Shown piece by piece: positions 1 to 64,000 of a stretch of 64,000 bases of DNA. Below the pieces are notes generated by a model. The model was not told the origin of the DNA. It ran no database searches and saw only the letters and a list, made by a program, of their open reading frames with translations. How positions within the stretch are numbered: position 1 is the stretch's first letter; every line of letters starts with the position of its first letter. The position numbers and the translations under genes are program-made. The stretch comes from Candidatus Freyarchaeum deiterrae. GTDB lineage: Archaea > Asgardarchaeota > Jordiarchaeia > Jordiarchaeales > Jordiarchaeaceae. The DNA lies in contig CP147778.1 in NCBI GenBank assembly GCA_037305845.1, positions 1,088,001 to 1,152,000 on the forward strand, written 5' to 3'.

Positions 1-2
1 CA

Positions 3-1229
3 CACTGCGCGGTATGCGATATAATGTGCGGAGTGGGTGGAGCAGGTACCTATTCCAGCGGGCTTTTAAATTTGAGTCCCTTCATAGGCGGAGACTTAAC
101 TGAATTCACTAAAAACGAAGAAGAGGCGTGGGAACTCGTTAATCTTGTAGATCAGATATTCATTGAAAATGGCGCACCGAATAACCTCTTTAAACCAGAA
201 AAAGATAAGGTCGAAGAGCTCGAGAGAAAGGCTTCTTCTGCGGATATTAAGTTCATACCAATAACTCAAAGGCTTATTGGCACTGATAACGCGTGCAAGG
301 TAATTGATGGAATTCATTCTCGATTGGAGAGTAGAGGAGTGAAATTCCTTCTTAAAACCAGAGTCAAAGATGTAAAAGAGGGAGAAATATTACTTGACAA
401 CGATGAGAAACTAAAATTCGAATACTGTATTCTCTCGCCTGGAAGATCGGGAATGAAATGGCTTGAAGGACAGATGCACAATATCGGTATCAAAACCCAA
501 TATCTGCCCGTGGATATAGGTGTAAGAGTAGAGGTCCCAGCAAGTATAATGGAGCCAATATGCAGCATACAACGTGATCCCAAGTTTCACATTCGCACAT
601 CAACTTTTGATGATTTTGTGAGAACCTTCTGTGTAAACCACAGAGGATTTGTGGTCATGGAAGTTTACGAGGATCACGTTGGTGTAAACGGATACTCGTT
701 TATGGAGAAAAAGTCGGATAACACAAATTTTGCTTTATTAGTAAGAGTGGGGCTCACCGAGCCCCTTGAAGACAGTACGGCTTACGGCCGATCAATAGCT
801 ACGCAGATTACGATTCTGGGTGGAGGGAAGCCGCTTCTCCAAAGGTTGGGAGACCTGAGAAGAGGAAGAAGATCTTATTGGTCAAGAATTGAGAGGGGAG
901 CGGTAAATCCGACACTTCTCTCAGTAAATCCAGGGGATGTGTCAATCGGGATTCCCTATAGACTTTTGACAGATATACTTGAAAGTTTAGAAAAACTTGA
1001 TAAAGTCATTCCAGGAGTTGCGGGTGACTCCACACTACTTTATGCTCCTGAGATTAAATATTCTGCAAAAAAGGTTCTCACAGATAAAAACTTGGAAACA
1101 GGAATATCCAACCTATTTGTCGCGGGAGACGGCGCCGGCGTTTCAAGAGGTATAGTGACCGCGGCAGCCACAGGAATTATAGCAGCACGAGGCATACTCC
1201 AAAAGATTGGTTCAGATAAATCTAGTTAA
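3..1229 (+). CDS. FAD-dependent oxidoreductase (HI0933/NAD(P)-FAD dehydrogenase family), 5'-truncated by the window edge
   Basis: Frame is open from position 3 (HCAVCDIMCGVGGAG). Motifs GVGGAGTYS, DIGVRVE, RTFC and C-terminal AGDGAGVSRG. Confidence 0.85.
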   Translation, partial: HCAVCDIMCGVGGAGTYSSGLLNLSPFIGGDLTEFTKNEEEAWELVNLVDQIFIENGAPNNLFKPEKDKVEELERKASSADIKFIPITQRLIGTDNACKVIDGIHSRLESRGVKFLLKTRVKDVKEGEILLDNDEKLKFEYCILSPGRSGMKWLEGQMHNIGIKTQYLPVDIGVRVEVPASIMEPICSIQRDPKFHIRTSTFDDFVRTFCVNHRGFVVMEVYEDHVGVNGYSFMEKKSDNTNFALLVRVGLTEPLEDSTAYGRSIATQITILGGGKPLLQRLGDLRRGRRSYWSRIERGAVNPTLLSVNPGDVSIGIPYRLLTDILESLEKLDKVIPGVAGDSTLLYAPEIKYSAKKVLTDKNLETGISNLFVAGDGAGVSRGIVTAAATGIIAARGILQKIGSDKSS

Positions 1230-1492
1230 ACTTCGTGAATTCATGAAAGTAGTGAGAAAGAGTTATATCTGCATAAAATTTTTTTTGGGCCAAAACATAA
1301 TAACAATAGAAAATCGCTGTGTCTGTAGAGTAAGTTTTCAAAACTTTTTCTTTAGAGTAAGGGCGAAATTTAATCAACTAGAATGTGAATTATAAATATT
1401 GCAATAATTCCATATACTCTTTTAAAGAAAAGATATAGAAAAGAAGAAAATCTTCCGGTAAAAATGAAGCTATTAACGGAGGCAAAGTTTTA

Positions 1493-2035
1493 ATGAGCTT
1501 TGAAAACAGAGGATGGGGCGATTTGGAAACCCTTCAGAATGTTAATGAGTGTTTTAAGCGTCTAAAACTAGGATTGGAAGATTTAATGAATAATAAATTT
1601 GAGGACGCTTTATCCGCTTTATCCGACGCCTCGACACTCATATACATAAATCTTAACCGTACTTTTTCCAGTGATATTGACTCTAAACATGCATGGGGGG
1701 TTGCCGTGCAATTTGACCTATTAGTTATTTCGCTGTCGCTAAGTTTTCTTGCACGCATGAAACAAGATGGGGAAGAAGCAAAAGAGAGTCTGGGTGGAGC
1801 AACATCGCTCGTTGCACTCATCACGGGCTTCTTGAATCCTATGATAAAAAGTGTAATTGAACAAGAACAGAGAACAGAGGGTTTTAGGTTGAATGAAAAG
1901 GATAGATCTCTATTGGGATATATGATTCAACTAAATGAAGTCGTTAGAGAATTCAGAAGACAATTTGAAGTAGTTAAAAAAGTAAGCACTAATGAGCAAA
2001 AACCAAAAAAAGTTGGAAAAAGAAAAGAATTTTGA
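1493..2035 (+). CDS. Hypothetical helical protein
   Basis: 180-aa ORF with upstream GGAGG; no recognised motif. Confidence 0.7.
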   Translation: MSFENRGWGDLETLQNVNECFKRLKLGLEDLMNNKFEDALSALSDASTLIYINLNRTFSSDIDSKHAWGVAVQFDLLVISLSLSFLARMKQDGEEAKESLGGATSLVALITGFLNPMIKSVIEQEQRTEGFRLNEKDRSLLGYMIQLNEVVREFRRQFEVVKKVSTNEQKPKKVGKRKEF

Positions 2036-2046
2036 GATTAAAGATA

Positions 2047-4080
2047 TTATTTAGTTACTGCAATTTCTTCCTGATTTTTTGAAAGCAATTTTCCCTCGTT
2101 GGTAAGGATCTCGGCATGAGCAGTGTACTTTCCTGCCGGATAGCCCTTAAATTCGAATATGCACCCGGTCTTTATTACGCTATCAGGCACAATGTTCACA
2201 GTTGTTTGCTTTTGATTTAGTTTATTCCCATTCTCGTCTTCTAACCAGTAAATAAGCGTAACATCAGAATATCCTTTGTACATATCGTTAACAATCCAGA
2301 TAACCCCTTTATCACCCGCCCTCACCACATCTTCAACCTCAATGCTTACGAGCACAGGCTGGTATCCCGTCTTGACGGCATAGTAACCCTTTTTTGGCTG
2401 GCGGTAATAGTCCACAACACTCCAAGTTATTGCGGGCCAGCAGTCGACAAACATAAACTGGAATATTCCAGTCATCGGGTTATACTTTGCCCGTCTGTAG
2501 GTCTCGATAGCATACTTAAGGAGCTTATACTGGTAGTTTTGACTGTTAATAATAAAATCTTCAAGAGAGTTTCCGAGTTTTATTTTAGCCATATTAAAGG
2601 TCTGCATGTGTTGAAAGTCATGAAAAGCCCACCTCTTCCAGTTAGGTGGCCACAAGTCCTCCGCAGCCATCATCTTTTTCATAGTTTCTATGTTTGGAAG
2701 TGCCTGAGCGCCGAATTCGTTACAGAAAGGCTGAGCTAAGAGCTTTGAGAACTTTTTGTAATCCTCCTCGTACCAACCGGGATAAGTATGAAACTCAGTC
2801 GTTGATCCAAGATCCACATAACGCGTGTTATCTTCTTCCGAAGCGGCGGTCAACAGTAGCGCATCAATACCTCTCAATTGATGTAAATCAGGCTCGTTAT
2901 GACAGCACCAAACAACGATGCAGGGATGATTGTAAAATGTCCTAACCATGTCCCTAATCTGAGTAGTAGCATTCCCAGCAAAATTGTCTGATCTTGAATA
3001 CCACCATTGTAAGGCGAAATCCTGCCAAACCATAATTCCATTCTCATCACAAGCAGAATAAAACTCCTCCCTGTTGACATGCGCGTGCACACGTACCGCG
3101 TTAACATTCGCGTCTTTGAGAAGCCTGATATCATTCGCAATCATTTCAGCGGTATATTCTGAAAGCCACTGCGTTGGAATAATATTAGTCCCTCTAACAA
3201 AAATTCTACTTCCATTAAGATACCAATTATAGCCAGAATCTATCATGACTTCTCGAATACCAAACCGCTCCCTTACCGAATCAAGTACGCATTCTCCATC
3301 TTTAATAACCACAGTTAAATAATACAAATTCTGATTCCCATGGTCCCAAGTCCACCAAAATTCTGGCCTTTTAATAGTCTGTACAAAAAATTCCCTATTT
3401 ATGCCCTTACCCAAAAAAACCCGTCTACACGCTGATAATTTATTATTAGAAGAAAAGTTTGCAGGCTCAATTTCTATTTCAATCGTTATTTCTTTAGGGT
3501 CACCAAAATTTTCTATCTCACTATCCACAATTATCCTAGCAAGTTTCTCGGATTCAATTTTTGGAGAGATTTTAACTTTAGATATTCTGATTTTGTTCGT
3601 TATTAGCAAACAAATATCGTTCCATATTCCTCCTGTATTGTAATCCTGACCGTGCTCTGGATCCCAAGAACCGGGACGGCAATCATGGTGGTTTAGAACA
3701 CCTTTAATTAACGTTTTATGACTGGGCCAAACAGGTTTTTCTTCCTTTGGTGAATTCACTCTTACAAGCAGAGAATTATCTTCCTTGATGACCTTGGTTA
3801 CGTTAAACATGAAGGGTTGAAAATAGCCCTCATGATGACCGATAAAAACATCATTAAGATAAACATCAGAAAAATAGTCGACACCCTTGAAACTAAGCCA
3901 AAACTCTTTATCAACTGGTCTTTCGTCTAACTGAAAATCTCTCTGAAAATAAACAGTTCCAGAAAAATCCAGTCCCCTGAGATACCAATTCGCTGGAAGC
4001 AGTATCTCCTTCCAATCTGAATCATTATTCGGAACAGATTCTAAACTATATCTCCATTTTCCATTTAAGCTAATCAGCAT
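2047..4080 (-). CDS. Glycoside hydrolase family 2 (beta-mannosidase-like)
   Basis: Motifs FKGVDY, ERFGIR, RGTN, NAVRVH, GIMVWQDF, NHPCIVVWCCHNE, EFGAQA and DCWPAITWSVVDY. Confidence 0.9.
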   Translation of the reverse strand: MLISLNGKWRYSLESVPNNDSDWKEILLPANWYLRGLDFSGTVYFQRDFQLDERPVDKEFWLSFKGVDYFSDVYLNDVFIGHHEGYFQPFMFNVTKVIKEDNSLLVRVNSPKEEKPVWPSHKTLIKGVLNHHDCRPGSWDPEHGQDYNTGGIWNDICLLITNKIRISKVKISPKIESEKLARIIVDSEIENFGDPKEITIEIEIEPANFSSNNKLSACRRVFLGKGINREFFVQTIKRPEFWWTWDHGNQNLYYLTVVIKDGECVLDSVRERFGIREVMIDSGYNWYLNGSRIFVRGTNIIPTQWLSEYTAEMIANDIRLLKDANVNAVRVHAHVNREEFYSACDENGIMVWQDFALQWWYSRSDNFAGNATTQIRDMVRTFYNHPCIVVWCCHNEPDLHQLRGIDALLLTAASEEDNTRYVDLGSTTEFHTYPGWYEEDYKKFSKLLAQPFCNEFGAQALPNIETMKKMMAAEDLWPPNWKRWAFHDFQHMQTFNMAKIKLGNSLEDFIINSQNYQYKLLKYAIETYRRAKYNPMTGIFQFMFVDCWPAITWSVVDYYRQPKKGYYAVKTGYQPVLVSIEVEDVVRAGDKGVIWIVNDMYKGYSDVTLIYWLEDENGNKLNQKQTTVNIVPDSVIKTGCIFEFKGYPAGKYTAHAEILTNEGKLLSKNQEEIAVTK

Positions 4081-4300
4081 CTGTATTCTCCCTTGTCCGG
4101 TTTTTATCCAGCAATACTCATCGACTAAAAGGCTTCAGGAATAATTTGTATATAAATTGCTGTAGTTCAAGTTTCTTTAAAAAAGATTTGCGGTCTTTTC
4201 CCGTTTCCATTCATAAATAAATTGTCTTTAAATAGCAAATAGCAGATAATAGGAATGCCAACTCAACGAATTTTCACTAAAAAATAGGACAGTTAACAAA

Positions 4301-4828
4301 GTGAAAAGATCAAGTTTCTGGTTGATTCCACCAAAAGATTTGAGACAAAAATGCTTAGAGTTTATAATTCTGGAAGGATACTTTAACCCAAAAACATTCT
4401 CAGAATTAGAATACGCTCTACACAACCAGGAGTATCCTCACAATGCCCTCATTCGGGAGTTGTGTAGAAATATTAGATGCCCTGAAATCTGCGAAAAATG
4501 TCAAGCCAAATGTACATGGAAAAAATTCTGCGAAAAAATAAAAAATCTACACATTGAGAGAAGCCCGCCATGTGTAAGAAAAGCTTTCAAGCTTGGAAGA
4601 TTTGGAATAGTTATAACTTACTTTAGTTTACTGGGTCTCCTTTCAAACACAATAGGCGAGTACCCAATGATAAAATGTCTCGATATGAAAAAACAGAACC
4701 TGTGCCAAACAGATAATCTCTGCAAAAATATCGAATCAGGAAATTTAACCGAGTATTATAATATACGTCTAACAAAAAAGATTACAGAGGAGATAAAAGG
4801 ACATAGATCCCAAATTTTGAGGAAATAA
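4301..4828 (+). CDS. Cys-rich hypothetical protein resembling the primase large-subunit C-terminal Fe-S domain
   Basis: SPPCV...YPMIKCLDMKKQNLC...LC spacing recalls the PriL C-terminal domain; additional CxxC cluster. Confidence 0.5.
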   Translation: MKRSSFWLIPPKDLRQKCLEFIILEGYFNPKTFSELEYALHNQEYPHNALIRELCRNIRCPEICEKCQAKCTWKKFCEKIKNLHIERSPPCVRKAFKLGRFGIVITYFSLLGLLSNTIGEYPMIKCLDMKKQNLCQTDNLCKNIESGNLTEYYNIRLTKKITEEIKGHRSQILRK

Positions 4829-4856
4829 AAAGATAAATGTTTATAAAATATTTATG

Positions 4857-5948
4857 TCACTCTTTTTTCCAGAGCTTTAGAGCAATTTCAGACGCACGAT
4901 GTTTCTGCCACAACTCGAGATACCTCAGTATGTTCTCATCATTTTTGTAAACATCAAACACTATATCATACTTCGCTTTCAAAACCGGGAGAAAAGAACT
5001 CTGCAAAGCTTCTTCATAATCACTAAGCCCTTCTAAGTCGTCCTCACCGAGAACTTTGATAATCGTCTTCGCTGCTAGTTCACCAGATTCAAGAGCGTAA
5101 GGAATTCCTTTGCCAGATATAGCATCAACAAAACCAGCAGCATCGCCCACAGCCACCACACCGTTCTCATGAAGCATCTCACGACTTTTCAAAGGAACTA
5201 AGTGAGCCGCGGTTCTAATGGTCTCACCACTCGATAACACTTTGCTCACGGGCTCGTAGTCGAGAAATTTTTGGAAAGACTTCCTCGTATTAGCAATCTC
5301 CGAGAGGAGACAACCCCACCCCAAACTTATTACATTTTTTTTGGGAAAAGCCCAACCATACCCATACTTGCTTATATCTTTTCCAAAATAAAAATTGATG
5401 GTTTTTTCGCCGATAATCTCAGCTATTCTCTCCTCGTTGGAAAGAATTTCTTTTTGCACAGTCAAGTAAACTTCACTCGGTTTAAACGGGCTCCAACCTA
5501 TGGATCTTAGTGTAGAGGAAGTAACCCCGTCAGCCGCCACAACAAGTTTAGCTTCAACCTTACCCTTTCTAAGTTTAAGCTGATAAACACCATTTTTCTG
5601 AATAACATTCTTTAGAGTCTGAGACTCCGAAAGTTTGGCACCAGCCTCAGCTGCGAGATTTTGAAAATAGGCATCAAATTTTAAACGCCACACCACTGCT
5701 CCCGGACCGATCCTACGATAAACCTTCCCAGAAGTGTGATAAAGCACTATTGTCTCCACTTCGCGTTCTATTAACTCAATTGGAAGTTTGTATTTGGGCA
5801 CAAGAGTTAATTCTATAGCGCCACCACACGGCTTGTATCGAGGTATTTCCTCCTTATCAATCAAAAGCACTTTATATCCAGCCTCTGCAACAAGTCTAGC
5901 AGACATAGAGCCCGAAGGCCCGGCACCTACAACTGCGACGTCATACAA
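4857..5948 (-). CDS. Geranylgeranyl reductase family flavoprotein
   Basis: Motifs VVGAGPSGS, PRYKPCGG, AADG, YGWAFPK and GDAAGFVDAISGKGI. Confidence 0.9.
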   Translation of the reverse strand: MYDVAVVGAGPSGSMSARLVAEAGYKVLLIDKEEIPRYKPCGGAIELTLVPKYKLPIELIEREVETIVLYHTSGKVYRRIGPGAVVWRLKFDAYFQNLAAEAGAKLSESQTLKNVIQKNGVYQLKLRKGKVEAKLVVAADGVTSSTLRSIGWSPFKPSEVYLTVQKEILSNEERIAEIIGEKTINFYFGKDISKYGYGWAFPKKNVISLGWGCLLSEIANTRKSFQKFLDYEPVSKVLSSGETIRTAAHLVPLKSREMLHENGVVAVGDAAGFVDAISGKGIPYALESGELAAKTIIKVLGEDDLEGLSDYEEALQSSFLPVLKAKYDIVFDVYKNDENILRYLELWQKHRASEIALKLWKKE

Positions 5949-6158
5949 ATAGCTGAACCCTCATAGAAACTCTCTGAACTGGAAAATTATTGAACACTAT
6001 CTGGTTAATATACTTTTGGGAGAGTATATATATTATTATTCTGCAAAAACGGGAAACCCATCCAATATCATTCCCCTTTTCGTTTTCCAAGTCAATGAAA
6101 GCTTTTTATAGATGAAAGAAGTAATTTAAGAGTGGATTCTGAATAGGAGGAAAGCAAA

Positions 6159-6401
6159 ATGCCCAGAAAGAAAGATGAAACAGTAATTCCTGTCGCACCC
6201 ATCGACAGACTGATGAGACTCGCAGGAGCAGACCGAGTCTCAGAAAGCGGAGCCGCAGCACTGGCGAAAATACTAGAGGAACTCGGACTCGAAATAGCAC
6301 GATTAGCAGACGAAATGGCAAAACACACAGGCAGAAAAACAATAAAAGAAGAAGACATAAACTTAGCATACAAAACCTGGAAAAAAGCAAAATACCCGTA
6401 A
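6159..6401 (+). CDS. Archaeal histone
   Basis: Histone-fold signature PVAPIDRLMRLAGADRVS...AKHTGRKTIKEEDI; GGAGG RBS. Confidence 0.95.
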   Translation: MPRKKDETVIPVAPIDRLMRLAGADRVSESGAAALAKILEELGLEIARLADEMAKHTGRKTIKEEDINLAYKTWKKAKYP

Positions 6402-6565
6402 CATAACAAACCATCATTAAACCCCAAAAAAAAGAATGTCGACCAACAACATCCTTGCCAAATATGGAAATTCAACAAGCTCTTAAAAAACTTTTACCAA
6501 GAAACTTTGAAGTCTAATCTACCAAGCCTTTTGAAATTTAAATTTCAAAAATAAAGAAATTGGTT

Positions 6566-8794
6566 TTATCTTTGAACACGAAGCTCATATCTCAGAACAT
6601 CGCCCATCTTCTCAATCTCGGAAATGTGGTAAATGCTGCCTCCGCTCTTTTCAGCTATGCTGGTAGCGATTTTCTTCCTCCAGTTCTTCATCAGAGCATG
6701 GCTCTCAGGGCGAATAACAACCGTACGAATATTCTCTTTCTTCAGCATCTTAGCAATCTCCTCAACCTCAAAAAGCAATTGATTATAAGACTCCATCTCA
6801 GAACGCATCTGCTGAACATATGAATAACGCTTACCCGCAGAAGCGCCAGCATTTAACGGAACATTCGCACCTCCGTCACTGAGGCATACGAGGAAGGGTA
6901 TTACTTTGTTGTCTTTCATTTTTTCTCGTTTTAGTACTTCGAGTCCTTTAGCTAGTCCTGCGGCTAAGGGTGTCCAGCTTCCAGATTTTATGGTTAAGAG
7001 TTTTGCTGTTACGCTTTGTAGGTTTACTGTTGGGTACTGCATTATCGCTGCATCGTATCCCTTGAATACTACTAAGCCTACTCTGTCTCTTTGGCGGTAG
7101 GCTTCGTCGTGTAATGAGAGAATGACTTGTTTAACTTTTTTGAGATTTTTGAACATTGAGCCACTGGCGTCAAGCACAAAAACTATGGATAGAGGCGCTC
7201 TGTATTCAAAGATTTTTTCGCGTATGTCCTGTGATTTGATGTTAACCGCGAGGTCTTTTTTGGTTCTGCTTTTCTGGTAGGGTGAAGAGGCTCTTATTGA
7301 CGCATCTAGAGCTATGTGTTTGGTTTTTTCTTTTGGGATTTTGTAGAAGACATATCTACCTTTGTCGGAGCTTCCTTTTGCTTTTAGTCTTCTTCCCATG
7401 AAGCTGGGTTCGTCCTTTCTGAAGAAGCTTTTATACTGGCGTTTAAAAAATTCTCCGAGTAGGTTGCTTTTTTTTAGTTCTTCTATTTCTTCCCCGGTTA
7501 GTTTATCGAAGCGTGGGTCTCTAATGTTTATAATTCCGTCTCGGTCTTGACTATCTTGTTGCTGCTGCTGTGTGTAGCGGTTCCAGAGACCTTGGTTAGG
7601 AAAGTCTTGGTTTGCGGATTCGGATTGCATTGTTTCATCGAATGGCTTGTTTCGCATGGTTTTTCCTGACGCTTCATCACCATTGGTCTCTTCTTGTGGA
7701 CCGTTCATTTCGGCGTCATTTCGAAAAAAACCCATCGATTCCTGTTGTTTAACTTCGTTTAGCGCCTTTTCAAAGCCTTCTGCTATTCTCTTGTTTACCG
7801 CTTCTGCCTCTTCGAATTCAAATTTTCTGATTCTGTGGCCCAAGGCTAGCTCGGCAGCCTTTAATATGTCTTGTTCGTTTACTTGTTTCCTTCCATCTAG
7901 AGCTGCTAATGCTTTAGAGCAGCGCATTACTGTGATGTCTCCTCTGTGGGTGCCCACCCCCAGCTCTAGGCACATTTTCACAGTAGTCATTAGTAGGTAC
8001 TCGGGGATTTTGACTTCGGGGAGGATTTCTTGGGCTTTTGTTATGCTTTTTTGAAGTTTTTCTTCTTCATCTTGCCATTTTACGATGAATTCGCTCTGGC
8101 CTTTGTCGAATTCCTCAATGCGGTTTAGTATTTCTAATCTCTGTTTAATATCTTTAATAGCCATGATTTCTACCTGTAGGCCTATTCGGTCTAGGATTTG
8201 GGGTCTCAGTTCACCTTCCTCGGGGTTCATGCTACCAACCAGTACGAAGTTTGATGGGTGAGAAACAGATACGCCTTCTCGCTCCACAGTGTTTACACCG
8301 AAAGCTGCGGCGTCCAGCAAGTCATCTACTATATGGTCGCTCAGGAGGTTGATTTCGTCCACATAGAGTATTTGTCGATTAGCGTCTGCTAGTATTCCTG
8401 GCTCTAGGGCTTTTACACCCTCTTTTATTGCTCTCTCAATATCCAGTGATCCTACAACTCGGTCTTCCGTGACACCAAGGGGTATTTCAACAACTCTCAT
8501 TCTTCTGACTTCATGTTCTAGGTTATTGTCTTCTACCTTGGCTTTGCACATTTCGCACATTGATGAGGGATCAGAAGGGTCACAGTTGAAAGGACAGCTC
8601 TTCATAAACTCCATTTCGGGTAATAGCGCCGCCAGTGCTCTTACAGCAGTAGATTTCCCGGTTCCTTTCTCCCCGCGAATCAGCACTCCGCCTATTTTTG
8701 GGTCTATAACATTCAGAACTAGAGCAAGCTTCATGTTGATTTGGCCCACTATAGCCGTGAAGGGAAAAACCAACTTTTTATATCGAACAGGCAT
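6566..8794 (-). CDS. Chelatase subunit ChlI/ChlD-like (AAA+ domain plus VWA domain)
   Basis: GEKGTGKS Walker [33 protein letters not shown] and VWA MIDAS DASGSM. Confidence 0.9.
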
Positions 8795-9173
8795 TTTCCT
8801 TGTCGCTCCGCAGAGTTATGGACAGAAAAAAAATTTTTTTTATTTTTTAATCCGCCCCGTTACCTTTATGAGCTAATGGGGACAATTACTAAAAACCATA
8901 GTTCCTTTTTAACCTTTATCATAAATATAGCATTATTGTATTTTGTTTACGTTTTCATTTCATAAAAAGTTCATTCTCAGTGGTTTTTTCAAATTTAGCA
9001 TTGATCTACTAAGTTTTTATTTTATCAGAAACCAAAGGCAGAGTGGGAAGTTTAGATCGTTGGTTTAACACTCGTTTTTTGAAGTGTAACAATAATCTAT
9101 AAGTTGTTTATACCCCAATCGAAAACGTAAAATATAAGAAGATACAAAATAGTTTACCAAGAATTAACCCTTT

Positions 9174-10223
9174 TTGGGACATAGGGGACTAAAGAGTATG
9201 GGCATTGGCGGTTTTGTATTGCAATTGGGTAGTATTGATATTGGAACTCTAATGATCTTAATGTTGGTCGCGGTTTTTATACTGCTGATAGTAATCGTGC
9301 GGAATGTCAGAATACTCAAGGAATATGAAAGAGCCGTTATCTTCCGCCTAGGAAAAGTAGCTGGAAATAAGGGTCCGGGAATCGTGTTCCTCTTACCCGG
9401 CTTAGACCGATCAATAAAAGTTGACCTAAGAGAAACTTTCTTCGAGATTCGAAGACAACTCTGTATAACGGGGGATAACAGTCCTCTGGATATTGATGTT
9501 TTGTTTTATTATAGAGTTATTAATCCTGAGGACAGTGTGGTTAAGATTAGGGATTTTCGTGGTGCGGCTCTTGGTATTGCTCAAACTACTTTGAGGTCGG
9601 TTATTGGTGATATTATGCTTGATGACGTGCTTGCTAAGAGGGAGTATATTAACACAGTTCTCAGAGACAAGCTGGATGAAATGACTGAGAGGTGGGGCGT
9701 TAAAGTTACTAGCGTTGAAATTCGTGAAATTCTTCCTCCTTCCCGAGTACAGAATGCAATGGTTAGGCAGATGGAGGCGGAGCGTATCAGGCGTGCCATG
9801 GTTATTGAGGCGGATGGTAAGAAGGAGGCGACGATTAAGATAGCGGAGGGTGATGCCCGTTCTGCGATTCTTAAAGCAGAGGGTGATAGAGAGGCGACTA
9901 TTCTAGAGGCGGAGGGTATAAAGCAGGGGAGTATGCTAGAGGCGGAGGGTGATGCGACTGCTCTTGGCAATGTCTTCGATGTTGTAAAGGATATTGATAG
10001 TAAAACCATGGCTTTGCAGTATCTGAAAGCTTTGGGTGCTCTTGGTAATAATGAGCAGACACGTATCATATTCCCACTGGATTTCACAAGTCTTGGCGAA
10101 ACAGTTTCAGAGCATATTGAGAGAGCCTCCTTAGAGGTAGATCCCATTCCAAAGAAAAAAGGCAAAAAGAAAGAATCTGATAAAGGAGATTCAGAAGATT
10201 TGCAAATAGAAGGCGAGTTATAG
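9174..10223 (+). CDS. SPFH/stomatin (band 7) family protein
   Basis: N-terminal TM helix, EYERAVIFRLGK, AQTTLRSVIG, WGVKVTSVEI and QMEAER; the true start may be the ATG near 9198. Confidence 0.92.
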   Translation: MGHRGLKSMGIGGFVLQLGSIDIGTLMILMLVAVFILLIVIVRNVRILKEYERAVIFRLGKVAGNKGPGIVFLLPGLDRSIKVDLRETFFEIRRQLCITGDNSPLDIDVLFYYRVINPEDSVVKIRDFRGAALGIAQTTLRSVIGDIMLDDVLAKREYINTVLRDKLDEMTERWGVKVTSVEIREILPPSRVQNAMVRQMEAERIRRAMVIEADGKKEATIKIAEGDARSAILKAEGDREATILEAEGIKQGSMLEAEGDATALGNVFDVVKDIDSKTMALQYLKALGALGNNEQTRIIFPLDFTSLGETVSEHIERASLEVDPIPKKKGKKKESDKGDSEDLQIEGEL

Positions 10224-10224
10224 A

Positions 10225-10560
10225 CTAAACGCCTTTTATTTTTTTCTTCAAGGTATCAAGATCTTCCACTTTTAAAACGATGGGTAGTTCCACATATTCC
10301 GGTAAGCCGTGTGTGATTTCTTCCATGAGATAGATTAGCGCTTCTTTTGAGGTTAGGGTTCGTTTTTCTAAGCTTGCATCCTGTAAGGTAAACGATACTT
10401 CTACCCAATTTTCTTTACTCACAGAATCGGTTGGAAACAGACAATAAACATAATCATTTGTGCTGATAATTATTGAGGGAGTGTTGGACCAGGCTTCATC
10501 GATGTGTTTGACCATTTTACTGATATTTTCAGCTTTCGACATCAATCCACCAACTTTCAA
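10225..10560 (-). CDS. Hypothetical protein
   Basis: 111-aa ORF with normal composition. Confidence 0.65.
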   Translation of the reverse strand: MKVGGLMSKAENISKMVKHIDEAWSNTPSIIISTNDYVYCLFPTDSVSKENWVEVSFTLQDASLEKRTLTSKEALIYLMEEITHGLPEYVELPIVLKVEDLDTLKKKIKGV

Positions 10561-10812
10561 TTTGAGAAGGGTTAATCATTTGGAATTACTTAGTTAATAT
10601 AGAATAAAGTAAGCGCATAAATAAAAAGTTGTCTTTTATTCGCTGTTATAATCCTTACCTCTTTTACAATTTTCCTTAAAAATTATGTTTATATGTTGCA
10701 AGTTCCTAGATTAATTCGTGTAACTTTTTGTTCATTTGCAATGATTTGAAAAGTATATTTGAAAGTAAGTTCCTATGAAAAATTGTGGTAAAGCTAAGAG
10801 AGGAAGAACGAT

Positions 10813-11604
10813 ATGAGTGTTAAACTCTGTCCAAGCTGCGGAAAACCTAGTAAGACAGGTATGAAATATTGCATGTACTGCGGTACAAGTCTGGAGAAAA
10901 AGGATGATTGGTTTAATGAAGGAAAAAAGGCTGATTGGTACCCTGAAGAAAAAAAGGAAATTCCTAAAATTGAACCACCACCCGCACCCGTCAAAGAGCC
11001 AGTAGAGGTAGATGAAATTCCAGAGGATATTAAAACTCAGCTAGAGTTGAGGTCGAAGTTAGAAGAAATCATAGGTGAAACTTCAAATCTTACAGGGGAT
11101 ATAGATAAGCTGATGGAGGGATTATCAGGCGAAATTTCAATTGAGGATTACAAAAACAAAATAAAAGCACTAAAAAACAGAGTTATAGAATTAAAGAAAG
11201 AAAGGGAAGAAGTTGAGAAGCTAATAAAGCCTTTACCATTAGAACAACTACTGCGACAAAGAGAGGGATTAAAGGATCGTCTAGAGAAACTAAAGGAAGT
11301 CTATAAATCTAAGGAGATAACTAATGAAACATTCGAAAAGCTTCGCAAAGAATACGAATCAGAATTCGATGAAATAAAGAAAAAACACAGAATAGAAAAG
11401 GATAGAGTTGAGAATTGGATTGCAGACCTTGAAAGAGATAGAAAGAAAAACCAAGAAGAGCTAGAACTGCTATACGCAAGGTACAAAACCGGAGAAGTAA
11501 ATGAGAATGAGTACCAGAAAAACAAAGAGGAACTGAAAAAAGAACTTAAAAAAACCCAGGTAAGCTTGGAAAACTTTAGAGTGGAGATGCGCCAATGGGG
11601 CTAA
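10813..11604 (+). CDS. Zinc-ribbon protein with CdvA-like coiled-coil region
   Basis: CPSCG...CMYCG, a Pro-rich linker, and helical repeats YKSKEITNETFEKLR and YKTGEVNENEYQK. Confidence 0.7.
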   Translation: MSVKLCPSCGKPSKTGMKYCMYCGTSLEKKDDWFNEGKKADWYPEEKKEIPKIEPPPAPVKEPVEVDEIPEDIKTQLELRSKLEEIIGETSNLTGDIDKLMEGLSGEISIEDYKNKIKALKNRVIELKKEREEVEKLIKPLPLEQLLRQREGLKDRLEKLKEVYKSKEITNETFEKLRKEYESEFDEIKKKHRIEKDRVENWIADLERDRKKNQEELELLYARYKTGEVNENEYQKNKEELKKELKKTQVSLENFRVEMRQWG

Positions 11605-11841
11605 AAAAACAGGGACAGATAATTTAAAGATTAAAAAATCAACATTTTTGTATCATTTATTAATTTTCTGTTCTCTCGATTAAGTAAATATATATTCTAT
11701 AAATAAATTTTGATAAATTTCTTTTTTCCATAAATAATAATAGAAAAATGAAAAACCGTTAAGGGGAACAAAAGTATCGGAAAGTTTATTTATTCGTATT
11801 TATTTTTCTTTCTTAAACATCTGTGTAGGAGTTGTCAAATT

Positions 11842-12183
11842 TTGGTTGGAAAAATATGCCAACCCTCATGTCAATTTTTCCAGTGTGCACAGAATTCCAT
11901 GGAAGCAAGAAGAAATAACCGCGGAACAGTGTTACTTTGCGCCTGGGGAGGCGACACCTGCGTAGGCGCCCAATGCGTTTACGCGAATTGTATTCGAAAG
12001 AAGTTAAAGTCGGATTTAACGTGTGGCCTCGAACCCCAGAAACCTCAACAGGAACAAGTCAGAAAAGTCGAACCGCAACTAGTGGTAGAGCCGAAAAAAG
12101 AGGGAAATTGGACTTTGGATAAAGTTCCTGTAAAGTCAAAAGCTTTGAAAAAGATTAAAGGCCTAGATTATGACTTGGACTAA
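11842..12183 (+). CDS. Conserved Cys-rich hypothetical protein
   Basis: Multiple Cys in the N-terminal half; AGGAG RBS. Confidence 0.7.
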   Translation: MVGKICQPSCQFFQCAQNSMEARRNNRGTVLLCAWGGDTCVGAQCVYANCIRKKLKSDLTCGLEPQKPQQEQVRKVEPQLVVEPKKEGNWTLDKVPVKSKALKKIKGLDYDLD

Positions 12184-12459
12184 GACTCAAGGTTCTTATT
12201 TTTGACTCCTTTATTTTTTCTAAACAATTTTAATTTATAATTTTTTTATTATTATACTGAACTAGTAGTGTTATTTTTCATTTTATGAACATAAATCATT
12301 TTATACCTGATTAAATTCTGTTTCAAATATTGCAGATTTTTGCTTAGCTGGGGTTATTGTAAATTATTATTTAACTGTTAACCGACGCGATCTTCAAGCC
12401 AAAGCCGAAGCGGGTTAAACAACAACAATATTAATTTAGAAAGCGTATTTGAGGGTTTA

Positions 12460-13398
12460 TTACACTTGGTAGTTTAGAAATGTGTCCAAGCGAGATTTGG
12501 TTCTTTTATACTCTGGTGCTTCATTGCTTATCAGAAGATTTTTTATTTTTTTGGTTTCATTGATTCTCGCTTCTGTACTATCTTTTTCGTTTTTAGATTC
12601 GCAAATTATGGTGAACTTTTCAAGAAAATTTTGTTCTTTTAAGAAGGATAGAATAAATCTCCAAGGAAGTTGATTTTGTTTATTATCAAGTGTAGTATGG
12701 GCTTTCTCTCCTCTTCTTGTGGTAATAATCCCTGAGATATGTATGGGTACCCTGTATTTTTTGAGGTCGATGTTATTTTCTATTAATTCTAGTCTGTGCA
12801 GCAGACCAGCTTCGGTTGTTACCATTCCACCTCTGGCAAAATCGTGGGCGATATCCCAGCAAATTAAACACCCGTTTTCACCCGCAACTCTAATGAGTGT
12901 ATCAAAATCCGCAAATGATTTAACCTTCCCTGCAACTTCTGGCGCTAGCATAGTTTTGAATCCTCTATCCTCTCTGGCTTTCATAACTTCTTTTAGTAGA
13001 GTCTTGACTCTTTTTTCGCTGTCTCTGGCTTTCATTGAGCCGCAGTGAAATGTGATGTGAGTGGCTCCTAGTACGTCGCCTAGTTTTAGGTTAATACTAA
13101 AGTGAGCCTTAGTATTTTTTATACGCTTGGGGTTGGTAGTAGTTAAACTTATGATGTATGGGGCATGCGCACTCACTTGCAAGCCGCGAAGCTTTTCTGC
13201 AATTATTTCTGTTTGCTCCACGGAGGGATACAAGGGGGCGGAGCTACCCTTGGGGGCGTAAAGTACATTGCCCAGAAATAGTATTTCAAGAGCGTTAAAT
13301 CCGTTTTCGTTGAATTTGTTTGCTATATTCGAAACTTTTTCGGCCCCCGTATACACGGACAAATGAAATGCAGAAAATCCCAAAAACAATTTTTTCAC
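12460..13398 (-). CDS. Endonuclease IV / AP-endonuclease-2 family TIM barrel
   Basis: SAHAPYIISL, FHCG, PEVAGK, CWDIAHDFAR and IICES; C-terminal PIP-box-like KSRLDTF. Confidence 0.85.
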   Translation of the reverse strand: MKKLFLGFSAFHLSVYTGAEKVSNIANKFNENGFNALEILFLGNVLYAPKGSSAPLYPSVEQTEIIAEKLRGLQVSAHAPYIISLTTTNPKRIKNTKAHFSINLKLGDVLGATHITFHCGSMKARDSEKRVKTLLKEVMKAREDRGFKTMLAPEVAGKVKSFADFDTLIRVAGENGCLICWDIAHDFARGGMVTTEAGLLHRLELIENNIDLKKYRVPIHISGIITTRRGEKAHTTLDNKQNQLPWRFILSFLKEQNFLEKFTIICESKNEKDSTEARINETKKIKNLLISNEAPEYKRTKSRLDTFLNYQV

Positions 13399-13610
13399 CA
13401 GATTAGGATGGGGATAATTAGGAATGGGGGATACTATTATTCTTTTTTAATATTCGAAAAACTGATTGTATATCTTCTCTTTTTTATTAATTATGTAAAT
13501 ATTATCTTTTTGGATAAGTTTATATGGCTGTTTATACAAACTACTATTGAAGTGTAATGTATTTATGTTCACTGAAGTGTAGTTAACTACACTAAACCAA
13601 CGGAATATAG

Positions 13611-14654
13611 ATGAGGGAGAGCAAAGCAGAAGAAAAACCGAGGCATAAAAAAGTGAAAATAAAAATAAAAACTCCAAGCAGATTACACTTCACTCTCATC
13701 GATTTAAATGGATCACTAGGCAGAATCGACGGAGGAATAGGAGTAACACTCAACTATCCGAATGTGATAATCGAAGCTGAACCCGCAGACAACATAGTAG
13801 TTGAAGGCGAAAAAAGAGAGTTAGTAGAGTCGATTACTAGAAATGCCGTTAACAAAATCTCTCCCGGAAATGGTATAAGAATAAAGGTCATTTCCACAAT
13901 ACCGGAACACGTTGGTTTGGGATCAAAAACACAACTCTCATTAGCAATTGCGACAGCAGTTAACAGAATTAGTGGAAGTAACTTCTCAGTAAGAGAACTG
14001 GTTAGAATAATTAGCCGAGCTGGTACCTCCGGCATAGGTGTTGCTGCTTTTGAACGGGGAGGTTTTATATTAGATAGTGGTCACACTTTTGGGCCGGGAA
14101 AACAGAAGGAGAAGTTTTCTCCATCATCGGCATCACATGCTCCGCCCGCACCAGTAATAATTAGACAAGATGTTCCCGAAGACTGGTTCTTTGTAATCGG
14201 AATATCTAATGTAGATAAGGGGGCGCATGGGGCTAGAGAAGTAGAAATTTTTGAAAAATGTTGCCCTGTCCCCGTAGGAGAAGTAGAAAAACTTAGTCAT
14301 TTAATCTTGATGAAAACTCTGCCCGCCTTAGTGGACAAAGACATTGAAACATTTGGAAACAGTCTTTATGAAATACAAAAAATCGGGTTTAAAAAAATTG
14401 AAGTTGGGCTTCAAGACCCCGTAGTAAAGAAGTTAATGGATTTCATGATGGTAAAAGGAGCCTATGGTTCAGGTGTAAGTTCATTTGGACCAGCTGTTTA
14501 TGGATTAGTAAGTGGAATAGAAAACGCTGAAAAATTATCCTTGGAAACCGATTTGTTCCTCAAGAACCACACTGGAGGAGAGGTTTTCATTTCGGGGGTT
14601 AACAATAACGGTGTGGAAGTAAAAGAAGCAAATTTACTACTGACGAGCAATTAG
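13611..14654 (+). CDS. mptG: Beta-ribofuranosylaminobenzene 5'-phosphate synthase
   Basis: TPSRLHFTLIDLNG..GRIDGG, PEHVGLGSKTQL, SGIGVAAF..GGFILDSGH and SSFGPAVY. Confidence 0.9.
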   Translation: MRESKAEEKPRHKKVKIKIKTPSRLHFTLIDLNGSLGRIDGGIGVTLNYPNVIIEAEPADNIVVEGEKRELVESITRNAVNKISPGNGIRIKVISTIPEHVGLGSKTQLSLAIATAVNRISGSNFSVRELVRIISRAGTSGIGVAAFERGGFILDSGHTFGPGKQKEKFSPSSASHAPPAPVIIRQDVPEDWFFVIGISNVDKGAHGAREVEIFEKCCPVPVGEVEKLSHLILMKTLPALVDKDIETFGNSLYEIQKIGFKKIEVGLQDPVVKKLMDFMMVKGAYGSGVSSFGPAVYGLVSGIENAEKLSLETDLFLKNHTGGEVFISGVNNNGVEVKEANLLLTSN

Positions 14655-14699
14655 TCTTTATTCAATTTAAAACAGGGTTTTCTTACCAGAGGGTTACCA

Positions 14700-15782
14700 A
14701 TGGTTAGAGTCTGTGGAATCGATCCGGGAACTGGATCGTGGGATTTTATAGGATTGAATAACGGAAAAGTGACTCTGGATACCTCAATTCCCACAAAGAA
14801 TATTGTTTCAAATCCCTCGCTAGTAATTGATGTGATAAAGTCAATGGGCAATCTAGACTTGGTAGTTGCTCCAAGTGGGTATGGTTTACCGCTCACTAGA
14901 ATCGACGAACTTGACGAAAAAAAAACTTTTCTTCTTACACTGAAGAGAGAAGAGGATAGGAAGCTGATCGGGCTTAGCGAAGTAATTAAGCTGCTTATCG
15001 AGGAGAGAATTAATGGGTACTTCATTCCGGGAATTAAACATTTACCTACTGTTCCCAAATTTAGAAAAGTTGGTAAAATAGATATGGGGACATCAGACAA
15101 ACTCTGCAGCGTTGCACTTGCACTCTATGAGGAATCCAAAAGGTTGCATAAAGATTATAGTGAAATATCATTTATTCTTGTTGAGATAGGAAGCGGTTTT
15201 ACTGCAGTTATGGGTGTAAAGGATGGGAAAATAGTAGATGCGGTGGGTGGAGCGGAGGGAGGTATTGGCTTTCTGGCCTGCGGTGGTTTAGACGCAGAAG
15301 TAGCCTACTTGCTAGGCAAATTCGACAAAAATTTGATCTACACCGGTGGAGCCTCATACATCGCTGGTTACGATGGGCTAAGTCCTGAGGAATTCGAAAT
15401 CATGGCTGCAAGAGGAGATGAGAGGTTCACGCTGGCCTGGGAAGCTCTTCTAGAAAGCGCGGTCAAGGATGTAGCAGCTATCAATGTATCCGTTGAGGGA
15501 ACGCCTCAAATACTTTTGGCAGGCAAGCTGTCAAGAGTTGACAGAATCCAAAAAGAACTCGGTATGAGATTATCGTCCTTTGCGGATGTCCGAAGGGTTG
15601 AGGGATTCGCTCAAATTGCAAAAGAAGCGGCGCAAGGAGCAGCCCTAATAGCTGACGGATTGGCTGGAGGCAATAACAAAAGCTTGGTTGATTCTCTTAA
15701 AATCAGAGAGGCAACGGGAACTGTTCTTGACTATATTTATTTTAAAGAAATTGAAGAATTGAGGGAAAGAATTGGAGTATAA
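14700..15782 (+). CDS. DUF1464 family ASKHA (butyrate-kinase-like) protein
   Basis: GIDPGT.SWD, APSGYGLP, IDMGTSDK and KEAAQGAALIADGLAGG. Confidence 0.85.
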   Translation: MVRVCGIDPGTGSWDFIGLNNGKVTLDTSIPTKNIVSNPSLVIDVIKSMGNLDLVVAPSGYGLPLTRIDELDEKKTFLLTLKREEDRKLIGLSEVIKLLIEERINGYFIPGIKHLPTVPKFRKVGKIDMGTSDKLCSVALALYEESKRLHKDYSEISFILVEIGSGFTAVMGVKDGKIVDAVGGAEGGIGFLACGGLDAEVAYLLGKFDKNLIYTGGASYIAGYDGLSPEEFEIMAARGDERFTLAWEALLESAVKDVAAINVSVEGTPQILLAGKLSRVDRIQKELGMRLSSFADVRRVEGFAQIAKEAAQGAALIADGLAGGNNKSLVDSLKIREATGTVLDYIYFKEIEELRERIGV

Positions 15783-16503
15783 TGTAGCATGGTGTATCAC
15801 AGGAGCTGGCCACTTTCTCTTGGAGAGCTTTGAGGTTTTCCTCAAGTTGGTCAAAAATAGGGATGTAAAGGTTACTACTCTTATGTCAGGCGCCGGTGAA
15901 GAGGTAGCATGTGTTTATGGAGTTCTTGACAAGCTTAACCAAATTTCCCCTGGGGGTTATTATCAGGAAATAATTCTGGAGAGAGAGCAGGGGAAGGGAT
16001 TTCCGAAAGCAGGTAGGCTTGCGAGAGGGACTTATGCGGCTCTAGTGATTTCTCCGGCGACAGCTAATACTGTTGCAAAGATGGTGTATGGGATAGCAGA
16101 TACATTGGTAACCTCTGCCTTTGCTCAAGCACAAAAGGGGAATGTACCGGCTTTCATTGTACCCACAGACTATAAAGAGGGAACGATTGCAACCAAGCTA
16201 CCAACGGTGATAGACTATGACGTTTGTGTAGGATGTGATAATTGTTTCCCACTCGAGAAGTGTCCCAGCAATGCGATAAAGATGGTTGAAAAACCCACTA
16301 TAGATTTAACCCTTTGTCGAGGCTGCAAAACTTGTATAGACCTTTGTATGTATGGAGCTATTAGCTTTGGAAAAGAAATAGAAACCAGAGTACGAAAGAT
16401 AGATGAGGAGAACGTTCATAAAATATCACTTTTCGAGGGAGTGACGATCCTAAAAAATCCCTACGAAATTTATGACACTATTTCATCTCTGGATGTGAGT
16501 TAG
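15772..16503 (+). CDS. dmrX: Dihydromethanopterin reductase (archaeal flavoprotein with 2x[4Fe-4S] insert)
   Basis: AWCITGAGH and PATANTVAKMVYGIADTLVT, plus two ferredoxin motifs. Confidence 0.85.
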   Translation: MEYNVAWCITGAGHFLLESFEVFLKLVKNRDVKVTTLMSGAGEEVACVYGVLDKLNQISPGGYYQEIILEREQGKGFPKAGRLARGTYAALVISPATANTVAKMVYGIADTLVTSAFAQAQKGNVPAFIVPTDYKEGTIATKLPTVIDYDVCVGCDNCFPLEKCPSNAIKMVEKPTIDLTLCRGCKTCIDLCMYGAISFGKEIETRVRKIDEENVHKISLFEGVTILKNPYEIYDTISSLDVS

Positions 16504-18060
16504 TTGAAGGTTTTGTTGGTTACTGGGAGGCTGGCCAGGGAATCTGTAGAAAAAGCTGCAGCGCAAAGTGGGATAGACGCTGATGTAATCGAGTTGCCTG
16601 TTTCCGTAGCAGCGTTTCTATCCCCACAAGTGATTGCCGCACAGTTAAAGGGTAAAATATTCAAAGATTATGATTTTGTAATTGTTCCAGGACTCGTCAA
16701 AGGAGATACTAGTATAATAGAGAATGAAATAAAAATTCCAGCTTTTAAAGGCCCGAAGTATGCCTCAGATATTCCAATGATCTTAAATAATCCAGAAATT
16801 CCCCTATCAAAGCTCTATCCCGCGGATTACATTTTCAAAAAAAGCGGAGAGGAGGAGTATAGAGAGATAGTTTCACAATTGGAGAGGAATACTAGTGAAA
16901 GTTCCAGAAATTTCAGAGTAGGGAAGGAAATTGAACCAGTTTATTTAGGTCTGGATTTCCCCCCAAGAATTTTGGCTGAAATAGTTGACGCTCCTAAATT
17001 AACTTTGGAAAAAGCGATTGCAATTGCCGAATACTACGCAAATTCGGGGGCGAGCATGATTGATATAGGAGCGGTTGTGGGTGAAGATAATTCGAGTAAA
17101 CTCCGAGAAATAGTTTCCACGATTAAGGAAAAATTTTCTTTGCCGGTAAGTATAGATTCTCTGCTTCCATCAGAGATCGAAGCGGGGGTTGAGGCGGGAG
17201 CGGATCTTGTTTTAAGCTTGGATAATGGGAATATAAAAGAGTTAGAGTCTTTACCAAAGGATGTGGGCGTCGTTTTGCTTCCAACTAATGTAAGGGAGGG
17301 ATACCTGCCAAACACAGCCAAGGAGAGAGTTGAAAGTTTGTTGAGTCTTTACCAAAATGCTGAAAGACTTGGATTTAAAAAGATAATAGTAGACCCGCTC
17401 CTTGAATCTCCCATTAACCCAGGAGTAGCGAAATCCTTGGAGTCCTACAGTTTGTTCAGAAAGAATAATCAATCTGTACCCATGATGTTTGGAGTGGGAA
17501 ACGTTACCGAATTTATGGATGTTGACAGCGTAGGAGTTAATGGTCTTCTAGCTTGCTTGGCAGTAGAGCTGAGAGTATCACTCCTTCTTACTACGGAGCA
17601 TAGTATTAAAACAAGGCATAGCATATACGAGCTTGACCGGACGATAATGATGGCATTTCTAGCCTCAAAGAAGGATAAACCCTTAAAGGATTTGGGATTG
17701 AATTTACTCAAATCAAAGAGTAAAACGGAGCATGTAGAACCCAGTATTGAAAAAGTTGAGGTAATAGAAGCTGGTACTGCTGACGAGTTCTACACCTCAG
17801 ATCCCGAGGGATATTTCAAAATATGGGTTAACCATGAAGAAGGGAAATTATACTTATCTTTTAACAGCTCCCGGTCAGATAGAGCGCTGGTGTTTAGGGG
17901 AGTATCTGCGGAGGCTCTAGGCAAGAAAATTATTTCATTGGGTCTGATTAGTAGACTGGATCACGCTCTATATGTTGGGAGAGAGTTAAGTAAGGCTGAA
18001 ACATGTTTACTCTTGGGTAAGAGTTACTCTCAGGATATGAATATTTTTGGTGAGGATTAA
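16504..18060 (+). CDS. Dihydropteroate synthase-like protein with C-terminal DUF4346-type domain
   Basis: LLVTGRLA, ILAEIVDA, PVSIDS, GVGNVTEFMDVDSVGVN, DPEGYF and LDHALYVGREL. Confidence 0.88.
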   Translation: MKVLLVTGRLARESVEKAAAQSGIDADVIELPVSVAAFLSPQVIAAQLKGKIFKDYDFVIVPGLVKGDTSIIENEIKIPAFKGPKYASDIPMILNNPEIPLSKLYPADYIFKKSGEEEYREIVSQLERNTSESSRNFRVGKEIEPVYLGLDFPPRILAEIVDAPKLTLEKAIAIAEYYANSGASMIDIGAVVGEDNSSKLREIVSTIKEKFSLPVSIDSLLPSEIEAGVEAGADLVLSLDNGNIKELESLPKDVGVVLLPTNVREGYLPNTAKERVESLLSLYQNAERLGFKKIIVDPLLESPINPGVAKSLESYSLFRKNNQSVPMMFGVGNVTEFMDVDSVGVNGLLACLAVELRVSLLLTTEHSIKTRHSIYELDRTIMMAFLASKKDKPLKDLGLNLLKSKSKTEHVEPSIEKVEVIEAGTADEFYTSDPEGYFKIWVNHEEGKLYLSFNSSRSDRALVFRGVSAEALGKKIISLGLISRLDHALYVGRELSKAETCLLLGKSYSQDMNIFGED

Positions 18061-18062
18061 AA

Positions 18063-19028
18063 ATGGTGGAACTTCCGGATGTTCAAAACCAGGAAGCATT
18101 GTTGCCCATAGGCTTAGATAAAGTGGGCTTGATTGGTATAGTTAAACGTGTCAAAATAACTCGCAATAACGAGGAAATCATTCTTCTGCCTTCAATTTCT
18201 GCTTTTATAGACCTTCCGAGGAACATGAGAGGGATTCACATGTCCAGAAGCATCGAAACCATAGAGGGCATAATAGAAGAAATCTCTTATCGCCCTGTGG
18301 GAAGTATTGAGAGCTTTTGTGAGAAATTGGTTAAAATGCTTCTCGAAAAACATGACTACGCTTCACACGCCTCGGTTATAATGGAGAGCCCTCTGGTGTT
18401 GGATGTAAGAAGTGGAGAAACAGAAGTCAAAAGACAAAAGACTTACAGGGTCTATGCCAAAGGTATGGGAGAAAGAAAGAATGGAGAAATTGTTACCAGA
18501 ACCTTTTTAGGAGTAAGCGGCGAAGGCATGACGGTCTGTCCCTGCGGGCAGGAAATCACAAGAGAATACTCAAAAACAATGCTCAGAAAAAGAGCCAAGG
18601 AGTTCAATATCAATGAGGAGACCATAGACAAAATCCTAAACCTTGTACCCATAGCATCGCACAGTCAAAGATGCAGAGCAAAAATTATAATAGAAACTCC
18701 TAAAGAAAATGCGTTAAACATAAATGAACTCATTCAGATAATTGAAGAATCTATGAGCGGAGTAACACAAGACGTTTTAAAAAGACCGGACGAAGCCCGC
18801 CTAATCCGAATAGCACATCTTAACCCAAAATTCATCGAAGACACCGCCCGGCAGATAATTTACAGAAGCGCTCAAGAGTTTAAAGACTTACCAGATGCAA
18901 CAGAGATAAGCGTTGAAGTGGAAAGTATGGAATCTGTTCACGGCTACAACGCCTTTGCAACAAAAACCGCAACTCTAGGAGAGATAAAAGAAACATTAGA
19001 ACTAGAAAAACCAACAAAGGGATTATAA
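18063..19028 (+). CDS. mptA: GTP cyclohydrolase MptA (FolE2 family)
   Basis: LPDVQ, RGIHMSR, GMTVCPCGQ, SHSQR, LKRPDE, NPKFIED and ESVH. Confidence 0.9.
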   Translation: MVELPDVQNQEALLPIGLDKVGLIGIVKRVKITRNNEEIILLPSISAFIDLPRNMRGIHMSRSIETIEGIIEEISYRPVGSIESFCEKLVKMLLEKHDYASHASVIMESPLVLDVRSGETEVKRQKTYRVYAKGMGERKNGEIVTRTFLGVSGEGMTVCPCGQEITREYSKTMLRKRAKEFNINEETIDKILNLVPIASHSQRCRAKIIIETPKENALNINELIQIIEESMSGVTQDVLKRPDEARLIRIAHLNPKFIEDTARQIIYRSAQEFKDLPDATEISVEVESMESVHGYNAFATKTATLGEIKETLELEKPTKGL

Positions 19029-19102
19029 CATCGCAAGCAATCTAAAAATCGGAGAGGCATAACAAAAATAATAAATGTAGAGAAAATCTTAGGTGCACCA
19101 AA

Positions 19103-20125
19103 TTGGAATACGCACAACCAATTCTGGAGGGAGATTTTATTGAAGACAAAAATAATCTTATTTTTGATGTCAAAGGGCTGATACATCCTCTGGACAGAGT
19201 GATAGCCTACTTGAGGTACTACCCTGATGCTGAGGGCGAGAGAATCAGAAAGAACGGTAAACGGTATAGGAAGGTCTACTCGTTAGAGGATAGAGCAAAA
19301 TACCTGTATGAACATTTTCCAGAGTACATGTACTTCGACTCGGTATTCGGTGTGGAACTTGAGGGAGTTCTCAGAAATCAGATATTGAAAGTTTACAATC
19401 CTATAGATAGACTTCAAAAGTTGTTATCTCAGAGTCCTTCAGATGATATGACAAATAGCGTAATACTTTTTGCGGAAACCCTTCAAGAAGAATCTAGGGT
19501 ACCGATGAACAAAATGGGAGTATCGGGATCAGTCTTGGTCGATTTAGCAAAGCCAGAATCAGACATAGATATGATAGTCTACGGGGAAAAAAATTGCCGC
19601 GTAGCATATGAAGCGATAAGAAGGCTTTTCGATAAAAATTCCCTTATAAAAGCCTACAATGAAGGGGAGCTGAGGAAACTATATGAATTCAGAGTTAAAG
19701 ATACTCTGATGAGTTATGAAGACTTTTTATTTAGCGAAAAAAGAAAGTGCATGTCAGGAGAAATAAAAGGGAAAGACTTTTTCATGCGTTTCCTTAAGGA
19801 ACCGAGCGAAATATCGGAGAGATACGGTGATGCAAAGTATGTATCCTTAAATAATGCAAGGATAGAGGGAGTAGTGCTCGACGATAAAGAAGCCATATTT
19901 ACTCCCTGCAGATACATTGTAGAACACACCAAAACACTGAAGGGAAAGGCCCCTAAGATTAGGGAGATAGTATCCTTTCGAGGACGCTTCTGCGACCATG
20001 TTAGAGAGAAAGAAAGATTCATAGCCCAAGGAAAGATTGAGAAAGTAATCACAAAAAATGAGACTTACCATAGAATAATCTTGGGAGGAGAAAAGGAGGA
20101 TTTTTTAATCGTTAAACGATCCTGA
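19103..20125 (+). CDS. Predicted nucleotidyltransferase (COG1665-like), paralog 1
   Basis: VKGLIHP, AYLRYYP and Pol-beta-type GVSGS...SDIDMIVYG. Confidence 0.8.
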   Translation: MEYAQPILEGDFIEDKNNLIFDVKGLIHPLDRVIAYLRYYPDAEGERIRKNGKRYRKVYSLEDRAKYLYEHFPEYMYFDSVFGVELEGVLRNQILKVYNPIDRLQKLLSQSPSDDMTNSVILFAETLQEESRVPMNKMGVSGSVLVDLAKPESDIDMIVYGEKNCRVAYEAIRRLFDKNSLIKAYNEGELRKLYEFRVKDTLMSYEDFLFSEKRKCMSGEIKGKDFFMRFLKEPSEISERYGDAKYVSLNNARIEGVVLDDKEAIFTPCRYIVEHTKTLKGKAPKIREIVSFRGRFCDHVREKERFIAQGKIEKVITKNETYHRIILGGEKEDFLIVKRS

Positions 20126-20165
20126 CGTAAAAAATGTTTCCCATAAACTAATTGAGGAGTGAAAG

Positions 20166-21200
20166 TTGCGCAAAGAAAAGGATAGAGATTATATTCGAAC
20201 ATTCGAAGACCTTTTCTTCTGTGTTGTAGGGTACACACATCCTTCGGATAGAATTCTAGCCTACCTAAAGTACATGCCAAGCCCCGAGGGAAAATGGGGG
20301 CATGAACAACGGTTCAAGCGTATGTTAAAACAGTATGACGCACAGTCTGTAGCTGAAGGCTTCAAACTGCTAGAGAAAAAATATCCCAGTTATCTCTATA
20401 GAGACCTAATCAACGGCATTATATTTTCAGCAGTACCATTAGAATCCATAGCCGAAAGATACCATCCGGAAGAAAAAGTGAAAGAACTCATCAAAAGGAA
20501 AAACCTTGACCCCCTAGAAAAGAAAGCGATTTCACTCATAAAAACAATATCGAAACAGAGTGAGGTACCCACAGAGAAATACGGAGTAACAGGATCTATA
20601 CTTATCAGTATTCACAACCCCGATTTTTCTGATATAGACCTGACGATTTACGGAAGAGAAAACGCTCTAGCAACCAAAGAAGCGATACTAGAACTAAACA
20701 AGAAAAAAGTGTTAAACAGCTTTCAAGGAAAAGAAGCCGAGGAGTGGATTAAAAAAAAGGAGGGAATGTTCCAGCTAAACACTAAGCAAGCAAAGCTGCT
20801 ACTAGAAAGAAAATGGAACATAGGGTTCTACAAGGGAACACGCTTCTCCATCCATCCAATAAGAGAAGAATCAGAAATAAAAGAAGAGTACGGATCAAAA
20901 AAGTATAAGGGAAAAGGGTTTTCTCTAGTAGAAGCTATTGTAGAAAACGCTGATGAATCTCTTTACCTACCATGCAAATATGAGATAAGAAGTACTAAAA
21001 TACTTGAAGGAGAAAGAGTAGAAAACATAAATGAAGTTACATCATATGAAGGAATCTTTTGCCACTTCGCAGAAAAGGGAGAGAGAGTAAGAGCCAAAGG
21101 AAAACTGGAAGAGGTAATACCAAAAATGGGAGAACCTTACTATAGAATACTAATAGGGTCACCAGAAGCTCAAGCAAAAGACTTTATACATGTAGTATAG
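20166..21200 (+). CDS. Predicted nucleotidyltransferase (COG1665-like), paralog 2
   Basis: VGYTHP, AYLKYMP and GVTGS...SDIDLTIYG. Confidence 0.8.
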   Translation: MRKEKDRDYIRTFEDLFFCVVGYTHPSDRILAYLKYMPSPEGKWGHEQRFKRMLKQYDAQSVAEGFKLLEKKYPSYLYRDLINGIIFSAVPLESIAERYHPEEKVKELIKRKNLDPLEKKAISLIKTISKQSEVPTEKYGVTGSILISIHNPDFSDIDLTIYGRENALATKEAILELNKKKVLNSFQGKEAEEWIKKKEGMFQLNTKQAKLLLERKWNIGFYKGTRFSIHPIREESEIKEEYGSKKYKGKGFSLVEAIVENADESLYLPCKYEIRSTKILEGERVENINEVTSYEGIFCHFAEKGERVRAKGKLEEVIPKMGEPYYRILIGSPEAQAKDFIHVV

Positions 21201-21209
21201 CAGTGAAAG

Positions 21210-21542
21210 CTACTTACTCTTTAAGTCTTCAATTAATTGATTTCCTTCAAGTTTTAATTTGTTCCAAGCACTTTCGAACTCTGGATCACACTCACCATCC
21301 GCAGCACACTTGTTATACAGCTCAATGAACTTGATGAAACTAGTAAATATAGGTAAACTAAGAAGTTTCATTTGTTGTGAGTTAACATTAACATAGGAAA
21401 TAATAGCAGAGTCCACCACCGAGGAAACACCTAAAATGTCCCTTAGAACCACTTTTCCTTCAACCTGTTCAGCGTAAACAACATCAGTCGCAACAACAGA
21501 CGACTTTACACTATCTGATACAGAAACTTTAAACTCACACAT
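21210..21542 (-). CDS. CooT-family nickel-binding protein with C-terminal extension
   Basis: N-terminal MCE followed by DV and LRDILG patterns. Confidence 0.75.
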   Translation of the reverse strand: MCEFKVSVSDSVKSSVVATDVVYAEQVEGKVVLRDILGVSSVVDSAIISYVNVNSQQMKLLSLPIFTSFIKFIELYNKCAADGECDPEFESAWNKLKLEGNQLIEDLKSK

Positions 21543-21870
21543 AGAATAGACCTCCCATCATTTTATAAAGAAGTTAATGGATTTGAAATACTTTTCCTAA
21601 ATGGATTTAATTTATGGCGAACTCCAATTACCTAGCCTTAATTAACTTAAATTTTGGAATATTTTTCTAATTTAAGCTTGTTTTACACAATGGGGAGCCG
21701 GGTTTTTAGACAAAGTTTTATATTCTTTTCAAATTAAATTTATAGGAATAAAAAGTGTGGCTCCCCAGAGCTGTGAAAGAAAGGTTTTGATAACCGAATA
21801 TTTTTAAAGAGAAAGTGAAAAGAATAAGCGTAAAAAGAAGCTCAAAAATTATGCGGGAGATAAAAGTGAA

Positions 21871-22548
21871 GTGTTAAGAAAGGATAAAACCCCGAAATGT
21901 ACTTTTCACCCAGACATAACTGCAGTAGGTAAATGTGATAAATGTGGACGCCCCTTCTGTAATATATGCCTTGATGAGACAAAGAAACCAGTAGGGAAGA
22001 GATGCGTAGAGTGTCTCACAGCAAAAGATTTGCGGCAAAAAACCAGTATAATGAAAAATGCTACCCTTTACGTAGCATTGGCGGCATGTATCGTTTTGGC
22101 AATCTATGGTATCCTGCCAAATCAGTCGTCTTCATCTACCTTAATTGCAGCGGCAATTTCAGGACCGTGGTGGTGGATTGCTGTAGCTAGTTTGCAAAGT
22201 CAGGCGCCTACATCCACTGTTTATGTGGCTTTAGTTGCTGGTGCTGGTTTTGCCGTATGGGCTGCGTATAGTACTAGGGGCGCTCTAAGGCTTCGTAGGA
22301 TTTTACCAGAACATGGATTCTGCCCGAAATGTGGCAATGTAGTTTTTGGTAAAGACACCTGTCCAAATTGTGGGAAAGAAATTCTAATTTCTCCTCCAGC
22401 TTATCCGGATATCCTTTGGCTCAGAGAATACTTGAGGATGAAAGAAAAAGTTGCAATCGACTATGATGAAGAATTAGAGAAGAGGAAAAAAGTGCTCAGA
22501 ACTAAGTACAGAGGGAGGAGAAAAAAAGTGGTTAGACCAGAAGAGTAG
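21871..22548 (+). CDS. B-box-like zinc finger membrane protein with zinc ribbon
   Basis: CTFHP...CDKCGRPFCNIC...CVEC, TM helices and CPKCG...CPNCG. Confidence 0.75.
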   Translation: MLRKDKTPKCTFHPDITAVGKCDKCGRPFCNICLDETKKPVGKRCVECLTAKDLRQKTSIMKNATLYVALAACIVLAIYGILPNQSSSSTLIAAAISGPWWWIAVASLQSQAPTSTVYVALVAGAGFAVWAAYSTRGALRLRRILPEHGFCPKCGNVVFGKDTCPNCGKEILISPPAYPDILWLREYLRMKEKVAIDYDEELEKRKKVLRTKYRGRRKKVVRPEE

Positions 22549-22631
22549 GAGTTATCCTTTGGTTCTCCGTTCTCAATGTTGCGTATAATTATTTTTTTTA
22601 AGAAAAATTTTGAGAAGAGGTCCTGTCTTAT

Positions 22632-23753
22632 TTAAAGATTTGCGCTTGCGTGCATTAATACGTCTACATCTGATTCAAAAAAGGCCAGGCTAGCAACAGA
22701 CCCTATGATTCCCATTTTCCCTGTTACTTCAAATACATCTATCCCACATTTTTTTGCTGTCTTTAGGGCGTCGTCGATTTTCACTTCTTCTGCTCTCACG
22801 CTGTTTGCAAATTTTTTAAGCTCATTTGGAATGTTTAATCCGTGGAGAACCGAAACAGCAGTGTTTTCTGAAAGAGTTGTTGCCCTAAGGAAGTCTATCG
22901 ACCTGTTAATTATTTCATCATATTTTGTAGGGTCTATAGCAATTTCTAAGAAACTAGCAGCGTTTCCCGCCGTTTTGTATTTTATGTTAGGATTTAACAT
23001 CACCACTTTGTGACTGATTTTTTCTACGCTTTCACCGAGGTGGTCTAGAAGTGATAATGAAAGAGCCCAAGTTGCTCCGTCATCTTCTGTGTCAGTATCA
23101 TCAATTCCTATGGTCAAGTGTTCCAATGCATCAGTAAAGATCCTACCTTCGTAGTAGCCTTCCTTCTCCTCAAGTTCGACGCGTAACACGCCTTTTGCGT
23201 TTTTCATTGTTTCGGTTAATGAGTGAGCCGGACCTCCAAAAGCTTTTAGCGTTTGGACAACTTTATCTCCTTGCAAATCTACTCTTTCGACCACTACGGA
23301 GGATCCCGTCGGTTTATCAATTTCCTTTTGAGGTGTACGTCCAAGCCGAAACTTTTCTCTAAGCATAAGGCCCTCGTATCTAGTACCAGTTATGGCACAT
23401 TCGGCTTTCTTATGTGTAAATGCACAGAACATAACCGCCCCCTCGCTGCTGCAACTGTGATATATCTCGCCAATTTCGTGAGTCTTGTCTATGGTAGTGA
23501 AAATTCGCTTACAAGCGGAATAAGGTAAACTAGGTTTTAATCTGAAAGCATATCTTGCAGGTTTGCGACCGCTTGCACCCTCCACAAGTTCTATCTGTTG
23601 TTCTTCAAGTAGTCTTTTCATCCAGTCCTGAACTGTACTTCTAGGAAGCCCCGTTTCAAGAATTATATCCTGGACTGTGAAGCTGCCTACCTCATCTGTC
23701 AATCTACGAACCAAACCTATGCATAGTTTACGTTTTTCAAGAATCTTAGACAT
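22632..23753 (-). CDS. HTH fused to a methanogenesis-marker-11 / TiaS N-terminal-like domain
   Basis: N-terminal wHTH (TGLPRSTVQDW), IGIDDTDTEDDGATW, KTAGN and GIIGSVASL. Confidence 0.75.
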   Translation of the reverse strand: MSKILEKRKLCIGLVRRLTDEVGSFTVQDIILETGLPRSTVQDWMKRLLEEQQIELVEGASGRKPARYAFRLKPSLPYSACKRIFTTIDKTHEIGEIYHSCSSEGAVMFCAFTHKKAECAITGTRYEGLMLREKFRLGRTPQKEIDKPTGSSVVVERVDLQGDKVVQTLKAFGGPAHSLTETMKNAKGVLRVELEEKEGYYEGRIFTDALEHLTIGIDDTDTEDDGATWALSLSLLDHLGESVEKISHKVVMLNPNIKYKTAGNAASFLEIAIDPTKYDEIINRSIDFLRATTLSENTAVSVLHGLNIPNELKKFANSVRAEEVKIDDALKTAKKCGIDVFEVTGKMGIIGSVASLAFFESDVDVLMHASANL

Positions 23754-23909
23754 AATTGCATTCTTCCATAATCATAATGAACAATTATAGAGTTAATAAA
23801 AAAAATTGCGATACTCCAGTAAAAAATAATAGAAAAATACGTTAAGGTAAGTAAAAGCAACACATAATTTTGAATGATTGTATTCAGAAATAATTGAAGT
23901 TTAAACATT

Positions 23910-25163
23910 TCAAGTCTTAGATAGGATTCGAGTCCAATCTATTGGACGTTCTTTTCCACATTTGGGTTGAAGAGGGCAGCCAGGACACAGGGTTAAGTAG
24001 ACTTCCTCCACATTCTTTCTAGTTAGTTGGCAAATAGTTCCATTTTTTAACAAATCTTCTATGGTTTTAACTATTTTCTCGGCTGGTATTTCAAGATCTT
24101 GAGCAATTTCGATAATGGTTCTTGGTTTTTTATACCAGTATAGATATTCTAATATTATGCTTTTTGCTTCGCCAAATTTTTCGATAAGAATGCGAGATAA
24201 TCGGGCCTCGTCACTCTCTGACTCCAAGACTGAAGAAGTTTTTGAACGGGGTATTTCTTTAAGGGGTTCGATTGTTTTATTATACATGGTGGTGGTTTCG
24301 GATTCTAGAGGTGTATAACTTTCAGCGGATACCAAATTGCTTTGGGACTCTGATTGTTTAGCGGATATTTTTTGGAGCCTTTTCATTAATTCGGAAACTT
24401 CCGGAGTAGAAGCGGCCTTCTCGACGGGTTTTGGTTTTTTTTCTTCTATTTCTTTTTTTACCGCTTCTTCGGGTACTGAAAATGACTGAACGACCTTAAA
24501 TTCTTTAATCTGGTTATATAGTTGTTGTAGCTCTCTTAGCTCATCTCTTAGGTCAGATTGCGTATCATCGGGAGCTGTTGTAACATCCTTTTGAGCTCGA
24601 ATACGTTCCTCGAGTTGTTTCTGTTTGGCTATTACAGTTTCTATCTTTTCTATAGTTGAATTCGTTTCCCCTTCTCTTTCTAATTCTGCTACCAGCCGCT
24701 TTTCTTCATCGTAAAATTTTTTCAATTCTTTTTCCAGATTTGAAGCATCCGAATTCTCAGTACTCTTCCCACGACCCGCCTCAGCTATTCTCTCCTCAAT
24801 GTTTTTTATGGCTTTTTGTACAATTCTTCGATAGCTCGATTTTAGATTATCGGAAAAGGTTGCATCTCTATCTTTTCCCAATAGAAGCTCCGCCTCTTCC
24901 TTCAGTGACTCTACGAATAACCCTTCAGCCTCTTTAAAACTTAGCACTATACCAAGCATAGATAACGCATCATTTTCGCCAATTGCATAATACAATATTT
25001 TAATGACACTCGTAGAAAAATATTGTATAGTTCTCGCTTCTATTTCCATTCCTGAGAAAATACCCAAAATATCATCAGGAGTCACCTCATTAGTATGAAG
25101 AATAGAAAAATCCAATGAAGTATTTTCATCTGAAAAACTAACACCAAAGATTCCCAAGGGCAT
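23910..25163 (-). CDS. Multidomain hypothetical: longin-like N-terminus, coiled coil, C-terminal wHTH with Cys cluster
   Basis: 417-aa ORF with a C-terminal HTH pattern followed by CPGCPLQPKC. Confidence 0.65.
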   Translation of the reverse strand: MPLGIFGVSFSDENTSLDFSILHTNEVTPDDILGIFSGMEIEARTIQYFSTSVIKILYYAIGENDALSMLGIVLSFKEAEGLFVESLKEEAELLLGKDRDATFSDNLKSSYRRIVQKAIKNIEERIAEAGRGKSTENSDASNLEKELKKFYDEEKRLVAELEREGETNSTIEKIETVIAKQKQLEERIRAQKDVTTAPDDTQSDLRDELRELQQLYNQIKEFKVVQSFSVPEEAVKKEIEEKKPKPVEKAASTPEVSELMKRLQKISAKQSESQSNLVSAESYTPLESETTTMYNKTIEPLKEIPRSKTSSVLESESDEARLSRILIEKFGEAKSIILEYLYWYKKPRTIIEIAQDLEIPAEKIVKTIEDLLKNGTICQLTRKNVEEVYLTLCPGCPLQPKCGKERPIDWTRILSKT

Positions 25164-25370
25164 ACTAAATCTACCTTGAAAGCGTTTTATAAATATACAT
25201 ATGAGATTAATAAATAAATTATTGGGAGAAGGATAACTATATTTCTTCGACAGTTTTACTGCACATATGGTTTAACTTTAATGGGGGTAAACTTTAAGGA
25301 TTCAGAAATGAAGAATTCCTTCTATTTATTATTGTAAAGCTTCACCATTTATAAAATTTTTTTAAATGTT

Positions 25371-26321
25371 CTAAAAACGGAAATCTTCAAGTAATGCCAC
25401 AAAAATTGAAGAGGCGGTAAGATCTGCAGTTGCACCGGGATTCATTTTACCTTTGAATCCTTGCAATTCTTCATCAAGTTTCCAACACATGGCTTTTCCA
25501 GTCTCTTTTAGCAAACCACCTTCTTCAAGAATTTTTGTCGCCCTTTCACTAACCTCCACTGCTTTTTCCCTACTCATTTTCCTTTGAATCAGAGAATCAG
25601 GGTTCTTTGAAAGTATTTCTAAAAAAGTATGCACTGTGGCTACGTTTACATCCATAGATTCTTTATAAATTTTCAAGAATGTAGGATAGCCTACTTCGAA
25701 GGTAATTTTCATACCTGTTATCCACTCTTTACTGATGTCGTCCCGTTCAGCGCTTATTCTGAAAATATCCTGCAAAATAATACCATCCTCTTTGATAAGG
25801 GATTTTGATAGCTTGTTTGTAGCATCGTATTTCTCGACCTTCCCCAAACCACCAGGATGAGCAATATCAATTGCTTCATAAACATCTAGTGTGTCATCGC
25901 TCGTGGTGTTTTCCATTACTCTTTCAACATTCCCTCTTAACTTATCTGGTGTAACTCTTCCGTGTGTAAGGGTTATGCCCGCAGCTACAGCTAAGGGAAC
26001 AAAAAGAAAAATAGTTCCCAAGTTAACGTTTCCGCCGTGCTGCCAATTGGCTGTATCCCTTACCGCTCCTAGAATATGTTTTCCCACTTTAGTTTCGTTC
26101 AGATTAATCTTACCAGAAGTTACTAGGCATCCATTTAAAGCGGCTCTTTTAATACTGGGGCCAATAGCTACTGCCCCCGCGAGAAAGTGTTCATAACGAG
26201 TTCTGGTGGTATCACGAATGCGGTGAACGTTTCCAGGTTTAGGATAACCGCTAACTTCTAGTAGTACCGCTAATGTAGCACACTGTTGAACCAAAGAGGA
26301 GAATTTTCCTCCCTTCTGCAA
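25371..26321 (-). CDS. citG: CitG-like triphosphoribosyl-dephospho-CoA synthase family protein
   Basis: LEVSGYPKPGNVHR, NLGTI, PDSLIQRK and NPGATADL. Confidence 0.85.
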   Translation of the reverse strand: MQKGGKFSSLVQQCATLAVLLEVSGYPKPGNVHRIRDTTRTRYEHFLAGAVAIGPSIKRAALNGCLVTSGKINLNETKVGKHILGAVRDTANWQHGGNVNLGTIFLFVPLAVAAGITLTHGRVTPDKLRGNVERVMENTTSDDTLDVYEAIDIAHPGGLGKVEKYDATNKLSKSLIKEDGIILQDIFRISAERDDISKEWITGMKITFEVGYPTFLKIYKESMDVNVATVHTFLEILSKNPDSLIQRKMSREKAVEVSERATKILEEGGLLKETGKAMCWKLDEELQGFKGKMNPGATADLTASSIFVALLEDFRF

Positions 26322-26535
26322 TCTTTTCCGCTCCTTCAGAATCAGAAATGAATTAGAGAGATATTTTAAACTTTTGCTTTAGTAGTTCTTTAATATCAAT
26401 TTGCCACTTTAAATAAATGTTCGAAGGGCGAAGATATCTCATGAGCCAGTGAAGTATATAATTTTTATTATTGTTTGATTCCGCGAAAATTATTTAACTT
26501 AGTAAGGATTATTAGCAAAATACTGTATACACTGA

Positions 26536-26631
26536 AGCCAGGTGGTGTAGCGGTCAAGCATAGGGGCCTCTGGAACTCTTATGAGTAGGAGTAAGCCTCG
26601 GACAGCAGTTCGAATCTGCTCCTGGCTACCA
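26536..26631 (+). tRNA. tRNA-Gln(CTG) with a 20-nt intron at 37/38 (26574-26593) and encoded CCA
   Basis: Acceptor stem AGCCAGG/CCTGGCT, anticodon stem GGGGC/GCCTC, T-loop TTCGAAT; the intron forms a BHB-like motif (CTCT/GGAG helix, GG^A and TA^A bulges). Confidence 0.95.
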
Positions 26632-26878
26632 ATTTTTACTCTGAATTTTTATTAGTTTCAGAAGTTCCACTGAAAGGGAGAATGCTTCATTTATTTTTTG
26701 TTCCTTTTTATGCGAGTATTAATTTGTTTTTATTTTTATTTACTTTATTGCGATATTCATTTCAATTAGAGAAAAAAAGTTATTAACGAGAAGCTCCCTT
26801 TTTAAATTAACAGGGTGTTACACGGGTGGTCAATCCGTAAAAACCTTAGGTAATTACTGTTGGAGAGAGGTTACCTGA

Positions 26879-27382
26879 ATGATTCATAATATATACATCC
26901 TCCAGCGTGAAGGACTCTGCGTTCTCCACCGGAAATATGGAAGTTTGGAAGCCGATGAAGACTTGGTTTCCGGATTTTTAAGCGCTATGACCAGTTTTGG
27001 AAAAAACATTAGCGGAAAAGAAGTAGAAAGTGTTATCTTTGGCGATAAAAAATTTGTTTCGATTCCCTCAGAGCACTTAATCTTTGTATCCTATTGCGAT
27101 ACTGGAGATGAAGTCAAAAACGTTCTCTCAAACGTCAGGGATAATTTCATTAAATCCTACGGAAATCTACAAGGATGGGACGGAGAAAGAGGCGCTTTCG
27201 AAAGCTTTTTGACTAAACTTGATGAGATAGTGGGCTCAAGAGGAAAAGAGGGTATCTTCCACTCAGATTCAACAGAGGAAATTTTGAATAATTTAAAACA
27301 GGGTAAAGTATCGGCTAAAGAGGCCACAGATAGAATTCTGGATTATTACCTCAAAAAATTGCATGAGAATAAAGAGGGTTAA
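26879..27382 (+). CDS. Longin-like (adaptin sigma/mu N-terminal-like) domain protein, copy 1
   Basis: MIHNIYIL..GLCVLHRKYG...DLVSGFLSAM.SF pattern typical of Asgard longin proteins. Confidence 0.8.
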   Translation: MIHNIYILQREGLCVLHRKYGSLEADEDLVSGFLSAMTSFGKNISGKEVESVIFGDKKFVSIPSEHLIFVSYCDTGDEVKNVLSNVRDNFIKSYGNLQGWDGERGAFESFLTKLDEIVGSRGKEGIFHSDSTEEILNNLKQGKVSAKEATDRILDYYLKKLHENKEG

Positions 27383-27481
27383 TAATAAAAGCCGAAATTA
27401 AGAAATTTAAAAATTTAGATTAAAATTAGGTTTGTTTTGCCATTTTAATTCTCCTCCCTTGTTAAGTTTCTCTTGCCTATA

Positions 27482-27627
27482 CTATAGGTAAGATTCGACC
27501 TTTTCTACACGCTCCATACCTCTATGAAGTTTACCAGTTCTTTGTTTTTTATGCAGTCTAAAATTTTGTGAAGCCCCTCTTTTGATAACGGTGGTTTTCC
27601 AACAGTCATGCCGGGAGCATTACATTC
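27482..27627 (-). pseudogene. Truncated, frameshifted duplicate of the 3' part of gene 28406-28732
   Basis: Translates ECNAPGMTVGKPPLSKEGLHKILDCIKNKELVNFIEVWSV*, matching the intact copy; the 5' half is missing. Confidence 0.85.
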
Positions 27628-27783
27628 GTTTTTTATTTTTTAATTTATATCATAATATATTAGTGATATTTGTTATAGAAAAAGGGTTATTAATGCTGAG
27701 TACATCTAAAAATTAGGGAGTTTTAATATAGTGGGCGGCTTGTAAAAATTTATTAGTGGTACTGTTGGAGAGATGTTACCCAA

Positions 27784-28332
27784 ATGATATATGATGTATA
27801 CATTCTAGTGCGTGACGGGCGTTGTATTCTCCACCGGAAATATGGAAGTTTGGAAGCCGATGAAGACTTGGTTTCCGGATTTTTGAGCGCATTGTCCAGT
27901 TTTGGAAAAAACATTAGCGGGGAAGAGGTAGAAAGTATTAATTTTGGCGATAAAAAATTTGTTTCGATTCCCTCAGAGCACTTAATCTTTGTATCCTATT
28001 CTGATAAAGAAGATGAAGTAGGAAATGTTCTCTCACACGTCAGGGATGATTTCATTAGCTACTATGGACCCCTACGAGAATGGGACGGAGAAAGAGGCGT
28101 TTTTAAAAACTTTTTAGCTACTCTCGATGAGATAGTGGGTGCAAAGGGAAAAGAGGGTATCTTCCATTTAGGTTCAACAGAGGAAATTTTGAATAATTTA
28201 AAGCAGGGTAATCTATCGGCTAAAGAGGCCACAGATAGAATTCTGGATTATTACCTCAAAAAATCGCATGAGAATAAAGAGGAGCAAGAAAAGCCGGAAT
28301 CCAGAAAGTTAAAGAGCCAGATTGGGATGTAA
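27784..28332 (+). CDS. Longin-like domain protein, copy 2
   Basis: Close paralog of 26879-27382 with long identical nucleotide tracts. Confidence 0.8.
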   Translation: MIYDVYILVRDGRCILHRKYGSLEADEDLVSGFLSALSSFGKNISGEEVESINFGDKKFVSIPSEHLIFVSYSDKEDEVGNVLSHVRDDFISYYGPLREWDGERGVFKNFLATLDEIVGAKGKEGIFHLGSTEEILNNLKQGNLSAKEATDRILDYYLKKSHENKEEQEKPESRKLKSQIGM

Positions 28333-28405
28333 TTGAAAAGTTCAGATTAAAATTGCGTTTGTTTTAATTTCTCAGTTCTCATTCCTTGTTTGGTTTTTCT
28401 GACGC

Positions 28406-28732
28406 CTATAGGTAAGATTCGGACTTTTCTGTGGCGCTCCACACCTCTGTGAGGTTTACTAGTTCTTTGTTTTTTAAGTCTTCTAAAATTTTGTGAAGTT
28501 CCTCTTTTGATAACGGTGGTTTTCCAACAGCCTTACGGGGGGCATTACATTCAGTGTAAAGGTTTTCGAATATTTTCCTTCCTTTTCCTATTATACTTAG
28601 GACAGTTAATTCTTCCTCTGAGAGTTTTTGTAGAGATTCTTTGGGTTTGGGAGTTAAGCCTTTTTTTCTCTCCAAGTATTCATCTTTCTTGACTTCTTTT
28701 TTGGGTTCTCCACTTTTCTCTTTTTTAAGCAA
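28406..28732 (-). CDS. Small basic wHTH-like protein
   Basis: Lys-rich N-terminus; LSEEELTVL...ELHKILEDLKNKELV pattern. Confidence 0.65.
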   Translation of the reverse strand: MLKKEKSGEPKKEVKKDEYLERKKGLTPKPKESLQKLSEEELTVLSIIGKGRKIFENLYTECNAPRKAVGKPPLSKEELHKILEDLKNKELVNLTEVWSATEKSESYL

Positions 28733-29040
28733 GTTATTTTTCCTCCAGTCCTTATCATCGTTTATATGTTTAATATATTTTTAGCGTTTTAAAAGTTATA
28801 TTTTTAACTTTTGGTGTTTCTACCATTTTTGAATTGCTAATGTCTAATAGGTTATTATAATTGTCTAGGGTTATGAAAATTTGTGTTTTTAGGTATCATA
28901 ATTAGCTTTTAAAGGAAAAAATCGTTAAAATTCGAACTTGATGCACCCTTTAAACTGGTGTCGTTAAGAGCAGGCGGGTTGTTCCGATATGCATAAATAT
29001 TTTAGTGAGAAGAAGCCCATAGCGAAGTGGGGCATTTAAA

Positions 29041-29637
29041 GTGAACATTCTCAATATCCGAAGAAAAATTTTTCACATGCTGGCTTTCCTTTTTGCCTTA
29101 CTATATCTTGGAGGAGGCTGGTTACCAGCAGCCACACTATCCATTTCAACTCTGGTGCTTTTTGCAATTATTGAGATGTGGAGATTGAGAAACCCCGATT
29201 TTCCTCTAAAGATTATGGTTAGTAAAATAATTAAACCTGATGAGAAAAATAGAGTGGCAGCATACTTCTACTTTGTTTTAGCTTCAACGATTCTCATATT
29301 TCTTTTTCCAGCGTACGTAATGATAATTTCAGTGTTAGTGGGAGGCATTGCGGACGCTGCAGCAGCAATTGTGGGATACGAATATGGGAAGCACCATTAT
29401 GAAGTTAGAGGAAACGTAAAATCCTTTGAAGGACTTATTGCCGGTGGTTCGCTAGCCTTTCTAATCACTTTTGGAGCAATGTTCTTTTTTAAAGGATTTT
29501 TCCCAGTCACCGCTCTAATCGTTGCACTTGTTTTTGTAGCCCTAGATTACTTCACCCCACCAATAAATGATAACTTACTCAATCCAATAAGTATTGCTAT
29601 AACACTTACCCTCTGCTCACTAGTACTAACAATTTAG
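29041..29637 (+). CDS. Dolichol kinase / CTP-transferase (SEC59/DGK1/VTE5) family membrane protein
   Basis: RRKIFH, ADAAAAIVG..YGKH, KSFEG and INDNL. Confidence 0.85.
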   Translation: MNILNIRRKIFHMLAFLFALLYLGGGWLPAATLSISTLVLFAIIEMWRLRNPDFPLKIMVSKIIKPDEKNRVAAYFYFVLASTILIFLFPAYVMIISVLVGGIADAAAAIVGYEYGKHHYEVRGNVKSFEGLIAGGSLAFLITFGAMFFFKGFFPVTALIVALVFVALDYFTPPINDNLLNPISIAITLTLCSLVLTI

Positions 29638-29839
29638 TTTCTAGTCACCCTTTAAGCATCATCTCTACGAATTTTCACCGAGAAACAGAATTTACTCGTA
29701 TTGGTTTTTGGAACCTTTCAAAGCTAGTTCGACTTCGAATTATAATAATTAGATCCATGAGGACATTTGCAGTACCTATTATTTATGGCTTTAATTGGTA
29801 TTAGATTTATATGGAATGCCAACCATTAATTTATGAGTT

Positions 29840-30424
29840 TTGAGGTGTTCTGTTTTGAAGCTGATTGTGGCGGTTACAGGTGCAAGCGGTGTAGTTTATG
29901 CATATAATCTTTTGAAGGAACTGAAAAAATTAAACGTTGAAGTTTTACTTATTATTTCCGAGGCGGCAAAGAAGATTATTGATGTGGAATTAGATGTTAC
30001 ATGGAGGGAGTTTTCCAAACTTTCATCCAGAATATTTGACAATTCTGATCTTGCGGCGAGTTTAGCTAGTGGGTCTTTTCTAGTAGATGGTATGATTATA
30101 GTACCTTGTTCCATGGCGACTCTAGCAGCGGTGGCTCATGGGTGCTCTGATAATCTGATTAGAAGAGCGGCGGACTGTACCCTAAAAGAAAATAGGCTTC
30201 TCATATTGGTTCCTCGTGAGACACCTCTAGGCTTATCTGGTCTAGAAAACATGATGAAAGCTAAAATGGCGGGGGCGGTTATTCTTCCTGCCATGCCTGG
30301 ATTCTATCATAAACCGAAAAATTTGGAGGATCTTGTAAACTTCGTAGTGGGCAAAATTCTGGATATATTAAAACTAGAAAATAACCTCTATCAGAGGTGG
30401 GGAACTGATGAGTGCAAAGAATAA
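29840..30424 (+). CDS. ubiX: Flavin prenyltransferase UbiX
   Basis: VAVTGASG, ASGS, PCSMATLA, RAAD..LKE.R, PRETP and PGFYH. Confidence 0.93.
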   Translation: MRCSVLKLIVAVTGASGVVYAYNLLKELKKLNVEVLLIISEAAKKIIDVELDVTWREFSKLSSRIFDNSDLAASLASGSFLVDGMIIVPCSMATLAAVAHGCSDNLIRRAADCTLKENRLLILVPRETPLGLSGLENMMKAKMAGAVILPAMPGFYHKPKNLEDLVNFVVGKILDILKLENNLYQRWGTDECKE

Positions 30425-30527
30425 AAAATTTTTCGTTAATATCCAAGGACTGCGGGGTGAGGCAGAGGAGTCTCAAACACCAGTAAATCAAACGTGGTTA
30501 TTCCTCAAAAATTAAAAAAGATTCGCG

Positions 30528-30803
30528 TTAATAGGTATACAGCTTCAAGAAAAATATATTCAAATCCGTTAAACAGCGATAGAGCTCAGCAAAATTATCT
30601 GTTTTTAGAGTGTAGTAAGCACACTTTTTCCCGGAACCTTCCGGAGGTTCTACTTCGATATAAACGGTATTGTATACTAAAAATGCACAATTGATTTGGG
30701 ATATCGGAATTTCGAAACGTTGGTTATCATTCGTAATTACTATTTTATCGGGATAGATTTCATAGTTTATTCCCTTGCAAAGAGATTCGGGCACCGTATC
30801 CAC
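30528..30803 (-). CDS. Small hypothetical protein, possibly PH-like fold
   Basis: Beta-rich pattern (EIPISQI) with a C-terminal helix; GAGGTG at the start. Confidence 0.5.
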   Translation of the reverse strand: MDTVPESLCKGINYEIYPDKIVITNDNQRFEIPISQINCAFLVYNTVYIEVEPPEGSGKKCAYYTLKTDNFAELYRCLTDLNIFFLKLYTY

Positions 30804-30995
30804 CTCACTTCTGATTACCTTATGGTTTTATTTATAGGTGTTCCAGTCCTAGAGTTTAGAGAGAGAATTTTCCAAATCTTGGTTAAATTAGATGGAAGAT
30901 TAGTGAAAAATAGATTAAAGTTAAGTTGTTTTGTTGTAACTTTTAAGTAGTGGATTGCACTATAATTTTAGTAGAACTTTTGGCAAATTTGGGGT

Positions 30996-31730
30996 TTGAG
31001 AATGTCTTCAGAAGAGGAAATAAAAAATATAAAAATTAAACTGAATTCTGCGGCTGATTCAATTCGAGATTTTATGCTTCAACTAGGTAAACTTAGACAG
31101 GACTTACTTAATCTATCTTCAAACTTGGAAAAATTAACAATAACTCACGAATCAGAAAAAGATATAACAAAAATAAGTGAACTGCCTCCACCACCAACTC
31201 CTAAATCACCATCTGTTTCAACGCCAAAACCTGCAGAAGTAACTAGCATACCTAAAACAGTTGATGCTGTTCCAAAAAAAGACCTAAAGGCTGAACAAAA
31301 AGTTCCTGAAAAAGTGATCGCTCCACCAACAGCAAAAGAGCCCACTTCAGCCCCTGTGCAAAAACCCTTGAAAGCACCAGTAACCGAAACTGCCGCCGCT
31401 CCCAAACCTATCGTAGAGCAGCTAAAAACTGAGCAACTGAAATCAGTTTCAGATTTGGGAACCTCCGCCATCCCACTAAACAAAGTGGTTAGCCTGTTAA
31501 ATGAACTGGAGCAACTCTGTGAAGGCAGTTTGCCAGCAGAGGAAGTTGCAAACAAAATTGAAAGCACTAAGAAATCTTTACAATCCTTAGTCCTTTATCA
31601 CCCAGTTTATTACGAGATGGATAAAACTATTAAAAATTTCAGAACTACTTCCCCCAAGCAACCATTGAACCCAACCGACAAGGCAATGTTATTATCAAAG
31701 ATTCCAGAGTGGAAAAAAAGAATGATGTAA
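30996..31730 (+). CDS. Hypothetical: N-terminal coiled coil, Pro/Lys/Ala-rich linker, C-terminal helical domain
   Basis: Amino-acid composition of the 244-aa ORF. Confidence 0.7.
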   Translation: MRMSSEEEIKNIKIKLNSAADSIRDFMLQLGKLRQDLLNLSSNLEKLTITHESEKDITKISELPPPPTPKSPSVSTPKPAEVTSIPKTVDAVPKKDLKAEQKVPEKVIAPPTAKEPTSAPVQKPLKAPVTETAAAPKPIVEQLKTEQLKSVSDLGTSAIPLNKVVSLLNELEQLCEGSLPAEEVANKIESTKKSLQSLVLYHPVYYEMDKTIKNFRTTSPKQPLNPTDKAMLLSKIPEWKKRMM

Positions 31731-31762
31731 TTTTTATTACTTTTTCCTAATTATTTTCTAGT

Positions 31763-33112
31763 CTAGGTTTCTCCCACAATTCTTATCTGGTTGAAGCTAA
31801 TCCAAGGCGATACCATATAAGCTATCTGGCGTATATTATTTCCAATGCTTTTTATGTCTTTAATCATGTTATAGATGTTCCCAGCTAGCATCGCCCCTTT
31901 AACCGCGTTCTTGATTTCACCCTTTTCAATCTTCCAACATGGAGTTGCGACTACGCTTACTTCACCAGATTCTGGATTGCTGGAATGAGCGCCTTGCACA
32001 TCACGAACAAAAAATCCATTGTCTATTTCAGCTATCATTTCATCGGAAGTTTTATCTCCATTTTCAACGCATAAGTTTGTAGGGGCTATTATCGGCGTTG
32101 TTGCGTAACCCCTTCTTCTCGCGTTTCCGGTTGATTGGGTTTTGGCTTTCCTCCCGAAGTAGTTGTCAAAAATAAAATTTTTCAGGATTCCTTTTTCAAT
32201 AATTGATGTTTTTTGGGCTGGTGTACCTTCTCCATCAAAGGCTGAAGTACTGAGACCTTTTTCCATTGTTCCATCGTCGTCTATAGTCAAAGTTTCGGAC
32301 GCAACCAGTGTATTTTTTTTGTCTTTATAGGCGGATTTATCTCGGATAACGTTATCACCGCTAATTGTTGGGATTAAAGTGTAACTTAAAAGACTTACCA
32401 AGGCATCCTGAGACAATATGACTGTATAGTTTCCTGTCTCCGCTTTTTTAGGTTTAAGTGAATCGACTGCCAGCTTGGCTGCTTCTCGGCCAACATTTTC
32501 AGGATTAATGTTAAAAGAACGCTTGTAATCAGCCTCGCTGCATTCAGTTGAAACTGTGCTACCTTCTTGGGCTATAGTTCCCATCATACAGCCCATCGCT
32601 GTGCTTTTTTCGCATCCTTCTACTCCATGGCTGTTTATTATGGCGGATATTGCATGTCCTGAACCCGCTCCTCCCCAGTAGGGCATCACTCTTTTATCGT
32701 ACTCACTGGCTGCTTGAAGCATTCTACCAGTTATTTCGACCATGTCTTCTGCCATAAGTTCGGGTATTCTTTTGTCATATATTCCTCTAACTACTGGGAA
32801 AGAACTAGGATAGGGAAGTTCAGACCAATTATTGTCTGGTTTACTGGATTTAGCGATTTGTATTGTTTTTTCGGTGATTTCTTTCAGCTTCTTTTCGTCC
32901 AAACTATTGCAGAAACCGAAACCAACGGTTTTATTGACTATGACACGAATCCCAACTCCACTGTCTATGATGCTACTACTACTTGTTATCTGTCCAAGCC
33001 TAACTTCTATTTCAAAGGATTTACCTGATGCAACAAACAATTCTACTTCATCTGCACCCATTTGCTCCGCAAAAGAAATCATGCCTTCTACTTTACCTAA
33101 TATTTCGCTCAT
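31763..33112 (-). CDS. pmbA: TldE/PmbA family protein
   Basis: FDGEGTP, STGNA and PTNL; lacks HExxH; adjacent to tldD. Confidence 0.9.
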   Translation of the reverse strand: MSEILGKVEGMISFAEQMGADEVELFVASGKSFEIEVRLGQITSSSSIIDSGVGIRVIVNKTVGFGFCNSLDEKKLKEITEKTIQIAKSSKPDNNWSELPYPSSFPVVRGIYDKRIPELMAEDMVEITGRMLQAASEYDKRVMPYWGGAGSGHAISAIINSHGVEGCEKSTAMGCMMGTIAQEGSTVSTECSEADYKRSFNINPENVGREAAKLAVDSLKPKKAETGNYTVILSQDALVSLLSYTLIPTISGDNVIRDKSAYKDKKNTLVASETLTIDDDGTMEKGLSTSAFDGEGTPAQKTSIIEKGILKNFIFDNYFGRKAKTQSTGNARRRGYATTPIIAPTNLCVENGDKTSDEMIAEIDNGFFVRDVQGAHSSNPESGEVSVVATPCWKIEKGEIKNAVKGAMLAGNIYNMIKDIKSIGNNIRQIAYMVSPWISFNQIRIVGET

Positions 33113-34552
33113 TTAATCCACTCCACCAACAATGAGGTTTTTAACCCTAATAGGAGGCCCTCCATCTCCCACAAAAGCAGTCTGCCCTTTTCCGCAACGG
33201 CCACTATACATTTCAAAATTCTTCCCTATTGCATCTACCTGCTTCAACGTTTCCAAAGTGTTCCCGCTTATCGAAGCATTTCTTACCGGCGCACCTAGTT
33301 CACCGTTTACGATTTCATAAGCCTCTTGAATTCCTACCTGAAAGGTTCCATCGAGATTAGCTTGACCCCCTCTAAAACTTACTAGATAGTATCCGAAATT
33401 GATGCCTTCAAGAAGCTCTTCGAAGGTATAATCTCGAGGCTCTATGAAAGTGTTTCGCATTCTAATTAATGGAAATACTCGAAAATCCTCAGCGCGTGCA
33501 TTTCCAGTTGGTTTAACATTGAATTGTCCAACCATTTCAGTTGGCACCATCAAGTTTCTAAGCTTCTGCATTTTTGATGAATGTTCCCTATCGTACATTA
33601 ATCCTACTACACATCCTTCCTTTAAAAGAACTGTTTTCTGAGACCGCACACCCTCGTCATCGTATTTGAAGCTCCCGAAACCGCCATCAATTGTACCATC
33701 ATCATATATTGTAACGAGGGGTGATGCAATCTTCAATCCTAAATTTTTCGCTAGGACACTTCCAGAAATTGTAAGATCCGCCTCGGCAAGATGACCAAAG
33801 GCTTCGTGTGCGAATGTGCCAGTTACGTCTGGACCCAGAACGACGGTAAAAGGCCCTCCTTTCGGAGGCTTAGCCTTAATCTGATTCATAACGCGTTTTG
33901 CGAGGCGCTCACCTATACTCTCCGGTGGTTCTTTTCTCAAAAATCCAAAACCTTTGGTGGATCCCAGCTCTTCTCTACTGGACGCAAATACATCGCCTTT
34001 CCGCCCGGTGGCTACTATTCTGCTCCAGACGTAGAGAACATCTTGCTCAATAACGGTTCCCTCACTGTTAACATACCATTTTTTTCCAGTCATGTCAGCG
34101 TAATCTATAGTGCAGCTCCGGATAATCTTGTTATAGTTTAGAATATAGTCATTGAGGGTGAAAAAAAGTTTCAATTTTTCTTCGATGTGAATGTCTTTAG
34201 GATCCTCATCGGGCTTTATTACCACCTGGTCTTCAACCGTTTCACTTTCGGAGAGTGTTACTGGTTCTCGGATATGTCTGCTTGTGGTAATCGCCATTTT
34301 AACAGCCTTTTCGGTTGCCTCCCTTAATTCAGCTTCGGTGTTAACGGTGGAGAATCCCCAACTTCCATGAGCCAAAACTCTGATGGCGAAACCTGAATCA
34401 ATCCCCTGTTTAACAGACTCTACTCTTCCATCTTCTATATGGAAAATAGTTTCATCTGAGCTTTGCATTCTAACTTCCATAAAGTCGGATCCTAGTTTTT
34501 GAGCATAATCAACAATGTCTATCAGTAAATCCCTCAAGATGAGACCTCCCAA
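33113..34552 (-). CDS. tldD: TldD family metalloprotease
   Basis: HEAFGHLAEAD, YDDEG, RMRNT and CGKGQ. Confidence 0.92.
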   Translation of the reverse strand: MGGLILRDLLIDIVDYAQKLGSDFMEVRMQSSDETIFHIEDGRVESVKQGIDSGFAIRVLAHGSWGFSTVNTEAELREATEKAVKMAITTSRHIREPVTLSESETVEDQVVIKPDEDPKDIHIEEKLKLFFTLNDYILNYNKIIRSCTIDYADMTGKKWYVNSEGTVIEQDVLYVWSRIVATGRKGDVFASSREELGSTKGFGFLRKEPPESIGERLAKRVMNQIKAKPPKGGPFTVVLGPDVTGTFAHEAFGHLAEADLTISGSVLAKNLGLKIASPLVTIYDDGTIDGGFGSFKYDDEGVRSQKTVLLKEGCVVGLMYDREHSSKMQKLRNLMVPTEMVGQFNVKPTGNARAEDFRVFPLIRMRNTFIEPRDYTFEELLEGINFGYYLVSFRGGQANLDGTFQVGIQEAYEIVNGELGAPVRNASISGNTLETLKQVDAIGKNFEMYSGRCGKGQTAFVGDGGPPIRVKNLIVGGVD

Positions 34553-34693
34553 TTTTTAAAATAATTTTGCGTAAACTTTGATTGAAGCAATAAGAAAAGG
34601 ATAATAATGATATTTTTGTCTCTAAAAGGGGAGAGCAATGGCTATAAGAGTATCGCATAACTATTAAAAATAGGAAAACTCGGGGTTTCAAAA

Positions 34694-35509
34694 ATGGCAA
34701 CAGTAAGAGTAGCCGCGATACAGATTTCTAAAAAAGAAACAAAGGAAAAAAACATCGAGATAGCATACAAATTAGCTAAACAGGCAGCTAATAAAGAAGT
34801 TGACATTATCTGTTTTCCAGAGAAGTGGAATATCAAGGAAGGAGACCCATTAAAAGATTCCGAGGATGAGGATGGACCAAGCATAAAATGTCTTGAAAAA
34901 ATTGCCAGCGAAAACGGGATCTACGTACTTGGCGGCTCAATTTGGGAGAAAGAGGATGAAAAGTATTACAACAAATCCAGACTATTTGATAGAAATGGAA
35001 ACTGTATTGGTTTGCATAGGAAAATCCATCTTTACAAATTTGAAAAAGCGGTTTTTACTCCAGGAGACAAGTTGGAGACTTGTAACACCGAATTTGGCAA
35101 GGTGGGAATGCCCATATGCTTCGATTTGGTTTTTCCCGAAGTTGCTAGAATATTGACGTTAAAAGGTGCTGACATAATTTTGAATCCTTCTTTTATAGTA
35201 TCATCAGGCATAGAGAATTGGCATATTTATCTAAAGGCTAGGGCTCTTGAAAACAGGATGCCCATAGTTTCCGTTAATGCGGTTAGTAATGAACGAGGTG
35301 AAGTATGGCCTGGCCATAGTTTGATAATAGGTTTTAAGGAAGGATTCGAAAGTCCTTCCAAGCTGGAACTAATAGAGGGGTCTAATAAAGAGAAAATTAT
35401 CACCGCGAACCTGAATTTGGATTACGCCCGCAAAATTAGAGAGATTCGACTAGCGGAACGGAGCGAAATAGACAAGAAAATCTTTGATAGTCTTAAATCT
35501 GAAAAATGA
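34694..35509 (+). CDS. Carbon-nitrogen hydrolase (nitrilase family)
   Basis: Catalytic triad motifs FPE, RKIHL and ICFDL.FPE; RALEN. Confidence 0.92.
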   Translation: MATVRVAAIQISKKETKEKNIEIAYKLAKQAANKEVDIICFPEKWNIKEGDPLKDSEDEDGPSIKCLEKIASENGIYVLGGSIWEKEDEKYYNKSRLFDRNGNCIGLHRKIHLYKFEKAVFTPGDKLETCNTEFGKVGMPICFDLVFPEVARILTLKGADIILNPSFIVSSGIENWHIYLKARALENRMPIVSVNAVSNERGEVWPGHSLIIGFKEGFESPSKLELIEGSNKEKIITANLNLDYARKIREIRLAERSEIDKKIFDSLKSEK

Positions 35510-35586
35510 AAAAAATCGGAAACATCTGATGATAATGGTGAGCCATACAATAAATTTTCCAAAGCAACTGTGAGGATTATTGCTAA

Positions 35587-36120
35587 TTAATCCTCAATTT
35601 TTATTGTTAGTCTGCACTGCGGACGCTTCTTAGTTATTAATCTATGACAGGTCACAGTAGCATGGGGGTTGATTATTTTTGCTGCAGCGTTTTCCCCTTC
35701 AGAGAATATTTCACAAATTTCCGTTGAATTCTTGATTCGAATAATAGGGCAATTTTTTATGTCAACTTCACAGTTTTTTGAATTGAGTTCTAGAATATGA
35801 TAGTCTTCCCCAAGAAGCGCACGCCTCGATATAATAAGTGAAGCAATCGAAACCGCGTCGTTGCTTGATATGTTAAAGAATTGTTTATAACCCATGAGTA
35901 GGCTACTCAATCTATTTTTAATCAGTTCTTTACAAAATCCGAGACCCTTGTCTCCAAATTCATCAATAGTCGAGGTTACGAATGCTATACTCCAGTCCTG
36001 TAACTCCATTCTTAATAGCAATACCTTTTCCTGTTCTGAAAGTTCACGCACCAAAGCATTTTTCTGCGCTTTCTCCTCCAAGAATTTACCTCCACGAATC
36101 TTAAAGAACCGTTTTTGCAT
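35587..36120 (-). CDS. V4R/ATC-hydrolase-like Cys-containing protein
   Basis: NCP...C...AKIINP...C pattern. Confidence 0.6.
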   Translation of the reverse strand: MQKRFFKIRGGKFLEEKAQKNALVRELSEQEKVLLLRMELQDWSIAFVTSTIDEFGDKGLGFCKELIKNRLSSLLMGYKQFFNISSNDAVSIASLIISRRALLGEDYHILELNSKNCEVDIKNCPIIRIKNSTEICEIFSEGENAAAKIINPHATVTCHRLITKKRPQCRLTIKIED

Positions 36121-36287
36121 GATAGTCTTAAAATTACTTATGTGAGATTTAATAACTTTAAAATAGTTAACTCTTATTGTTTGTTTATGACCAAAAATAT
36201 AAATATAAACGCGAAAGATTCACTTCTTCCGTATAATTAACCATAGAAATGCTTTTAATGGGGCTAACGCTTGTTTGTTATTAATCG

Positions 36288-36578
36288 GTGGTGAGAATAG
36301 TGAGTAAGAAAAAATGGACTAAGGAAGCTAAACCGGCCGAAAAGGAAGTTAGGAAAGTAGTATTGGACGAGGAACTAAAATCAACTATGGAAGAAGAAAT
36401 TCCAAAAATGAAGCTAGTTACCCCCTCAATCATATCAGGAAAGTACAAAATTCGAGTAAGCACTGCAAAAGAAGTAATCAGTGATTTGGAGCACAAAGGA
36501 AAACTAAAGATGGTAGAAGAAAATCATAGATTGAAAGTATACACAGCACCAGCGAAGGGTAAAGAAGAAGCTAGCTAA
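36288..36578 (+). CDS. rps25e: 30S ribosomal protein S25e
   Basis: KKKW, EIPKMKLVTPSIISGKYKIRVSTAK and VYT. Confidence 0.9.
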   Translation: MVRIVSKKKWTKEAKPAEKEVRKVVLDEELKSTMEEEIPKMKLVTPSIISGKYKIRVSTAKEVISDLEHKGKLKMVEENHRLKVYTAPAKGKEEAS

Positions 36579-36728
36579 AAAACTTAGTAAGACATTGATG
36601 ATAACGAAAAAGTGTTAAGCTTTCAAACATAATTATTTTAAAAATAAATTCAAATTACATCCGTTTATTATCCTTCGATTTTTTCATCCTATCGACTTTT
36701 TAGAGAGGGAAGCTCTCTTAAAAGATTT

Positions 36729-37190
36729 TTATCTTATTATGAACGCGCTTTTTATTTCTTCACTTACCAGTAAGTAAATCAGTATCAATATGTTTACAGC
36801 AACTAGGGGAAGTGCCATTAAGTCTGATAGAATAAGCGCCGATACAAAAAAGCCTAAGACGGATAGAACTATTGCTAAATAATAGGCCCAGCGCTTAAGA
36901 TTGGAAAATGTGTAGAAAACTACGATGCTAAAAACACCCCAGGTTATCAGGAAAACAAACCTGAAAAAGTTAATATTTATCCAGATATTTAGCATATAGC
37001 TTGAGCCAGAGACCAAAATACTGGATGCGGGGTCTATTGAGATGGGTAAGAGTAAAACGGTAATTGACAGATAGTTTCCGAGTTGTGCCCAAAATAACAA
37101 TGTGTATATTCCAAAAAAGAGCATCACAATACCTTGAATAAGGATAATAAGAGAAACTAAAGCAACATTTAAAGGTTGTTTTCCGACCAT
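36729..37190 (-). CDS. Four-TM membrane protein
   Basis: Hydrophobic helices and LKRWAYY. Confidence 0.7.
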   Translation of the reverse strand: MVGKQPLNVALVSLIILIQGIVMLFFGIYTLLFWAQLGNYLSITVLLLPISIDPASSILVSGSSYMLNIWININFFRFVFLITWGVFSIVVFYTFSNLKRWAYYLAIVLSVLGFFVSALILSDLMALPLVAVNILILIYLLVSEEIKSAFIIR

Positions 37191-37486
37191 TTTTCCAACC
37201 CTGATGACTCGTTGATATCTTTTTGGCGTTTACACATTTAAGTTTGATTGTCCAAACCCCTATTAAATAATTTGGTAAATTCAAAATGTAAGGGCGTCAT
37301 AAATTTTTTTTACCTATTATATTTTTTATTAATATAAAAATAGTGTTTTAACATAAATCGCCAGATGAAAAAAAAGAGTGAAAAATATTTGAGTTTAAAA
37401 AAGAAAAATTTAAATGGTTAACGAAACAAAAATAAGTAACAACATAACACTCCTTCTGATAAAGAGGGTACAAGGGAGGTCTTTTA

Positions 37487-37834
37487 ATGGCTAAACAGGC
37501 AAAAAAGAAAAACAAGGAAGAAACTGTACCAGAAGAGAATATGGTTTTTATTGGAAAAAAACCGACAAAGTAGATTCACGTTAGTGTTCTACGTCGAATG
37601 AGTTACGTTCTGGCTTGCGTTATTCAGTTTAATCAGGGTGCGAAAGAAGTAAGAGTTGTGGCGCGTGGAAGGGCGATTTCCAAGGCTGTTGATGTTGCGG
37701 AGATCGTACGCCAGCGTTTCTTGCCTGAGGGTGTAAAATTGGGTAAGATTACTATGGGCACCGAGATTATGGGAGCTAGTGCTGACGAAAAACGTAATGT
37801 TTCCACTATTGATATTCAACTCCTAAAAGCTTAA
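37487..37834 (+). CDS. albA: Alba chromatin/RNA-binding protein, split by an intron: join(37487..37568,37599..37834), 105 aa
   Basis: GGAGGT RBS then ATG at 37487. The spliced product reads ...[17 protein letters not shown]...[15 protein letters not shown]...RNVSTIDI. Confidence 0.9.
37569..37598 (+). other. Putative 30-nt BHB/BHL mRNA intron in alba
   Basis: CGAC/GTCG 4-bp helix, AAA and AAT bulges, inner stem GTAGA/TCTAC, in-frame TAG at 37571-37573. Confidence 0.85.
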
Positions 37835-38025
37835 AAGGTCTGAATCGGAATATTTCCTAGGAGTATGGTACTATACAAGTGGAAGTCCTATTAATTTGAA
37901 CCGAGTTACTCCAGTTTTTTTAGAATTGTAAGGTTTGTAAGAATTTTTTATAACTGTAATTCGTTCAAATAGAAAATATATAGCAATAAAAGTTGAATTA
38001 ATATAAATTATTACGGGGTTAAATA

Positions 38026-38388
38026 TTGCCAAATATTGAGTATGAAAAAACAGGTAAGAAAACTAGTATACATAGTGACTCAATTCCAATAGAAACGAAG
38101 ACTCTCGAGGATGTTAGGTGCGGAAACTGCGGATTGCCTCTCCTTATCCATGTTTTTTGGAGAGGTGAGAAGTACGAGCGCATAGTTGAGTGTAAGAAAT
38201 GTGAGATAAGTTTCTCGCTGGAAGGAAATCATAAACCTATCGATACAAAAGCAAATCCTGTGGGTAGTAATGTAAATCCTATTGATGCTAAAACAAATCC
38301 TGCTAAAGAGGCCAAACCAAAACCAGCTAAGAAGAGTAACGATGACAAAAAGGAAAGTATGGTGGATCGGCTTGTTCGATCATGGTGA
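38026..38388 (+). CDS. Zinc-finger hypothetical protein with a low-complexity tail
   Basis: CGNC...CKKC followed by short NPxxxK-type repeats. Confidence 0.65.
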   Translation: MPNIEYEKTGKKTSIHSDSIPIETKTLEDVRCGNCGLPLLIHVFWRGEKYERIVECKKCEISFSLEGNHKPIDTKANPVGSNVNPIDAKTNPAKEAKPKPAKKSNDDKKESMVDRLVRSW

Positions 38389-38436
38389 TGGAAGAAAGAT
38401 GGCTTGAGATTTAATTTTTTATAGGCTAGTGAAGTC

Positions 38437-39018
38437 ATGGTAGAAAAGGTCAGATTCGAGTGTGTTAAGTGTGGTAATTGTTGCAGGGATAAGAATTTCA
38501 TAATAACAATTACGGATAAGGATACTTTTCTACTGGCTAATCATTTAAAATGTGATCTTAAAGAACTTTTATCGAAGTATATTGGTTTTTATCAGGTTAG
38601 GAAAGAACTTGAAAACAGACTAGTTTTTCCAGCTATTTCAACATATAGAGGTAATGCTTTCCTGGGATTAAGAAAGAAGAGCGATGGTTCCTGTTTGTTT
38701 TTGAGGGATGATAATCTTTGCGGAATTTATGCAGCTAGACCTATGGTGTGCCGAAGTTTCCCTTTTACTTTTGAAGTTAAGGAGGGATGGCTTTCTTGGG
38801 GTCTAATGGCGAAAGCGGAGGAGATTTGCCCAGGATTGGGACAGGGTGAAATAGTCTCTGAGGAAAGTTTAGAAAAGATGGGGAGAGAAATAATTAGGAA
38901 CCTTAAGGAGTACAGAAAAGTAGTTTCAATTTGGAACCATCACGCAAAAGTTGAGCAGCTAGACCCGGCCTTACTGGTGAAGACATTTCTCGAAGAAGCA
39001 AATCTTACTCCTCAATAA
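38437..39018 (+). CDS. YkgJ family (CxxCxxCC) cysteine cluster protein
   Basis: FECVKCGNCC, CLFL, CGIYAARPMVCRSFPF and CPGLG. Confidence 0.9.
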   Translation: MVEKVRFECVKCGNCCRDKNFIITITDKDTFLLANHLKCDLKELLSKYIGFYQVRKELENRLVFPAISTYRGNAFLGLRKKSDGSCLFLRDDNLCGIYAARPMVCRSFPFTFEVKEGWLSWGLMAKAEEICPGLGQGEIVSEESLEKMGREIIRNLKEYRKVVSIWNHHAKVEQLDPALLVKTFLEEANLTPQ

Positions 39019-39263
39019 ACTTAACAAAATATTTTTGCCAGTTAGAGAAGACTAAAATTTTGGGATAAGCGTTAATTTTGCATCAAGTTAAAAGAACTGT
39101 TAAAAAAATTAGATAATTTTAGCTCATTACCTAGGGCGAGATTGATATTAAAAATTAAATTTTGAGGCTTAAATCTATTTTTTTAGAGTTGAGGATAATA
39201 TTTAATAGCATAATTAACCATAATAAATTGGCTCTTCTTGAATTGTTGGGGAGTGAGTCAATA

Positions 39264-39767
39264 TTGAAATTAGAGGAAGCGGCTCGGAAGGCTATAGACC
39301 TTTTAAGAGAAGCAGGCGAAAGTGGAATATATAATATCGAACTTGCGCAAAAACTAAAAGTTCCAAAACGGCGCGTTTATGACATAGTGAATCCTCTTAA
39401 ACCCTTGGGGCTAGTCGAAATAAAAAAGGAAAGGGGAAAAACAAAAATCTGCTGGGCGGGGAAAACCGAGGCGGTACTTAAACCAGAAAAAGAGAAGATT
39501 CAAGAAAAAGAAAAAAATCTCGTAAAAATTGAAACCGTAAAGCTGGTAGAAGATAATCCGCTCATTGAATCAGTTACAGGAGATCAGGGAGAAGAAGGTT
39601 TTAAATTCAATTGTGCGGCGTTAAGAATAAGTTGCGGCAACGCGTTAAAAGCTTGTAGAGTGTATCACGATGGATTCGAGGTAGTTGTTGAAACTGATGG
39701 AGGGAACTTGTTAGTGAAGCCTAACTCCCTGAAACCGAAGACTCCAAAAGTAAAATCAGTATTTTAA
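39264..39767 (+). CDS. E2F/DP-like winged-helix DNA-binding protein (ORF open from 39162; likely start TTG 39264)
   Basis: LAQKLKVPKRRVYDIVNPL..LGLV...ICWAG matches the E2F/DP RRxYD signature. Confidence 0.75.
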   Translation: MKLEEAARKAIDLLREAGESGIYNIELAQKLKVPKRRVYDIVNPLKPLGLVEIKKERGKTKICWAGKTEAVLKPEKEKIQEKEKNLVKIETVKLVEDNPLIESVTGDQGEEGFKFNCAALRISCGNALKACRVYHDGFEVVVETDGGNLLVKPNSLKPKTPKVKSVF

Positions 39768-39843
39768 TCTTTAAAAATAGCCGAAAAAATTCATAAACTG
39801 AAAAGAACTGGAGTAGTCTTGAAGTAGGGGTTATAACAAAATT

Positions 39844-40221
39844 TTAAACAAGTTCCATTTTTATTCTGCTGCCTCTCTTTACTTTTTCAAATATTTCTAG
39901 ATTGCTAGTGATTTTCCCCACAATGTTTACTTGGGAATAAGGCTCAACTTCTTCAAAAAAGATGCACAATGAATCACCTTGACTCCAATAAGCTAAGGCG
40001 CCCTTCTCAACTTTTTTTGTGGGTTTCTCTAATCCCTTCTTTATACTCACAGGAAAATAAATTTCCTTTCCTTTCCAGATGTTTACTACACTAGAAATTG
40101 GAAGAGCATCTCGGAGCGCCTCTACTGTTCGAGAAGCATAAATTCTGTTTAGCTCACCCTCAGCTTCGCCTACTCTCTCGACAATAAATTTTACCCTAAA
40201 CCTTGACAAACTCTCAGACAT
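39844..40221 (-). CDS. Cyclophilin-like fold protein (DUF369/TM1367 type)
   Basis: LPISS..NIW..EIYF, GALAYW....LCIFF and VNIVGKI. Confidence 0.85.
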   Translation of the reverse strand: MSESLSRFRVKFIVERVGEAEGELNRIYASRTVEALRDALPISSVVNIWKGKEIYFPVSIKKGLEKPTKKVEKGALAYWSQGDSLCIFFEEVEPYSQVNIVGKITSNLEIFEKVKRGSRIKMELV

Positions 40222-40407
40222 AGTTGGTTACCCGAATTATTTTTCTGTGCAGAAGTAAATAAAAAAGTTTCCCATATTATTTTGTGAAACATGACACGAA
40301 GATTTCGGAGATTATTAATTTTAAAACTTTCTTAGGGAAAGAATTCAAACTCTCTTTTCTGAGCATAAACGAACTCCGGCATAACCTGTGTAGGAATTTG
40401 CGTTTTT

Positions 40408-41787
40408 TTAGAGGTAGTCTATTCCATTTTCTTTTTTGCACAAGAATTTTTCGTGGCACCATGTGAAAGATTTGTGTTTTTTGTAGATTTTGTCTATAGA
40501 ATCTATGATTTTTTCTGAAACGTTGGAACCATAAATTTTTGGAGCTTTTTTCATTATGCTAGGGACATCATTCTTGTAAATGTAATATATGAAGTCCGCT
40601 AGATTCTCTAAGGGTGGTGTGAGTATGTTTGATTCAGACATGACGGATTCTGGTCTATCCGTGTTGAAGCGACAGGTTAATGATGCGCATTCATCAATCA
40701 AATTAAGTTCTTCTTGCTGGGATCCACTATCTGTGAGACTTGCCCAGCAGTGTCCAGAGCGGAAGAATTCAATTACATTACCGTAACTTTTCCACAGAGG
40801 AGTGAATAAAAAGTTACCATTCTCTTCGGATAGTTTTTTGATCAAGTCGGTTAGACCATAATGTGTAAGTCCTGTCTTCATGGCGGTTAATTCCACAAGG
40901 CAGACGTTCATTTTGTAGTCTAAAACAAGTTTTTTTATAGCGTTAACAATGTTTTTGAATCGGGTTTCCGTGAGGTTATCTCGACGGTGCATATCAATTC
41001 TCAACCAATTATCCTGCTCAAGTTGAGGGTATATATCAAAAATACTATTTTCCGGTTTGTGATTTTTGGTGTACTCTACAGCATCTACCACACTGTTACC
41101 ACAAATTGGAATTAATTCGGGATCATACCCTTCACGAACAAGGTTCTCATAGTTAATTTCGTGTGGTGCAATAAAGCAGAAGGAACTTGAACCACATATA
41201 AAGGTGTCAATTTGTTCGGGGAATGGTTCATTTCTATCAATACACCAATCCGAAGTCCACTGACCGTTTGTAAATTCTTCAAAATCAATTGCCCCCTTCA
41301 CAAAATCAAACATGGAGCGGGGGTACATACCTCTTAATCCAGCTTCATTTTGAACACATTTTCTTCCCAGACCATAACTCCAGGCCAAGGGTACGACTCC
41401 AGCGGTTAATGTATCGCCGTGCACGCAGGGTATGAATTCTGTTTCGGGATAATTCTTTTTCAGATACCTGCCCAATTTTACCGTTTTAGAAAAGAGGTCA
41501 ACAAACTTGTCCGCCATGTCACCACGAATATTTAGATTCGCTACGAAACGTTCGTCTAAATGAAATTCTTTTAAACCGTGCCCTAAAAGCTCATCGAAGT
41601 GTTGGCCTGTGTGAACTACTCCGACAGGTTTCCCCTGTTTCTCACACTCAAGAACTAGGGGGAATTGCTTATAAAAATCAGGCTTAGTTGCCACAGTCAC
41701 TAAGAGTACATAGTCTTCGGTGGCGAGTTCCTTGATTCTATCTTCATAGATTTCTGGTTTTTGCAGGTTGATGTCCCACGAGCTCAA
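40408..41787 (-). CDS. UDP-N-acetylglucosamine 2-epimerase-like protein
   Basis: ATKPD, HTGQH, VHGDT, EAGLR, PFPEQ, HRRDN, TDSGSQQEE and TDRPE. Confidence 0.85.
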   Translation of the reverse strand: MSSWDINLQKPEIYEDRIKELATEDYVLLVTVATKPDFYKQFPLVLECEKQGKPVGVVHTGQHFDELLGHGLKEFHLDERFVANLNIRGDMADKFVDLFSKTVKLGRYLKKNYPETEFIPCVHGDTLTAGVVPLAWSYGLGRKCVQNEAGLRGMYPRSMFDFVKGAIDFEEFTNGQWTSDWCIDRNEPFPEQIDTFICGSSSFCFIAPHEINYENLVREGYDPELIPICGNSVVDAVEYTKNHKPENSIFDIYPQLEQDNWLRIDMHRRDNLTETRFKNIVNAIKKLVLDYKMNVCLVELTAMKTGLTHYGLTDLIKKLSEENGNFLFTPLWKSYGNVIEFFRSGHCWASLTDSGSQQEELNLIDECASLTCRFNTDRPESVMSESNILTPPLENLADFIYYIYKNDVPSIMKKAPKIYGSNVSEKIIDSIDKIYKKHKSFTWCHEKFLCKKENGIDYL

Positions 41788-42104
41788 GTTAAATGCCCCT
41801 TTCCCAATTTTTAACGGGATAGAACTAACTACTGACTGTAATCGTATTAATATTGGAGATATAAGATTAACTTAAAAGCTTTGGAAGAGGCAAATTGGAG
41901 TTTCAGATATTTGCTTTGATATTTTTTAAAGTAAAAGAACTATTTTTATTTTATTTCATTTGAGTTAAATTTATGTGTTTTAATACAAAAAAATTATTCG
42001 TGTAAAGAGTTAAATGTTTACTTATTGAAAAAACTTAATTGGTTTCAAACTAATATATAATAATAGACAACTTACCAAAATGATTAAAAAGTGAGGGTTG
42101 TTCT

Positions 42105-42488
42105 TTGCAAGTAACCTCTAGACTTGAAGCCCTTCAAAAACTCCTTGAGAGGATTACGAAGGAAGGTTCCCTAAAAGCTTGCGTCGTCTCTTCAATTGAA
42201 GGCTTTGTTATGGCATCCGCAGAGTCTACGGGATTTGATAAAAAAATCGCGGCGGCAATAGCTTCCTTCGCATTCTCAGCAGCTAAGAAGACAAAAAGTG
42301 AATTGGGGCTTGGAGATTTGAGGGATGTTTTAATAAGATGCACAGAAGGCAAAGCTGTTTTCAGGGCGGTAGAGGTATCTCCGAGTGAATCATTTATACT
42401 CTCAGCCATTATTCCTCCTCAAACCAGATATTATAACAGAAGAATCAATATGGCCGCGCGGGAAATTAAAAAACTCTTTTTAGAGTAG
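42105..42488 (+). CDS. Roadblock/LC7 domain protein
   Basis: VVSSIEGFVMAS...IAAA...ELGLG pattern. Confidence 0.85.
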   Translation: MQVTSRLEALQKLLERITKEGSLKACVVSSIEGFVMASAESTGFDKKIAAAIASFAFSAAKKTKSELGLGDLRDVLIRCTEGKAVFRAVEVSPSESFILSAIIPPQTRYYNRRINMAAREIKKLFLE

Positions 42489-42614
42489 AATTCTTTTTTT
42501 AAAAGTTGACAGTTGTGTAGAAATAAATACGGGTCGGATTCAGCTCTTTTAGAAATCGTTATAACCGAATTTTTTTCTTATGATATTTTTAGGAGTTAAT
42601 GGAGAAGGTTTTAC

Positions 42615-43322
42615 GTGTATAAAAAGGCTGAAACCATTATTTCAGTTCTAAAAAATCTAAGAGAAATAAAAACGCTCGATATTGAAGTTTTCAGAAGTAT
42701 AGTAGAAGATCCAGATCTTTTCAACTTGTTGACTACAAAAGGATATAATGATTCAGTCGAACAAAGGATTACCTTTGATTCTGAGTCTGTACTTCAGATA
42801 TCACTAGTCGCCCTAGAATATGGTGCAGATGTAGAAGAGGTTTGCAAACTATTAAGCTGGAAAGAATTTGAAGCTTTTTCAAAAAGTGTACTGGAAAAAA
42901 ACAATTATTTTTGCATCCAAAACTTTAGATTTAAACACAATCAAAAACGGTATGAAATAGATGTCGTAGGTTTTAAAAAACCATTGATACTGTGCATTGA
43001 TTCCAAGCATTACAAAAAATCAGGTAGGAGTAATGTTTTAAGAACTTACTGTAAAAAACAAATCGAGAGAATTGAAGCCCTTTCAAAAGTTTTGCCTGAA
43101 ATGGTTTCAAAATTAAGATTAATTGAATGGAAAGAAGCAAAAATAATACCTTTAATAGTCACACTACTAGCCGAAGACATAGATTTTTCGGAAGGAGTTC
43201 CCGTAATTCCATTTTTTAAACTTAACAATTTCATTGTGGAGTTGCCAGCGCACATTTCCGAAGTACATCAGATTCACACGAAATTCCCCAAGTACACCAG
43301 GCTAGAAGATTATAGGGCATAA
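42615..43322 (+). CDS. PD-(D/E)xK restriction-endonuclease-like (Mrr/NERD) protein
   Basis: WKEFE, YEIDVVG, CIDSKHY and KQIER. Confidence 0.8.
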   Translation: MYKKAETIISVLKNLREIKTLDIEVFRSIVEDPDLFNLLTTKGYNDSVEQRITFDSESVLQISLVALEYGADVEEVCKLLSWKEFEAFSKSVLEKNNYFCIQNFRFKHNQKRYEIDVVGFKKPLILCIDSKHYKKSGRSNVLRTYCKKQIERIEALSKVLPEMVSKLRLIEWKEAKIIPLIVTLLAEDIDFSEGVPVIPFFKLNNFIVELPAHISEVHQIHTKFPKYTRLEDYRA

Positions 43323-43525
43323 ACTTGAACGCGGTATATGTTCATAATAAAATATTATTTGTGAGGTAATAGATGATCACGCAGCAACCCACGTGAATGC
43401 GATTAAATACATCCGTCGGATAAGATACAGCAAAGCCATTCTCGGCGGGCTGCACCACCATTATTTTCGGTTTCGGGAGGTTGCGTAACAGACGAAATTA
43501 TTCACCTCCACGAGGTTCATATTTT

Positions 43526-44017
43526 TCATATAAAAAATTGTATTATATTATAATTAGCAATATTTTTAGCAAGGTCTAATGGTGAAACATCATAGTTATT
43601 TTTCAAATCTCTATTTGCCCCATTTGATAATAATATCTTTATTAAATCTCCCCTACCTCTTGACCAAAAAACAGCTGTCGATAACGGAGTATTGCCGTAA
43701 TTATCTTTAAGGTCAACCTCTGCATTATTTTCTATCAAGTATTTTGCTATTTCTGGTAAATATTCTGAAGCTGTAAAATGCAGAGCGCTCCAGCCCGCTG
43801 AATCTTGTAAATTTATATCTGCCCCCATTTTGATGAGCGCTTTTATGATTTCTATTTTATTATCAACGACTGCATGCATTAATAGTGTCCTTTCATCCCT
43901 ATCACGAAAATTTATATTAATTCCTTCATTTATTAGCTCTGTTAAAGATTTCAAATCTCCTTTATCAACAGCTGCAATAACTTTTTTTTGATCAGTTCTC
44001 TTTGTACTCATACTCAT
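43526..44017 (-). CDS. Ankyrin-repeat protein, probable toxin immunity protein
   Basis: Ankyrin repeats (GWSALHF, GNTPL, GADIN); the start overlaps the end of the upstream GH-E-like ORF. Confidence 0.85.
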   Translation of the reverse strand: MSMSTKRTDQKKVIAAVDKGDLKSLTELINEGININFRDRDERTLLMHAVVDNKIEIIKALIKMGADINLQDSAGWSALHFTASEYLPEIAKYLIENNAEVDLKDNYGNTPLSTAVFWSRGRGDLIKILLSNGANRDLKNNYDVSPLDLAKNIANYNIIQFFI

Positions 44018-44183
44018 GACTCCAATTTGATTTTGGACTTTCAATCTGATATGAATATGGATTATTCATACGTTTTTTAAATTCTTTTTGTAAGTCCTTC
44101 AAATTGAGCTTTAGTTTTTCGTTTCGAAATTCATGTCCACGTTTGTGCCATAAATCATATTTTCCTTGAATTACTTGTTGCAT
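43992..44183 (-). pseudogene. Orphan or degenerate GH-E type HNH/EndoVII nuclease toxin tip
   Basis: YDLWHKRGHEFR...EF...MNNP..YQIESPKSNWSHEYE resembles the GH-E motif; G is replaced by W; GGAGG RBS. Confidence 0.65.
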
Positions 44184-44246
44184 AAACTATCCTCCGATTA
44201 TTCATCATTTTTTGAACTATACCCATGGTTTGGAATTATTTGAAAG

Positions 44247-44783
44247 TTAGATAGCAGACATTATTTCCGTGAATACTTTTTGATAGACCTCGTCTCTGTT
44301 ATTTCTCGTCAAGTTGAGTATCTCTACATCCTTCCTTTTCTTAACTTCATCAACAAAAGGGTGTTGAACATTTTTTCCAATTGTTCCCAATATAGGTTTT
44401 GAGGAATCAAATGCTTCACGCACCGCAACGACAAACTCTGATGCAAATAACTCCATCTTTCCAATTTCATCAATCACAATCAAATCTGCTTTATCAACCG
44501 CCTGAATAAGTCCCTTCACCCCTATATTTTGGATATTTTCAATAATCACACCATATTTACCTACTCTGTACCGACTCCTCACATCGACCTTAGCTAAAAA
44601 ATCCTGTTCTCCAGTCAGAAGATTAACTATAAGAAAACCTACGCGGATATTTTTATCACGCACCTCAGGTGTAATCACACCTCCAACTATCCGGTTACGA
44701 GACCGAACTTCTTCAATAATTTTGTTGATTAAGCTGCTTTTTCCAACTCCTGGAAGCCCTGTAATCAACAAATTAACTTTCAT
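44247..44783 (-). CDS. Nucleoside-triphosphatase, THEP1 family
   Basis: ITGLPGVGKS, RVGKYGV and IDEIGKMEL. Confidence 0.92.
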   Translation of the reverse strand: MKVNLLITGLPGVGKSSLINKIIEEVRSRNRIVGGVITPEVRDKNIRVGFLIVNLLTGEQDFLAKVDVRSRYRVGKYGVIIENIQNIGVKGLIQAVDKADLIVIDEIGKMELFASEFVVAVREAFDSSKPILGTIGKNVQHPFVDEVKKRKDVEILNLTRNNRDEVYQKVFTEIMSAI

Positions 44784-44899
44784 TCAGTTTTCACCCCATG
44801 AAATATATCTTAAAACAATGCTAAGAGAAACAAATAAAACTTCATAGACTCTCATCTATAAGCGACTCGGTTTAATATTACTCATTTGCCAAAATGTAA

Positions 44900-45631
44900 T
44901 TGCATGTCCTACCCTTAAACAATAAGCTTGATATTCTTTCGGAGAGATATAAAGTTATTAAATCCAAAATGTCAAATTCGGAGAAATGTTTTATGAGAGA
45001 GGAGGACGAACGTTTACGGAGAAGCGCAATCCGCTTGGTTGCGGATATTCAAGGTGTTCAGGGAAGCTTTGAGTTTGAAGTGACTTCTTTTTTTGAGAGG
45101 CTGCGTAAAGAGCTTTTAGAAAGTGAAAAAACAGTTTTTAGTAACGTCGAGATGAATAGAGTTCTTACACGCTTACAGGATTTAGTAACTGATCTCCTAA
45201 ATCAAATAGTGGATAAGATTTCTGTCGAGGCGGTAAAACAGATTCAAATAGCATTGGGAAACTTGAAGGATGTCCGAGAATCTGAGTCGTTAGCTGAAAA
45301 AACGACTTCAGTAGCAAAGAAGGAAGCCTTGGATTATAGATTTAACAAATATGTTGTAGGCCTGGAGACCCGTGTTAAAGCCCTTGAAGAAAACGAAATT
45401 GCCAGAAAAAACTGGTTAAGAAAAGTGCTAAGCCATGATAAGAAGTATAAAATTCTGAGTTTACTGGAAAAGGAAAAATCGATGGATTACGCAGAAATTT
45501 CCAAACAACTCTCACTCACCAAATCAAAAGTGAGAGAATATATTACGGAGTTAGAAAAAAACAACCTCATCTTTGTAGACAAAACAAAAAAACCATATTC
45601 AGTTACACTCAAACAAACCCTATGGGTTTAG
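44900..45631 (+). CDS. Coiled-coil protein with C-terminal wHTH (start uncertain)
   Basis: HTH pattern EISKQLSLTKSKVREYITELEKNNLI. Confidence 0.7.
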   Translation: MHVLPLNNKLDILSERYKVIKSKMSNSEKCFMREEDERLRRSAIRLVADIQGVQGSFEFEVTSFFERLRKELLESEKTVFSNVEMNRVLTRLQDLVTDLLNQIVDKISVEAVKQIQIALGNLKDVRESESLAEKTTSVAKKEALDYRFNKYVVGLETRVKALEENEIARKNWLRKVLSHDKKYKILSLLEKEKSMDYAEISKQLSLTKSKVREYITELEKNNLIFVDKTKKPYSVTLKQTLWV

Positions 45632-45684
45632 CCACTTTTGAACCAATTTAAGTACATAAATTAGCTTAGGAGGATTAGGATTAA

Positions 45685-45987
45685 ATGGTTCGAATAATCG
45701 TGGAGTATTTCTTCAATCCAAATTCAACCGAATGTAAAAACTACATGAAAATTGTAGTAAACCCACTAATCAGAGAACAAATGAAAGAAGTGGAATGGAG
45801 AATAATCAATATTTATGACCCGAAAGAAAAGGAAAAAATGGAAGAGTATAAAATAAATGCCGTACCAGCTCTGGTGGTTAACAAAAAAAGAATTCTTATA
45901 GGATACAAAACTCAAAAGGATGTAAAATCCGTGATACAGGAAGAAATAGAATATGAGAGAAAAAGGAGAGAAGTTAAACTCGGCTAA
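45685..45987 (+). CDS. Thioredoxin-fold protein (SxxC variant)
   Basis: FFNPNSTECK and YKINAVPALVVN cis-Pro loop. Confidence 0.75.
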   Translation: MVRIIVEYFFNPNSTECKNYMKIVVNPLIREQMKEVEWRIINIYDPKEKEKMEEYKINAVPALVVNKKRILIGYKTQKDVKSVIQEEIEYERKRREVKLG

Positions 45988-46172
45988 TTTCTAAAGAGAT
46001 ACCATGTTAAATTTTCCCCTTTTTTTCCCCGCCATTTTTTGCGACACCTCAACATAGTACGCAGCGTCTTTAACTATACCTAATACACCACAATTAAGAC
46101 AGAATACAGAACCAATCTAACCAGCAGCCAGTCCCCCAATATTAGTCGTATATATCGGGTGAAACTAAGCTA

Positions 46173-46637
46173 TCAAAGTTCAGCTCCACAGTTCGGACAA
46201 ATTGTTTCTGTTTCTAAAACTTTGGCTCCACAATATTTGCAGCGAGTAAACACAACTTCCCCTTTTTCAACCACTTCCCTAACTACTGGTCGTGGCTCCG
46301 TGCTAACTCCTTGAGTTTCATTCCAAGGCTCGGTCTCTGTTGTATAATTTCTCTGATTTCTCGAAGACACTGCGCCTAACATTGCAAGTATTATCGAAAT
46401 TGTAATAGTAAATATTCCTATGTACAATGTCGAGTTCCAAGGCAATAACTGTGAGTTTGTGTTCGAAATTAGAAAATAAACATATATGGCAGTCTCAGTA
46501 GGAGACAAAAAAGGAGGTATATCTGTCGGCATATTACCATTAACTGAGAAAATGTTGAATATGGATATTAGTATGACTGTTAATCCTATACAGAATAAGG
46601 TTAATCCTATTGTAAGGCTTTTCTCCACATCAGTCAC
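46173..46637 (-). CDS. Two-TM protein with C-terminal zinc ribbon
   Basis: Two hydrophobic segments and CKYCG...CPNCGA. Confidence 0.75.
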   Translation of the reverse strand: MTDVEKSLTIGLTLFCIGLTVILISIFNIFSVNGNMPTDIPPFLSPTETAIYVYFLISNTNSQLLPWNSTLYIGIFTITISIILAMLGAVSSRNQRNYTTETEPWNETQGVSTEPRPVVREVVEKGEVVFTRCKYCGAKVLETETICPNCGAEL

Positions 46638-46736
46638 TCTCGTGTGCGGCCAAAAGGCTCCGTTTATGACCCTCTTATAATTTACTTAGTATATATTCTT
46701 TTTGATTTGGCGTCTAGCAAATTAGACACATAAAGT

Positions 46737-48668
46737 TTATTCAAGTTTTTTCGCAATTTCCTGCAACACCTCAACACAACGAGTACCGTCCTCCACCGTA
46801 ACCTGGGGACGCATGTTGTTAGCTACGCACTGCACAAAGTAATCAATTTCAGCACTATAAGAAACATGTGTTCTGCTGATCGCACTAGTGGCTAAATTCA
46901 TTAGGTCGGTTAAGCGTGATTCGACACTGTAGCGGCTTTCTTTCTTATCACCTTTTCTTTTCAGTTTTATGGCGAAGGGAGATCTTAAAACGTCTAACCG
47001 TATGGAGGCTTTTTTTCCTGTTATTTCCCAGGGAAATGAGGGAATTATGCTACTTCCGAACCAGCTTAATTCAATATTAGCTGCTGCTCCGCTTTCCATA
47101 GCCAAGTTTAAATCAGCGTGGTCATATACGCCGTATCTCTCTGCAACTGCTGTTGCTTTCTGCACTTTTTCAATTTCTCCGCATACGAATCTTAGCGTAT
47201 CGATTGTGTGAGGACCCAAATCGGATACGACGCCGGTTTTTTCTTTGAATCGGAACGGCATCACGGATTTCCATGTTCTCTGGTCACTCTTGAAGTGTAC
47301 TTTTATTTCTTTCAAATCTCCGAGTTTTCCTCGTGACACTATTTCATTTGCGAGTTTTACGCTGGGTGTGAAGCGATAATTGAAGGCGGGCATAACGAAT
47401 TTCTTTGTTCCGTCCATTGCCTTCTCAACCGCGTAACAATCGTCCACGCCGGTTGCGAGGGGCTTTTCACACAGAACATGTTTTCCATTTTTTAGAGCTT
47501 CTATAGTCATGACTCTGTGAAGTTCGGGGGGTGTGCAGATGGAAACGGCGTCAATTTTCTTATTAGCCAAAAGATCGTGATAATCGGTATAAATCTCTTG
47601 AACGTGAAACTTCTTCTTAATTGCCAAAAGTCTTTCTTCGTTGAGATCTGCGGCGGCAACCAGTTTCACATTTCCAAGCTTAGCATATCCTGGAAGATGC
47701 AGGAGTTCAGCGATTTTTCCTGCGCCAATTACTCCTATTCCGACCTCTTTAGTTCCCGGAACCTTTCTGCTCTTACTAGGGAGAACCAGCATTCTCAGTG
47801 TTGAGGTACCGTCTTTTGCTATTCCTGTGACTGAAAGCTCTGGTCCTCTGAATTTTCTGGCGAGGGATTTGAAGTCGTCTCCTACTATTTCGATTTTTGA
47901 GAGGTCTATTTCGCCTAATCCTCCCTGATGGGTCTTAACAATGGTCTTTATTTTTTCGGGTTTGAAGCCCATTAGATGTGCTGCGACGGAGTCAACGGTA
48001 ACAGGATCCCTGCCGCAAAGAATTACGTTCATTTCTACAGGAGTGCCTACTAGGGGGCCTCTGCCTTCCATTCCTATAATTCCGTCTACCACGATAAGGT
48101 CTTGTCTTACGGCTAGGTTTACCAGGGGGATTATTTCGCCCAGAATGGGGTGATAAAAGGCGGCTTTGCTCTTTTCGGGGAGCAGCCCGTAGAGGTTTTT
48201 GAGCGCAACTGTGATTACTGTGTTTTCGTGCGTCTTCAGTTTTGGAACATTTATAAAATAAGGGGCATCTAGGACAGTTTTTGGTAGGCGAATCTTTTGT
48301 TGATGTACGTCCACCTCTTTTATTTCATCGCGGCTGAGGTTAAGGAAGGAGATGTTGTTTTTCCTTACAATGCCCATTGCTCCGCTCTGCTCCATTCTTA
48401 TTTCAGCGGGGTTTGAGGTGCTATCGCTCTCCACGACCAAGACGTTATTTGAGTGCTCCTTAGCCACTCTGATAACAGCATCTAAAACACGTAGATCTGT
48501 GTTTATGCAGCAGTAAAGGTCCTTGTGGTATGCAATGTTGGGTTTGATTACTATCTGGTCGCCACGGTCTACGTCTATTCCGCCAATTAGTTCAATTCCT
48601 TTTCTAACCGTGGTTTCTATGTCCTTTACTTTCAACAAACTTACCTTAGGCAAATTCTGGTCCTCCAA
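46737..48668 (-). CDS. DUF362 domain fused to a Gfo/Idh/MocA oxidoreductase
   Basis: IVIKPN, NVPKLKTH, ALKNLYG and EGRGP, then GVIGAG, HVLCEKP and DLGPHTID. Confidence 0.88.
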   Translation of the reverse strand: MEDQNLPKVSLLKVKDIETTVRKGIELIGGIDVDRGDQIVIKPNIAYHKDLYCCINTDLRVLDAVIRVAKEHSNNVLVVESDSTSNPAEIRMEQSGAMGIVRKNNISFLNLSRDEIKEVDVHQQKIRLPKTVLDAPYFINVPKLKTHENTVITVALKNLYGLLPEKSKAAFYHPILGEIIPLVNLAVRQDLIVVDGIIGMEGRGPLVGTPVEMNVILCGRDPVTVDSVAAHLMGFKPEKIKTIVKTHQGGLGEIDLSKIEIVGDDFKSLARKFRGPELSVTGIAKDGTSTLRMLVLPSKSRKVPGTKEVGIGVIGAGKIAELLHLPGYAKLGNVKLVAAADLNEERLLAIKKKFHVQEIYTDYHDLLANKKIDAVSICTPPELHRVMTIEALKNGKHVLCEKPLATGVDDCYAVEKAMDGTKKFVMPAFNYRFTPSVKLANEIVSRGKLGDLKEIKVHFKSDQRTWKSVMPFRFKEKTGVVSDLGPHTIDTLRFVCGEIEKVQKATAVAERYGVYDHADLNLAMESGAAANIELSWFGSSIIPSFPWEITGKKASIRLDVLRSPFAIKLKRKGDKKESRYSVESRLTDLMNLATSAISRTHVSYSAEIDYFVQCVANNMRPQVTVEDGTRCVEVLQEIAKKLE

Positions 48669-48766
48669 ACACTATAATTAAACGTGGTATAGATTTTTAT
48701 CTGTTAGTTTGCGATTAGAGCGCTCCCGCTATAGAGCCGTTATAAGTACTATTCAATGGATACGTC

Positions 48767-49981
48767 TTATTTTTGAGTCTTTTCCCACTCCACTTCCTTT
48801 CTTCTTACTCTGAAAAATAAAATATTCTGGTAAAGAACCAAAAAGGATAAGGGCACGAAGTAGAGCCAAGCTCTAATCTTTCCAAGTCTTATACAAAAGA
48901 TGAGAGCGCCTAGACCATTCCAAAAGCTCGTTCCTAAACAAAGGAGGAATAGGGGTAGAACTTCGTGGTAAAATAGGCCAAGAGCTAGTGTGATTGGTAG
49001 GAGGGCTAGGCATACTGCGTTTAGTGATGGAGCGATGTATCTAGCGGAGAATGATAGGAAGTTCGGAATTCGAGGTTTTGGGAACATTTTCAAGCGTAGG
49101 TGACTATACTTTGCTGTGGCTTGGTCTGATCCTCTGCTCCATCTCCTTCTCTGTCGGACAAAATCCTTTAAGGAAGGAGGTTCAAGCACCTTTACTCCGG
49201 GCTCATCCGTGTATACTATTCTATAGCCGTCGGCGTAGATTCTGTACCATAATTCATGGTCCTCTGCCAACATTTCAGGATCCCAGCCTCCAGTTTGCTC
49301 GAGGTAGGAACGCCTCACAGCGTAGTTGTATCCGATTAGAGCCGGTGTGGCTACTAGTTGTCCTCCCTGCCAGAGTGTGTACTCAAGGTCGATTGTTCGA
49401 CTGAGAGTGTTACGCCTTTCAGCTTCGTATCTTCCCTGGACCGCCATTACCTCTGGTTTGTCAAAGTGCTTAACAAGGTTCACTACTGAGTTTGGATTAA
49501 TACTGCAATCCGCATCATATATTGCGACTATTTCTCCTTTCGATACTGATAGTGCTTCGTTTAAACCGTAGGCCTTTGTGAGCCGCTTTTTGTGTTTTAT
49601 TCGCTTCGCGTTTTTCCAATTTTTTGTTTTTTTCTCAATAATTTTGAAGGTGGAATCGGTTGAGTCGTCAACAAAAACGAACTCAATTTTGTCTTGAGGG
49701 TAGTTCAAGTTACCCAGGCTATCCAAAACACGTTCAACATTTTTCTCCTCATTGTAAGAGGGTACAATTACTGTAACTGTCGGTAAATTCTTTTTTTCAT
49801 CCACTGTTCTTCTTCTCCTTTTGAAAATAGAAGCTAGGGCGGTAAGAACATAAATGAGGGGAACTACTGCCAGAAATATTCCTAAAAAGATGTAAACCAC
49901 AATAAGTATCCAAGGTAAGTCGAATATCCGAAGTATATTGAATATCCAGGGAAAGTTGAATATCCAAGGGAGACATGGCAA
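48767..49981 (-). CDS. Membrane GT2 glycosyltransferase (cellulose-synthase-like)
   Basis: PSYNEE, DADC, AED and QRRRW, with TM helices. Confidence 0.9.
   Translation of the reverse strand: MPCLPWIFNFPWIFNILRIFDLPWILIVVYIFLGIFLAVVPLIYVLTALASIFKRRRRTVDEKKNLPTVTVIVPSYNEEKNVERVLDSLGNLNYPQDKIEFVFVDDSTDSTFKIIEKKTKNWKNAKRIKHKKRLTKAYGLNEALSVSKGEIVAIYDADCSINPNSVVNLVKHFDKPEVMAVQGRYEAERRNTLSRTIDLEYTLWQGGQLVATPALIGYNYAVRRSYLEQTGGWDPEMLAEDHELWYRIYADGYRIVYTDEPGVKVLEPPSLKDFVRQRRRWSRGSDQATAKYSHLRLKMFPKPRIPNFLSFSARYIAPSLNAVCLALLPITLALGLFYHEVLPLFLLCLGTSFWNGLGALIFCIRLGKIRAWLYFVPLSFLVLYQNILFFRVRRKEVEWEKTQK
49904..49975. repeat. Four imperfect 18-bp tandem repeats encoding PWIFNF-like units
   Basis: GAATATCC core recurs at 18-bp spacing. 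Confidence 0.7.
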
Positions 49982-49983
49982 TT

Positions 49984-50901
49984 TTACTTTCTCCTAATGA
50001 TTTTTTCAATTTTTATCATGCTATCCAAAGTTTTCAATGGTTCTTTTGCGAGAAGGGCTGGAGCAAGATATCCTGCGGCGTAGAATAAATGGCATAAGAG
50101 GTTTGGTCTCCAAAATGCCAAGTATCCGTATAGAGATGCAAGTAGGAGTCCCACATTAATTATGGTTTTGCTAAGATTTCTACCGTAGAGATAATAATCG
50201 CCCACACTTATCATGTAGGCTCTTTTAAGCATATTTTCAATTTCTATGCGGTCCCTCCAAACTTTATGGAGAACCTCAGCTTTGGGGGCATAAACAACTC
50301 TATGCCCAGAGTCCCGCACTCTATTACTTATACTGATTTCTTCACCAAAAACCTTTACACCATGTGGACCCAGTTGCTCTTTAAACCCTCCAATTTTTAG
50401 TGCTAAATCCTTTCTAATTGCTAGGTTTCCTCCAATTGGAAAGTATATGTCCTTACTCTTTTCTCCCAAATTTGTGATACCCAGGATTCCATAGACATCC
50501 TTTCCAAGCCATCTCGGCTTCTCGACTCCCACCATTAGTAGACTTATTTTCCCTCCAACACATCCAACAACCTCATCTTCAAAAGCACTAATAATTTCTT
50601 TCAACCAGGATTTAGTTGTGATGCAATCATCATCAACAAATGCCACTATGTCACCAGCAGCGATTTTGAGTCCATAATTTCTCGCGGCAGCTATTCCTAT
50701 TCTCTTGGAAGGTCTTACAATTTTAACATTTGAAAAACCCGAAAATTTTGATTTAAGCGCTTCAAAGCTTCCATCTTCGGACCAATTATCAATAACAATA
50801 ATTTCATAATCGCCTTTAAAGTTCTGATGAATTACACTCTCCACACAATCCAATACGTGGTCTTTTCTATTGAAGGTTAGAATAACTACTGATGAAATCA
50901 T
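49984..50901 (-). CDS. GT2 glycosyltransferase
   Basis: IIVIDN.SED, AARNYG and FVDDD. Confidence 0.9.
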   Translation of the reverse strand: MISSVVILTFNRKDHVLDCVESVIHQNFKGDYEIIVIDNWSEDGSFEALKSKFSGFSNVKIVRPSKRIGIAAARNYGLKIAAGDIVAFVDDDCITTKSWLKEIISAFEDEVVGCVGGKISLLMVGVEKPRWLGKDVYGILGITNLGEKSKDIYFPIGGNLAIRKDLALKIGGFKEQLGPHGVKVFGEEISISNRVRDSGHRVVYAPKAEVLHKVWRDRIEIENMLKRAYMISVGDYYLYGRNLSKTIINVGLLLASLYGYLAFWRPNLLCHLFYAAGYLAPALLAKEPLKTLDSMIKIEKIIRRK

Positions 50902-51174
50902 GATAAATTACCCTTCGTACTTAGTATTGCACTCTTTTTTTTATTTTTCGGAAAATATTTATCCATTTTTAGAGTGTACTACCTAAAAGAAGTATTAATA
51001 AGACCTTCCTTAAGAAAGGGAGTAAAAAGTAGCAATCAAGAACATCAAAAAAAATAATTATTAATTGCGGTCAGAATGTTCAGAGGGTAAATTTTGCTAA
51101 TAAAAAGGTTTTAAAATAATTTATAATTAAGTACGAGAGTGAAAATTTCGAAAAGTAGCATGAGGAGATAGTAA

Positions 51175-52095
51175 ATGGTGTTGTCCGTTTCCGTTGTTTT
51201 ATGTGCGTATAATCGTAAGAATGATGTAACGGAGTGTTTGGAGAGTATTCTGAAGCAGAATTATCCCAATTTTGATGTGTGGGTTGTGGATGATGCTTCA
51301 ACTGATGGAACTTATGAATTTTTGAAAAAGAAGTTCGGAGACAATAAAAAGCTTCACATTATTAGAAATGATACGGAAATGGGAAACACCAGTTCTAGGA
51401 ACATGGTTATGCATGAATCTAAGGGAGAAATCCTAGTCTCCACGGACGATGACTGTATAGTACATCAAAACTGGATAGCGAACCTAGTTAAAGAGTTTGA
51501 GAAATCACCGCAAATAGGTCTTGTAACCGGAAAAGTGCTTCCCATATTTTATAAAGAGGTTCCTCAATGGTTGGAGCCTCCGATCTACCCTATACTGGCA
51601 ATAAGAACAGAAAATCAGCGTACTGAAGCGCTGAATCCTTATGGTTGTAACATGGCGGTACTTAGAAGTGTTATGGAGAAAATAAACTATCTGAATGAAG
51701 ATATTACCAGAAAATATGGCGGCTTATATTCTGGAGAGGATACAGATCTAGGATTAAGAGTGAGAGCGGCGGGATATAAGATAATTTACACTCCTGAAGC
51801 TGCGGTTGAACACAAAATGTTTCCAGAACGTTTAACAAAAGAACATTTTATTAGACGAGCTCTATACTTTGGCATGTCCGAACAAGTCTACGCTGGTTCA
51901 AACATGTGGAAATTGCTGGATGGCGCCGCCAATATAATAATATTCCTGTTCAAGTATATTGTGAAAACAAGATTCTCAACTTTAACACTCATAGCCTACA
52001 AAACGGGTTTTATGATCAAAGCACTAGGAGGAGACGAAGTGGCTCTTGAGAGATGGAGAAAATGGTTCATGCGCCTAGCCCAAAAAACTAAGTAA
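51175..52095 (+). CDS. GT2 glycosyltransferase
   Basis: VVDDASTD, STDDD, GCNMA and GEDTD. Confidence 0.9.
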   Translation: MVLSVSVVLCAYNRKNDVTECLESILKQNYPNFDVWVVDDASTDGTYEFLKKKFGDNKKLHIIRNDTEMGNTSSRNMVMHESKGEILVSTDDDCIVHQNWIANLVKEFEKSPQIGLVTGKVLPIFYKEVPQWLEPPIYPILAIRTENQRTEALNPYGCNMAVLRSVMEKINYLNEDITRKYGGLYSGEDTDLGLRVRAAGYKIIYTPEAAVEHKMFPERLTKEHFIRRALYFGMSEQVYAGSNMWKLLDGAANIIIFLFKYIVKTRFSTLTLIAYKTGFMIKALGGDEVALERWRKWFMRLAQKTK

Positions 52096-52196
52096 ATCCA
52101 AGTTTTAAAACAAAAATCCAAATCAAATAGCAAGACAATAAATGTTTAGAAATTCAGGTATTTTTAAAAAATATACTTTGGCTTAAAAAATTTGGA

Positions 52197-52553
52197 ATGG
52201 TGTTTTTGATGGAAGATTTTGAAATTTACTGTTTTGCCGAAAAAATGAAGACACTTTCAATTATTTTTTCATCTATCCTCACGAGGTACTCGAACTATCT
52301 GAACGATAATAAGGAACCAGAACCAAAGGAAATTATTTGGTGGGTGCTAGATGAGATTTGCCGCGAAGCCAGTATAGCTGTCAATGTTACAAAATCCCAG
52401 CTTCTTTCTAATGCATTAGACCTATTTAATGAAGCTGGAGAAAGTGTGACCGCAGGCAATGTTGAAGAAGCAATCAGAAAAATAGCCCAAGCAACAACGA
52501 GAATTACCACCGAGGCTGATAAAACTTTACGAAAAATAGAAAGGAAAAAGTAG
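52197..52553 (+). CDS. Hypothetical helical protein
   Basis: 118-aa ORF. Confidence 0.6.
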   Translation: MVFLMEDFEIYCFAEKMKTLSIIFSSILTRYSNYLNDNKEPEPKEIIWWVLDEICREASIAVNVTKSQLLSNALDLFNEAGESVTAGNVEEAIRKIAQATTRITTEADKTLRKIERKK

Positions 52554-52662
52554 GAAAAACTACCTACTCACCAATTGGATATGCCAAGTTCTCTTAGGTT
52601 CAATTAATACGTTAGTAGCAGATACCGCTATTCATTGTTTTTTGAAGTGGCTAGTTGTTACC

Positions 52663-53223
52663 CTACGAAGCTGTGACATCCATGAACAAAAGCATGTGAT
52701 AGTTTCCGTTCGCGGTAAAGAGATTTGGACGATTAGAGCTATTGTCCAGATGGTTATATAGTCCTACCAATCCGAAACACTCGTCAACAATGCGATAACC
52801 GCTCGGCCACACGTTCTTTAATAGACCGCCGTATATGAATAAGCTCACGTTTCCTTCTATGTTACTTAAAGTAATACTCGGCGTGTAATAATCCATAGGT
52901 ACAAAGTGCCACCCAGTGGTTCCGTTACCCAGTACTACTCCAGGTGTTATAGTGCCCGATGTTGTGTTTGATGCTAAAACTGCGAACAGCATTACGTCGC
53001 CGCTCTCTTGAATGTAATATGTTTTAAAGCTGATAGTGAGACTGAAAGGCCCCTGTTTGGCTCCAATATCTTTAGCATTCACTTGGGAAGCGCTTGGGAT
53101 ATAGGCGTAAGGATTCGTAGCGGAATAAGTACCCGAAGAACCTAGGGGTGTAAGAATAAACACTGAGAAGGTCAACGCAATCATAACAGTTAGTAGTACA
53201 CCAATTAGCCTTTTTTTATTCAT
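52663..53223 (-). CDS. Secreted or membrane-anchored hypothetical protein
   Basis: MNKKR followed by a hydrophobic signal-like segment. Confidence 0.7.
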   Translation of the reverse strand: MNKKRLIGVLLTVMIALTFSVFILTPLGSSGTYSATNPYAYIPSASQVNAKDIGAKQGPFSLTISFKTYYIQESGDVMLFAVLASNTTSGTITPGVVLGNGTTGWHFVPMDYYTPSITLSNIEGNVSLFIYGGLLKNVWPSGYRIVDECFGLVGLYNHLDNSSNRPNLFTANGNYHMLLFMDVTAS

Positions 53224-53315
53224 TTCTGCTCACATCCGTTAATATAATCACTGTTATTTTAAGACTATAGGGCTTAATTATAGGTTTGCTATTAGGCAAA
53301 GGAGAATAAAAAGTT

Positions 53316-53831
53316 TTAGGTGTCCCCATTATTTATATGTTTGTCTCGAACTGTTTTCACTGTTTCTAAAAGAAGGACTTCTATTCCCTCACCGCTTTTA
53401 GCATTAATAGTGACCACTTGTGTATCGAGATCCTTTAAGATATCCTTTATTTCATCGGTTGCTGGAGTCTCTTCAGGATTTTTCTTATTCACCACCACTA
53501 TGGTAGGCACCTTTTTATCTTCTACTAGTTCTTCATAGATCTCACGTGCTTTTGAAAAAGATTCCCGATCACTACTGTCCACTACTAAAAGTAAAGCATT
53601 CATACCCTTGGACAAAGATTTTCGAACTACTGAAAACCGGTCAGATCCCGGAGTTCCAAAAAAGTGAAGCCGTGAATCATTCACATCACAATAGGTGTAA
53701 TCCATACCAACAGTAGAACCCTCACACTCCATCCGAATAGATTCCTTTCCGCTGAATTCGGCTAATTTTGAAACCATTTCCGTTTTGCCACTTGCCTTCG
53801 GCCCAGCCACCACAACCTTAAAATGGGTCAT
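53316..53831 (-). CDS. Small GTPase (MglA/Arf-like)
   Basis: G1 GPKASGKT, TVGMD, G3 variant FGTPG, G4 NKKN and G5 NAK. Confidence 0.88.
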   Translation of the reverse strand: MTHFKVVVAGPKASGKTEMVSKLAEFSGKESIRMECEGSTVGMDYTYCDVNDSRLHFFGTPGSDRFSVVRKSLSKGMNALLLVVDSSDRESFSKAREIYEELVEDKKVPTIVVVNKKNPEETPATDEIKDILKDLDTQVVTINAKSGEGIEVLLLETVKTVRDKHINNGDT

Positions 53832-54122
53832 TAAATTCCCTCTATAACCCTAAATTTTATTAATTAATCAACGTCATTTACCGATAAATAACTTTCGCTA
53901 ATATTAAAAAGCAGTGCTTCGCAGGAAAAGTAGCCTCACTGAATGAAGCGAAAATGATTAACAAAATATAGAATATGAAAACTTAAAGGAAATATCCCAC
54001 AAAACGCTGTAATATAGAAAGAGTTATGATATTTATTTTTGTAAAAGACAAAATTTTTGATAACTTTTAGAGAATTTAACCCTCTAAGTTGTTATTTTTG
54101 GGTATAATTAGAGATTGGAGGA

Positions 54123-54178
54123 GCAACCCCTTGCGGGGGTGTCCCCGATGTCTTCCCTTTCGGGTTTCGGACAGCGGA
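54123..54178 (-). promoter_or_regulatory. Candidate SECIS-like structure plus a second GNRA hairpin in the vhuU 3' UTR
   Basis: Minus strand reads UGUC-CGAAA-CCC-GAAA-GGG-AA-GACA, then CCCC-GCAA-GGGG, starting right after the vhuU stop. Confidence 0.6.
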
Positions 54179-54328
54179 TCAATCAGAGCCTATCACAATC
54201 TCTTTGTTCACGATCTCCTTACCCTCTTCATCGAGGATAATGAGATGGGCGGAACATGAGAGTCAGCAGTCATAGGATCGCATAACCATTTCCAGTAGGT
54301 TAAGGACCTTTGGGTCTATTTCGGGCAT
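54179..54328 (-). CDS. vhuU: Selenocysteine-containing hydrogenase small peptide VhuU/MvhU (UGA at 54263-54265), 49 aa
   Basis: MPEIDPKVLNLLEMVMRSYDCULSCSAHLIILDEEGKEIVNKEIVIGSD supplies the C-terminal Ni-binding motif missing from the upstream large subunit; GGAGG RBS. Confidence 0.9.
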
Positions 54329-54357
54329 ATTTTCCTTATCCTCCAGATTTTTTGTTC

Positions 54358-55671
54358 TTAAGTTTTTATCATGGGTTCGGGTAACTTCAATTTTTCAAGA
54401 ATCTTATCCTCAAATATTTGCTTAGCCGTCACTAGGATTGATTTTTCCACTGTGGCTATGTTATGATTGGTGGCAACAATGAGGTTTGCTTTGGTGCATA
54501 TTCCGTTGTCATCTGACCAGTAGTGATGTATAAGTGTTCCACGAGGAGCTTCTAATATGCCTGCACCATTACCCTGTTTAGGCTCCACATCTGCAAGCTT
54601 AACATCGGTACTGACTATATCGGGGTCTTCAAGTAGAATCTTTGCTTTCTCTACAGCTTCAACCAGTTCAACTATCCTAGCCCAGTTATAAGCTAGGGTA
54701 GCATTGCATGGTCTGCCAACAGTATCCCTATATTCCTTGAATGCCTCCTGAGCCAGAGGAGTCTCCATTTTTTCGACAACATTTAGGCGTGGCAAAGGCC
54801 CTGCACGCCAAATTCCGTCTGGATAACCCGCCGGCTTATAGAATATGTGTGTCGCATAGGAGTAAGGTGCTACGTGTTCAGCTATGTATTCCAAATAATC
54901 TTTCTTCGGGAAATCTGCAACAATTTTACCTTCGGGACTCATAACCCTGACCGTTGCCTTCCCAAAGATGGTGTGCACGCCTTCATTGGCAATACCTACG
55001 TGGTATGAATCAAAAACTCCTAGCTTTGTTATAACATCTAGGTAGTCTGTAACAACCTTCTTAGCAAGGTCTACAGTAAAGTTGGTGAGTTCCAGTGCCT
55101 TGTCAATCCTTTTTAACTGTTCATCGCGTTCCTCCTCTGTCAGAGATTTAGACTGACCTCCAGGAACAGAAGTGACTGGATGTATAGCTCTTCCACCTAT
55201 AAGGAAGCAAAGTTCCTGTCCAATTCTCATCAATTCCAGTGCTTTTTTACCCACATCAGGTAGATTTTTAATTACTGTAATCACGTTACGGTATTTCGGC
55301 TCAGCGAGAGGACCTAACAGAAAGTCTGGCGCAGCTAAGGCATAAAAGTGTAAAGCGTGACTGGAAATATATTTTGCCTGTAAGAGGAGTTCTCTAAGCT
55401 TTAACGCGGGCAGGGGTGGAGTAACATCCCAAGCAGTCTCAACAGCGCTTACCGCTGCTAGGTGGTGAGCCTCGGGGCAGATACCGCAAATCCTTGGCGC
55501 TATTCGAATCACCCGGTCGAGATTACGGCCTTCTAGGAATTTTTCAAAGAAACGTGTGACTACTACACCGAAATGGGCGTCTTCTACTGTGTTATTTTTG
55601 CCTAGCTTTATTACGATTTTTCCGTGTCCCTCAAGTCTGGTTGCTGGTTCAATAACAATTTCTTTACTCAT
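54358..55671 (-). CDS. mvhA: Group 3c [NiFe] hydrogenase large subunit lacking the C-terminal motif (VhuA type)
   Basis: TRLEGHG, RICGICPEAH and EAPRGTLIHHY; no terminal DPCxxC. Confidence 0.92.
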   Translation of the reverse strand: MSKEIVIEPATRLEGHGKIVIKLGKNNTVEDAHFGVVVTRFFEKFLEGRNLDRVIRIAPRICGICPEAHHLAAVSAVETAWDVTPPLPALKLRELLLQAKYISSHALHFYALAAPDFLLGPLAEPKYRNVITVIKNLPDVGKKALELMRIGQELCFLIGGRAIHPVTSVPGGQSKSLTEEERDEQLKRIDKALELTNFTVDLAKKVVTDYLDVITKLGVFDSYHVGIANEGVHTIFGKATVRVMSPEGKIVADFPKKDYLEYIAEHVAPYSYATHIFYKPAGYPDGIWRAGPLPRLNVVEKMETPLAQEAFKEYRDTVGRPCNATLAYNWARIVELVEAVEKAKILLEDPDIVSTDVKLADVEPKQGNGAGILEAPRGTLIHHYWSDDNGICTKANLIVATNHNIATVEKSILVTAKQIFEDKILEKLKLPEPMIKT

Positions 55672-55674
55672 ATT

Positions 55675-56586
55675 TTATTTCGCCTTCCTTACGGTTTTTG
55701 ATACTATGCCCGATGGCAGGAAGTAGGTATAAAAGGTTCCGGCAACATCACCGACTCTTTTTACAAGTTCCTCTGGGCTTATTGCCTCATAATCTACTAT
55801 GGAGCCCAGTGCGCTAATCATCTTGGCTCCTTGGTCTATTACATTCGGTCCTGGACCGTAGCATCCCGTACAGGGCGATCCCGCCCTTGTACACAAGGCA
55901 CCGCAGCCTTCACGTGTCGCGGGCCCCATGCAAACGTATCCCTGTTCCAATAAGCACTTCTTTGGATCCGGTATCCCTTCATAGTCTCTCTTTAACTGTT
56001 TAATAGTTATTACTTGGGATTTTTCTCTTGGACACTCGTCACATAGAGTACGAGTTGGTGGTGGCGGTAGCTCGCCTTTCAACAGACCCACTAATGCGTC
56101 TGCAATGTTCTGTGAAGTTACCGGACAACCGGGTAGGAAAACTTCAAAATTCACTATTTTTTTGTTAGGCACAATAAAGTCTAACATCTTTGGAATATCT
56201 TCATCAGGAATAGAAGGTTCTTCAAGACTTTCTGCTTCCATAAATTTACGTTTGAAAGCTTCATCCATAGTAGAAAGATTAAGCAATCCGTAGATTCCAC
56301 CATAGGTGGAACAGCTGCCCAATGAAATCAGAGTTTTAACCTTCGCCCTCAAAGTCTTTAAGATGTGTACATCTTCCTCTGTCCTGCAGACACCTTCAAC
56401 AATTCCGACATCGATTGAGCCGTCCTTGTAACTCTCTAAATCCTTGTACTTGAAGTCGGTCACTACATGCCAGAAGACAATGTCCAACTCCGGCAGAATG
56501 GGTAGCAGGCCTTCGTAATTATCTAAAAACGATTGGTAACAACCCCAACAACTGGCCAACGAAACCATAGCTACTTTAACAGGCAT
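55675..56586 (-). CDS. mvhG: F420-non-reducing hydrogenase small subunit
   Basis: SCWGC, GSCSTYGG, LPGCP, CLLEQGYVCMGPAT and PCTGCYGP. Confidence 0.92.
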   Translation of the reverse strand: MPVKVAMVSLASCWGCYQSFLDNYEGLLPILPELDIVFWHVVTDFKYKDLESYKDGSIDVGIVEGVCRTEEDVHILKTLRAKVKTLISLGSCSTYGGIYGLLNLSTMDEAFKRKFMEAESLEEPSIPDEDIPKMLDFIVPNKKIVNFEVFLPGCPVTSQNIADALVGLLKGELPPPPTRTLCDECPREKSQVITIKQLKRDYEGIPDPKKCLLEQGYVCMGPATREGCGALCTRAGSPCTGCYGPGPNVIDQGAKMISALGSIVDYEAISPEELVKRVGDVAGTFYTYFLPSGIVSKTVRKAK

Positions 56587-56605
56587 TGTTCAAAACCTCC
56601 AAATT

Positions 56606-57065
56606 TTACTCCTTATCTTTTCTGAGCGGACTAGGTCCCAACTCCTTCAGTTTTTTCACAAAATCGTTCATAACTTCAACTAAAACATTACCTTCACTGG
56701 CTGAAATCCACTCCAACCTTAATCTCTCGGGTTCAATACCGAGCTGTTCAATTAACTTTTCGAGAAGTCTAATTCTCTCCTCAGCCCTGTAGTTTCCAGT
56801 AACATAGTGACAGTCACCGTGATGACACCCCGCTATAAGCACACCATCAGCACCCAATTCAAAAGCTTTCAAAACAAACTGAGGATCGACACGACTACTA
56901 CACATAACCCGAATAAACCTAGCATTTGAGGGATACTGCATCCTACTAGTACCCGCCATATCAGCGCCGGCATATGAACACCAATTCTGCGCCATGTAGA
57001 CAAATCTACGAAGCTTTGCAGAAGATGCCGACAATTCTTGGTTTAAATTCTCCGTCATTACCCAT
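56606..57065 (-). CDS. mvhD: MvhD [2Fe-2S] subunit, split by an intron: complement(join(56606..56984,57016..57065)), 142 aa
   Basis: The spliced product reads [28 protein letters not shown]...RVMCSSRV...GCHHGDCHY; GGTGA RBS upstream of 57065. Confidence 0.9.
56985..57015 (-). other. Putative 31-nt BHB/BHL mRNA intron in mvhD
   Basis: CTGC/GCAG 4-bp helix, AAA and AAT bulges, inner GCT/GGC and GTAGA/TCTAC stems, in-frame TAG and a frameshift. Confidence 0.87.
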
Positions 57066-57156
57066 TGCCTTTCACCTTACTTTAGTAATGTTTTTTTGAA
57101 GTTGTAGCAGATATTTTGTTGTGTTCACATTTTTTATTATCATTAGGGGGGAAGGT

Positions 57157-57225
57157 TTCCCCACGCGTGTTTTTAATAGGGTTTTTTTCGTGGTTAACAG
57201 TTATTTTTGATATTTAATGCTTTCG
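57157..57225 (-). promoter_or_regulatory. Promoter/leader of the mvhDGAU operon, duplicated upstream of hdrA
   Basis: BRE/TATA-like CGAAAGCATTAAATA followed by a CCACG...CGTGG inverted repeat; near-identical to 60864-60931. Confidence 0.75.
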
Positions 57226-57695
57226 ACAGCTTTATCCGCCAATTTTTAAAAAATAACAAACCGGAATTATTTCTACATAGAACGGAACCAGCTATATTTC
57301 TCGGATTAGTACGCCCTTTTTTTAAAAAATTAGGACTTATTACATGGAGTTGGCGCCTGTTTTGTTCTAGTCAATTATAATCACATTTTTGATTTAAAAT
57401 AATTCATGAAAACAGATGCAGAGATCCATTTGAAGTTATATCCGAGTTCAAGAGCATTAAAAGGACAGACATCTCAACAACTTCCACAGAAACTAACTAA
57501 TTCCCAACATCAATCAGAGTTCTAATACGGGAAAGCTATGGAATGTGGGGACATATACGAAGCGAATAAGAGTATGGTTCTATTTTTAAAACCTCTGATA
57601 ATCCTTAAGATTATTAGATGTGGCGAGGTCTTGTTTATAGGCAAGTCTAAAAATAGCGTAACTTGTTTCGTTTGAGAATTTGCCGGTGACCCTTT

Positions 57696-58724
57696 GTGAC
57701 AACTTTGAAAGTGCTGTTTAAAACTGTACAGGGGCTTGAAGAACCCACTTCGCAGGAGATTCTTGAGAAACTGAGCGCTATTAATTTGATCTTCTCCCCC
57801 TATGGCCCACAAGGATGGATTAAGTGTGAAATAGAGGATCGCATATTTAGGGATGTAGGAAGACTAAGGTCAATTATTGAGGCTTATGTGATTTTACGGG
57901 AGGAAGATTACGACGAGGGGTTCTCAATTGATAATTTTGCGGATGCGGTGGTAACTGAGATTCCTGTTTATGCTCCTAACGCCCGAAAAATTTCAGTTTC
58001 AGCCTACTCAAGTCACAGAAAACCAAGCCAAAAGGAGATACAAGGAACTTTTGCGAGGAGAATCGCCAAGGAACTTAACGCTGAATGCAATCTTAGGAAT
58101 TATGATACCGCTTTAAGAATAACCTTACTCAGGAGAATAGCGCTTGCAACCATAAACCTGGAAATACAGCCAGGAAACATGCCAAAGAAACTTGAAACCC
58201 ACCCAACACCAGTACTTCCCCCCATAGCGTATTGTATGGTCAGGTTAGCGTCCCCACAGAAGGGTGAACACTTGCTCGACCCGATGTGTGGTTGTGGAAC
58301 AATACCATGCATGGCGGCATTAGAGTGGGAAAACCTTAGAGTTACAGGGTCGGACATTTCCAGTGAATATATATCCTGCGCCAAGAGAAACGCTGAAACC
58401 TTAGGGGTAGCGGATAGAGTAAAATTTATGGTTAGTGACGTAGCAGAACTCGCAGAAAAAGGAGTTGAAGCGGATATAATCTCAGTTAACCCACCGTATG
58501 GAATAGCCATACCAACACAAAACGAGACGGAAAAACTGTACGACTCGATATTCAACACAGCTGATAAAATTCTACCAAAACAGGGTAGAATCATCATAAT
58601 AACACCCTACCCTCAACAAGTAGGAGAAGCGGCAAACAAAAAGAAGTTCCAGAGTATCAACACCTACAAAATCCACGAAGGAGAATTACCCAGAACAATC
58701 CAAATCATGAAAAAGTTACAATAA
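57696..58724 (+). CDS. THUMP-domain RNA methyltransferase (Trm14/TrmN-like)
   Basis: GLE, LLDPMCGCGTI, GSDIS and NPPYG. Confidence 0.85.
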   Translation: MTTLKVLFKTVQGLEEPTSQEILEKLSAINLIFSPYGPQGWIKCEIEDRIFRDVGRLRSIIEAYVILREEDYDEGFSIDNFADAVVTEIPVYAPNARKISVSAYSSHRKPSQKEIQGTFARRIAKELNAECNLRNYDTALRITLLRRIALATINLEIQPGNMPKKLETHPTPVLPPIAYCMVRLASPQKGEHLLDPMCGCGTIPCMAALEWENLRVTGSDISSEYISCAKRNAETLGVADRVKFMVSDVAELAEKGVEADIISVNPPYGIAIPTQNETEKLYDSIFNTADKILPKQGRIIIITPYPQQVGEAANKKKFQSINTYKIHEGELPRTIQIMKKLQ

Positions 58725-58842
58725 AAAATAGAGGTACATACCTCAAACTCTTTTCGAATTCTTCCAGCTAAGGTCACCGTATTTACTGGAATATTCCTTA
58801 GAAAATTATTAAAAAAGAGAAAAGAAAAAATTTGATTCGATT

Positions 58843-60801
58843 CTACTTTTGCAGGGCGGCTTCTATTTCAGCCATCACTTGTTTGAACTTGAAGTGTTGC
58901 TCGTCTATAGCTCCACTTGGGCAAGCAGCGGCACAAGCTCCACAGCCTTTGCACAGTATGCTGTTTATATTTGATTTATTATCTACAGTCATGCCGATTG
59001 CTCCGTATGGACATACATCTTGGCATACCTTGCATCCAGAGCAGAGTTCCTCGTCGACGACGCTAAAGTAGGGCTCGATCTCCACTTCACCCATACCCAT
59101 GAGTGCCATGGCGGCTGCAGCTGCACCCTTGCCTTGAGCTACTGCGTCAGGGATATCTTTTGGTCCTTGAGCCATGCCGCATACGAAGACACCGTCTGTA
59201 AGGGTGTCAACTGGGCGTAGCTTGGGGTGTGCTTCCATCAAGAATCCGTCTGCACTCTTGGAGAGTCGGAATAAGTGCTGTATTTCGGTAGTTTCCTTTC
59301 TGGGAATCACCGCTGATGCTAGGACAACCAGGTCCACTTCTAGTTCCATGAGTTGGCCGAGTAGCGTATCTTCCGCGCGGACTAATAGTTTTTCTGTTCC
59401 GGGGACTTGTCGGACTTCTGCCACTCTGCCTCGAACAAAGTTTACGCCGTATTCTCTTCCCGCAATCTCGTAGAATTCATCGTAACCTTTTCCAAAGGTC
59501 CGCATATCCATGTAAAATATGAAAACCTCAGCGTCAGGATATTTTTCCTTAATCTGCCTCGCGTGCTTTACGCTATAAGTGCAGCAGACTCTGGAACAGT
59601 ACTGGAATATCCTCTGGTCACGCGAACCTACACACTGAATGAACGCTATTCGCTTCGGCTTCTCATGGGTTGATGGAACAATAACCTTGCCACCCGTTGG
59701 GCCGAACGAACTAAGCAGCCTCTCCAGCTCCATGGAGGTGATTACGTTTGGTAAACGGCCATAACCATACTGGGGCAAGTCAAACGGAGTATATACATCA
59801 TAGCCAGTAGCTATTATAACAGTGCCCACGTTCAACTCTATCTCTTTCTCTTGCTGGTTGAAGTCAAGAGCCTCAGGCTCACAGGCCTTCACACACAGCA
59901 TACACTCTATACACTTATTTCTATCAATGGTGTAAAGGTTAGGAACAGCCTGCGGGAAAGGAATGTACGCCGCTCTTCGCGCACCCATACCTAATTCAAA
60001 TTCGTTGGGAACATACACTGGGCAGACCTCAACACATTTTCCACAACCAGTGCATTTTCCAGCTATCACGTATCTCGGATGTTCAACTATCTTCACTTTG
60101 AAGTTGCCTACATATCCTTCAACGCTTTTGAGTTCGCTATAGGTATGGATTTCAATATTCGGGTTACGAGACGCTTCCACCATTTTCGGAGTCAAAATAC
60201 ATGCGCTGCAGTCCATAGTTGGAAACGTCTTGTCAAGCTGCGCCATTCTCCCTCCAATAGTGGGAGACATCTCAATAAGGTAAACCTTGAATCCCGCCTT
60301 AGCAATGTCCAGCGCAGCTGAAATTCCAGCGATACCGCCTCCAACTATTAGGCACTCTGGTGTAACCTTTACTTTCTGAACCTCCAGTGGTTCCAATGCC
60401 GTAGCTTTAGCAACAGCAATCCTAATCAGATCCTTTGCCTTTTCCAACGCTTCCTCCGGTTGCCTCATGTGAACCCAGGTATCATGCTCCCTAATATTCG
60501 CCTGCTCAAAAAGAAACTGGTTCAACCCGGCCTCCACACACACTCTCCGGAAGGTCGGCTCATGAAGCCTCGGACTACAAGCTGCAACCACTACCCTGTT
60601 AAGATTCAGCTTCTGAATGTCCTCCTTAATCATCCCCTGTCCAGGATCAGAACACATAAAACGGTAATCTTTGGCCACCACCACATTGGGCAGGGTTTGT
60701 GCATACTCAGTCAAAGCCGTAGGACTCACTACACCAGCTATGTTCGTACCACAATGACACACATAAACTCCTATCCGTACTTCTTCTTCTTTTTCACCCA
60801 T
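58843..60801 (-). CDS. hdrA: Heterodisulfide reductase subunit A
   Basis: GVYVCHCGTNI, AACSP, GGGIAG, LDKTFPTMDCSACI, CVGSRD and CSRVCC, plus ferredoxin motifs. Confidence 0.95.
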   Translation of the reverse strand: MGEKEEEVRIGVYVCHCGTNIAGVVSPTALTEYAQTLPNVVVAKDYRFMCSDPGQGMIKEDIQKLNLNRVVVAACSPRLHEPTFRRVCVEAGLNQFLFEQANIREHDTWVHMRQPEEALEKAKDLIRIAVAKATALEPLEVQKVKVTPECLIVGGGIAGISAALDIAKAGFKVYLIEMSPTIGGRMAQLDKTFPTMDCSACILTPKMVEASRNPNIEIHTYSELKSVEGYVGNFKVKIVEHPRYVIAGKCTGCGKCVEVCPVYVPNEFELGMGARRAAYIPFPQAVPNLYTIDRNKCIECMLCVKACEPEALDFNQQEKEIELNVGTVIIATGYDVYTPFDLPQYGYGRLPNVITSMELERLLSSFGPTGGKVIVPSTHEKPKRIAFIQCVGSRDQRIFQYCSRVCCTYSVKHARQIKEKYPDAEVFIFYMDMRTFGKGYDEFYEIAGREYGVNFVRGRVAEVRQVPGTEKLLVRAEDTLLGQLMELEVDLVVLASAVIPRKETTEIQHLFRLSKSADGFLMEAHPKLRPVDTLTDGVFVCGMAQGPKDIPDAVAQGKGAAAAAMALMGMGEVEIEPYFSVVDEELCSGCKVCQDVCPYGAIGMTVDNKSNINSILCKGCGACAAACPSGAIDEQHFKFKQVMAEIEAALQK

Positions 60802-60863
60802 TCGGATTTCCTCCGAGATTTAATTTTTAAAGAGCTATATTAAATTAAATTATCGTTAAGAAT

Positions 60864-60931
60864 TTTCCCACGCGTATTTTTAGGAGGGTTGTTTCGTGGT
60901 TAACAGTTATTTTTGATATTTAATGTTTTCG
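60864..60931 (-). promoter_or_regulatory. hdrA promoter/leader, second copy of the shared element
   Basis: Shares TTTCGTGGTTAACAGTTATTTTTGATATTTAATG with the mvhD upstream copy. Confidence 0.75.
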
Positions 60932-61082
60932 TTATCCCACATTTAATAAAACACAAAACTCAGTAGAGCTTATACGCAAATTAGAATCAAGCCTTTATTT
61001 AAAGCGACAAAATTATATCTCACTAAATTAATTTAATAAATACTTGAATTATAATAGAACTTTTAAAGGGGTTTATTTCTAA

Positions 61083-61694
61083 ATGGCGACTCTAAGGATA
61101 ATCTGCGATAACTGCGGGGCCAAGTTGCAATATTCCGAAGGTGAAACAGTTGTAACCTGCCCTTATTGTAATTGTGCCGTGGCACTAATAAAACCAGAAG
61201 ACGCCGAAGAACACTTCAAACGGGGGAACGACCATTATGAAAAGGGATTGCTTGGTAAGGCGATACGGGAATACAGAGAGGCGCTAAGAATAAACCCAGA
61301 CCATGCCAAAGCCCACAACAACCTGGGGACCGCTCTTGATGATAAGGGATTGGTTGATGAGGCGGTACGGGAATATGGAGAGGCGCTAAGAATAAACCCA
61401 GAATATGCCATAGCCCACTATAACTTGGGAAACGCCCTTTATGATAAGGGGTTGCTTGACGAGGCGATCCGAGAATATAGAGAAGCAATAAGAATAAAAC
61501 CGGACATCGTCTATGCACATAACAACTTGGGAAATGCTCTTGATGATAAGGGATTAGTTGATGAGGCGATACAAGAATATAGAGAAGCAATAAGAATAAA
61601 ACCGGACTTCACCGAAGCTCAACTCAACCTGAGTACGACCCTTAAAGCTAAGGGGCGGCCTGAGAGGCGATCAAAAAGTACAAAGAGGCGTTAA
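61083..61694 (+). CDS. Zinc-ribbon plus TPR protein, copy 1 (last repeat frameshifted)
   Basis: CDNCG...CPYC and 34-aa repeats of the form AHNNLG.AL..KG..DEAI.EY.EAIRIKP. Confidence 0.88.
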   Translation: MATLRIICDNCGAKLQYSEGETVVTCPYCNCAVALIKPEDAEEHFKRGNDHYEKGLLGKAIREYREALRINPDHAKAHNNLGTALDDKGLVDEAVREYGEALRINPEYAIAHYNLGNALYDKGLLDEAIREYREAIRIKPDIVYAHNNLGNALDDKGLVDEAIQEYREAIRIKPDFTEAQLNLSTTLKAKGRPERRSKSTKRR

Positions 61695-61843
61695 GAATAA
61701 AACCAGACCCTGCCGAAGATTCCTGAGTATGCATGTATTCAGACTGCGATGAAATCTTTTTGTACGTTAAGCGGCAGAATTATATCTCCTCAAATTAATT
61801 TAGTTAATACTTGATTTATGATGGAACTTAGGGGTATTTTTAA

Positions 61844-62692
61844 ATGGCGACTCTAAGGATAACCTGCGACAACTGCGGAGCCCCACTGCAATACTCCAAA
61901 GGAGAAACAGTCCAAACCTGCCCTTATTGTAAGTGCACAGTAACACTAATAATAAAAACAGCAGCAGCAGCAGAAGAAGAGGAAGAAGCCGAAGAAATAT
62001 CAGAAGAGGAAATGGAAGAAGCCGAAGACCATTACAAACAGGGGGTTGCCCTTTATTACAAAAGGTTGAATGATGAAGCGATTGAAGAATTCGAAGAAGC
62101 GCTAAAAATAAAACCAAACTACGCCGAAGCCCACAACGACCTAGGAGTTGCCCTCTTAGATAAGGGGCTGATTGGTGAAGCAATCAAGAAGTACAGAAAG
62201 GCGCTAAAAATAAAACCAAACCTCGCCACAGCCCACTATAATTTGGGGAATGCCCTTAGAGATAAGGGATTGCTGGATGAAGCGATCCAGGAATACAGAG
62301 AAGCAATAAGAATAAAACCAGACGACACCGACACCCACCATAATTTGGGGAATGTCCTTAAAGCAAAGAGATTATTTGATGAGGCGATACGAGAATACAG
62401 AAAAGCAATAAGAATAAAACCAGACGACCCCGACACCCACAACAACATGGGGAACGCCCTCTACGATAAAGGGCTGCTTGACGAAGCAATCAAGGAATAC
62501 AGAAAAGCGCTAAAAATAAAACCGAGCTACGTTGAAGCCCATTATAACCTGGGGAACGCCTACTATGATAAGGGGCTGCTTGACGAATCGACACGAGAAT
62601 ACAGAAAAGCGCTAAAAATAAACCCAGACCTTATTGAAGGCATTCCTAAGGATCGCCGTAAGAAGATCCTTAAGGGTAAATGGTCATTTTAG
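61844..62692 (+). CDS. Zinc-ribbon plus TPR protein, copy 2
   Basis: Same N-terminus as copy 1, an acidic linker and about six TPRs. Confidence 0.9.
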   Translation: MATLRITCDNCGAPLQYSKGETVQTCPYCKCTVTLIIKTAAAAEEEEEAEEISEEEMEEAEDHYKQGVALYYKRLNDEAIEEFEEALKIKPNYAEAHNDLGVALLDKGLIGEAIKKYRKALKIKPNLATAHYNLGNALRDKGLLDEAIQEYREAIRIKPDDTDTHHNLGNVLKAKRLFDEAIREYRKAIRIKPDDPDTHNNMGNALYDKGLLDEAIKEYRKALKIKPSYVEAHYNLGNAYYDKGLLDESTREYRKALKINPDLIEGIPKDRRKKILKGKWSF

Positions 62693-63029
62693 TTTAGAGG
62701 GTCTTTTTGGGAACAAAAGAGGAGGGTATAAAAGAAATATAACTCAGATGAACAGCGATCCAGACTTTGCTGATGCATACTCAGCTTATAAATGTCCAGG
62801 TAGTTTTTTACTATGTGAAGAAACTATTTTTCCCAAAATCAAGACCCTTTTTAACAGAACTAAATTGTGTGGAGTTTTTAAGAGATTTTACAGCACTTAC
62901 GGTTGCCACCAGAAAATGTTGTCTTTAGAAGAACTAAAGGCAGCGCACTAGACTGGTGTACACGCCCATAACAAATCTTTTCCACCTATCCTCCGAATAG
63001 GAATACGCCTACACAACAGGGATGAAGCA

Positions 63030-63488
63030 ATGTCCAAAAAAGCTGAGCTGGTAAACGTTCAGAAAAGGATTGACTCACCGAATACGGGCTCCGCCCTATT
63101 CGAGATATGTAAGTGGTGCACCTGGTATCAGAAATTGGAAGTTAAAACTCTTTTCGGAACTCACGTCAAGAAGCCCTACAAAAATTGTCCTAATTGCGGT
63201 TGCCCAACCACAATAATTCCTGATGAAATAGTTTGCGCGTGCGGGGTTTGTAGAAGGCTGCTCGTAGAAAAATTCGTAATATCCCTCAACAGCGTCAAAA
63301 AAGTCTCATCAGTAGAGTATGATTACGAGTGCTACAACTGCGGAAACACAACAAACATTACCTTTCTTCATGTATGCGGCGATGGAGAACTCGGAGAATG
63401 CGACGCCTTATCAAAAAACGAAGGAGAAAAACCCATGGGATTCGAGTGCATAAGATGCCGCAAGTATGTCCAAAATACCACAATCTAG
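63030..63488 (+). CDS. Cys-rich multi-zinc-ribbon hypothetical protein
   Basis: At least five CxxC pairs in 152 aa. Confidence 0.65.
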   Translation: MSKKAELVNVQKRIDSPNTGSALFEICKWCTWYQKLEVKTLFGTHVKKPYKNCPNCGCPTTIIPDEIVCACGVCRRLLVEKFVISLNSVKKVSSVEYDYECYNCGNTTNITFLHVCGDGELGECDALSKNEGEKPMGFECIRCRKYVQNTTI

Positions 63489-64000
63489 TCTTAAAGAAAC
63501 TCATACTTTTAAAAAAATCTATTTCCAAAGTTAATAATCTTTTTACGAGTAACCATCACACCACTAAAAAAAGAGCCTAATGAACTAATAATATCCGCAA
63601 AAATTCACCTCAAGCTTCACTCCAAGCTCTTAACCAAGTCATCAAAAGCCACAGAATATTCGGAACCAGAAAAACATGCTTCTTTTTAAACATGACCTGA
63701 GATTACTCTCCCTAAAAGATAATAAACAACAAACCGGAAAATGAATAAACAAAGCCCAACACAAAAAACACAAGAAACAATAGTTAGAACACGCCCACCC
63801 TACACAAAAAAAGAACGTGAATAAAGTCACACACCCCATTTTAAAACCCGAAAAAGTAGAAACAAAACAAACTCTAAACCCTCAAAAAACACGAAAACAA
63901 AACGACCAAACACACACAAAAACAACAAACCACCAGAAACTATAGCGGACAAAACAAGCAAATAATTTATAAATTAAAAACCCTACCGTAAGACGGCGCA

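What the first reader, a model, noticed from the sequence alone, without database searches (positions are those of the whole stretch)
37569..57015. Candidate family of tRNA-endonuclease-spliced (BHB) micro-introns in mRNAs of an Asgard-like archaeon
Seen: two unrelated conserved genes about 19 kb apart, alba (37569-37598, +) and mvhD (56985-57015, -), carry 30- and 31-nt insertions with the same design. Each has a 4-bp exon/intron helix, a 5' bulge AA^A, a 3' bulge AA^U, an intron starting AG and ending GAA, and a shared GUAGAUU...UCUAC stem whose UAG is an in-frame stop in both genes. Known: archaeal EndA cuts after the second nucleotide of each 3-nt bulge, and the well-documented archaeal mRNA case is cbf5 in crenarchaeal-type lineages. 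Cutting by that rule restores both proteins exactly. Inference: two hits in 64 kb suggest a genome-wide class of mRNA introns that may be related, mobile or co-regulated. They would gate expression through EndA/RtcB, which is conceptually like eukaryotic HAC1/XBP1 non-spliceosomal splicing. Standard gene callers hide them by choosing wrong starts.
Basis: partly seen in the sequence, partly recalled or inferred. Interest (0 to 1): 0.97.

Follow-up and report, generated by a model that had tools for sequence, protein, structure and literature searches.

The report
Spliced tRNA-type introns in Asgard mRNAs
Two ordinary protein genes of this Asgard archaeon (alba and mvhD), and at least 23 more in its genome, are broken by roughly 30-base introns of the kind normally cut out of tRNAs, and public contigs of a close relative lack exactly those bases, so many of its messenger RNAs very probably need splicing; in the papers searched, only one archaeal coding region (cbf5) was known to have such an intron.

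Summary
Both inserts are real, at the stated coordinates, and are bulge-helix-bulge (BHB) introns. The genome is a Freyarchaeum-type Asgard (Jordarchaeia). The alba intron sits at the same codon in 8 of 10 relatives (27-40 nt, sequence replaced, helix kept) and is cleanly absent in two. The mvhD intron is a younger gain in one subclade.

For a congener, contigs from runs SRR28530378/9 are identical over about 24 kb to contigs from SRR28530383 except that they lack exactly the alba, mvhD and rtcB introns. The rtcB deletion has no microhomology and falls on the predicted cuts. I could not verify that those runs are RNA.

A motif-free census gave 12 BHB-bounded frame-breaking inserts against 0.76 expected; the curated total is at least 27 introns in 25 genes, including cbf5 and the ligase gene rtcB. 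Two EndA subunits and RtcB are encoded.

Not supported: a shared GUAGA/UCUAC family core (2 of 23 introns, chance level), mobility, co-regulation. This scan noted the same class before, in this and other Asgard genomes; I found no paper on it. New variant of a known kind.

The parts
37487..37568 (+). alba exon 1 (27 codons plus A of the Met codon)
   Evidence: intron-less orthologues L009, L010 and joined contigs L192, L193, L186
37569..37598 (+). alba BHB intron, 30 nt, in-frame TAG
37563..37599 (+). alba BHB motif: central helix 37563-37566 with 37593-37596, 5' bulge 37567-37569, inner stem 37570-37592, 3' bulge 37597-37599
   Evidence: central helix invariant in 10 of 10 intron-bearing sequences, two inner pairs changed on both sides
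37599..37834 (+). alba exon 2 (annotated alone as a 78-aa truncated Alba from the ATG at 37598)
57016..57065 (-). mvhD exon 1 (16 codons ending in Cys, plus AA of the Asn codon)
56985..57015 (-). mvhD BHB intron, 31 nt, frameshift with TAG in the exon-1 frame
56984..57021 (-). mvhD BHB motif: central helix 57021-57018 with 56990-56987, 5' bulge 57017-57015, inner stem 57014-56991, 3' bulge 56986-56984
56606..56984 (-). mvhD exon 2
54358..56586 (-). mvhG/vhuG-like and mvhA/vhuA-like hydrogenase genes directly downstream of mvhD (probable operon; context, not interrupted)
26536..26631 (+). tRNA-Lys(CTT) with a predicted 20-nt intron: an ordinary substrate of the same enzymes
   Evidence: ARAGORN, genome 1114536-1114631; not examined further

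Best explanation
These are true pre-mRNA introns removed by the tRNA-splicing machinery. The transcript folds into a hairpin whose base pairs with the last four exon bases, leaving two staggered 3-nt bulges. The two-subunit endonuclease EndA cuts after the second base of each bulge and RtcB joins the exons; only then is full-length Alba or MvhD made. They are two members of a genome-wide set (at least 27 introns in 25 genes, median 31 nt) gained at different times. The members share a shape, not a sequence, and persist because a relaxed-specificity EndA, already kept busy by intron-rich tRNAs, removes them. Shown: inserts, geometry, exact restoration of the proteins, gain/loss pattern, enzyme genes, exon-joined contigs in a congener. 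Inferred: that those contigs are RNA, that EndA/RtcB do the chemistry, and that splicing is constitutive rather than regulated.
For: Exact restoration of both proteins. alba intron at the same codon in G006-G010, G004, G001, G005 with lengths 30, 27, 28, 40 nt and unrelated interiors in the sister family; absent in G002, G003. The bulge letters that vary are the intron-side ones; exon-side letters are fixed. 98% of cells paired against 11-48% when partners are slid. mvhD intron in four independent assemblies with substitutions that keep the stem, absent from orthologues at 77-92% identity. Joined contigs with 0 mismatches over 13,155, 8,041, 6,774 and 4,161 nt for alba, mvhD and rtcB of one congener; a second species lacks the alba intron in the same run. 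The rtcB deletion has zero microhomology and is uniquely the BHB cut. Census: 12 vs 0.76 in this genome, 10 vs 0.36 in G004; in-frame stop-free inserts 4 vs 2.3; 20 vs 1 with decoy pairing; six sites shared with G004. EndA alpha with the catalytic His and the L1-loop Lys, a beta-like second gene, one RtcB.
Against: The library type of SRR28530378/9 is unknown. Their contigs end at the same places as the intron-bearing ones and span divergent promoters, which looks like DNA-type coverage. The joined contigs come from a congener (71-78% nucleotide identity), not this genome. No cleavage assay or read-level data. The BHB fold is not the predicted minimum-energy fold for either RNA. The BHB score is my own heuristic.
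Confidence: 0.85

Rival explanations
1. The introns are real and form a regulatory switch: splicing capacity gates a set of genes, with the rtcB intron as a feedback loop (HAC1/XBP1-like).
For: rtcB carries an intron right after the Asp codon of its PDAHQGYG motif in all six genomes of the genus, and a separate intron at another rtcB site occurs in two genomes of another Asgard family. Every intron found breaks the frame or holds a stop. Unspliced contigs and joined contigs both exist.
Against: Host genes are unrelated in function; presence is patchy even within the genus; only six shared sites were found by the two-genome search, plus alba; detection favours frame-breaking inserts; no condition-dependent data.
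Confidence: 0.08
2. The introns are one mobile family recognisable by the GUAGAUU..UCUAC stem, and the mvhD intron was copied from the alba intron 19 kb away.
For: The two share a 7-mer and its partner arm (P about 0.04 for this pair alone); mvhD is the younger gain.
Against: Across 253 pairs, 8 share a 7-mer against 8.7 expected; the pair was chosen after the fact; no second copy of any intron in the genome; no ORF. One 10-mer and one 9-mer match involving the HD-hydrolase intron slightly exceed the null (0.15 and 0.46 expected), so occasional copying is not excluded.
Confidence: 0.04
3. The inserts are not spliced: they are pseudogenising or polymorphic DNA insertions, and the joined contigs are DNA of intron-free strains or assembly/template-switch artefacts.
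For: Three intact alba paralogues exist; library type unknown; alba and mvhD junctions have 2-3 nt of microhomology.
Against: The only rtcB found is interrupted; exons stay conserved; structure is kept while sequence turns over; three precise losses with no other difference in about 24 kb, plus a second species in the same run, are implausible as strain DNA; no microhomology at rtcB.
Confidence: 0.02
4. No splicing is needed: ribosomes restart or read through, giving truncated Alba from the start codon at 37598 and an alternative-frame MvhD.
For: The last intron base plus TG forms ATG, TTG or GTG in all alba orthologues; an open alternative frame covers the mvhD insert.
Against: These products lose the conserved first strand of Alba and the first Cys of the MvhD CxWC motif; intron lengths vary in all three frames; joined contigs exist.
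Confidence: 0.01

Closest known systems
cbf5 pre-mRNA BHB intron of Desulfurococcales and Sulfolobales (PMC2738675; Watanabe 2002 and Yoshinari 2006 as cited there)
   Same: Short intron in a coding region, relaxed BHB, cut between bulge bases 2 and 3, two-subunit EndA, lineage-specific loss. This genome's own cbf5 has an intron at the same place, between bases 1 and 2 of the catalytic Asp codon.
   Different: There it is one gene with one ancestral site. Here at least 25 unrelated genes, some with two introns, gains as recent as a subclade of one genus, and the ligase gene among the hosts.
HVO_1309 intron of Haloferax volcanii (PMC7714728; PMC10485636)
   Same: EndA-cleaved BHB intron in an mRNA.
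   Different: It lies in the 5' untranslated region and does not break a reading frame.
Non-canonical tRNA introns of Freyarchaeia, Jordarchaeia and Atabeyarchaeia (PMC11291895; bioRxiv 10.64898/2026.10.13.758758)
   Same: Same lineages, same motif, repeated independent gains, no general route of arrival found.
   Different: tRNA genes only; the preprint's text has no occurrence of 'mRNA' or 'cbf5'.
HAC1/XBP1 splicing by IRE1 (own knowledge)
   Same: Non-spliceosomal mRNA splicing by an endonuclease plus a tRNA ligase (RtcB in animals).
   Different: A different nuclease and recognition motif (twin stem-loops), one target, and stress control, none of which is seen or shown here.

Membership tests
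Archaeal BHB (EndA-spliced) intron, cbf5 type | 4-bp central helix with two staggered 3-nt bulges and an inner helix | tested here: met
   alba outer helix is one pair (relaxed form)
Archaeal BHB (EndA-spliced) intron, cbf5 type | Cutting after the second base of each bulge restores the conserved protein | tested here: met
Archaeal BHB (EndA-spliced) intron, cbf5 type | Structure conserved while sequence and length vary; clean absence in some orthologues | tested here: met
Archaeal BHB (EndA-spliced) intron, cbf5 type | Host encodes a two-subunit EndA with the L1 (CSL) loop and an RNA ligase | tested here: met
   subunit pairing inferred from sequence
Archaeal BHB (EndA-spliced) intron, cbf5 type | Spliced RNA observed | tested here: inconclusive
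   Exact exon-joined contigs for three genes in a congener; RNA origin of the runs not verified
Archaeal BHB (EndA-spliced) intron, cbf5 type | Cleavage by EndA in vitro; excised circular intron | not testable with these tools
   needs an assay or read-level data
Mobile intron family (homing-endonuclease BHB, group I or group II) | Intron-encoded ORF or ribozyme core | tested here: not met
   20-73 nt long; no Rfam match in the window
Mobile intron family (homing-endonuclease BHB, group I or group II) | Related copies at unrelated sites | tested here: not met
   shared words at null level, no second copy in the genome
HAC1/XBP1-type regulated splicing | IRE1-type twin stem-loop cut sites | tested here: not met
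   cut sites lie in BHB bulges; IRE1 motif from own knowledge
HAC1/XBP1-type regulated splicing | Condition-dependent splicing | not testable with these tools
   no read-level or condition data

The most novel reading that the evidence does not exclude
Jordarchaeia run a genome-wide, non-spliceosomal mRNA splicing system in which EndA/RtcB capacity controls dozens of core genes, with the intron in rtcB (gained separately at two sites in Asgards) acting as a feedback element: a regulated intron layer in the prokaryotic relatives of eukaryotes.
Probability: 0.12. Interest if true: 0.95.

Novelty: new variant of a known kind. Interest (0 to 1): 0.8.

Why it matters
Archaeal mRNA splicing is described as a rarity: a 2023 review names two genes (PMC10485636). 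Here about 25 genes in one Asgard genome and about 20 in a relative depend on it, including single-copy genes such as rtcB. That shows prokaryotes close to the eukaryote ancestor tolerating many coding-region introns without a spliceosome. It gives datable intron gains (mvhD) for studying how introns are born, an open question even for the tRNA introns. It also means Asgard annotations and gene-content analyses contain systematically truncated or wrongly started proteins. The claim is directly testable with existing metatranscriptomes.

Tried and rejected
Most non-BHB 'disruptive inserts' in the census were CRISPR-array artefacts. A shared candidate in hdrA was a selenocysteine TGA, not an intron. 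Four further shared candidates were gene-junction artefacts. BLAST of 23 introns against the genome found no second copy; the 17-nt and 14-nt hits lie in unrelated sequence. The JGI pattern scan found one unspliced alba and no joined copy. Searches for the SRA run numbers in papers found nothing. I did not build a census of this genome's tRNA introns, so copying between tRNA and mRNA introns is tested only by the BLAST above. No structure or complex prediction was run, as none bears on the question. Broken rtcB hits in G129, G029 and G072 were contig ends.
Full report
Observation. Removing window 37569-37598 turns a frame that stops after 28 codons into a 105-aa Alba. Removing 57015-56985 on the minus strand gives a 142-aa MvhD with the usual [12 protein letters not shown] start. 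Each insert is bounded by a perfect 4-bp helix between the exon end and the intron end, two 3-nt bulges and an inner hairpin. The BHB fold is 0.6 (alba) and 2.9 (mvhD) kcal/mol above the predicted minimum. The motif by itself is not rare: the literal pattern occurs genome-wide at shuffle level. The case therefore rests on comparison.

Organism. The window lies in a single 3,576,204-nt contig. Close homologues are labelled Freyarchaeota or Jordarchaeaceae, and the size fits the complete 3.58-Mbp Freyarchaeum genome of PMC11291895, in which 92-95% of tRNA genes have introns. The match to that record is an inference from size and homologue names.

alba in relatives. All five other genomes of the genus have a 30-nt intron at the same base. 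Three genomes of the sister family have one too, of 27, 28 and 40 nt with different interiors, and two lack it cleanly. The central helix never varies. The third base of the 5' bulge and the second base of the 3' bulge, both intron under the cutting rule, do vary, while the exon-side bases are fixed. Of 100 pair cells 98 are paired, against 11-48% when the partners are slid, and two inner pairs change on both sides; the sequences are kin, so this is descriptive, not a probability.

mvhD in relatives. The intron is absent from orthologues in four genomes of the genus (90-92% identity) and all five of the sister family. It is present in three further assemblies, with substitutions that keep the stem. 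It is therefore a younger gain and not an assembly error.

Joined contigs. Protein look-ups found full-length, intron-free products beside truncated ones in the same clusters. For one congener (71-78% nucleotide identity to this genome), Logan run SRR28530383 gives contigs with the alba, mvhD and rtcB introns. Runs SRR28530378 and SRR28530379 give contigs that differ only by lacking those 30, 31 and 29 bases, with no mismatch over 13,155, 8,041, 6,774 and 4,161 nt. A second species lacks the alba intron in SRR28530378 and is otherwise 4 mismatches in 1,057 nt from intron-bearing G009. For rtcB the deletion can be placed only one way, and that way is the BHB cut, which excludes template switching at direct repeats there. 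The simplest reading is that two runs are RNA. I could not confirm this, and the contigs share their ends with the intron-bearing ones and cross divergent promoters, so they need DNA-like background coverage. I treat this as strong but not final evidence.

Census. I fetched 95% of sister-family genome G004 and aligned its proteins, and this genome's own paralogues, to the DNA with an aligner that allows a gap of 10-160 nt and knows nothing about BHB. Of 38 well-supported frame-breaking inserts, 12 scored as BHB against 0.76 expected from the same lengths placed elsewhere in the same genes; most of the rest were CRISPR artefacts. In-frame, stop-free inserts were not enriched (4 against 2.3). 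G004 gave 10 against 0.36. A BHB-aware run gave 20 supported sites against 1 with decoy pairing rules. A two-genome search added six sites shared with G004: pcm, kae1, a leuC/aconitase-like gene, hypD, an endoQ-like gene and cbf5. With gatE, rps26e (first seen) and two leads from earlier notes that I checked (queE, a radical-SAM gene), the curated list is 27 introns in 25 genes, 20-73 nt, median 31, in all three frames; all eight in-frame ones hold a stop. Host names other than alba, mvhD and rtcB are read from conserved motifs or taken from earlier notes, not from family searches, and three hosts are unnamed. The list is a lower bound, and a few members rest on one alignment.

Machinery. There are two EndA genes and one rtcB. 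One EndA aligns over its length with PDB 3p1z_B, keeps the His that is mutated in 3ajv_B, and has Lys at position 44 of that chain, the L1-loop residue linked to relaxed specificity. The other has weak beta-subunit matches and no His at the matching place. rtcB is itself interrupted just after the Asp codon of PDAHQGYG in all six genomes of the genus and not in the sister family. Among 131 Asgard genomes most rtcB genes are intact in this region, but two carry a different 29-nt BHB intron at another codon.

What does not hold. The introns are not a sequence family. AG starts 4 of 23, GAA ends 11 of 23, and the GTAGA/TCTAC core is in alba and mvhD only. Shared 7-mers are at the null level, and no intron has a second copy in the genome. 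What recurs is shape and A-rich bulges. Nothing here shows mobility or co-regulation, and the HAC1/XBP1 comparison is an analogy in chemistry only.

Mechanism. Most likely a short hairpin insertion survives in a conserved gene only if its 3' end pairs with the last four exon bases, so that EndA cuts it out and RtcB seals the message. Synonymous positions in the helix then freeze: the Pro codon before the rtcB site is CCC in all intron-bearing genes and CCT in the four intron-free ones. How the inserts arise is not shown. Splicing is probably constitutive; the rtcB intron makes new ligase depend on existing ligase, which may be harmless or may be used.

Relation to what is known. The mechanism is that of the crenarchaeal cbf5 intron (PMC2738675), and this genome's cbf5 has an intron at that very position. 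A 2023 review lists cbf5 and the Haloferax HVO_1309 leader intron as the known archaeal mRNA cases. An October 2026 preprint covers Asgard tRNA introns only. Nine topical and two accession look-ups aside, the library I searched misses most subscription journals, so absence from print is not proven. Earlier unchecked notes of this scan describe the same class in this and other Asgard genomes, some with RNA-derived joined contigs; I count these as leads, not support.

Verdict. Real BHB mRNA introns (about 0.95), part of a genome-wide set united by structure. New variant of a known kind; interest 0.8.

Noticed in passing
L033:2749-2777 minus strand (G000:C1 about 1,452,800): The only rtcB carries a 29-nt BHB intron with a G.A mismatch in the central helix; relatives have a 30-nt version with a perfect helix; joined contig L196 versus L197.
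   Followed up: yes
L198:259-287 (+) and L199 (minus strand): Two genomes of another Asgard family (G113, G068) have a related 29-nt BHB intron at a different rtcB codon (GGVG^YDINCG). G068 has two rtcB matches.
   Followed up: partly
G000:C1:1152345, 345 nt beyond the window end: 39-nt BHB intron with in-frame stops in an hdrC-like gene, about 7 kb from the mvhD intron.
   Followed up: partly
G000:C1:987,000-2,637,000: All 27 introns fall in this arc, which holds 68% of the sequence conserved with G004 (naive P about 7e-5 for 25 genes). Unexplained; may reflect where the most conserved genes lie.
   Followed up: partly
G004 (L085-L184): About 20 BHB introns in other genes, by motif EF-2, IF-2, eIF2-gamma, L44e, DnaG-type primase, leuD and a small GTPase with two.
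   Followed up: partly
L187 and proteins P0007, P0055, P0064, P0065: Public gene calls read the alba intron's TAG as Gln (alternative code), giving 117-118-aa products with the intron translated: introns can cause false genetic-code assignments.
   Followed up: no
window 37598-37600: The last intron base plus TG forms a start codon (ATG, TTG or GTG) in every intron-bearing alba, so unspliced RNA could yield a truncated Alba.
   Followed up: no
one search hits in G041, G047, G117, G063, G034, G084, G123, G013: RtcB open frames of about 970-1015 aa, split near the same region: probably inteins.
   Followed up: no
L036, L037 and G000:C1 about 1,248,070: In-frame TGA at Cys positions in MvhD-like domains and HdrA: probable selenoproteins.
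   Followed up: no
G000:C1 about 28-33 kb, 80-83 kb and 2.675-2.680 Mb: CRISPR-like arrays with one repeat family, seen as artefacts in the census.
   Followed up: no
   Followed up: partly

Follow-up and report, generated by a model that had tools for sequence, protein, structure and literature searches.

Candidatus Freyarchaeum deiterrae carries an alba gene whose reading frame is broken by a stop codon close to its start. The question raised by this locus is whether a complete Alba protein can be made from it, and by what route. The genome is a single contig of 3,576,204 bases; the window is the whole stretch of 64,000 nucleotides that was analysed, and coordinates without a contig prefix refer to it. 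Close relatives are labelled Jordarchaeum, Jordarchaeia or Freyarchaeota in the databases. We put the probability at about 93% that the interruption is a 30-nt tRNA-type intron of the bulge-helix-bulge (BHB) kind in the alba pre-mRNA, cut by the endonuclease EndA and joined by RtcB.

The interrupted alba gene and its fold

The frame that opens at ATG 37487 reads MAKQ...IGKKPTK and ends after 28 codons at an in-frame TAG. Read on in the same frame, the sequence after the TAG gives IHVSVLRR and then MSYVLAC. The reading frames confirmed the original prediction that a frame preceded by a ribosome-binding site and closed by a stop is followed 30 nt later by MSYVLAC. The 30 nt split a Met codon after its first base, and removal of 37569-37598 yields a 105-aa protein with IGKKPTMSYVLA. 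The signature of the spliced junction is AAACCGACAATGAGTTAC, the bases brought together being CCGACAA-TGAG. Coordinates of the alba features and of the other BHB inserts discussed below are collected in Table 1.

Table 1. Features of the interrupted alba gene (window coordinates) and of other BHB inserts in the genome (contig coordinates)
Feature	Location	Strand	Details
Shine-Dalgarno-like GGGAGG	37474..37479	+	7 nt 5' of exon 1 ATG; from sequence
alba exon 1	37487..37568	+	27 codons and A of Met codon
Relaxed bulge-helix-bulge	37562..37600	+	From fold and alignment of 9 sequences
alba intron, 30 nt	37569..37598	+	Inner hairpin 37570-37592; in-frame TAG 37571-37573
alba exon 2	37599..37834	+	TG of Met codon through TAA
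cbf5 BHB intron, 32 nt	G000:C1:1483415-1483446	-	L213; splits catalytic Asp codon (HSGTLD-P) after base 1
pcm BHB intron, 32 nt	G000:C1:2244134-2244165	+	L214; in GQTISAPHM; 25-32 nt in five relatives
tyrS BHB intron, 30 nt	G000:C1:1873137-1873166	-	L215; directly 5' of HIGW motif
Adenosylhomocysteinase BHB, 29 nt	G000:C1:1876899-1876927	-	L217; apparently more breaks upstream
Aconitase-family large-subunit (sequence reading) BHB insert, 33 nt	G000:C1:2636158-2636190	-	L216; in frame, with stop

Exon 2 is annotated in the databases as a truncated Alba of 73-86 aa. The downstream ORF of 78 aa starts at an ATG whose A (37598) is the final intron base, and no Shine-Dalgarno-like motif was found in the sequence before this ATG. 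Its Pfam Alba match begins at position 12 and scores 69.5 bits; in full-length relatives the match begins at position 1-2 and scores 83-84 bits. The joined relatives P0018 and P0006 cover PF01918 from position 1/2 to 65 and match solved Alba chains, and thus hold the full domain including strand beta-1 and the K16/K17 loop. The segment absent from the 78-aa ORF is strand beta-1 together with the loop carrying the K16/K17 equivalents. Alignment of the full-length P0018 to solved Alba structures assigned strand beta-1 and the IGKKP loop to the product of exon 1, and this alignment and the late start of the Pfam match bear out the claim that the 78-aa ORF lacks the first beta-strand. Roles of K16 and K17 in Alba have been described, and K17 is essential to the RNA-chaperone activity of Sulfolobus Sis10b (PMC7498313).

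For 37563-37600, the minimum-energy structure (-11.7 kcal/mol, 92% of the ensemble, z -2.46) is identical to the fold that had been claimed for the RNA. Its central helix pairs CGAC (37563-66) with GUCG (37593-96), and these 4 bp lie between two 3-nt bulges on opposite strands, AAA (37567-69) and AAU (37597-99). The intron-side helix next to the 5' bulge has 5 bp here and 3-10 bp in orthologues. The outer helix consists of the single pair C37562-G37600. Both the outer pair and the central helix are paired in 9/9 aligned sequences, with one compensatory change. A strict hBHBh' motif has an exon-side outer helix of at least 2 pairs; here one C-G pair was found, invariant in the aligned sequences, in agreement with the relaxed motif that had been predicted. 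The alba motif is of the relaxed BHB class, like most cbf5 introns. By the standard rule the cuts fall after the second base of each 3-nt bulge, that is after 37568 and after 37598.

The motif alone is no proof of an intron, because the genome has 49,122 matches to it, no more than to decoy geometries. Conservation at the same base in orthologues, together with contigs that miss exactly 30 nt, takes the alba intron beyond chance. Nothing pointed to a mobile homing-endonuclease intron, as the 30 nt contain no ORF and no such gene was found among the neighbours; a crude search for LAGLIDADG motifs around five other alba introns gave no match.

The genome has four alba genes in total, the three further ones being intact paralogues. 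Neighbours of the interrupted gene encode S25, a DUF2127-like membrane protein, an ORF of unknown type and a CxxCxxCC protein. The ORF at window positions 39162-39767, which has an E2F/DP-type winged-helix match (PF02319, E 1.6e-9), is syntenic with alba in relatives. An Rfam search over 36200-38500 gave no matches, and the sigma-70 promoter and terminator scan is uninformative for an archaeal host. At 26536-26631 the window contains a tRNA with a 20-nt insert in the anticodon loop, which ARAGORN called Lys(CTT) when introns were searched for and Gln(CTG) when they were not.

Orthologues and contigs with the exact junction

An alignment of the alba loci of relatives had been proposed as a check. 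An orthologue is present in 11/11 genomes of the order; nine of them carry an insert at the identical base and two are intronless. Insert lengths range from 27 to 40 nt: all six members of the genus have 30 nt, and the sister family has lengths of 27, 28 and 40 nt. The CGAC/GUCG helix and the outer C-G pair are invariant across the orthologues, and the inner hairpin differs wholly in sequence with its pairing kept. One metagenome contig (L116:1700-1780) has two tandem 31-nt BHB introns in alba separated by 8 coding bases, one at the common base and the other 8 nt upstream.

The predicted cut sites and the restored GKKPTMSYVLA stood up to this comparison. When the excision was slid from -4 to +4 (nine registers), only the canonical cut gave PTMSY in 12/12 orthologues, and the intronless orthologues (L013, L014) read GKKPTMSYVLA. 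The variable bases at the junctions are the first (A/T) and the last (A/T/G) of the intron, and since the last base varies, the Met codon of the unspliced sequence is TTG or GTG in seven orthologues. Exon 1 and the GGAGG are conserved in two families. The protein sequence of both exons is conserved against a background of diverging fourfold sites (7-15 of 23 identical). In a small, non-independent sample the alba intron was identical at 26-27 of 30 positions, compared with 21 of 33 to 26 of 32 for other introns.

The two intronless genomes are sisters (89/98 support, unstarred), and the other two members of their genus carry the intron. The tree is built on a short alignment and has several open forks; the simplest history read from these sequences would be an intron ancestral to the order and one precise loss (G007 and G008).

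Full-length forms of this Alba were found twice among the protein relatives, solely from Logan assemblies. In species A the contigs from SRR28530378 and SRR28530379 lack exactly the 30 nt and are otherwise identical to the contig from SRR28530383, with 0 mismatches over 13,155 nt and 8,041 nt, respectively; SRR28530382 retains the intron, as does SRR28530383. In species B the 30 nt are missing in SRR28530378 (3 mismatches in 1,057 nt); SRR28530379, 81 and 82 retain the intron, as do the remaining assemblies that were read. The exact junction is thus present in molecules from two species, and in only two runs of the six-number series SRR28530378-83. Such a pattern would be expected if SRR28530378 and SRR28530379 had sequenced RNA, with the abundant spliced message exceeding its unspliced form. 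The intronless contigs are long (13 kb) and have genes on both strands, which gives them a DNA-like look, and they may represent genomic alleles without the intron. A study of Tengchong hot-spring cultures, with replicates r1 and r2, metagenomes and metatranscriptomes and 0.5-1.4% Asgard archaea (PMC11297162; PRJNA1095168), would be compatible with six runs of which two are RNA; the connection is our guess from the accession range alone.

Another conceivable source of the joined contigs is a polymerase that jumped the hairpin while the libraries were prepared. This is unlikely: the flanking repeats measure just 2 nt and differ between the species (AA versus TG), and both species give the canonical product. 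Adenosylhomocysteinase was tried as a second spliced gene in the same runs and gave no case, the two full-length forms looked up having come from other runs. No full-length forms representing spliced cbf5, pcm or tyrS were present in the clusters checked. We infer that the joined alba molecules of the two sister species stem from RNA, and that splicing takes place in the strain of Ca. Freyarchaeum deiterrae itself.

Splicing enzymes and other interrupted genes

Two EndA-family genes and RtcB are encoded in the genome. The catalytic EndA subunit has Tyr, His and Lys by alignment and is closest to the catalytic subunit of a crenarchaeal (alpha-beta)2 enzyme (3p1z_B, E 8e-43), a likeness that extends to the N-terminal loop region. 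In the second subunit the catalytic His is missing. Crenarchaeal-type hetero-oligomeric EndA is reported to cut relaxed motifs such as that of cbf5 (PMC2738675, PMC10485636). To judge by its genes, the organism would possess both a ligase and an EndA with activity on relaxed motifs. In Freyarchaeia and Atabeyarchaeia genomes 92-95% of tRNA genes have introns (PMC11291895). The rtcB gene (L197, G000:C1 near 1452800, minus strand) has a frame change between LPD and AHQGYG, near the conserved PD-H motif; the insert at this place failed the strict BHB rule.

According to the proposed mechanism, the alba message would fold into the relaxed BHB, the (alpha-beta)2 EndA would cut it after 37568 and 37598, and RtcB would join the exons, rebuilding the Met codon and giving the 105-aa Alba. 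A message left unspliced would stop at the TAG and yield no working protein. The gene content suggests that EndA and RtcB are the enzymes that act on the alba RNA.

The whole genome was scanned under strict rules for BHBs whose excision joins two coding frames. Up to a length of 45 nt, 9 candidates appeared with the canonical cut, while ten decoy rules yielded 0-6 (mean 1.7); longer candidates did not rise above the decoy level and were left out of the count. The BHBs of cbf5, pcm and tyrS are conserved in relatives, with lengths of 27-32, 25-32 and 30-31 nt. The cbf5 intron has the same position as the crenarchaeal one and measures 27-31 nt in four relatives, one of which has no alba intron. 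The tyrS intron occurs in two genus members, and the frame is open in the sister family. The adenosylhomocysteinase gene is split in the genus and in genome G009, and intact and intronless in genus g2. An ORF for fbp aldolase/phosphatase (L212:366-1457) was also noted; the protein has 363-364 aa in most cluster members.

Introns of alba elsewhere were sought by screening about 200 alba matches. At the same base, an alba labelled Wukongarchaeota (L207) carries an insert of 36 nt, in which the central helix is compensated (CGGU/GCCG); its cluster also includes full-length members of 96 aa. A Thermoproteota alba (L060) has a 36-nt canonical BHB 8 nt upstream of the Freyarchaeum site. Two unclassified archaea (L086, L111) have inserts of 28 and 20 nt at a point 12 nt upstream of that site, and two other Asgard genomes (L204, L205) have one of 30 nt at a point 45 nt downstream of it. 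Three alba intron sites fall within 12 nt of the GKKP loop.

Weighing the explanations and comparison with known systems

The alternative named in the original prediction was readthrough of the UAG to give an Alba with a 10-residue insert; pyrrolysine, recoding or a suppressor tRNA could be the means. It would suit the 30 nt being in frame in the genus, the hairpin after the stop and the translation of these contigs with TAG=Q by some gene callers. Orthologous inserts of 28, 31 and 40 nt shift the frame and refute it, together with the TGA in the 27-nt orthologous insert and the lack of any PylS above cut-off in the genome. Moreover, TAG terminates 454/2,078 long ORFs, the Pfam match of a read-through product starts no earlier than position 13, and contigs with the exact junction exist, so that its chance is next to nil. 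Just as negligible is a bypass in which the ribosome skips the 30 nt of an unspliced message, in the manner of phage T4 gene 60, where a stop codon lies in a hairpin and the ribosome lands downstream. The alba stop codon does sit at the foot of the hairpin, but the take-off and landing codons are unmatched (ACA or AAG versus CGA), landing would give Leu or Val instead of the conserved Met in seven orthologues, and the joined sequence occurs as nucleic acid.

It is very improbable that this alba copy is broken, or that just the 78-aa ORF is made, with the function covered by the three intact paralogues. Ca. Freyarchaeum deiterrae has the in-frame ATG at 37598 that such a product needs; however, seven orthologues have TTG or GTG in its place, and no ribosome-binding motif precedes this codon. 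The product would be missing beta-1 and the equivalent of the K17 that Sis10b requires (PMC7498313). Retention of exon 1 and GGAGG across two families, and protein conservation of both exons over diverging fourfold sites, also speak against a dead copy. Slightly less improbable is removal at the DNA level in part of the population, by intronless alleles or departure of a mobile element, the intron-bearing allele being silent. The length of the intronless contigs, which may come from DNA libraries, the intronless genomes of the order and the 96-aa members of the Wukong cluster would fit such removal. Against it, the element is single-copy, the intronless junction occurs nowhere in the genome of Ca. 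Freyarchaeum deiterrae, the intron is present in nearly every assembly of the genus, and its boundaries obey the rule of an RNA endonuclease. Exact DNA loss itself has its simplest source in a spliced RNA template (PMC2738675).

If the 30 nt are a spliced intron, their persistence is most likely due to their place inside a conserved motif, where only exact loss is tolerated; this would account for the alba intron and equally for those of cbf5, pcm and tyrS. Regulation is a further possibility. A wider proposal is that housekeeping mRNAs of Jordarchaeales and other Asgard lineages are routinely spliced in the tRNA manner and that Alba opens its own marginal BHB, limiting its own synthesis. We regard this combination, and the feedback in particular, as unlikely. 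Feedback, inferred in the original prediction, is plausible because Sis10b unwinds RNA duplexes and the alba BHB is marginal; the alba intron is also somewhat better conserved than the fourfold sites. If true, it would explain why alba introns cluster within 12 nt of one loop in unrelated archaea and why the alba intron is better conserved than the other introns compared. It is weakened because the paralogues could buffer the Alba protein, because enzymes with no evident link to RNA structure, pcm for example, carry such introns, and because two genomes manage without the alba intron.

Spliced as proposed, a core nucleic-acid-binding protein of an Asgard archaeon would depend on protein-catalysed splicing, beside at least cbf5, pcm and tyrS, and a prokaryotic relative of eukaryotes would maintain several split protein genes with neither a spliceosome nor self-splicing introns involved. 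The proposal lends itself to direct testing, with a 39-nt substrate, known enzymes and public metatranscriptomes of the same genome (PRJNA1050611). Varied lengths, precise loss and a double-intron allele offer a natural series for study. Annotation is affected as well. The databases carry these Albas as truncated proteins, and for some short contigs (L200 and L203, with P0007 and P0035; also P0025 and P0036) the stop codon in the intron led the gene caller to assign TAG=Gln, a false recoding signal.

In eukaryotes, unconventional splicing of HAC1/XBP1 removes a short structured intron by the stress-activated nuclease IRE1 and a tRNA-type ligase, and is regulated. The likeness to alba is functional only: a protein nuclease and a tRNA-type ligase remove a structured intron and the frame is restored. 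The nuclease is IRE1 instead of the tRNA endonuclease, and regulation is established for HAC1/XBP1 alone.

The BHB intron of cbf5 pre-mRNA was reportedly studied by Watanabe in 2002 and Yoshinari in 2006. It is found in Desulfurococcales and Sulfolobales, and as of 2009 introns in other archaeal protein genes were predicted and unconfirmed (Yokobori 2009, PMC2738675). Two archaeal mRNAs, those of cbf5 and HVO_1309, figure in a 2023 review as substrates of splicing by the tRNA endonuclease, the HVO_1309 mRNA of Haloferax volcanii being cut by EndA and found spliced (PMC10485636); the papers searched added no further established case. HVO_1309 resembles alba as an mRNA substrate of the archaeal tRNA-splicing endonuclease; it differs in being a single case with an alpha2 enzyme. 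The alba intron breaks the reading frame. With the non-canonical introns that interrupt tRNA genes in Freyarchaeia and Atabeyarchaeia (PMC11291895; bioRxiv 10.64898/2026.10.13.758758), the alba intron shares genome and lineage, motif and size class. Both papers deal with tRNA introns, and the preprint makes no mention of mRNA, cbf5 or alba. A literature search that covered few subscription papers gave no paper on an alba intron or on Asgard mRNA introns.

Like the cbf5 intron, that of alba is a short insert in a protein gene with a relaxed BHB cut between bulge bases 2 and 3, and it splits a codon after base 1 inside a conserved motif. Both introns also come in in-frame and out-of-frame lengths, both have been lost precisely in some lineages, and both occur in hosts with a hetero-oligomeric EndA. 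Unlike cbf5, alba is a chromatin/RNA-chaperone gene in an Asgard host, it holds one of several mRNA introns in the genome and not the only one, and its introns recur at several nearby sites in unrelated lineages. Splicing of cbf5 was established by cDNA and in vitro; the alba case is known here from sequences. Save for a multi-pair outer helix, every testable feature places the alba intron among the relaxed BHB introns, of which that of cbf5 is the typical example.

Follow-up and report, generated by a model that had tools for sequence, protein, structure and literature searches.

The window analysed here is a stretch of 64,000 nucleotides, covering positions 1,088,001–1,152,000 of the single closed 3.58-Mb contig of Candidatus Freyarchaeum deiterrae. 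It contains a short forward-strand gene, flanked directly upstream by a CxxCxxCC gene of the YkgJ type and downstream by a convergent gene for a cyclophilin-like protein (Table 1). The preliminary description had assigned to the short gene product the DNA-binding signature of the eukaryotic E2F/DP transcription factors, and the 167-aa translation includes the stretch quoted there, LAQKLKVPKRRVYDIVNPLKPLGLVEIKK ... ICWAG, exactly. A six-frame search of the genome finds one match to Pfam family E2F_TDP (PF02319), in the E2F-like gene alone (39.6 bits).

Table 1. Coordinates of features at the E2F-like locus, in window positions
Feature	Position	Strand	Description
Alba gene	37598..37834	+	Two genes upstream of the E2F-like gene
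120-aa ORF	38026..38388	+	CxxC...CxxC zinc-ribbon-like core, Lys/Pro-rich tail
CxxCxxCC gene (PF03692, YkgJ-type)	38437..39018	+	Putative Zn/Fe-binding; Pfam 49.8 bits; directly upstream of the E2F-like gene
Conserved block GGATAATATTTAATA..., TATA/BRE-like	39193..39220	+	About 45–70 nt before the start; invariant run in five aligned upstream regions
Shine-Dalgarno-like element GGGGAGTGA (GGGGAGTG)	39248..39256	+	8 nt 5′ of the TTG; the same in five congeneric genomes
E2F/DP-like gene	39264..39767	+	167 aa; TTG start, TAA stop; identified by translation and PF02319 (38.1 bits)
Winged-helix DNA-binding domain, residues 1–68	39264..39467	+	Three helices and a beta wing ending at W64
RRVYD (R36 R37 V38 Y39 D40)	39369..39383	+	E2F/DP base-contact motif of the recognition helix
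Lys/Glu-rich linker, residues 69–110	39468..39593	+	Replaces the coiled coil of most other Asgard members; not predicted helical
Small conserved beta domain, residues 111–160	39594..39743	+	Strands FKF, ALRISC, CRVYH, EVVVE, LLVKPN; no Pfam family
Cyclophilin-like gene (PF04126)	39844..40221	-	125 aa; Pfam 88.9 bits; convergent with the E2F-like gene, 76-nt spacer

A start at 39264 is favoured because homologues are 165–167 aa long with an MKLEE N-terminus and because the Shine-Dalgarno-like element is conserved at its short distance upstream. Use of the alternative, longer ORF that begins at 39162 is improbable. Across the five genomes compared within the genus, the gene starts with TTG or GTG. 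The TATA/BRE-like block is a putative promoter. It and the ribosome-binding site (RBS) are the only conserved elements in the upstream alignment of these five genomes, and no conserved G/C-rich operator is found there.

Two further genes lie upstream. The Alba gene is also found near the E2F-like gene in genomes of GTDB family f9 (L022, L023). The 120-aa ORF matches no Pfam family, and its conservation stops at the genus (41–47% identity, four loci).

The winged-helix domain and its relatives

Residues 1–68 are confirmed, on sequence comparison, as a true winged-helix (wHTH) domain of the E2F/DP type, with a two-strand wing. The Pfam E2F_TDP search proposed in the preliminary description scored 38.1 bits (gathering cut-off 25.7; E 1.2e-9), beyond what chance would explain, and aligned profile positions 7–65 of 65. 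With the single sequence, phmmer against the PDB returned E2F8 as the best match (1.2e-5) and E2F4 at 6.3e-5. A profile of 43 Asgard homologues reached E2F8 at 9.4e-14, E2F4 at 2.2e-8 and DP2 at 3e-3, and TrmB was absent from its PDB matches at E ≤ 10. E2F_TDP was matched by all 43 of these homologues and was the top family for each. The RRVYD of the E2F-like protein aligns with RRIYD in E2F4 and E2F8 and with RRVYD in DP2. Six residues (G21, R36, R37, Y39, D40, and W64) are unchanged across the 43 homologues, and the RRxYD base-contact motif is therefore intact. The E2F4 DNA-binding domain (DBD) shares 39% identity with the modelled domain at an rmsd of 1.6 Å. Fold searches with Foldseek and VIA-align, using both models, gave generic wHTH matches in which E2F is indistinguishable from other wHTH proteins. 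A match to a 1424-aa RTX/HCBP protein (E 2.9e-8) was attributed to chance, since one 62-residue repeat was matched eight times, each at a pairwise E of ~0.001.

TrmB proteins (PF01978) are archaeal sugar-responsive wHTH regulators. They belong to the same HTH clan, and the xRVYD recognition helix and wing are common to both, so that the resemblance to E2F/DP could be superficial and the protein a TrmB-like or otherwise ordinary prokaryotic wHTH regulator. The preliminary description had itself pointed to this alternative. The TrmB model gives a borderline 25.6 bits on the E2F-like protein, over residues 26–59 alone (34 residues), whereas genuine TrmB genes of the same genome reach 80–89 bits with that model and all fail to match the E2F model. 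NCBIfam TrmB equivalogs score 12–20 bits against cut-offs of 500–600, and the TrmB C-terminal domain is absent from the E2F-like protein. Profiles thus favour E2F_TDP throughout the family, and fold searches do not discriminate. In a maximum-likelihood tree of DBDs, TrmB splits off with 100% SH-aLRT support. The TrmB reading is largely refuted and is regarded as very improbable. Elsewhere in the genome, outside the window, TrmB-type wHTH matches occur in two very long ORFs, at G000:C1:335300-335500 (+; 39.7 bits) and 1177073-1177270 (-; 32.3 bits); at 1180 and 1312 aa, these ORFs are of unusual size for TrmB-domain proteins.

The same tree, which comprises 72 columns and is poorly resolved inside groups, joins typical and atypical eukaryotic E2Fs in a clade with 99% support on a long branch, without any Asgard sequence. 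Asgard sequences form an unresolved grade outside this clade. With E2F, TrmB, and Asgard sequences in it, the tree leaves the Asgard clade as a possible sister to E2F, DP, or both. Together, profiles and the phylogeny proposed in the preliminary description support the reading as a putative transcription factor of eukaryotic signature.

A survey of 400 Asgard genomes found PF02319 above cut-off in 136, usually in a single copy, versus 0 of 14 control genomes. Matches at E ≤ 0.001 occur in 40 of 85 genera. Named relatives are from Hel-, Loki-, Odin-, Thor-, Baldr-, Ran-, and Jordarchaeia, and NCBI uses the label 'E2F family transcription factor' for relatives. Outside Asgard archaea the E2F/DP domain is essentially eukaryotic, judging from the controls and from Eme et al. 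2023 (PMC10307638), a distribution that could point to eukaryotic contamination or recent transfer from a eukaryote. However, the contig is single, closed, and archaeal, the gene's neighbours, Alba among them, are archaeal too, its RBS is of archaeal type, and its synteny is kept among Asgard genomes. Identity to Jordarchaeia proteins is 64–85%, against only ~35–45% to eukaryotic DBDs, and the eukaryotic E2Fs keep to their own long-branched clade. A eukaryotic source is extremely unlikely.

Asgard E2F/DP homologues (arCOG02749) have already been described (Eme et al. 2023, Nature 618:992, PMC10307638, Suppl. 4.1.5 and ESP table), and Asgard E2F is also mentioned in a review (PMC7617429). Two entries of the ESP table (PMC10307638) are close orthologues. 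Jordarchaeia_GBS06_19740, which is the sequence of P0017, is 64–65% identical over all 167 residues, and Jordarchaeia_QZMA23B3_12990, which is the L010 ORF sequence, is ~66% identical. Identity to published Jordarchaeia E2F/DP members is 64–67% over 100% of the length. The E2F-like protein belongs to the same family, has the same full-length architecture, and shows no essential difference; it is the orthologous protein of a further genome. Both the presence of E2F/DP in Asgard archaea and close orthologues of this protein are in print already, and the gene adds one more orthologue to a published family. What goes beyond the literature is the strand-rich conserved tail and the cyclophilin-like gene kept adjacent across Asgard lineages. 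The relevant sections of the text of Eme et al. 2023 make no mention of a coiled coil plus beta domain or of a cyclophilin-like neighbour.

The linker and the C-terminal beta domain

In the alignment, the common Asgard plan is a wHTH domain, then usually a heptad-like segment, then the same small beta domain. At the position of the linker, Thor-, Loki-, Hel-, Odin-, and Baldr-type members have a heptad-like segment of 40–50 residues. Weak matches to coiled-coil families (YabA, DivIC, HALZ, ZapB, bZIP) are given by 6 to 11 of the 43 members. In the Jord/Frey clade as a whole, the middle segment is shorter, contains proline, and is not predicted helical. AlphaFold2, run with the 43-sequence alignment, assigns a pLDDT below 50 to the linker (about residues 68–110) of the E2F-like protein.

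The preliminary description had also recognized a beta-rich C-terminal domain, and structure prediction, which it had suggested, bears this out. AlphaFold2 modelled the wHTH domain and the beta tail, the latter with a pLDDT of 73–82 over residues 111–160 and five to six strands within residues 102–154. Strands are predicted at residues 112–114, 119–124, 131–135, 140–144, and 149–154. With a shallow alignment the tail was left unmodelled. The beta domain follows the pattern K-x-F ... L-x-I/V-R ... V ... G-x-E-V-I/V-x-E ... G-x-x-V-x-P, and G137 and E143 are present in at least 90% of members. An Atlas model from a Thorarchaeota-dominated archaeal cluster matches residues 100–160 with a TM score of 0.60.

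At four positions of this region, C116, C124, C131, and H135, the 16 proteins of the Jord/Frey clade hardly vary, and the remaining Asgard lineages show no such conservation. The model puts C124 and C131 on either side of one hairpin loop and C116 and H135 at the opposite end of the hairpin. More speculatively, the Cys/His set may form a metal or redox site particular to this clade, perhaps lying in a dimer interface.

Eukaryotic E2F1–6 combine a PF02319 DBD with a PF16421 coiled-coil/marked-box (CC-MB) region, and a structure of E2F4-DP2-DNA is available (1CF7). The domain order of the Asgard proteins, with a DBD, a coiled coil in most members, and a five-strand beta module, mirrors the DBD-coiled coil-marked box order of E2F/DP. 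Aligned by hhalign with 81 eukaryotic CC-MB sequences, the region after the DBD gives 48% probability and E 1.8e-4, in the coiled coil only, where the score is 28.1 versus 16.6 for a reversed-profile null. Comparisons of the beta domain with the eukaryotic marked box (8, then 81 sequences; local, global, and low-mact hhalign runs) are not significant (P 0.25–0.74), and the beta domain alone against the 81-sequence CC-MB set gives P ~0.3. In a greedy hhalign alignment, the tail and the marked box are collinear strand for strand. PF16421 and the DP family PF08781 have no match in the E2F-like protein at E ≤ 10 and are not among the 25 most frequent Pfam families of the 43 members at the same threshold. 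When Atlas feature searches are restricted to the C-terminal parts of the E2F-like protein and of a distant homologue, E2F_CC-MB and DP clusters rank first, at scores of 0.75–0.77, which are at lead level only and may include context leakage from the DBD. Whole-model fold searches are filled by wHTH matches and barely cover residues beyond 76. Homology of the beta domain to the E2F marked box, as judged from these comparisons, is possible but unproven. Archaeal E2F/DP proteins have been stated to be without a dimerization domain (Eme et al. 2023, PMC10307638).

The cyclophilin-like neighbour

By tblastn and ORF clustering over 30 Asgard loci, a PF04126 gene adjoins the E2F-like gene in 24. These 24 loci span six GTDB families (f1, f3, f6, f9, f17, and f31) with gaps of 7–140 nt, and the remaining flanking genes vary between families. 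Survey coordinates also place a PF04126 gene near the second E2F copy of G006 (f6) and near those of G297 and G299 (f26), and the f26 copies bring the families with this pairing to seven. Because the gene pair is convergent in most lineages, co-transcription is excluded there; in f9 both run in one direction and overlap. PF04126 is present in 269 of 400 Asgard genomes and is common in E2F-free families too. Since it is more widespread than E2F, the link between the two is one of adjacency, not of co-occurrence. The closest solved structure to the cyclophilin-like protein is TM1367, of unknown function. A second, weaker association is that with the PF03692 gene, which adjoins the E2F-like gene in f1, f6, and f15, in reversed order in f15.

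Proposed role and relation to eukaryotic E2F/DP

The E2F-like protein shares with E2F1–6 the RRxYD-bearing wHTH domain and, in most Asgard members, the same order of domains. It differs from them in size (167 aa versus 300–600 aa), has no transactivation or pocket-protein-binding tail, and has no DP partner paralogue in the Freyarchaeum genome. The coiled coil is degenerate in the Jord/Frey clade. An E2F and DP heterodimer is not indicated, as the complete genome has one PF02319 gene, and most Asgard genomes likewise.

The atypical factors E2F7, E2F8, and DEL carry a tandem pair of DBDs (structure 4YO2). No PDB sequence matches the E2F-like protein better than E2F8 and, like these factors, the protein probably needs no DP, but it has one DBD per chain instead of two. 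Two DBDs would therefore need a homodimer, not one polypeptide. Known DNA complexes of the family (E2F4-DP2, 1cf7; E2F8, 4yo2) use two DBDs. From this, from the single copy per genome, and from the lack of a DP-like paralogue, a homodimer is suggested.

The joint best explanation, considered highly likely, is that the gene encodes the sole E2F/DP-family winged-helix protein of an Asgard archaeon of the Jordarchaeia/Freyarchaeia type, an arCOG02749 orthologue that would act as a self-pairing, sequence-specific regulator tied to its cyclophilin-like neighbour. The recognition helix would read a G/C-containing core as E2F and DP do. The protein would act as a homodimer held by the C-terminal beta domain, and in most other Asgard lineages the coiled coil would aid dimerization by this domain. 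As the linker is not predicted helical, the case for dimerization is weaker here than for relatives with a coiled coil. The gene neighbourhood suggests that the protein works with, or is controlled by, the adjacent cyclophilin-like protein.

Candidate target sites were sought in the Freyarchaeum genome. TTTSSCGC, CGCGCG, GCGCGC, SGCGCS, and related words showed no intergenic enrichment in genome-wide counts, and de novo enrichment of intergenic 8- and 10-mers gave no E2F-like word. TTTSSCGC, GCGCG, and CGCGC were absent within 350 nt upstream of six genes checked in this genome (class II ribonucleotide reductase (RNR), two NrdD, MCM, the E2F-like gene, and the cyclophilin-like gene). ThyX is absent from the genome. 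The top intergenic 8-mers genome-wide, at ~190–250 copies each (e.g., TGAGGAAC, TTTGCAAG, and CGTTACTG), are most likely overlapping pieces of one ~200-copy repeat in large CRISPR arrays. Outside the window, at G000:C1 ~1509950-1510150, a tRNA-like sequence ending ...GTTCGAATCTCGCTCCCCGCACCA lies in the same orientation as the class II RNR gene and ~160–290 nt upstream of it.

The protein could instead bind nucleic acid without being a gene-specific transcription factor, as a wHTH protein of chromatin, replication origins, or segregation, or as the tethering half of a complex with the cyclophilin-like protein. Consistent with such a function are the one copy per genome and wide conservation of the family, a conserved partner gene that does not look regulatory, the search for a regulon motif in the Freyarchaeum genome, which gave no candidate, and weak Pfam matches to the wHTH domains of Cdc6, RPA, and TFIIE. 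The base-contacting RRxYD residues are nevertheless invariant, evidence in favour of sequence-specific reading of the E2F/DP kind. A non-regulatory nucleic-acid binder is judged improbable, and a sequence-specific regulator is the preferred reading.

A wider proposal is put forward tentatively and is rather doubtful at present. The Asgard region after the DBD, comprising the coiled coil where present and the five-strand beta domain, may be the ancestral E2F/DP coiled-coil/marked-box dimerization module. The DBD-CC-MB core would then have been homodimeric before eukaryotes, contrary to the published lack of a dimerization domain, and the cyclophilin-like protein would be an ancient partner or regulator. 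Decay of the coiled coil would have followed in the Jord/Frey clade, where C116, C124, C131, and H135 may add metal- or redox-dependent pairing.

With the cyclophilin-like protein, an archaeal E2F has a first candidate partner, and the pairing potentially provides a first functional context for PF04126. In eukaryotes, E2F/DP drives the G1/S transcription programme, and Asgard E2F/DP therefore bears on the origin of cell-cycle control. If the tail is homologous to the marked box, a complete E2F/DP core would predate eukaryogenesis, and the split into E2F and DP would be a simple homodimer-to-heterodimer duplication.

Follow-up and report, generated by a model that had tools for sequence, protein, structure and literature searches.

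The window analysed here, a stretch of 64,000 nucleotides from contig CP147778.1 of the Asgard archaeon Candidatus Freyarchaeum deiterrae, carries an mvhD gene adjoining mvhG and mvhA, as expected of an MvhD/FlpD gene. The features at this locus, in window positions, are as follows.

54358–55671, minus strand: mvhA, intact
55675–56586, minus strand: mvhG, intact
57065–56606, minus strand: mvhD, with its ATG at 57065 and its stop ending at 56606
57072–57078, minus strand: Shine-Dalgarno-like AAGGTGA 5′ of the exon-1 ATG, present in 8/8 insert-bearing lineages
57016–57065, minus strand: mvhD exon 1, 50 nt, comprising 16 codons to Cys16 plus AA of Asn17
56985–57015, minus strand: predicted 31-nt BHB-type intron of mvhD, lacking in nine close orthologs, present in eight lineages and gone in contig L145
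56606–56984, minus strand: mvhD exon 2, 379 nt, FlpD domain, with a dN/dS of 0–0.04 among insert-bearing lineages
56606–57058, minus strand: competing 150-aa ORF, a gene-finder call with a false N-terminus and no Cys16
57696–58724, plus strand: Trm14-like THUMP methyltransferase gene between hdrA and mvhD, found in insert-bearing lineages only
58843–60801, minus strand: hdrA, intact, 1.8 kb from mvhD

The ATG-to-stop span of mvhD is 460 nt, which is no multiple of 3. Its first frame runs through 16 codons and then into K-A-S-stop, and NWCSYAGAD sits in another frame, exactly as a sequence-only reading of the locus had described. When removals of 1–79 nt were tried, only those of 31 nt restored IFCxxCSY; three 31-nt registers (57017–56987, 57016–56986, and 57015–56985) give the canonical CNWC, and among these the BHB rule selects 57015–56985 as the intron boundary. 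Excision of this segment generates UGC AAU UGG and thereby the FCNWCSY that the earlier reading had predicted, in an MvhD of 142 aa that matches its orthologs and chain D of PDB 5ODC. The five conserved cysteines that characterize MvhD/FlpD (PF02662), including the N-terminal CxxC, are found in the spliced product only. Cys16 is conserved in 118/118 aligned MvhD homologs, and the weight given to this residue here derives from that conservation; in the literature searched, no paper was found on which cysteines bind the MvhD cluster. The insert itself is short, has no ORF and is too small for a ribozyme, and since three independent Logan assemblies hold the identical insert, it is no assembly error. 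The genome encodes five further FlpD/MvhD domains. As a side observation, two MvhD/VhuD-like domains, L033 (G000:6036-6404) and L034 (G000:1249558-1249926), carry an in-frame TGA at CxxU (CWK-TGA-GY) and are probably selenocysteine forms, and a decayed copy of such a TGA-bearing domain lies at 2753021.

The mvhD genes of nine close relatives, namely four same-genus orthologs (exon 2 90–93% identical) and five from the sister family, read straight through CNWC, and the 31 nt are therefore an insertion. Seven further insert-bearing lineages were reached through cluster members of the mis-called mvhD protein, and across the resulting eight lineages, which are 80–86% identical in nucleotides where measured, the insert is always exactly 31 nt long, with the same helix and bulges and an invariant in-frame UAG. 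Changes in the insert are confined to the first intron base, the mismatches, the loop, and swaps between G-U and Watson–Crick pairs; 98.7% of structure cells are paired, compared with 24–51% for slid partners. Pair changes among the eight lineages are one-sided only; none is two-sided, and covariation proper is absent. No insert was found at this site in 59 readable metagenome mvhD loci (21 others were unparsed) or in the five same-genus GTDB genomes, none of 9 matches in GTDB at large was an mvhD, and no sequence likeness to a source copy was found elsewhere in the genome. A phylogenetic tree neither supported nor refuted a single clade of insert-bearing lineages, and one origin appeared in 16% of bootstrap trees.

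Both exons are under selection in the frames that splicing would join. Pairwise comparisons of exon 2 gave up to 46 synonymous versus 0–5 non-synonymous differences, and no pair exceeds a dN/dS of 0.04. Conservation extends to exon 1 in its own frame (for example, 5 synonymous and 0 non-synonymous changes between L144 and L146). In codons 12–19, the exon side of the structure, 7/7 synonymous sites are invariant, compared with 34/105 in the rest of exon 2; the contrast gives a p of about 6e-4, which is approximate as the lineages are related. A pseudogene reading, in which a small palindromic insertion disrupts mvhD and always stays in place, is thus very improbable. Other MvhD-like domains could substitute for the product, and hdrA has been split from the operon in this clade, but the low dN/dS is maintained at large synonymous distance, further lesions are absent in all eight lineages, the ribosome-binding site is retained, and an exactly excised form exists in contig L145. 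The earlier argument against simple pseudogenisation is upheld by this dN/dS and by the fixed length and motif of the insert.

The same comparison bears on translation of the unspliced RNA, whether it yields the 150-aa ORF or starts at an ATG within the insert (129–137 aa), as publicly annotated. The exon-2 frame is indeed open across the insert in 8/8 lineages, each with an ATG in or near the insert. The product, however, would lack Cys16 and the first conserved strand; the ATG of the 150-aa ORF occurs in only 2/8 lineages and a stop blocks the long form in 2, start sites vary between lineages, insert-encoded residues change freely, and it is in the other frame that exon 1 shows conservation. 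We consider this reading highly unlikely, and the prospect that the 150-aa ORF is the real product, which the sequence-only reading had itself raised as an objection, fails on the missing cysteine, the rare ATG and the stop.

The fold of the insert and its flanks was resolved into the following elements.

57018–57021, minus strand: central helix, exon strand CUGC, invariant and paired in 8/8 lineages
56987–56990, minus strand: central helix, intron strand GCAG, invariant
57015–57017, minus strand: 5′ bulge AA|A with a predicted cut between 57016 and 57015; bases 1–2 invariant, the third A or U
56984–56986, minus strand: 3′ bulge AA|U with a predicted cut between 56985 and 56984, invariant
56991–57014, minus strand: intron hairpin (h′) with the in-frame UAG at 57008–57006; 97% of cells paired, UAG invariant
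56977–57029, minus strand: outer exon–exon helix GGCAUC (57029–57024) / GGUGUU (56982–56977), parted from the BHB by an internal loop

A 4-bp central helix (CUGC/GCAG, four Watson–Crick pairs) between two 3-nt bulges at the exon–intron boundaries is present in relaxed form, followed inwards by an inner stem of GCU/GGC and then GUAGA/UCUAC. The 57-nt stretch around the insert has a folding z of −3.25. The probability of such geometry arising by chance in a 31-nt segment of a coding gene was 7.5e-4, counting a central helix of four Watson–Crick pairs and at least 3 inner pairs in any of the three registers. The fold proposed in the sequence-only reading thus stood for the central helix, the bulges AAA and AAU, the inner stem and the outer pairing, but its outer helix does not stack on the 3′ bulge. 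A U-U mismatch and a small internal loop follow that bulge before the outer exon helix, which removes the strict hBHBh′ motif from consideration, and since the outer helix is not stacked directly, the motif is of the relaxed HBh′/BHL type. The same cut rule, applied to the intron-bearing tRNA-Gln of the window, yields a normal tRNA-Gln. This tRNA-Gln(CTG) gene (window 26536–26631, plus strand) has a 20-nt intron at 37/38 and is wrongly assigned to Lys by ARAGORN when introns are allowed.

The genome encodes an enzyme set of the kind such a motif would require, with two EndA genes, for a two-subunit splicing endonuclease, and RtcB. The alignment was read at the positions we take to be the catalytic Tyr, His, and Lys of EndA, and one subunit retains all three. 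This catalytic subunit most resembles EndA of Aeropyrum pernix, with which it shares the Crenarchaea-type loop and the lysine in that loop; the second subunit has no such His, which by sequence fits a structural subunit. The gene content thus includes the hetero-oligomeric EndA and RNA ligase expected of hosts of cbf5-kind introns. It is the Crenarchaea-type loop that lets EndA cut relaxed motifs at non-standard sites (PMC3241643). In the complete Freyarchaeia genome of Valentin-Alvarado et al. (2024), from an Asgard archaeon of wetland soil, 92–95% of tRNA genes carry introns (PMC11291895).

The surroundings of mvhD differ between lineages with and without the insert. The earlier statement that the rest of the operon is intact was correct for the genes themselves, mvhG, mvhA and hdrA, but hdrA lies outside the operon, with the opposite-strand methyltransferase gene in between; in the four same-genus insert-free genomes, only a few bases separate the end of hdrA from mvhD. 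A 70-nt non-coding element occurs on the minus strand both 5′ of mvhD (57156–57225) and 5′ of hdrA (60863–60931), the two copies being 90% alike. The copy before mvhD is 87–94% conserved in all insert-bearing lineages, and intronless relatives have only the first 30 nt of the element before hdrA. It is probably a duplicated promoter or operator that arrived with the split of hdrA from mvhDGA. Elsewhere in the window, two tandem paralogous zinc-ribbon plus TPR-repeat genes lie upstream of hdrA (61083–62692, plus strand), and glycosyltransferase genes occupy 49984–52095.

An excised form of the sequence was found in public sequencing runs. The protein P0134 reads through IFCNWCSY, and its contig, L145 (Logan, SRR28530379, two samples), shows 0 mismatches over 6,774 nt to L146 and L147 (SRR28530383 and SRR28530382), with only the 31 nt missing. 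A second locus was examined in order to tell RNA from a DNA allele.

37569–37598, plus strand: 30-nt BHB intron with an in-frame UAG in alba (gene 37487–37834), the independent test locus

The alba intron is common to the same-genus genomes G003, G004, and G005. The gene is uninterrupted in SRR28530378 and SRR28530379 and contains the insert in SRR28530383, and the contigs with and without the 30 nt have 0 other mismatches over 8,041 nt. Two unlinked introns missing in one run, with the sequence otherwise identical, form the pattern expected of cDNA, and we infer that L145 derives from RNA, the library type being putative. The intronless mvhD form belongs to a relative at about 80% nucleotide identity and not to the present strain, and no paper naming SRR28530378 or SRR28530379 was found in the literature searched. 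Apart from these contigs, in the Alba proteins P0149, P0177, and P0178 (118 aa), the intron stop is a sense codon and 10 intron codons are read in frame; these forms may be real variants or read errors.

Two further explanations of the intronless sequence, which together have a very small probability, were weighed against splicing: that ribosomes hop over the insert, or that the intronless contigs represent a DNA allele that has undergone precise loss of the insert. For a DNA allele, the contigs are long (7–13 kb) and span both strands and intergenic DNA, which suits DNA as well as RNA, and an RNA origin needs deep coverage or DNA carry-over. Such an allele, however, would need the loss of two unlinked introns with nothing else changed in 14.8 kb, and precise loss itself requires a spliced RNA template. 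As for translational bypassing, AAU stands at both ends in 7/8 lineages, as a take-off/landing match, with a hairpin and the UAG in between; but the present genome has AAA versus AAU, with two sense codons between take-off and UAG, so that the features of T4 gene 60 and byps bypassing are not found here, and bypassing would leave the nucleic acid itself unchanged, whereas L145 shows the deletion.

Introns like that of mvhD were also found in hdrC, porA, and alba. Besides scans for the motif, a motif-free spliced alignment was performed, in which proteins sampled from related genomes were compared with this genome at about 477 loci; it is blind to introns shared with the comparator, such as that of alba. 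The loci outside the window are listed below.

L154:2345-2383 (G000:1152345-1152383), plus strand: BHB intron of hdrC, 39 nt with a stop, just outside the window
G000:1589381, minus strand: 28-nt frame-breaking insert in porA with BHB, from the motif-free search
G000:1500558, minus strand: 20-nt frame-breaking insert with BHB in an unnamed Cys-rich protein, from the motif-free search
G000:1055908, plus strand: 73-nt frame-breaking insert with a long stem and 3/4 helix pairs, from the motif-free search

In this comparison, BHB geometry was present in 3/3 cleanly aligned frame-breaking inserts (mvhD, hdrC, and one unnamed gene), where 0.014 were expected, and in 0/3 in-frame inserts. Relaxed filters gave 4/11 with BHB against 0.13 expected, with porA added. 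The hdrC site in G004 carries a 30-nt intron of different inner sequence and the same helix and bulges, and the intron is missing from G001, G005, and L144. The element GTAGAT...TCTAC is common to the mvhD and alba introns and occurs 21 times genome-wide, so that the link it makes between them is only suggestive. The genome-wide motif scans were less clear. The first, with one coding model, showed no excess and missed mvhD itself; the second, with two coding models, recovered mvhD and overall showed no excess over six decoy geometries, and its 10 hits of 26–33 nt with a stable hairpin, versus 0–3 in decoys, belong to a size window chosen afterwards. Ab initio scanning yields gatE, porA, pcm, and endoQ as candidates and is too noisy for counting; further 27–32-nt BHB candidates lie at G000:1472189, 1702054, 1876927, 2244134, 2285374, and 2983351, and most of these fall in the 1.1–2.3 Mb part, where the ARAGORN-found tRNA genes also lie. 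A scan candidate at window 6828 was rejected, being antisense to a real gene. As a rough lower estimate, mRNA introns may occur in some tens of genes, or about 1% of the total.

Collectively, we assign a probability of about 0.92 to the 31 nt of mvhD being a genuine pre-mRNA intron, of the type known from archaeal tRNAs, with predicted removal by EndA/RtcB, and this microbe very probably splices messenger RNAs. The central claim of the sequence-only reading, a BHB-type intron within the CxxC motif, is borne out by geometry, conservation, selection, the enzyme genes, and the exactly excised contig. In the proposed mechanism, exon CUGC and intron GCAG of the folded transcript would form a helix flanked by the two 3-base bulges, a heterotetrameric EndA would cut each bulge behind its second base, and RtcB would ligate the exons to UGC AAU UGG, giving the MvhD with its first cysteine; on unspliced RNA, translation would end after 19 codons at the intron UAG. 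EndA and RtcB are thus the presumed agents of a reaction that we infer to be constitutive in mvhD. The intron, which would share the genome with at least a few other mRNA introns of its kind, would have been gained within the genus and tolerated because a broad-specificity EndA, already serving >90% of tRNAs, could remove it routinely.

The sequence-only reading had gone further and proposed that splicing gates the link between HdrA and MvhD. This holds trivially, as MvhD needs splicing, but regulated splicing that switches the electron-bifurcating Mvh-Hdr complex on and off, in the manner of IRE1/XBP1, is less likely than routine splicing and on balance improbable. Two genes of one complex, mvhD and hdrC, have introns inside cysteine motifs, the insert and its UAG are conserved over eight lineages, and expression of the complex in situ is high (PMC11291895). 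Against this, similar introns occur in unrelated genes (alba, porA, gatE, and pcm), the mvhD and hdrC introns are patchy among close relatives, and five other FlpD domains exist, and for these three reasons routine splicing is favoured; moreover, any splicing requires conservation of the motif without implying control, and the excised path was the assembled one in the likely RNA runs. It is accordingly doubtful that the two introns jointly set the output of Mvh-Hdr through a regulated EndA/RtcB layer in Freyarchaeia.

The IRE1/RtcB splicing of XBP1 and HAC1 in eukaryotes is a regulated switch in which splicing is protein-catalysed and frame-correcting and a tRNA ligase joins the exons. The mvhD insert is likewise short and frame-correcting, but nuclease and motif differ and the likeness is an analogy only; this eukaryotic splicing is named in PMC13149111. 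The closest precedent is the intron in cbf5 pre-mRNA of Desulfurococcales and Sulfolobales (Watanabe, 2002; Yoshinari, 2006; Yokobori, 2009, PMC2738675), which is also a short BHB intron in protein-coding sequence in hosts of hetero-oligomeric EndA, with gain and loss across lineages. Where cbf5 stands alone, the genome studied here has such introns in mvhD, alba, hdrC, and porA at the least, and gains within a single genus are recent; moreover, mvhD encodes an Fe-S subunit of energy metabolism in the Asgard phylum. The BHB intron of Haloferax volcanii HVO_1309 is likewise in an mRNA cut by EndA (PMC7714728) but lies in the 5′ UTR, whereas removal of the mvhD intron is needed for the reading frame. 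Non-canonical tRNA introns are described in Freyarchaeia and Atabeyarchaeia (PMC11291895; bioRxiv 10.64898/2026.10.13.758758); those of Freyarchaeia share organism, motif, cut rule, and repeated independent gains with mvhD, and both papers treat tRNA genes only, with no mention of mRNA introns. A 2020 paper (PMC7714728) still gave cbf5 as the sole gene for splicing within archaeal coding sequence, and the literature searched held no archaeal mRNA intron beyond cbf5 and the one 5′ UTR case, and nothing newer than 2020. The mechanism is therefore already known from cbf5; what is new is its extension to a set of several genes, with recent gains, in an Asgard archaeon.

This would mean that an Asgard archaeon needs splicing of coding sequence for a core energy enzyme and several other genes, and that the proliferation of introns seen in the tRNAs of this lineage has extended to its mRNAs. 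Public annotations of these genomes would accordingly carry truncated or false N-termini (129–150 aa for mvhD). Were regulation to prove true, the locus would be the prokaryotic equivalent of IRE1/XBP1-type control, in the group most closely related to eukaryotes; as routine splicing, it offers a tractable case of recent intron gain, by a non-spliceosomal route, in the sister group of eukaryotes.
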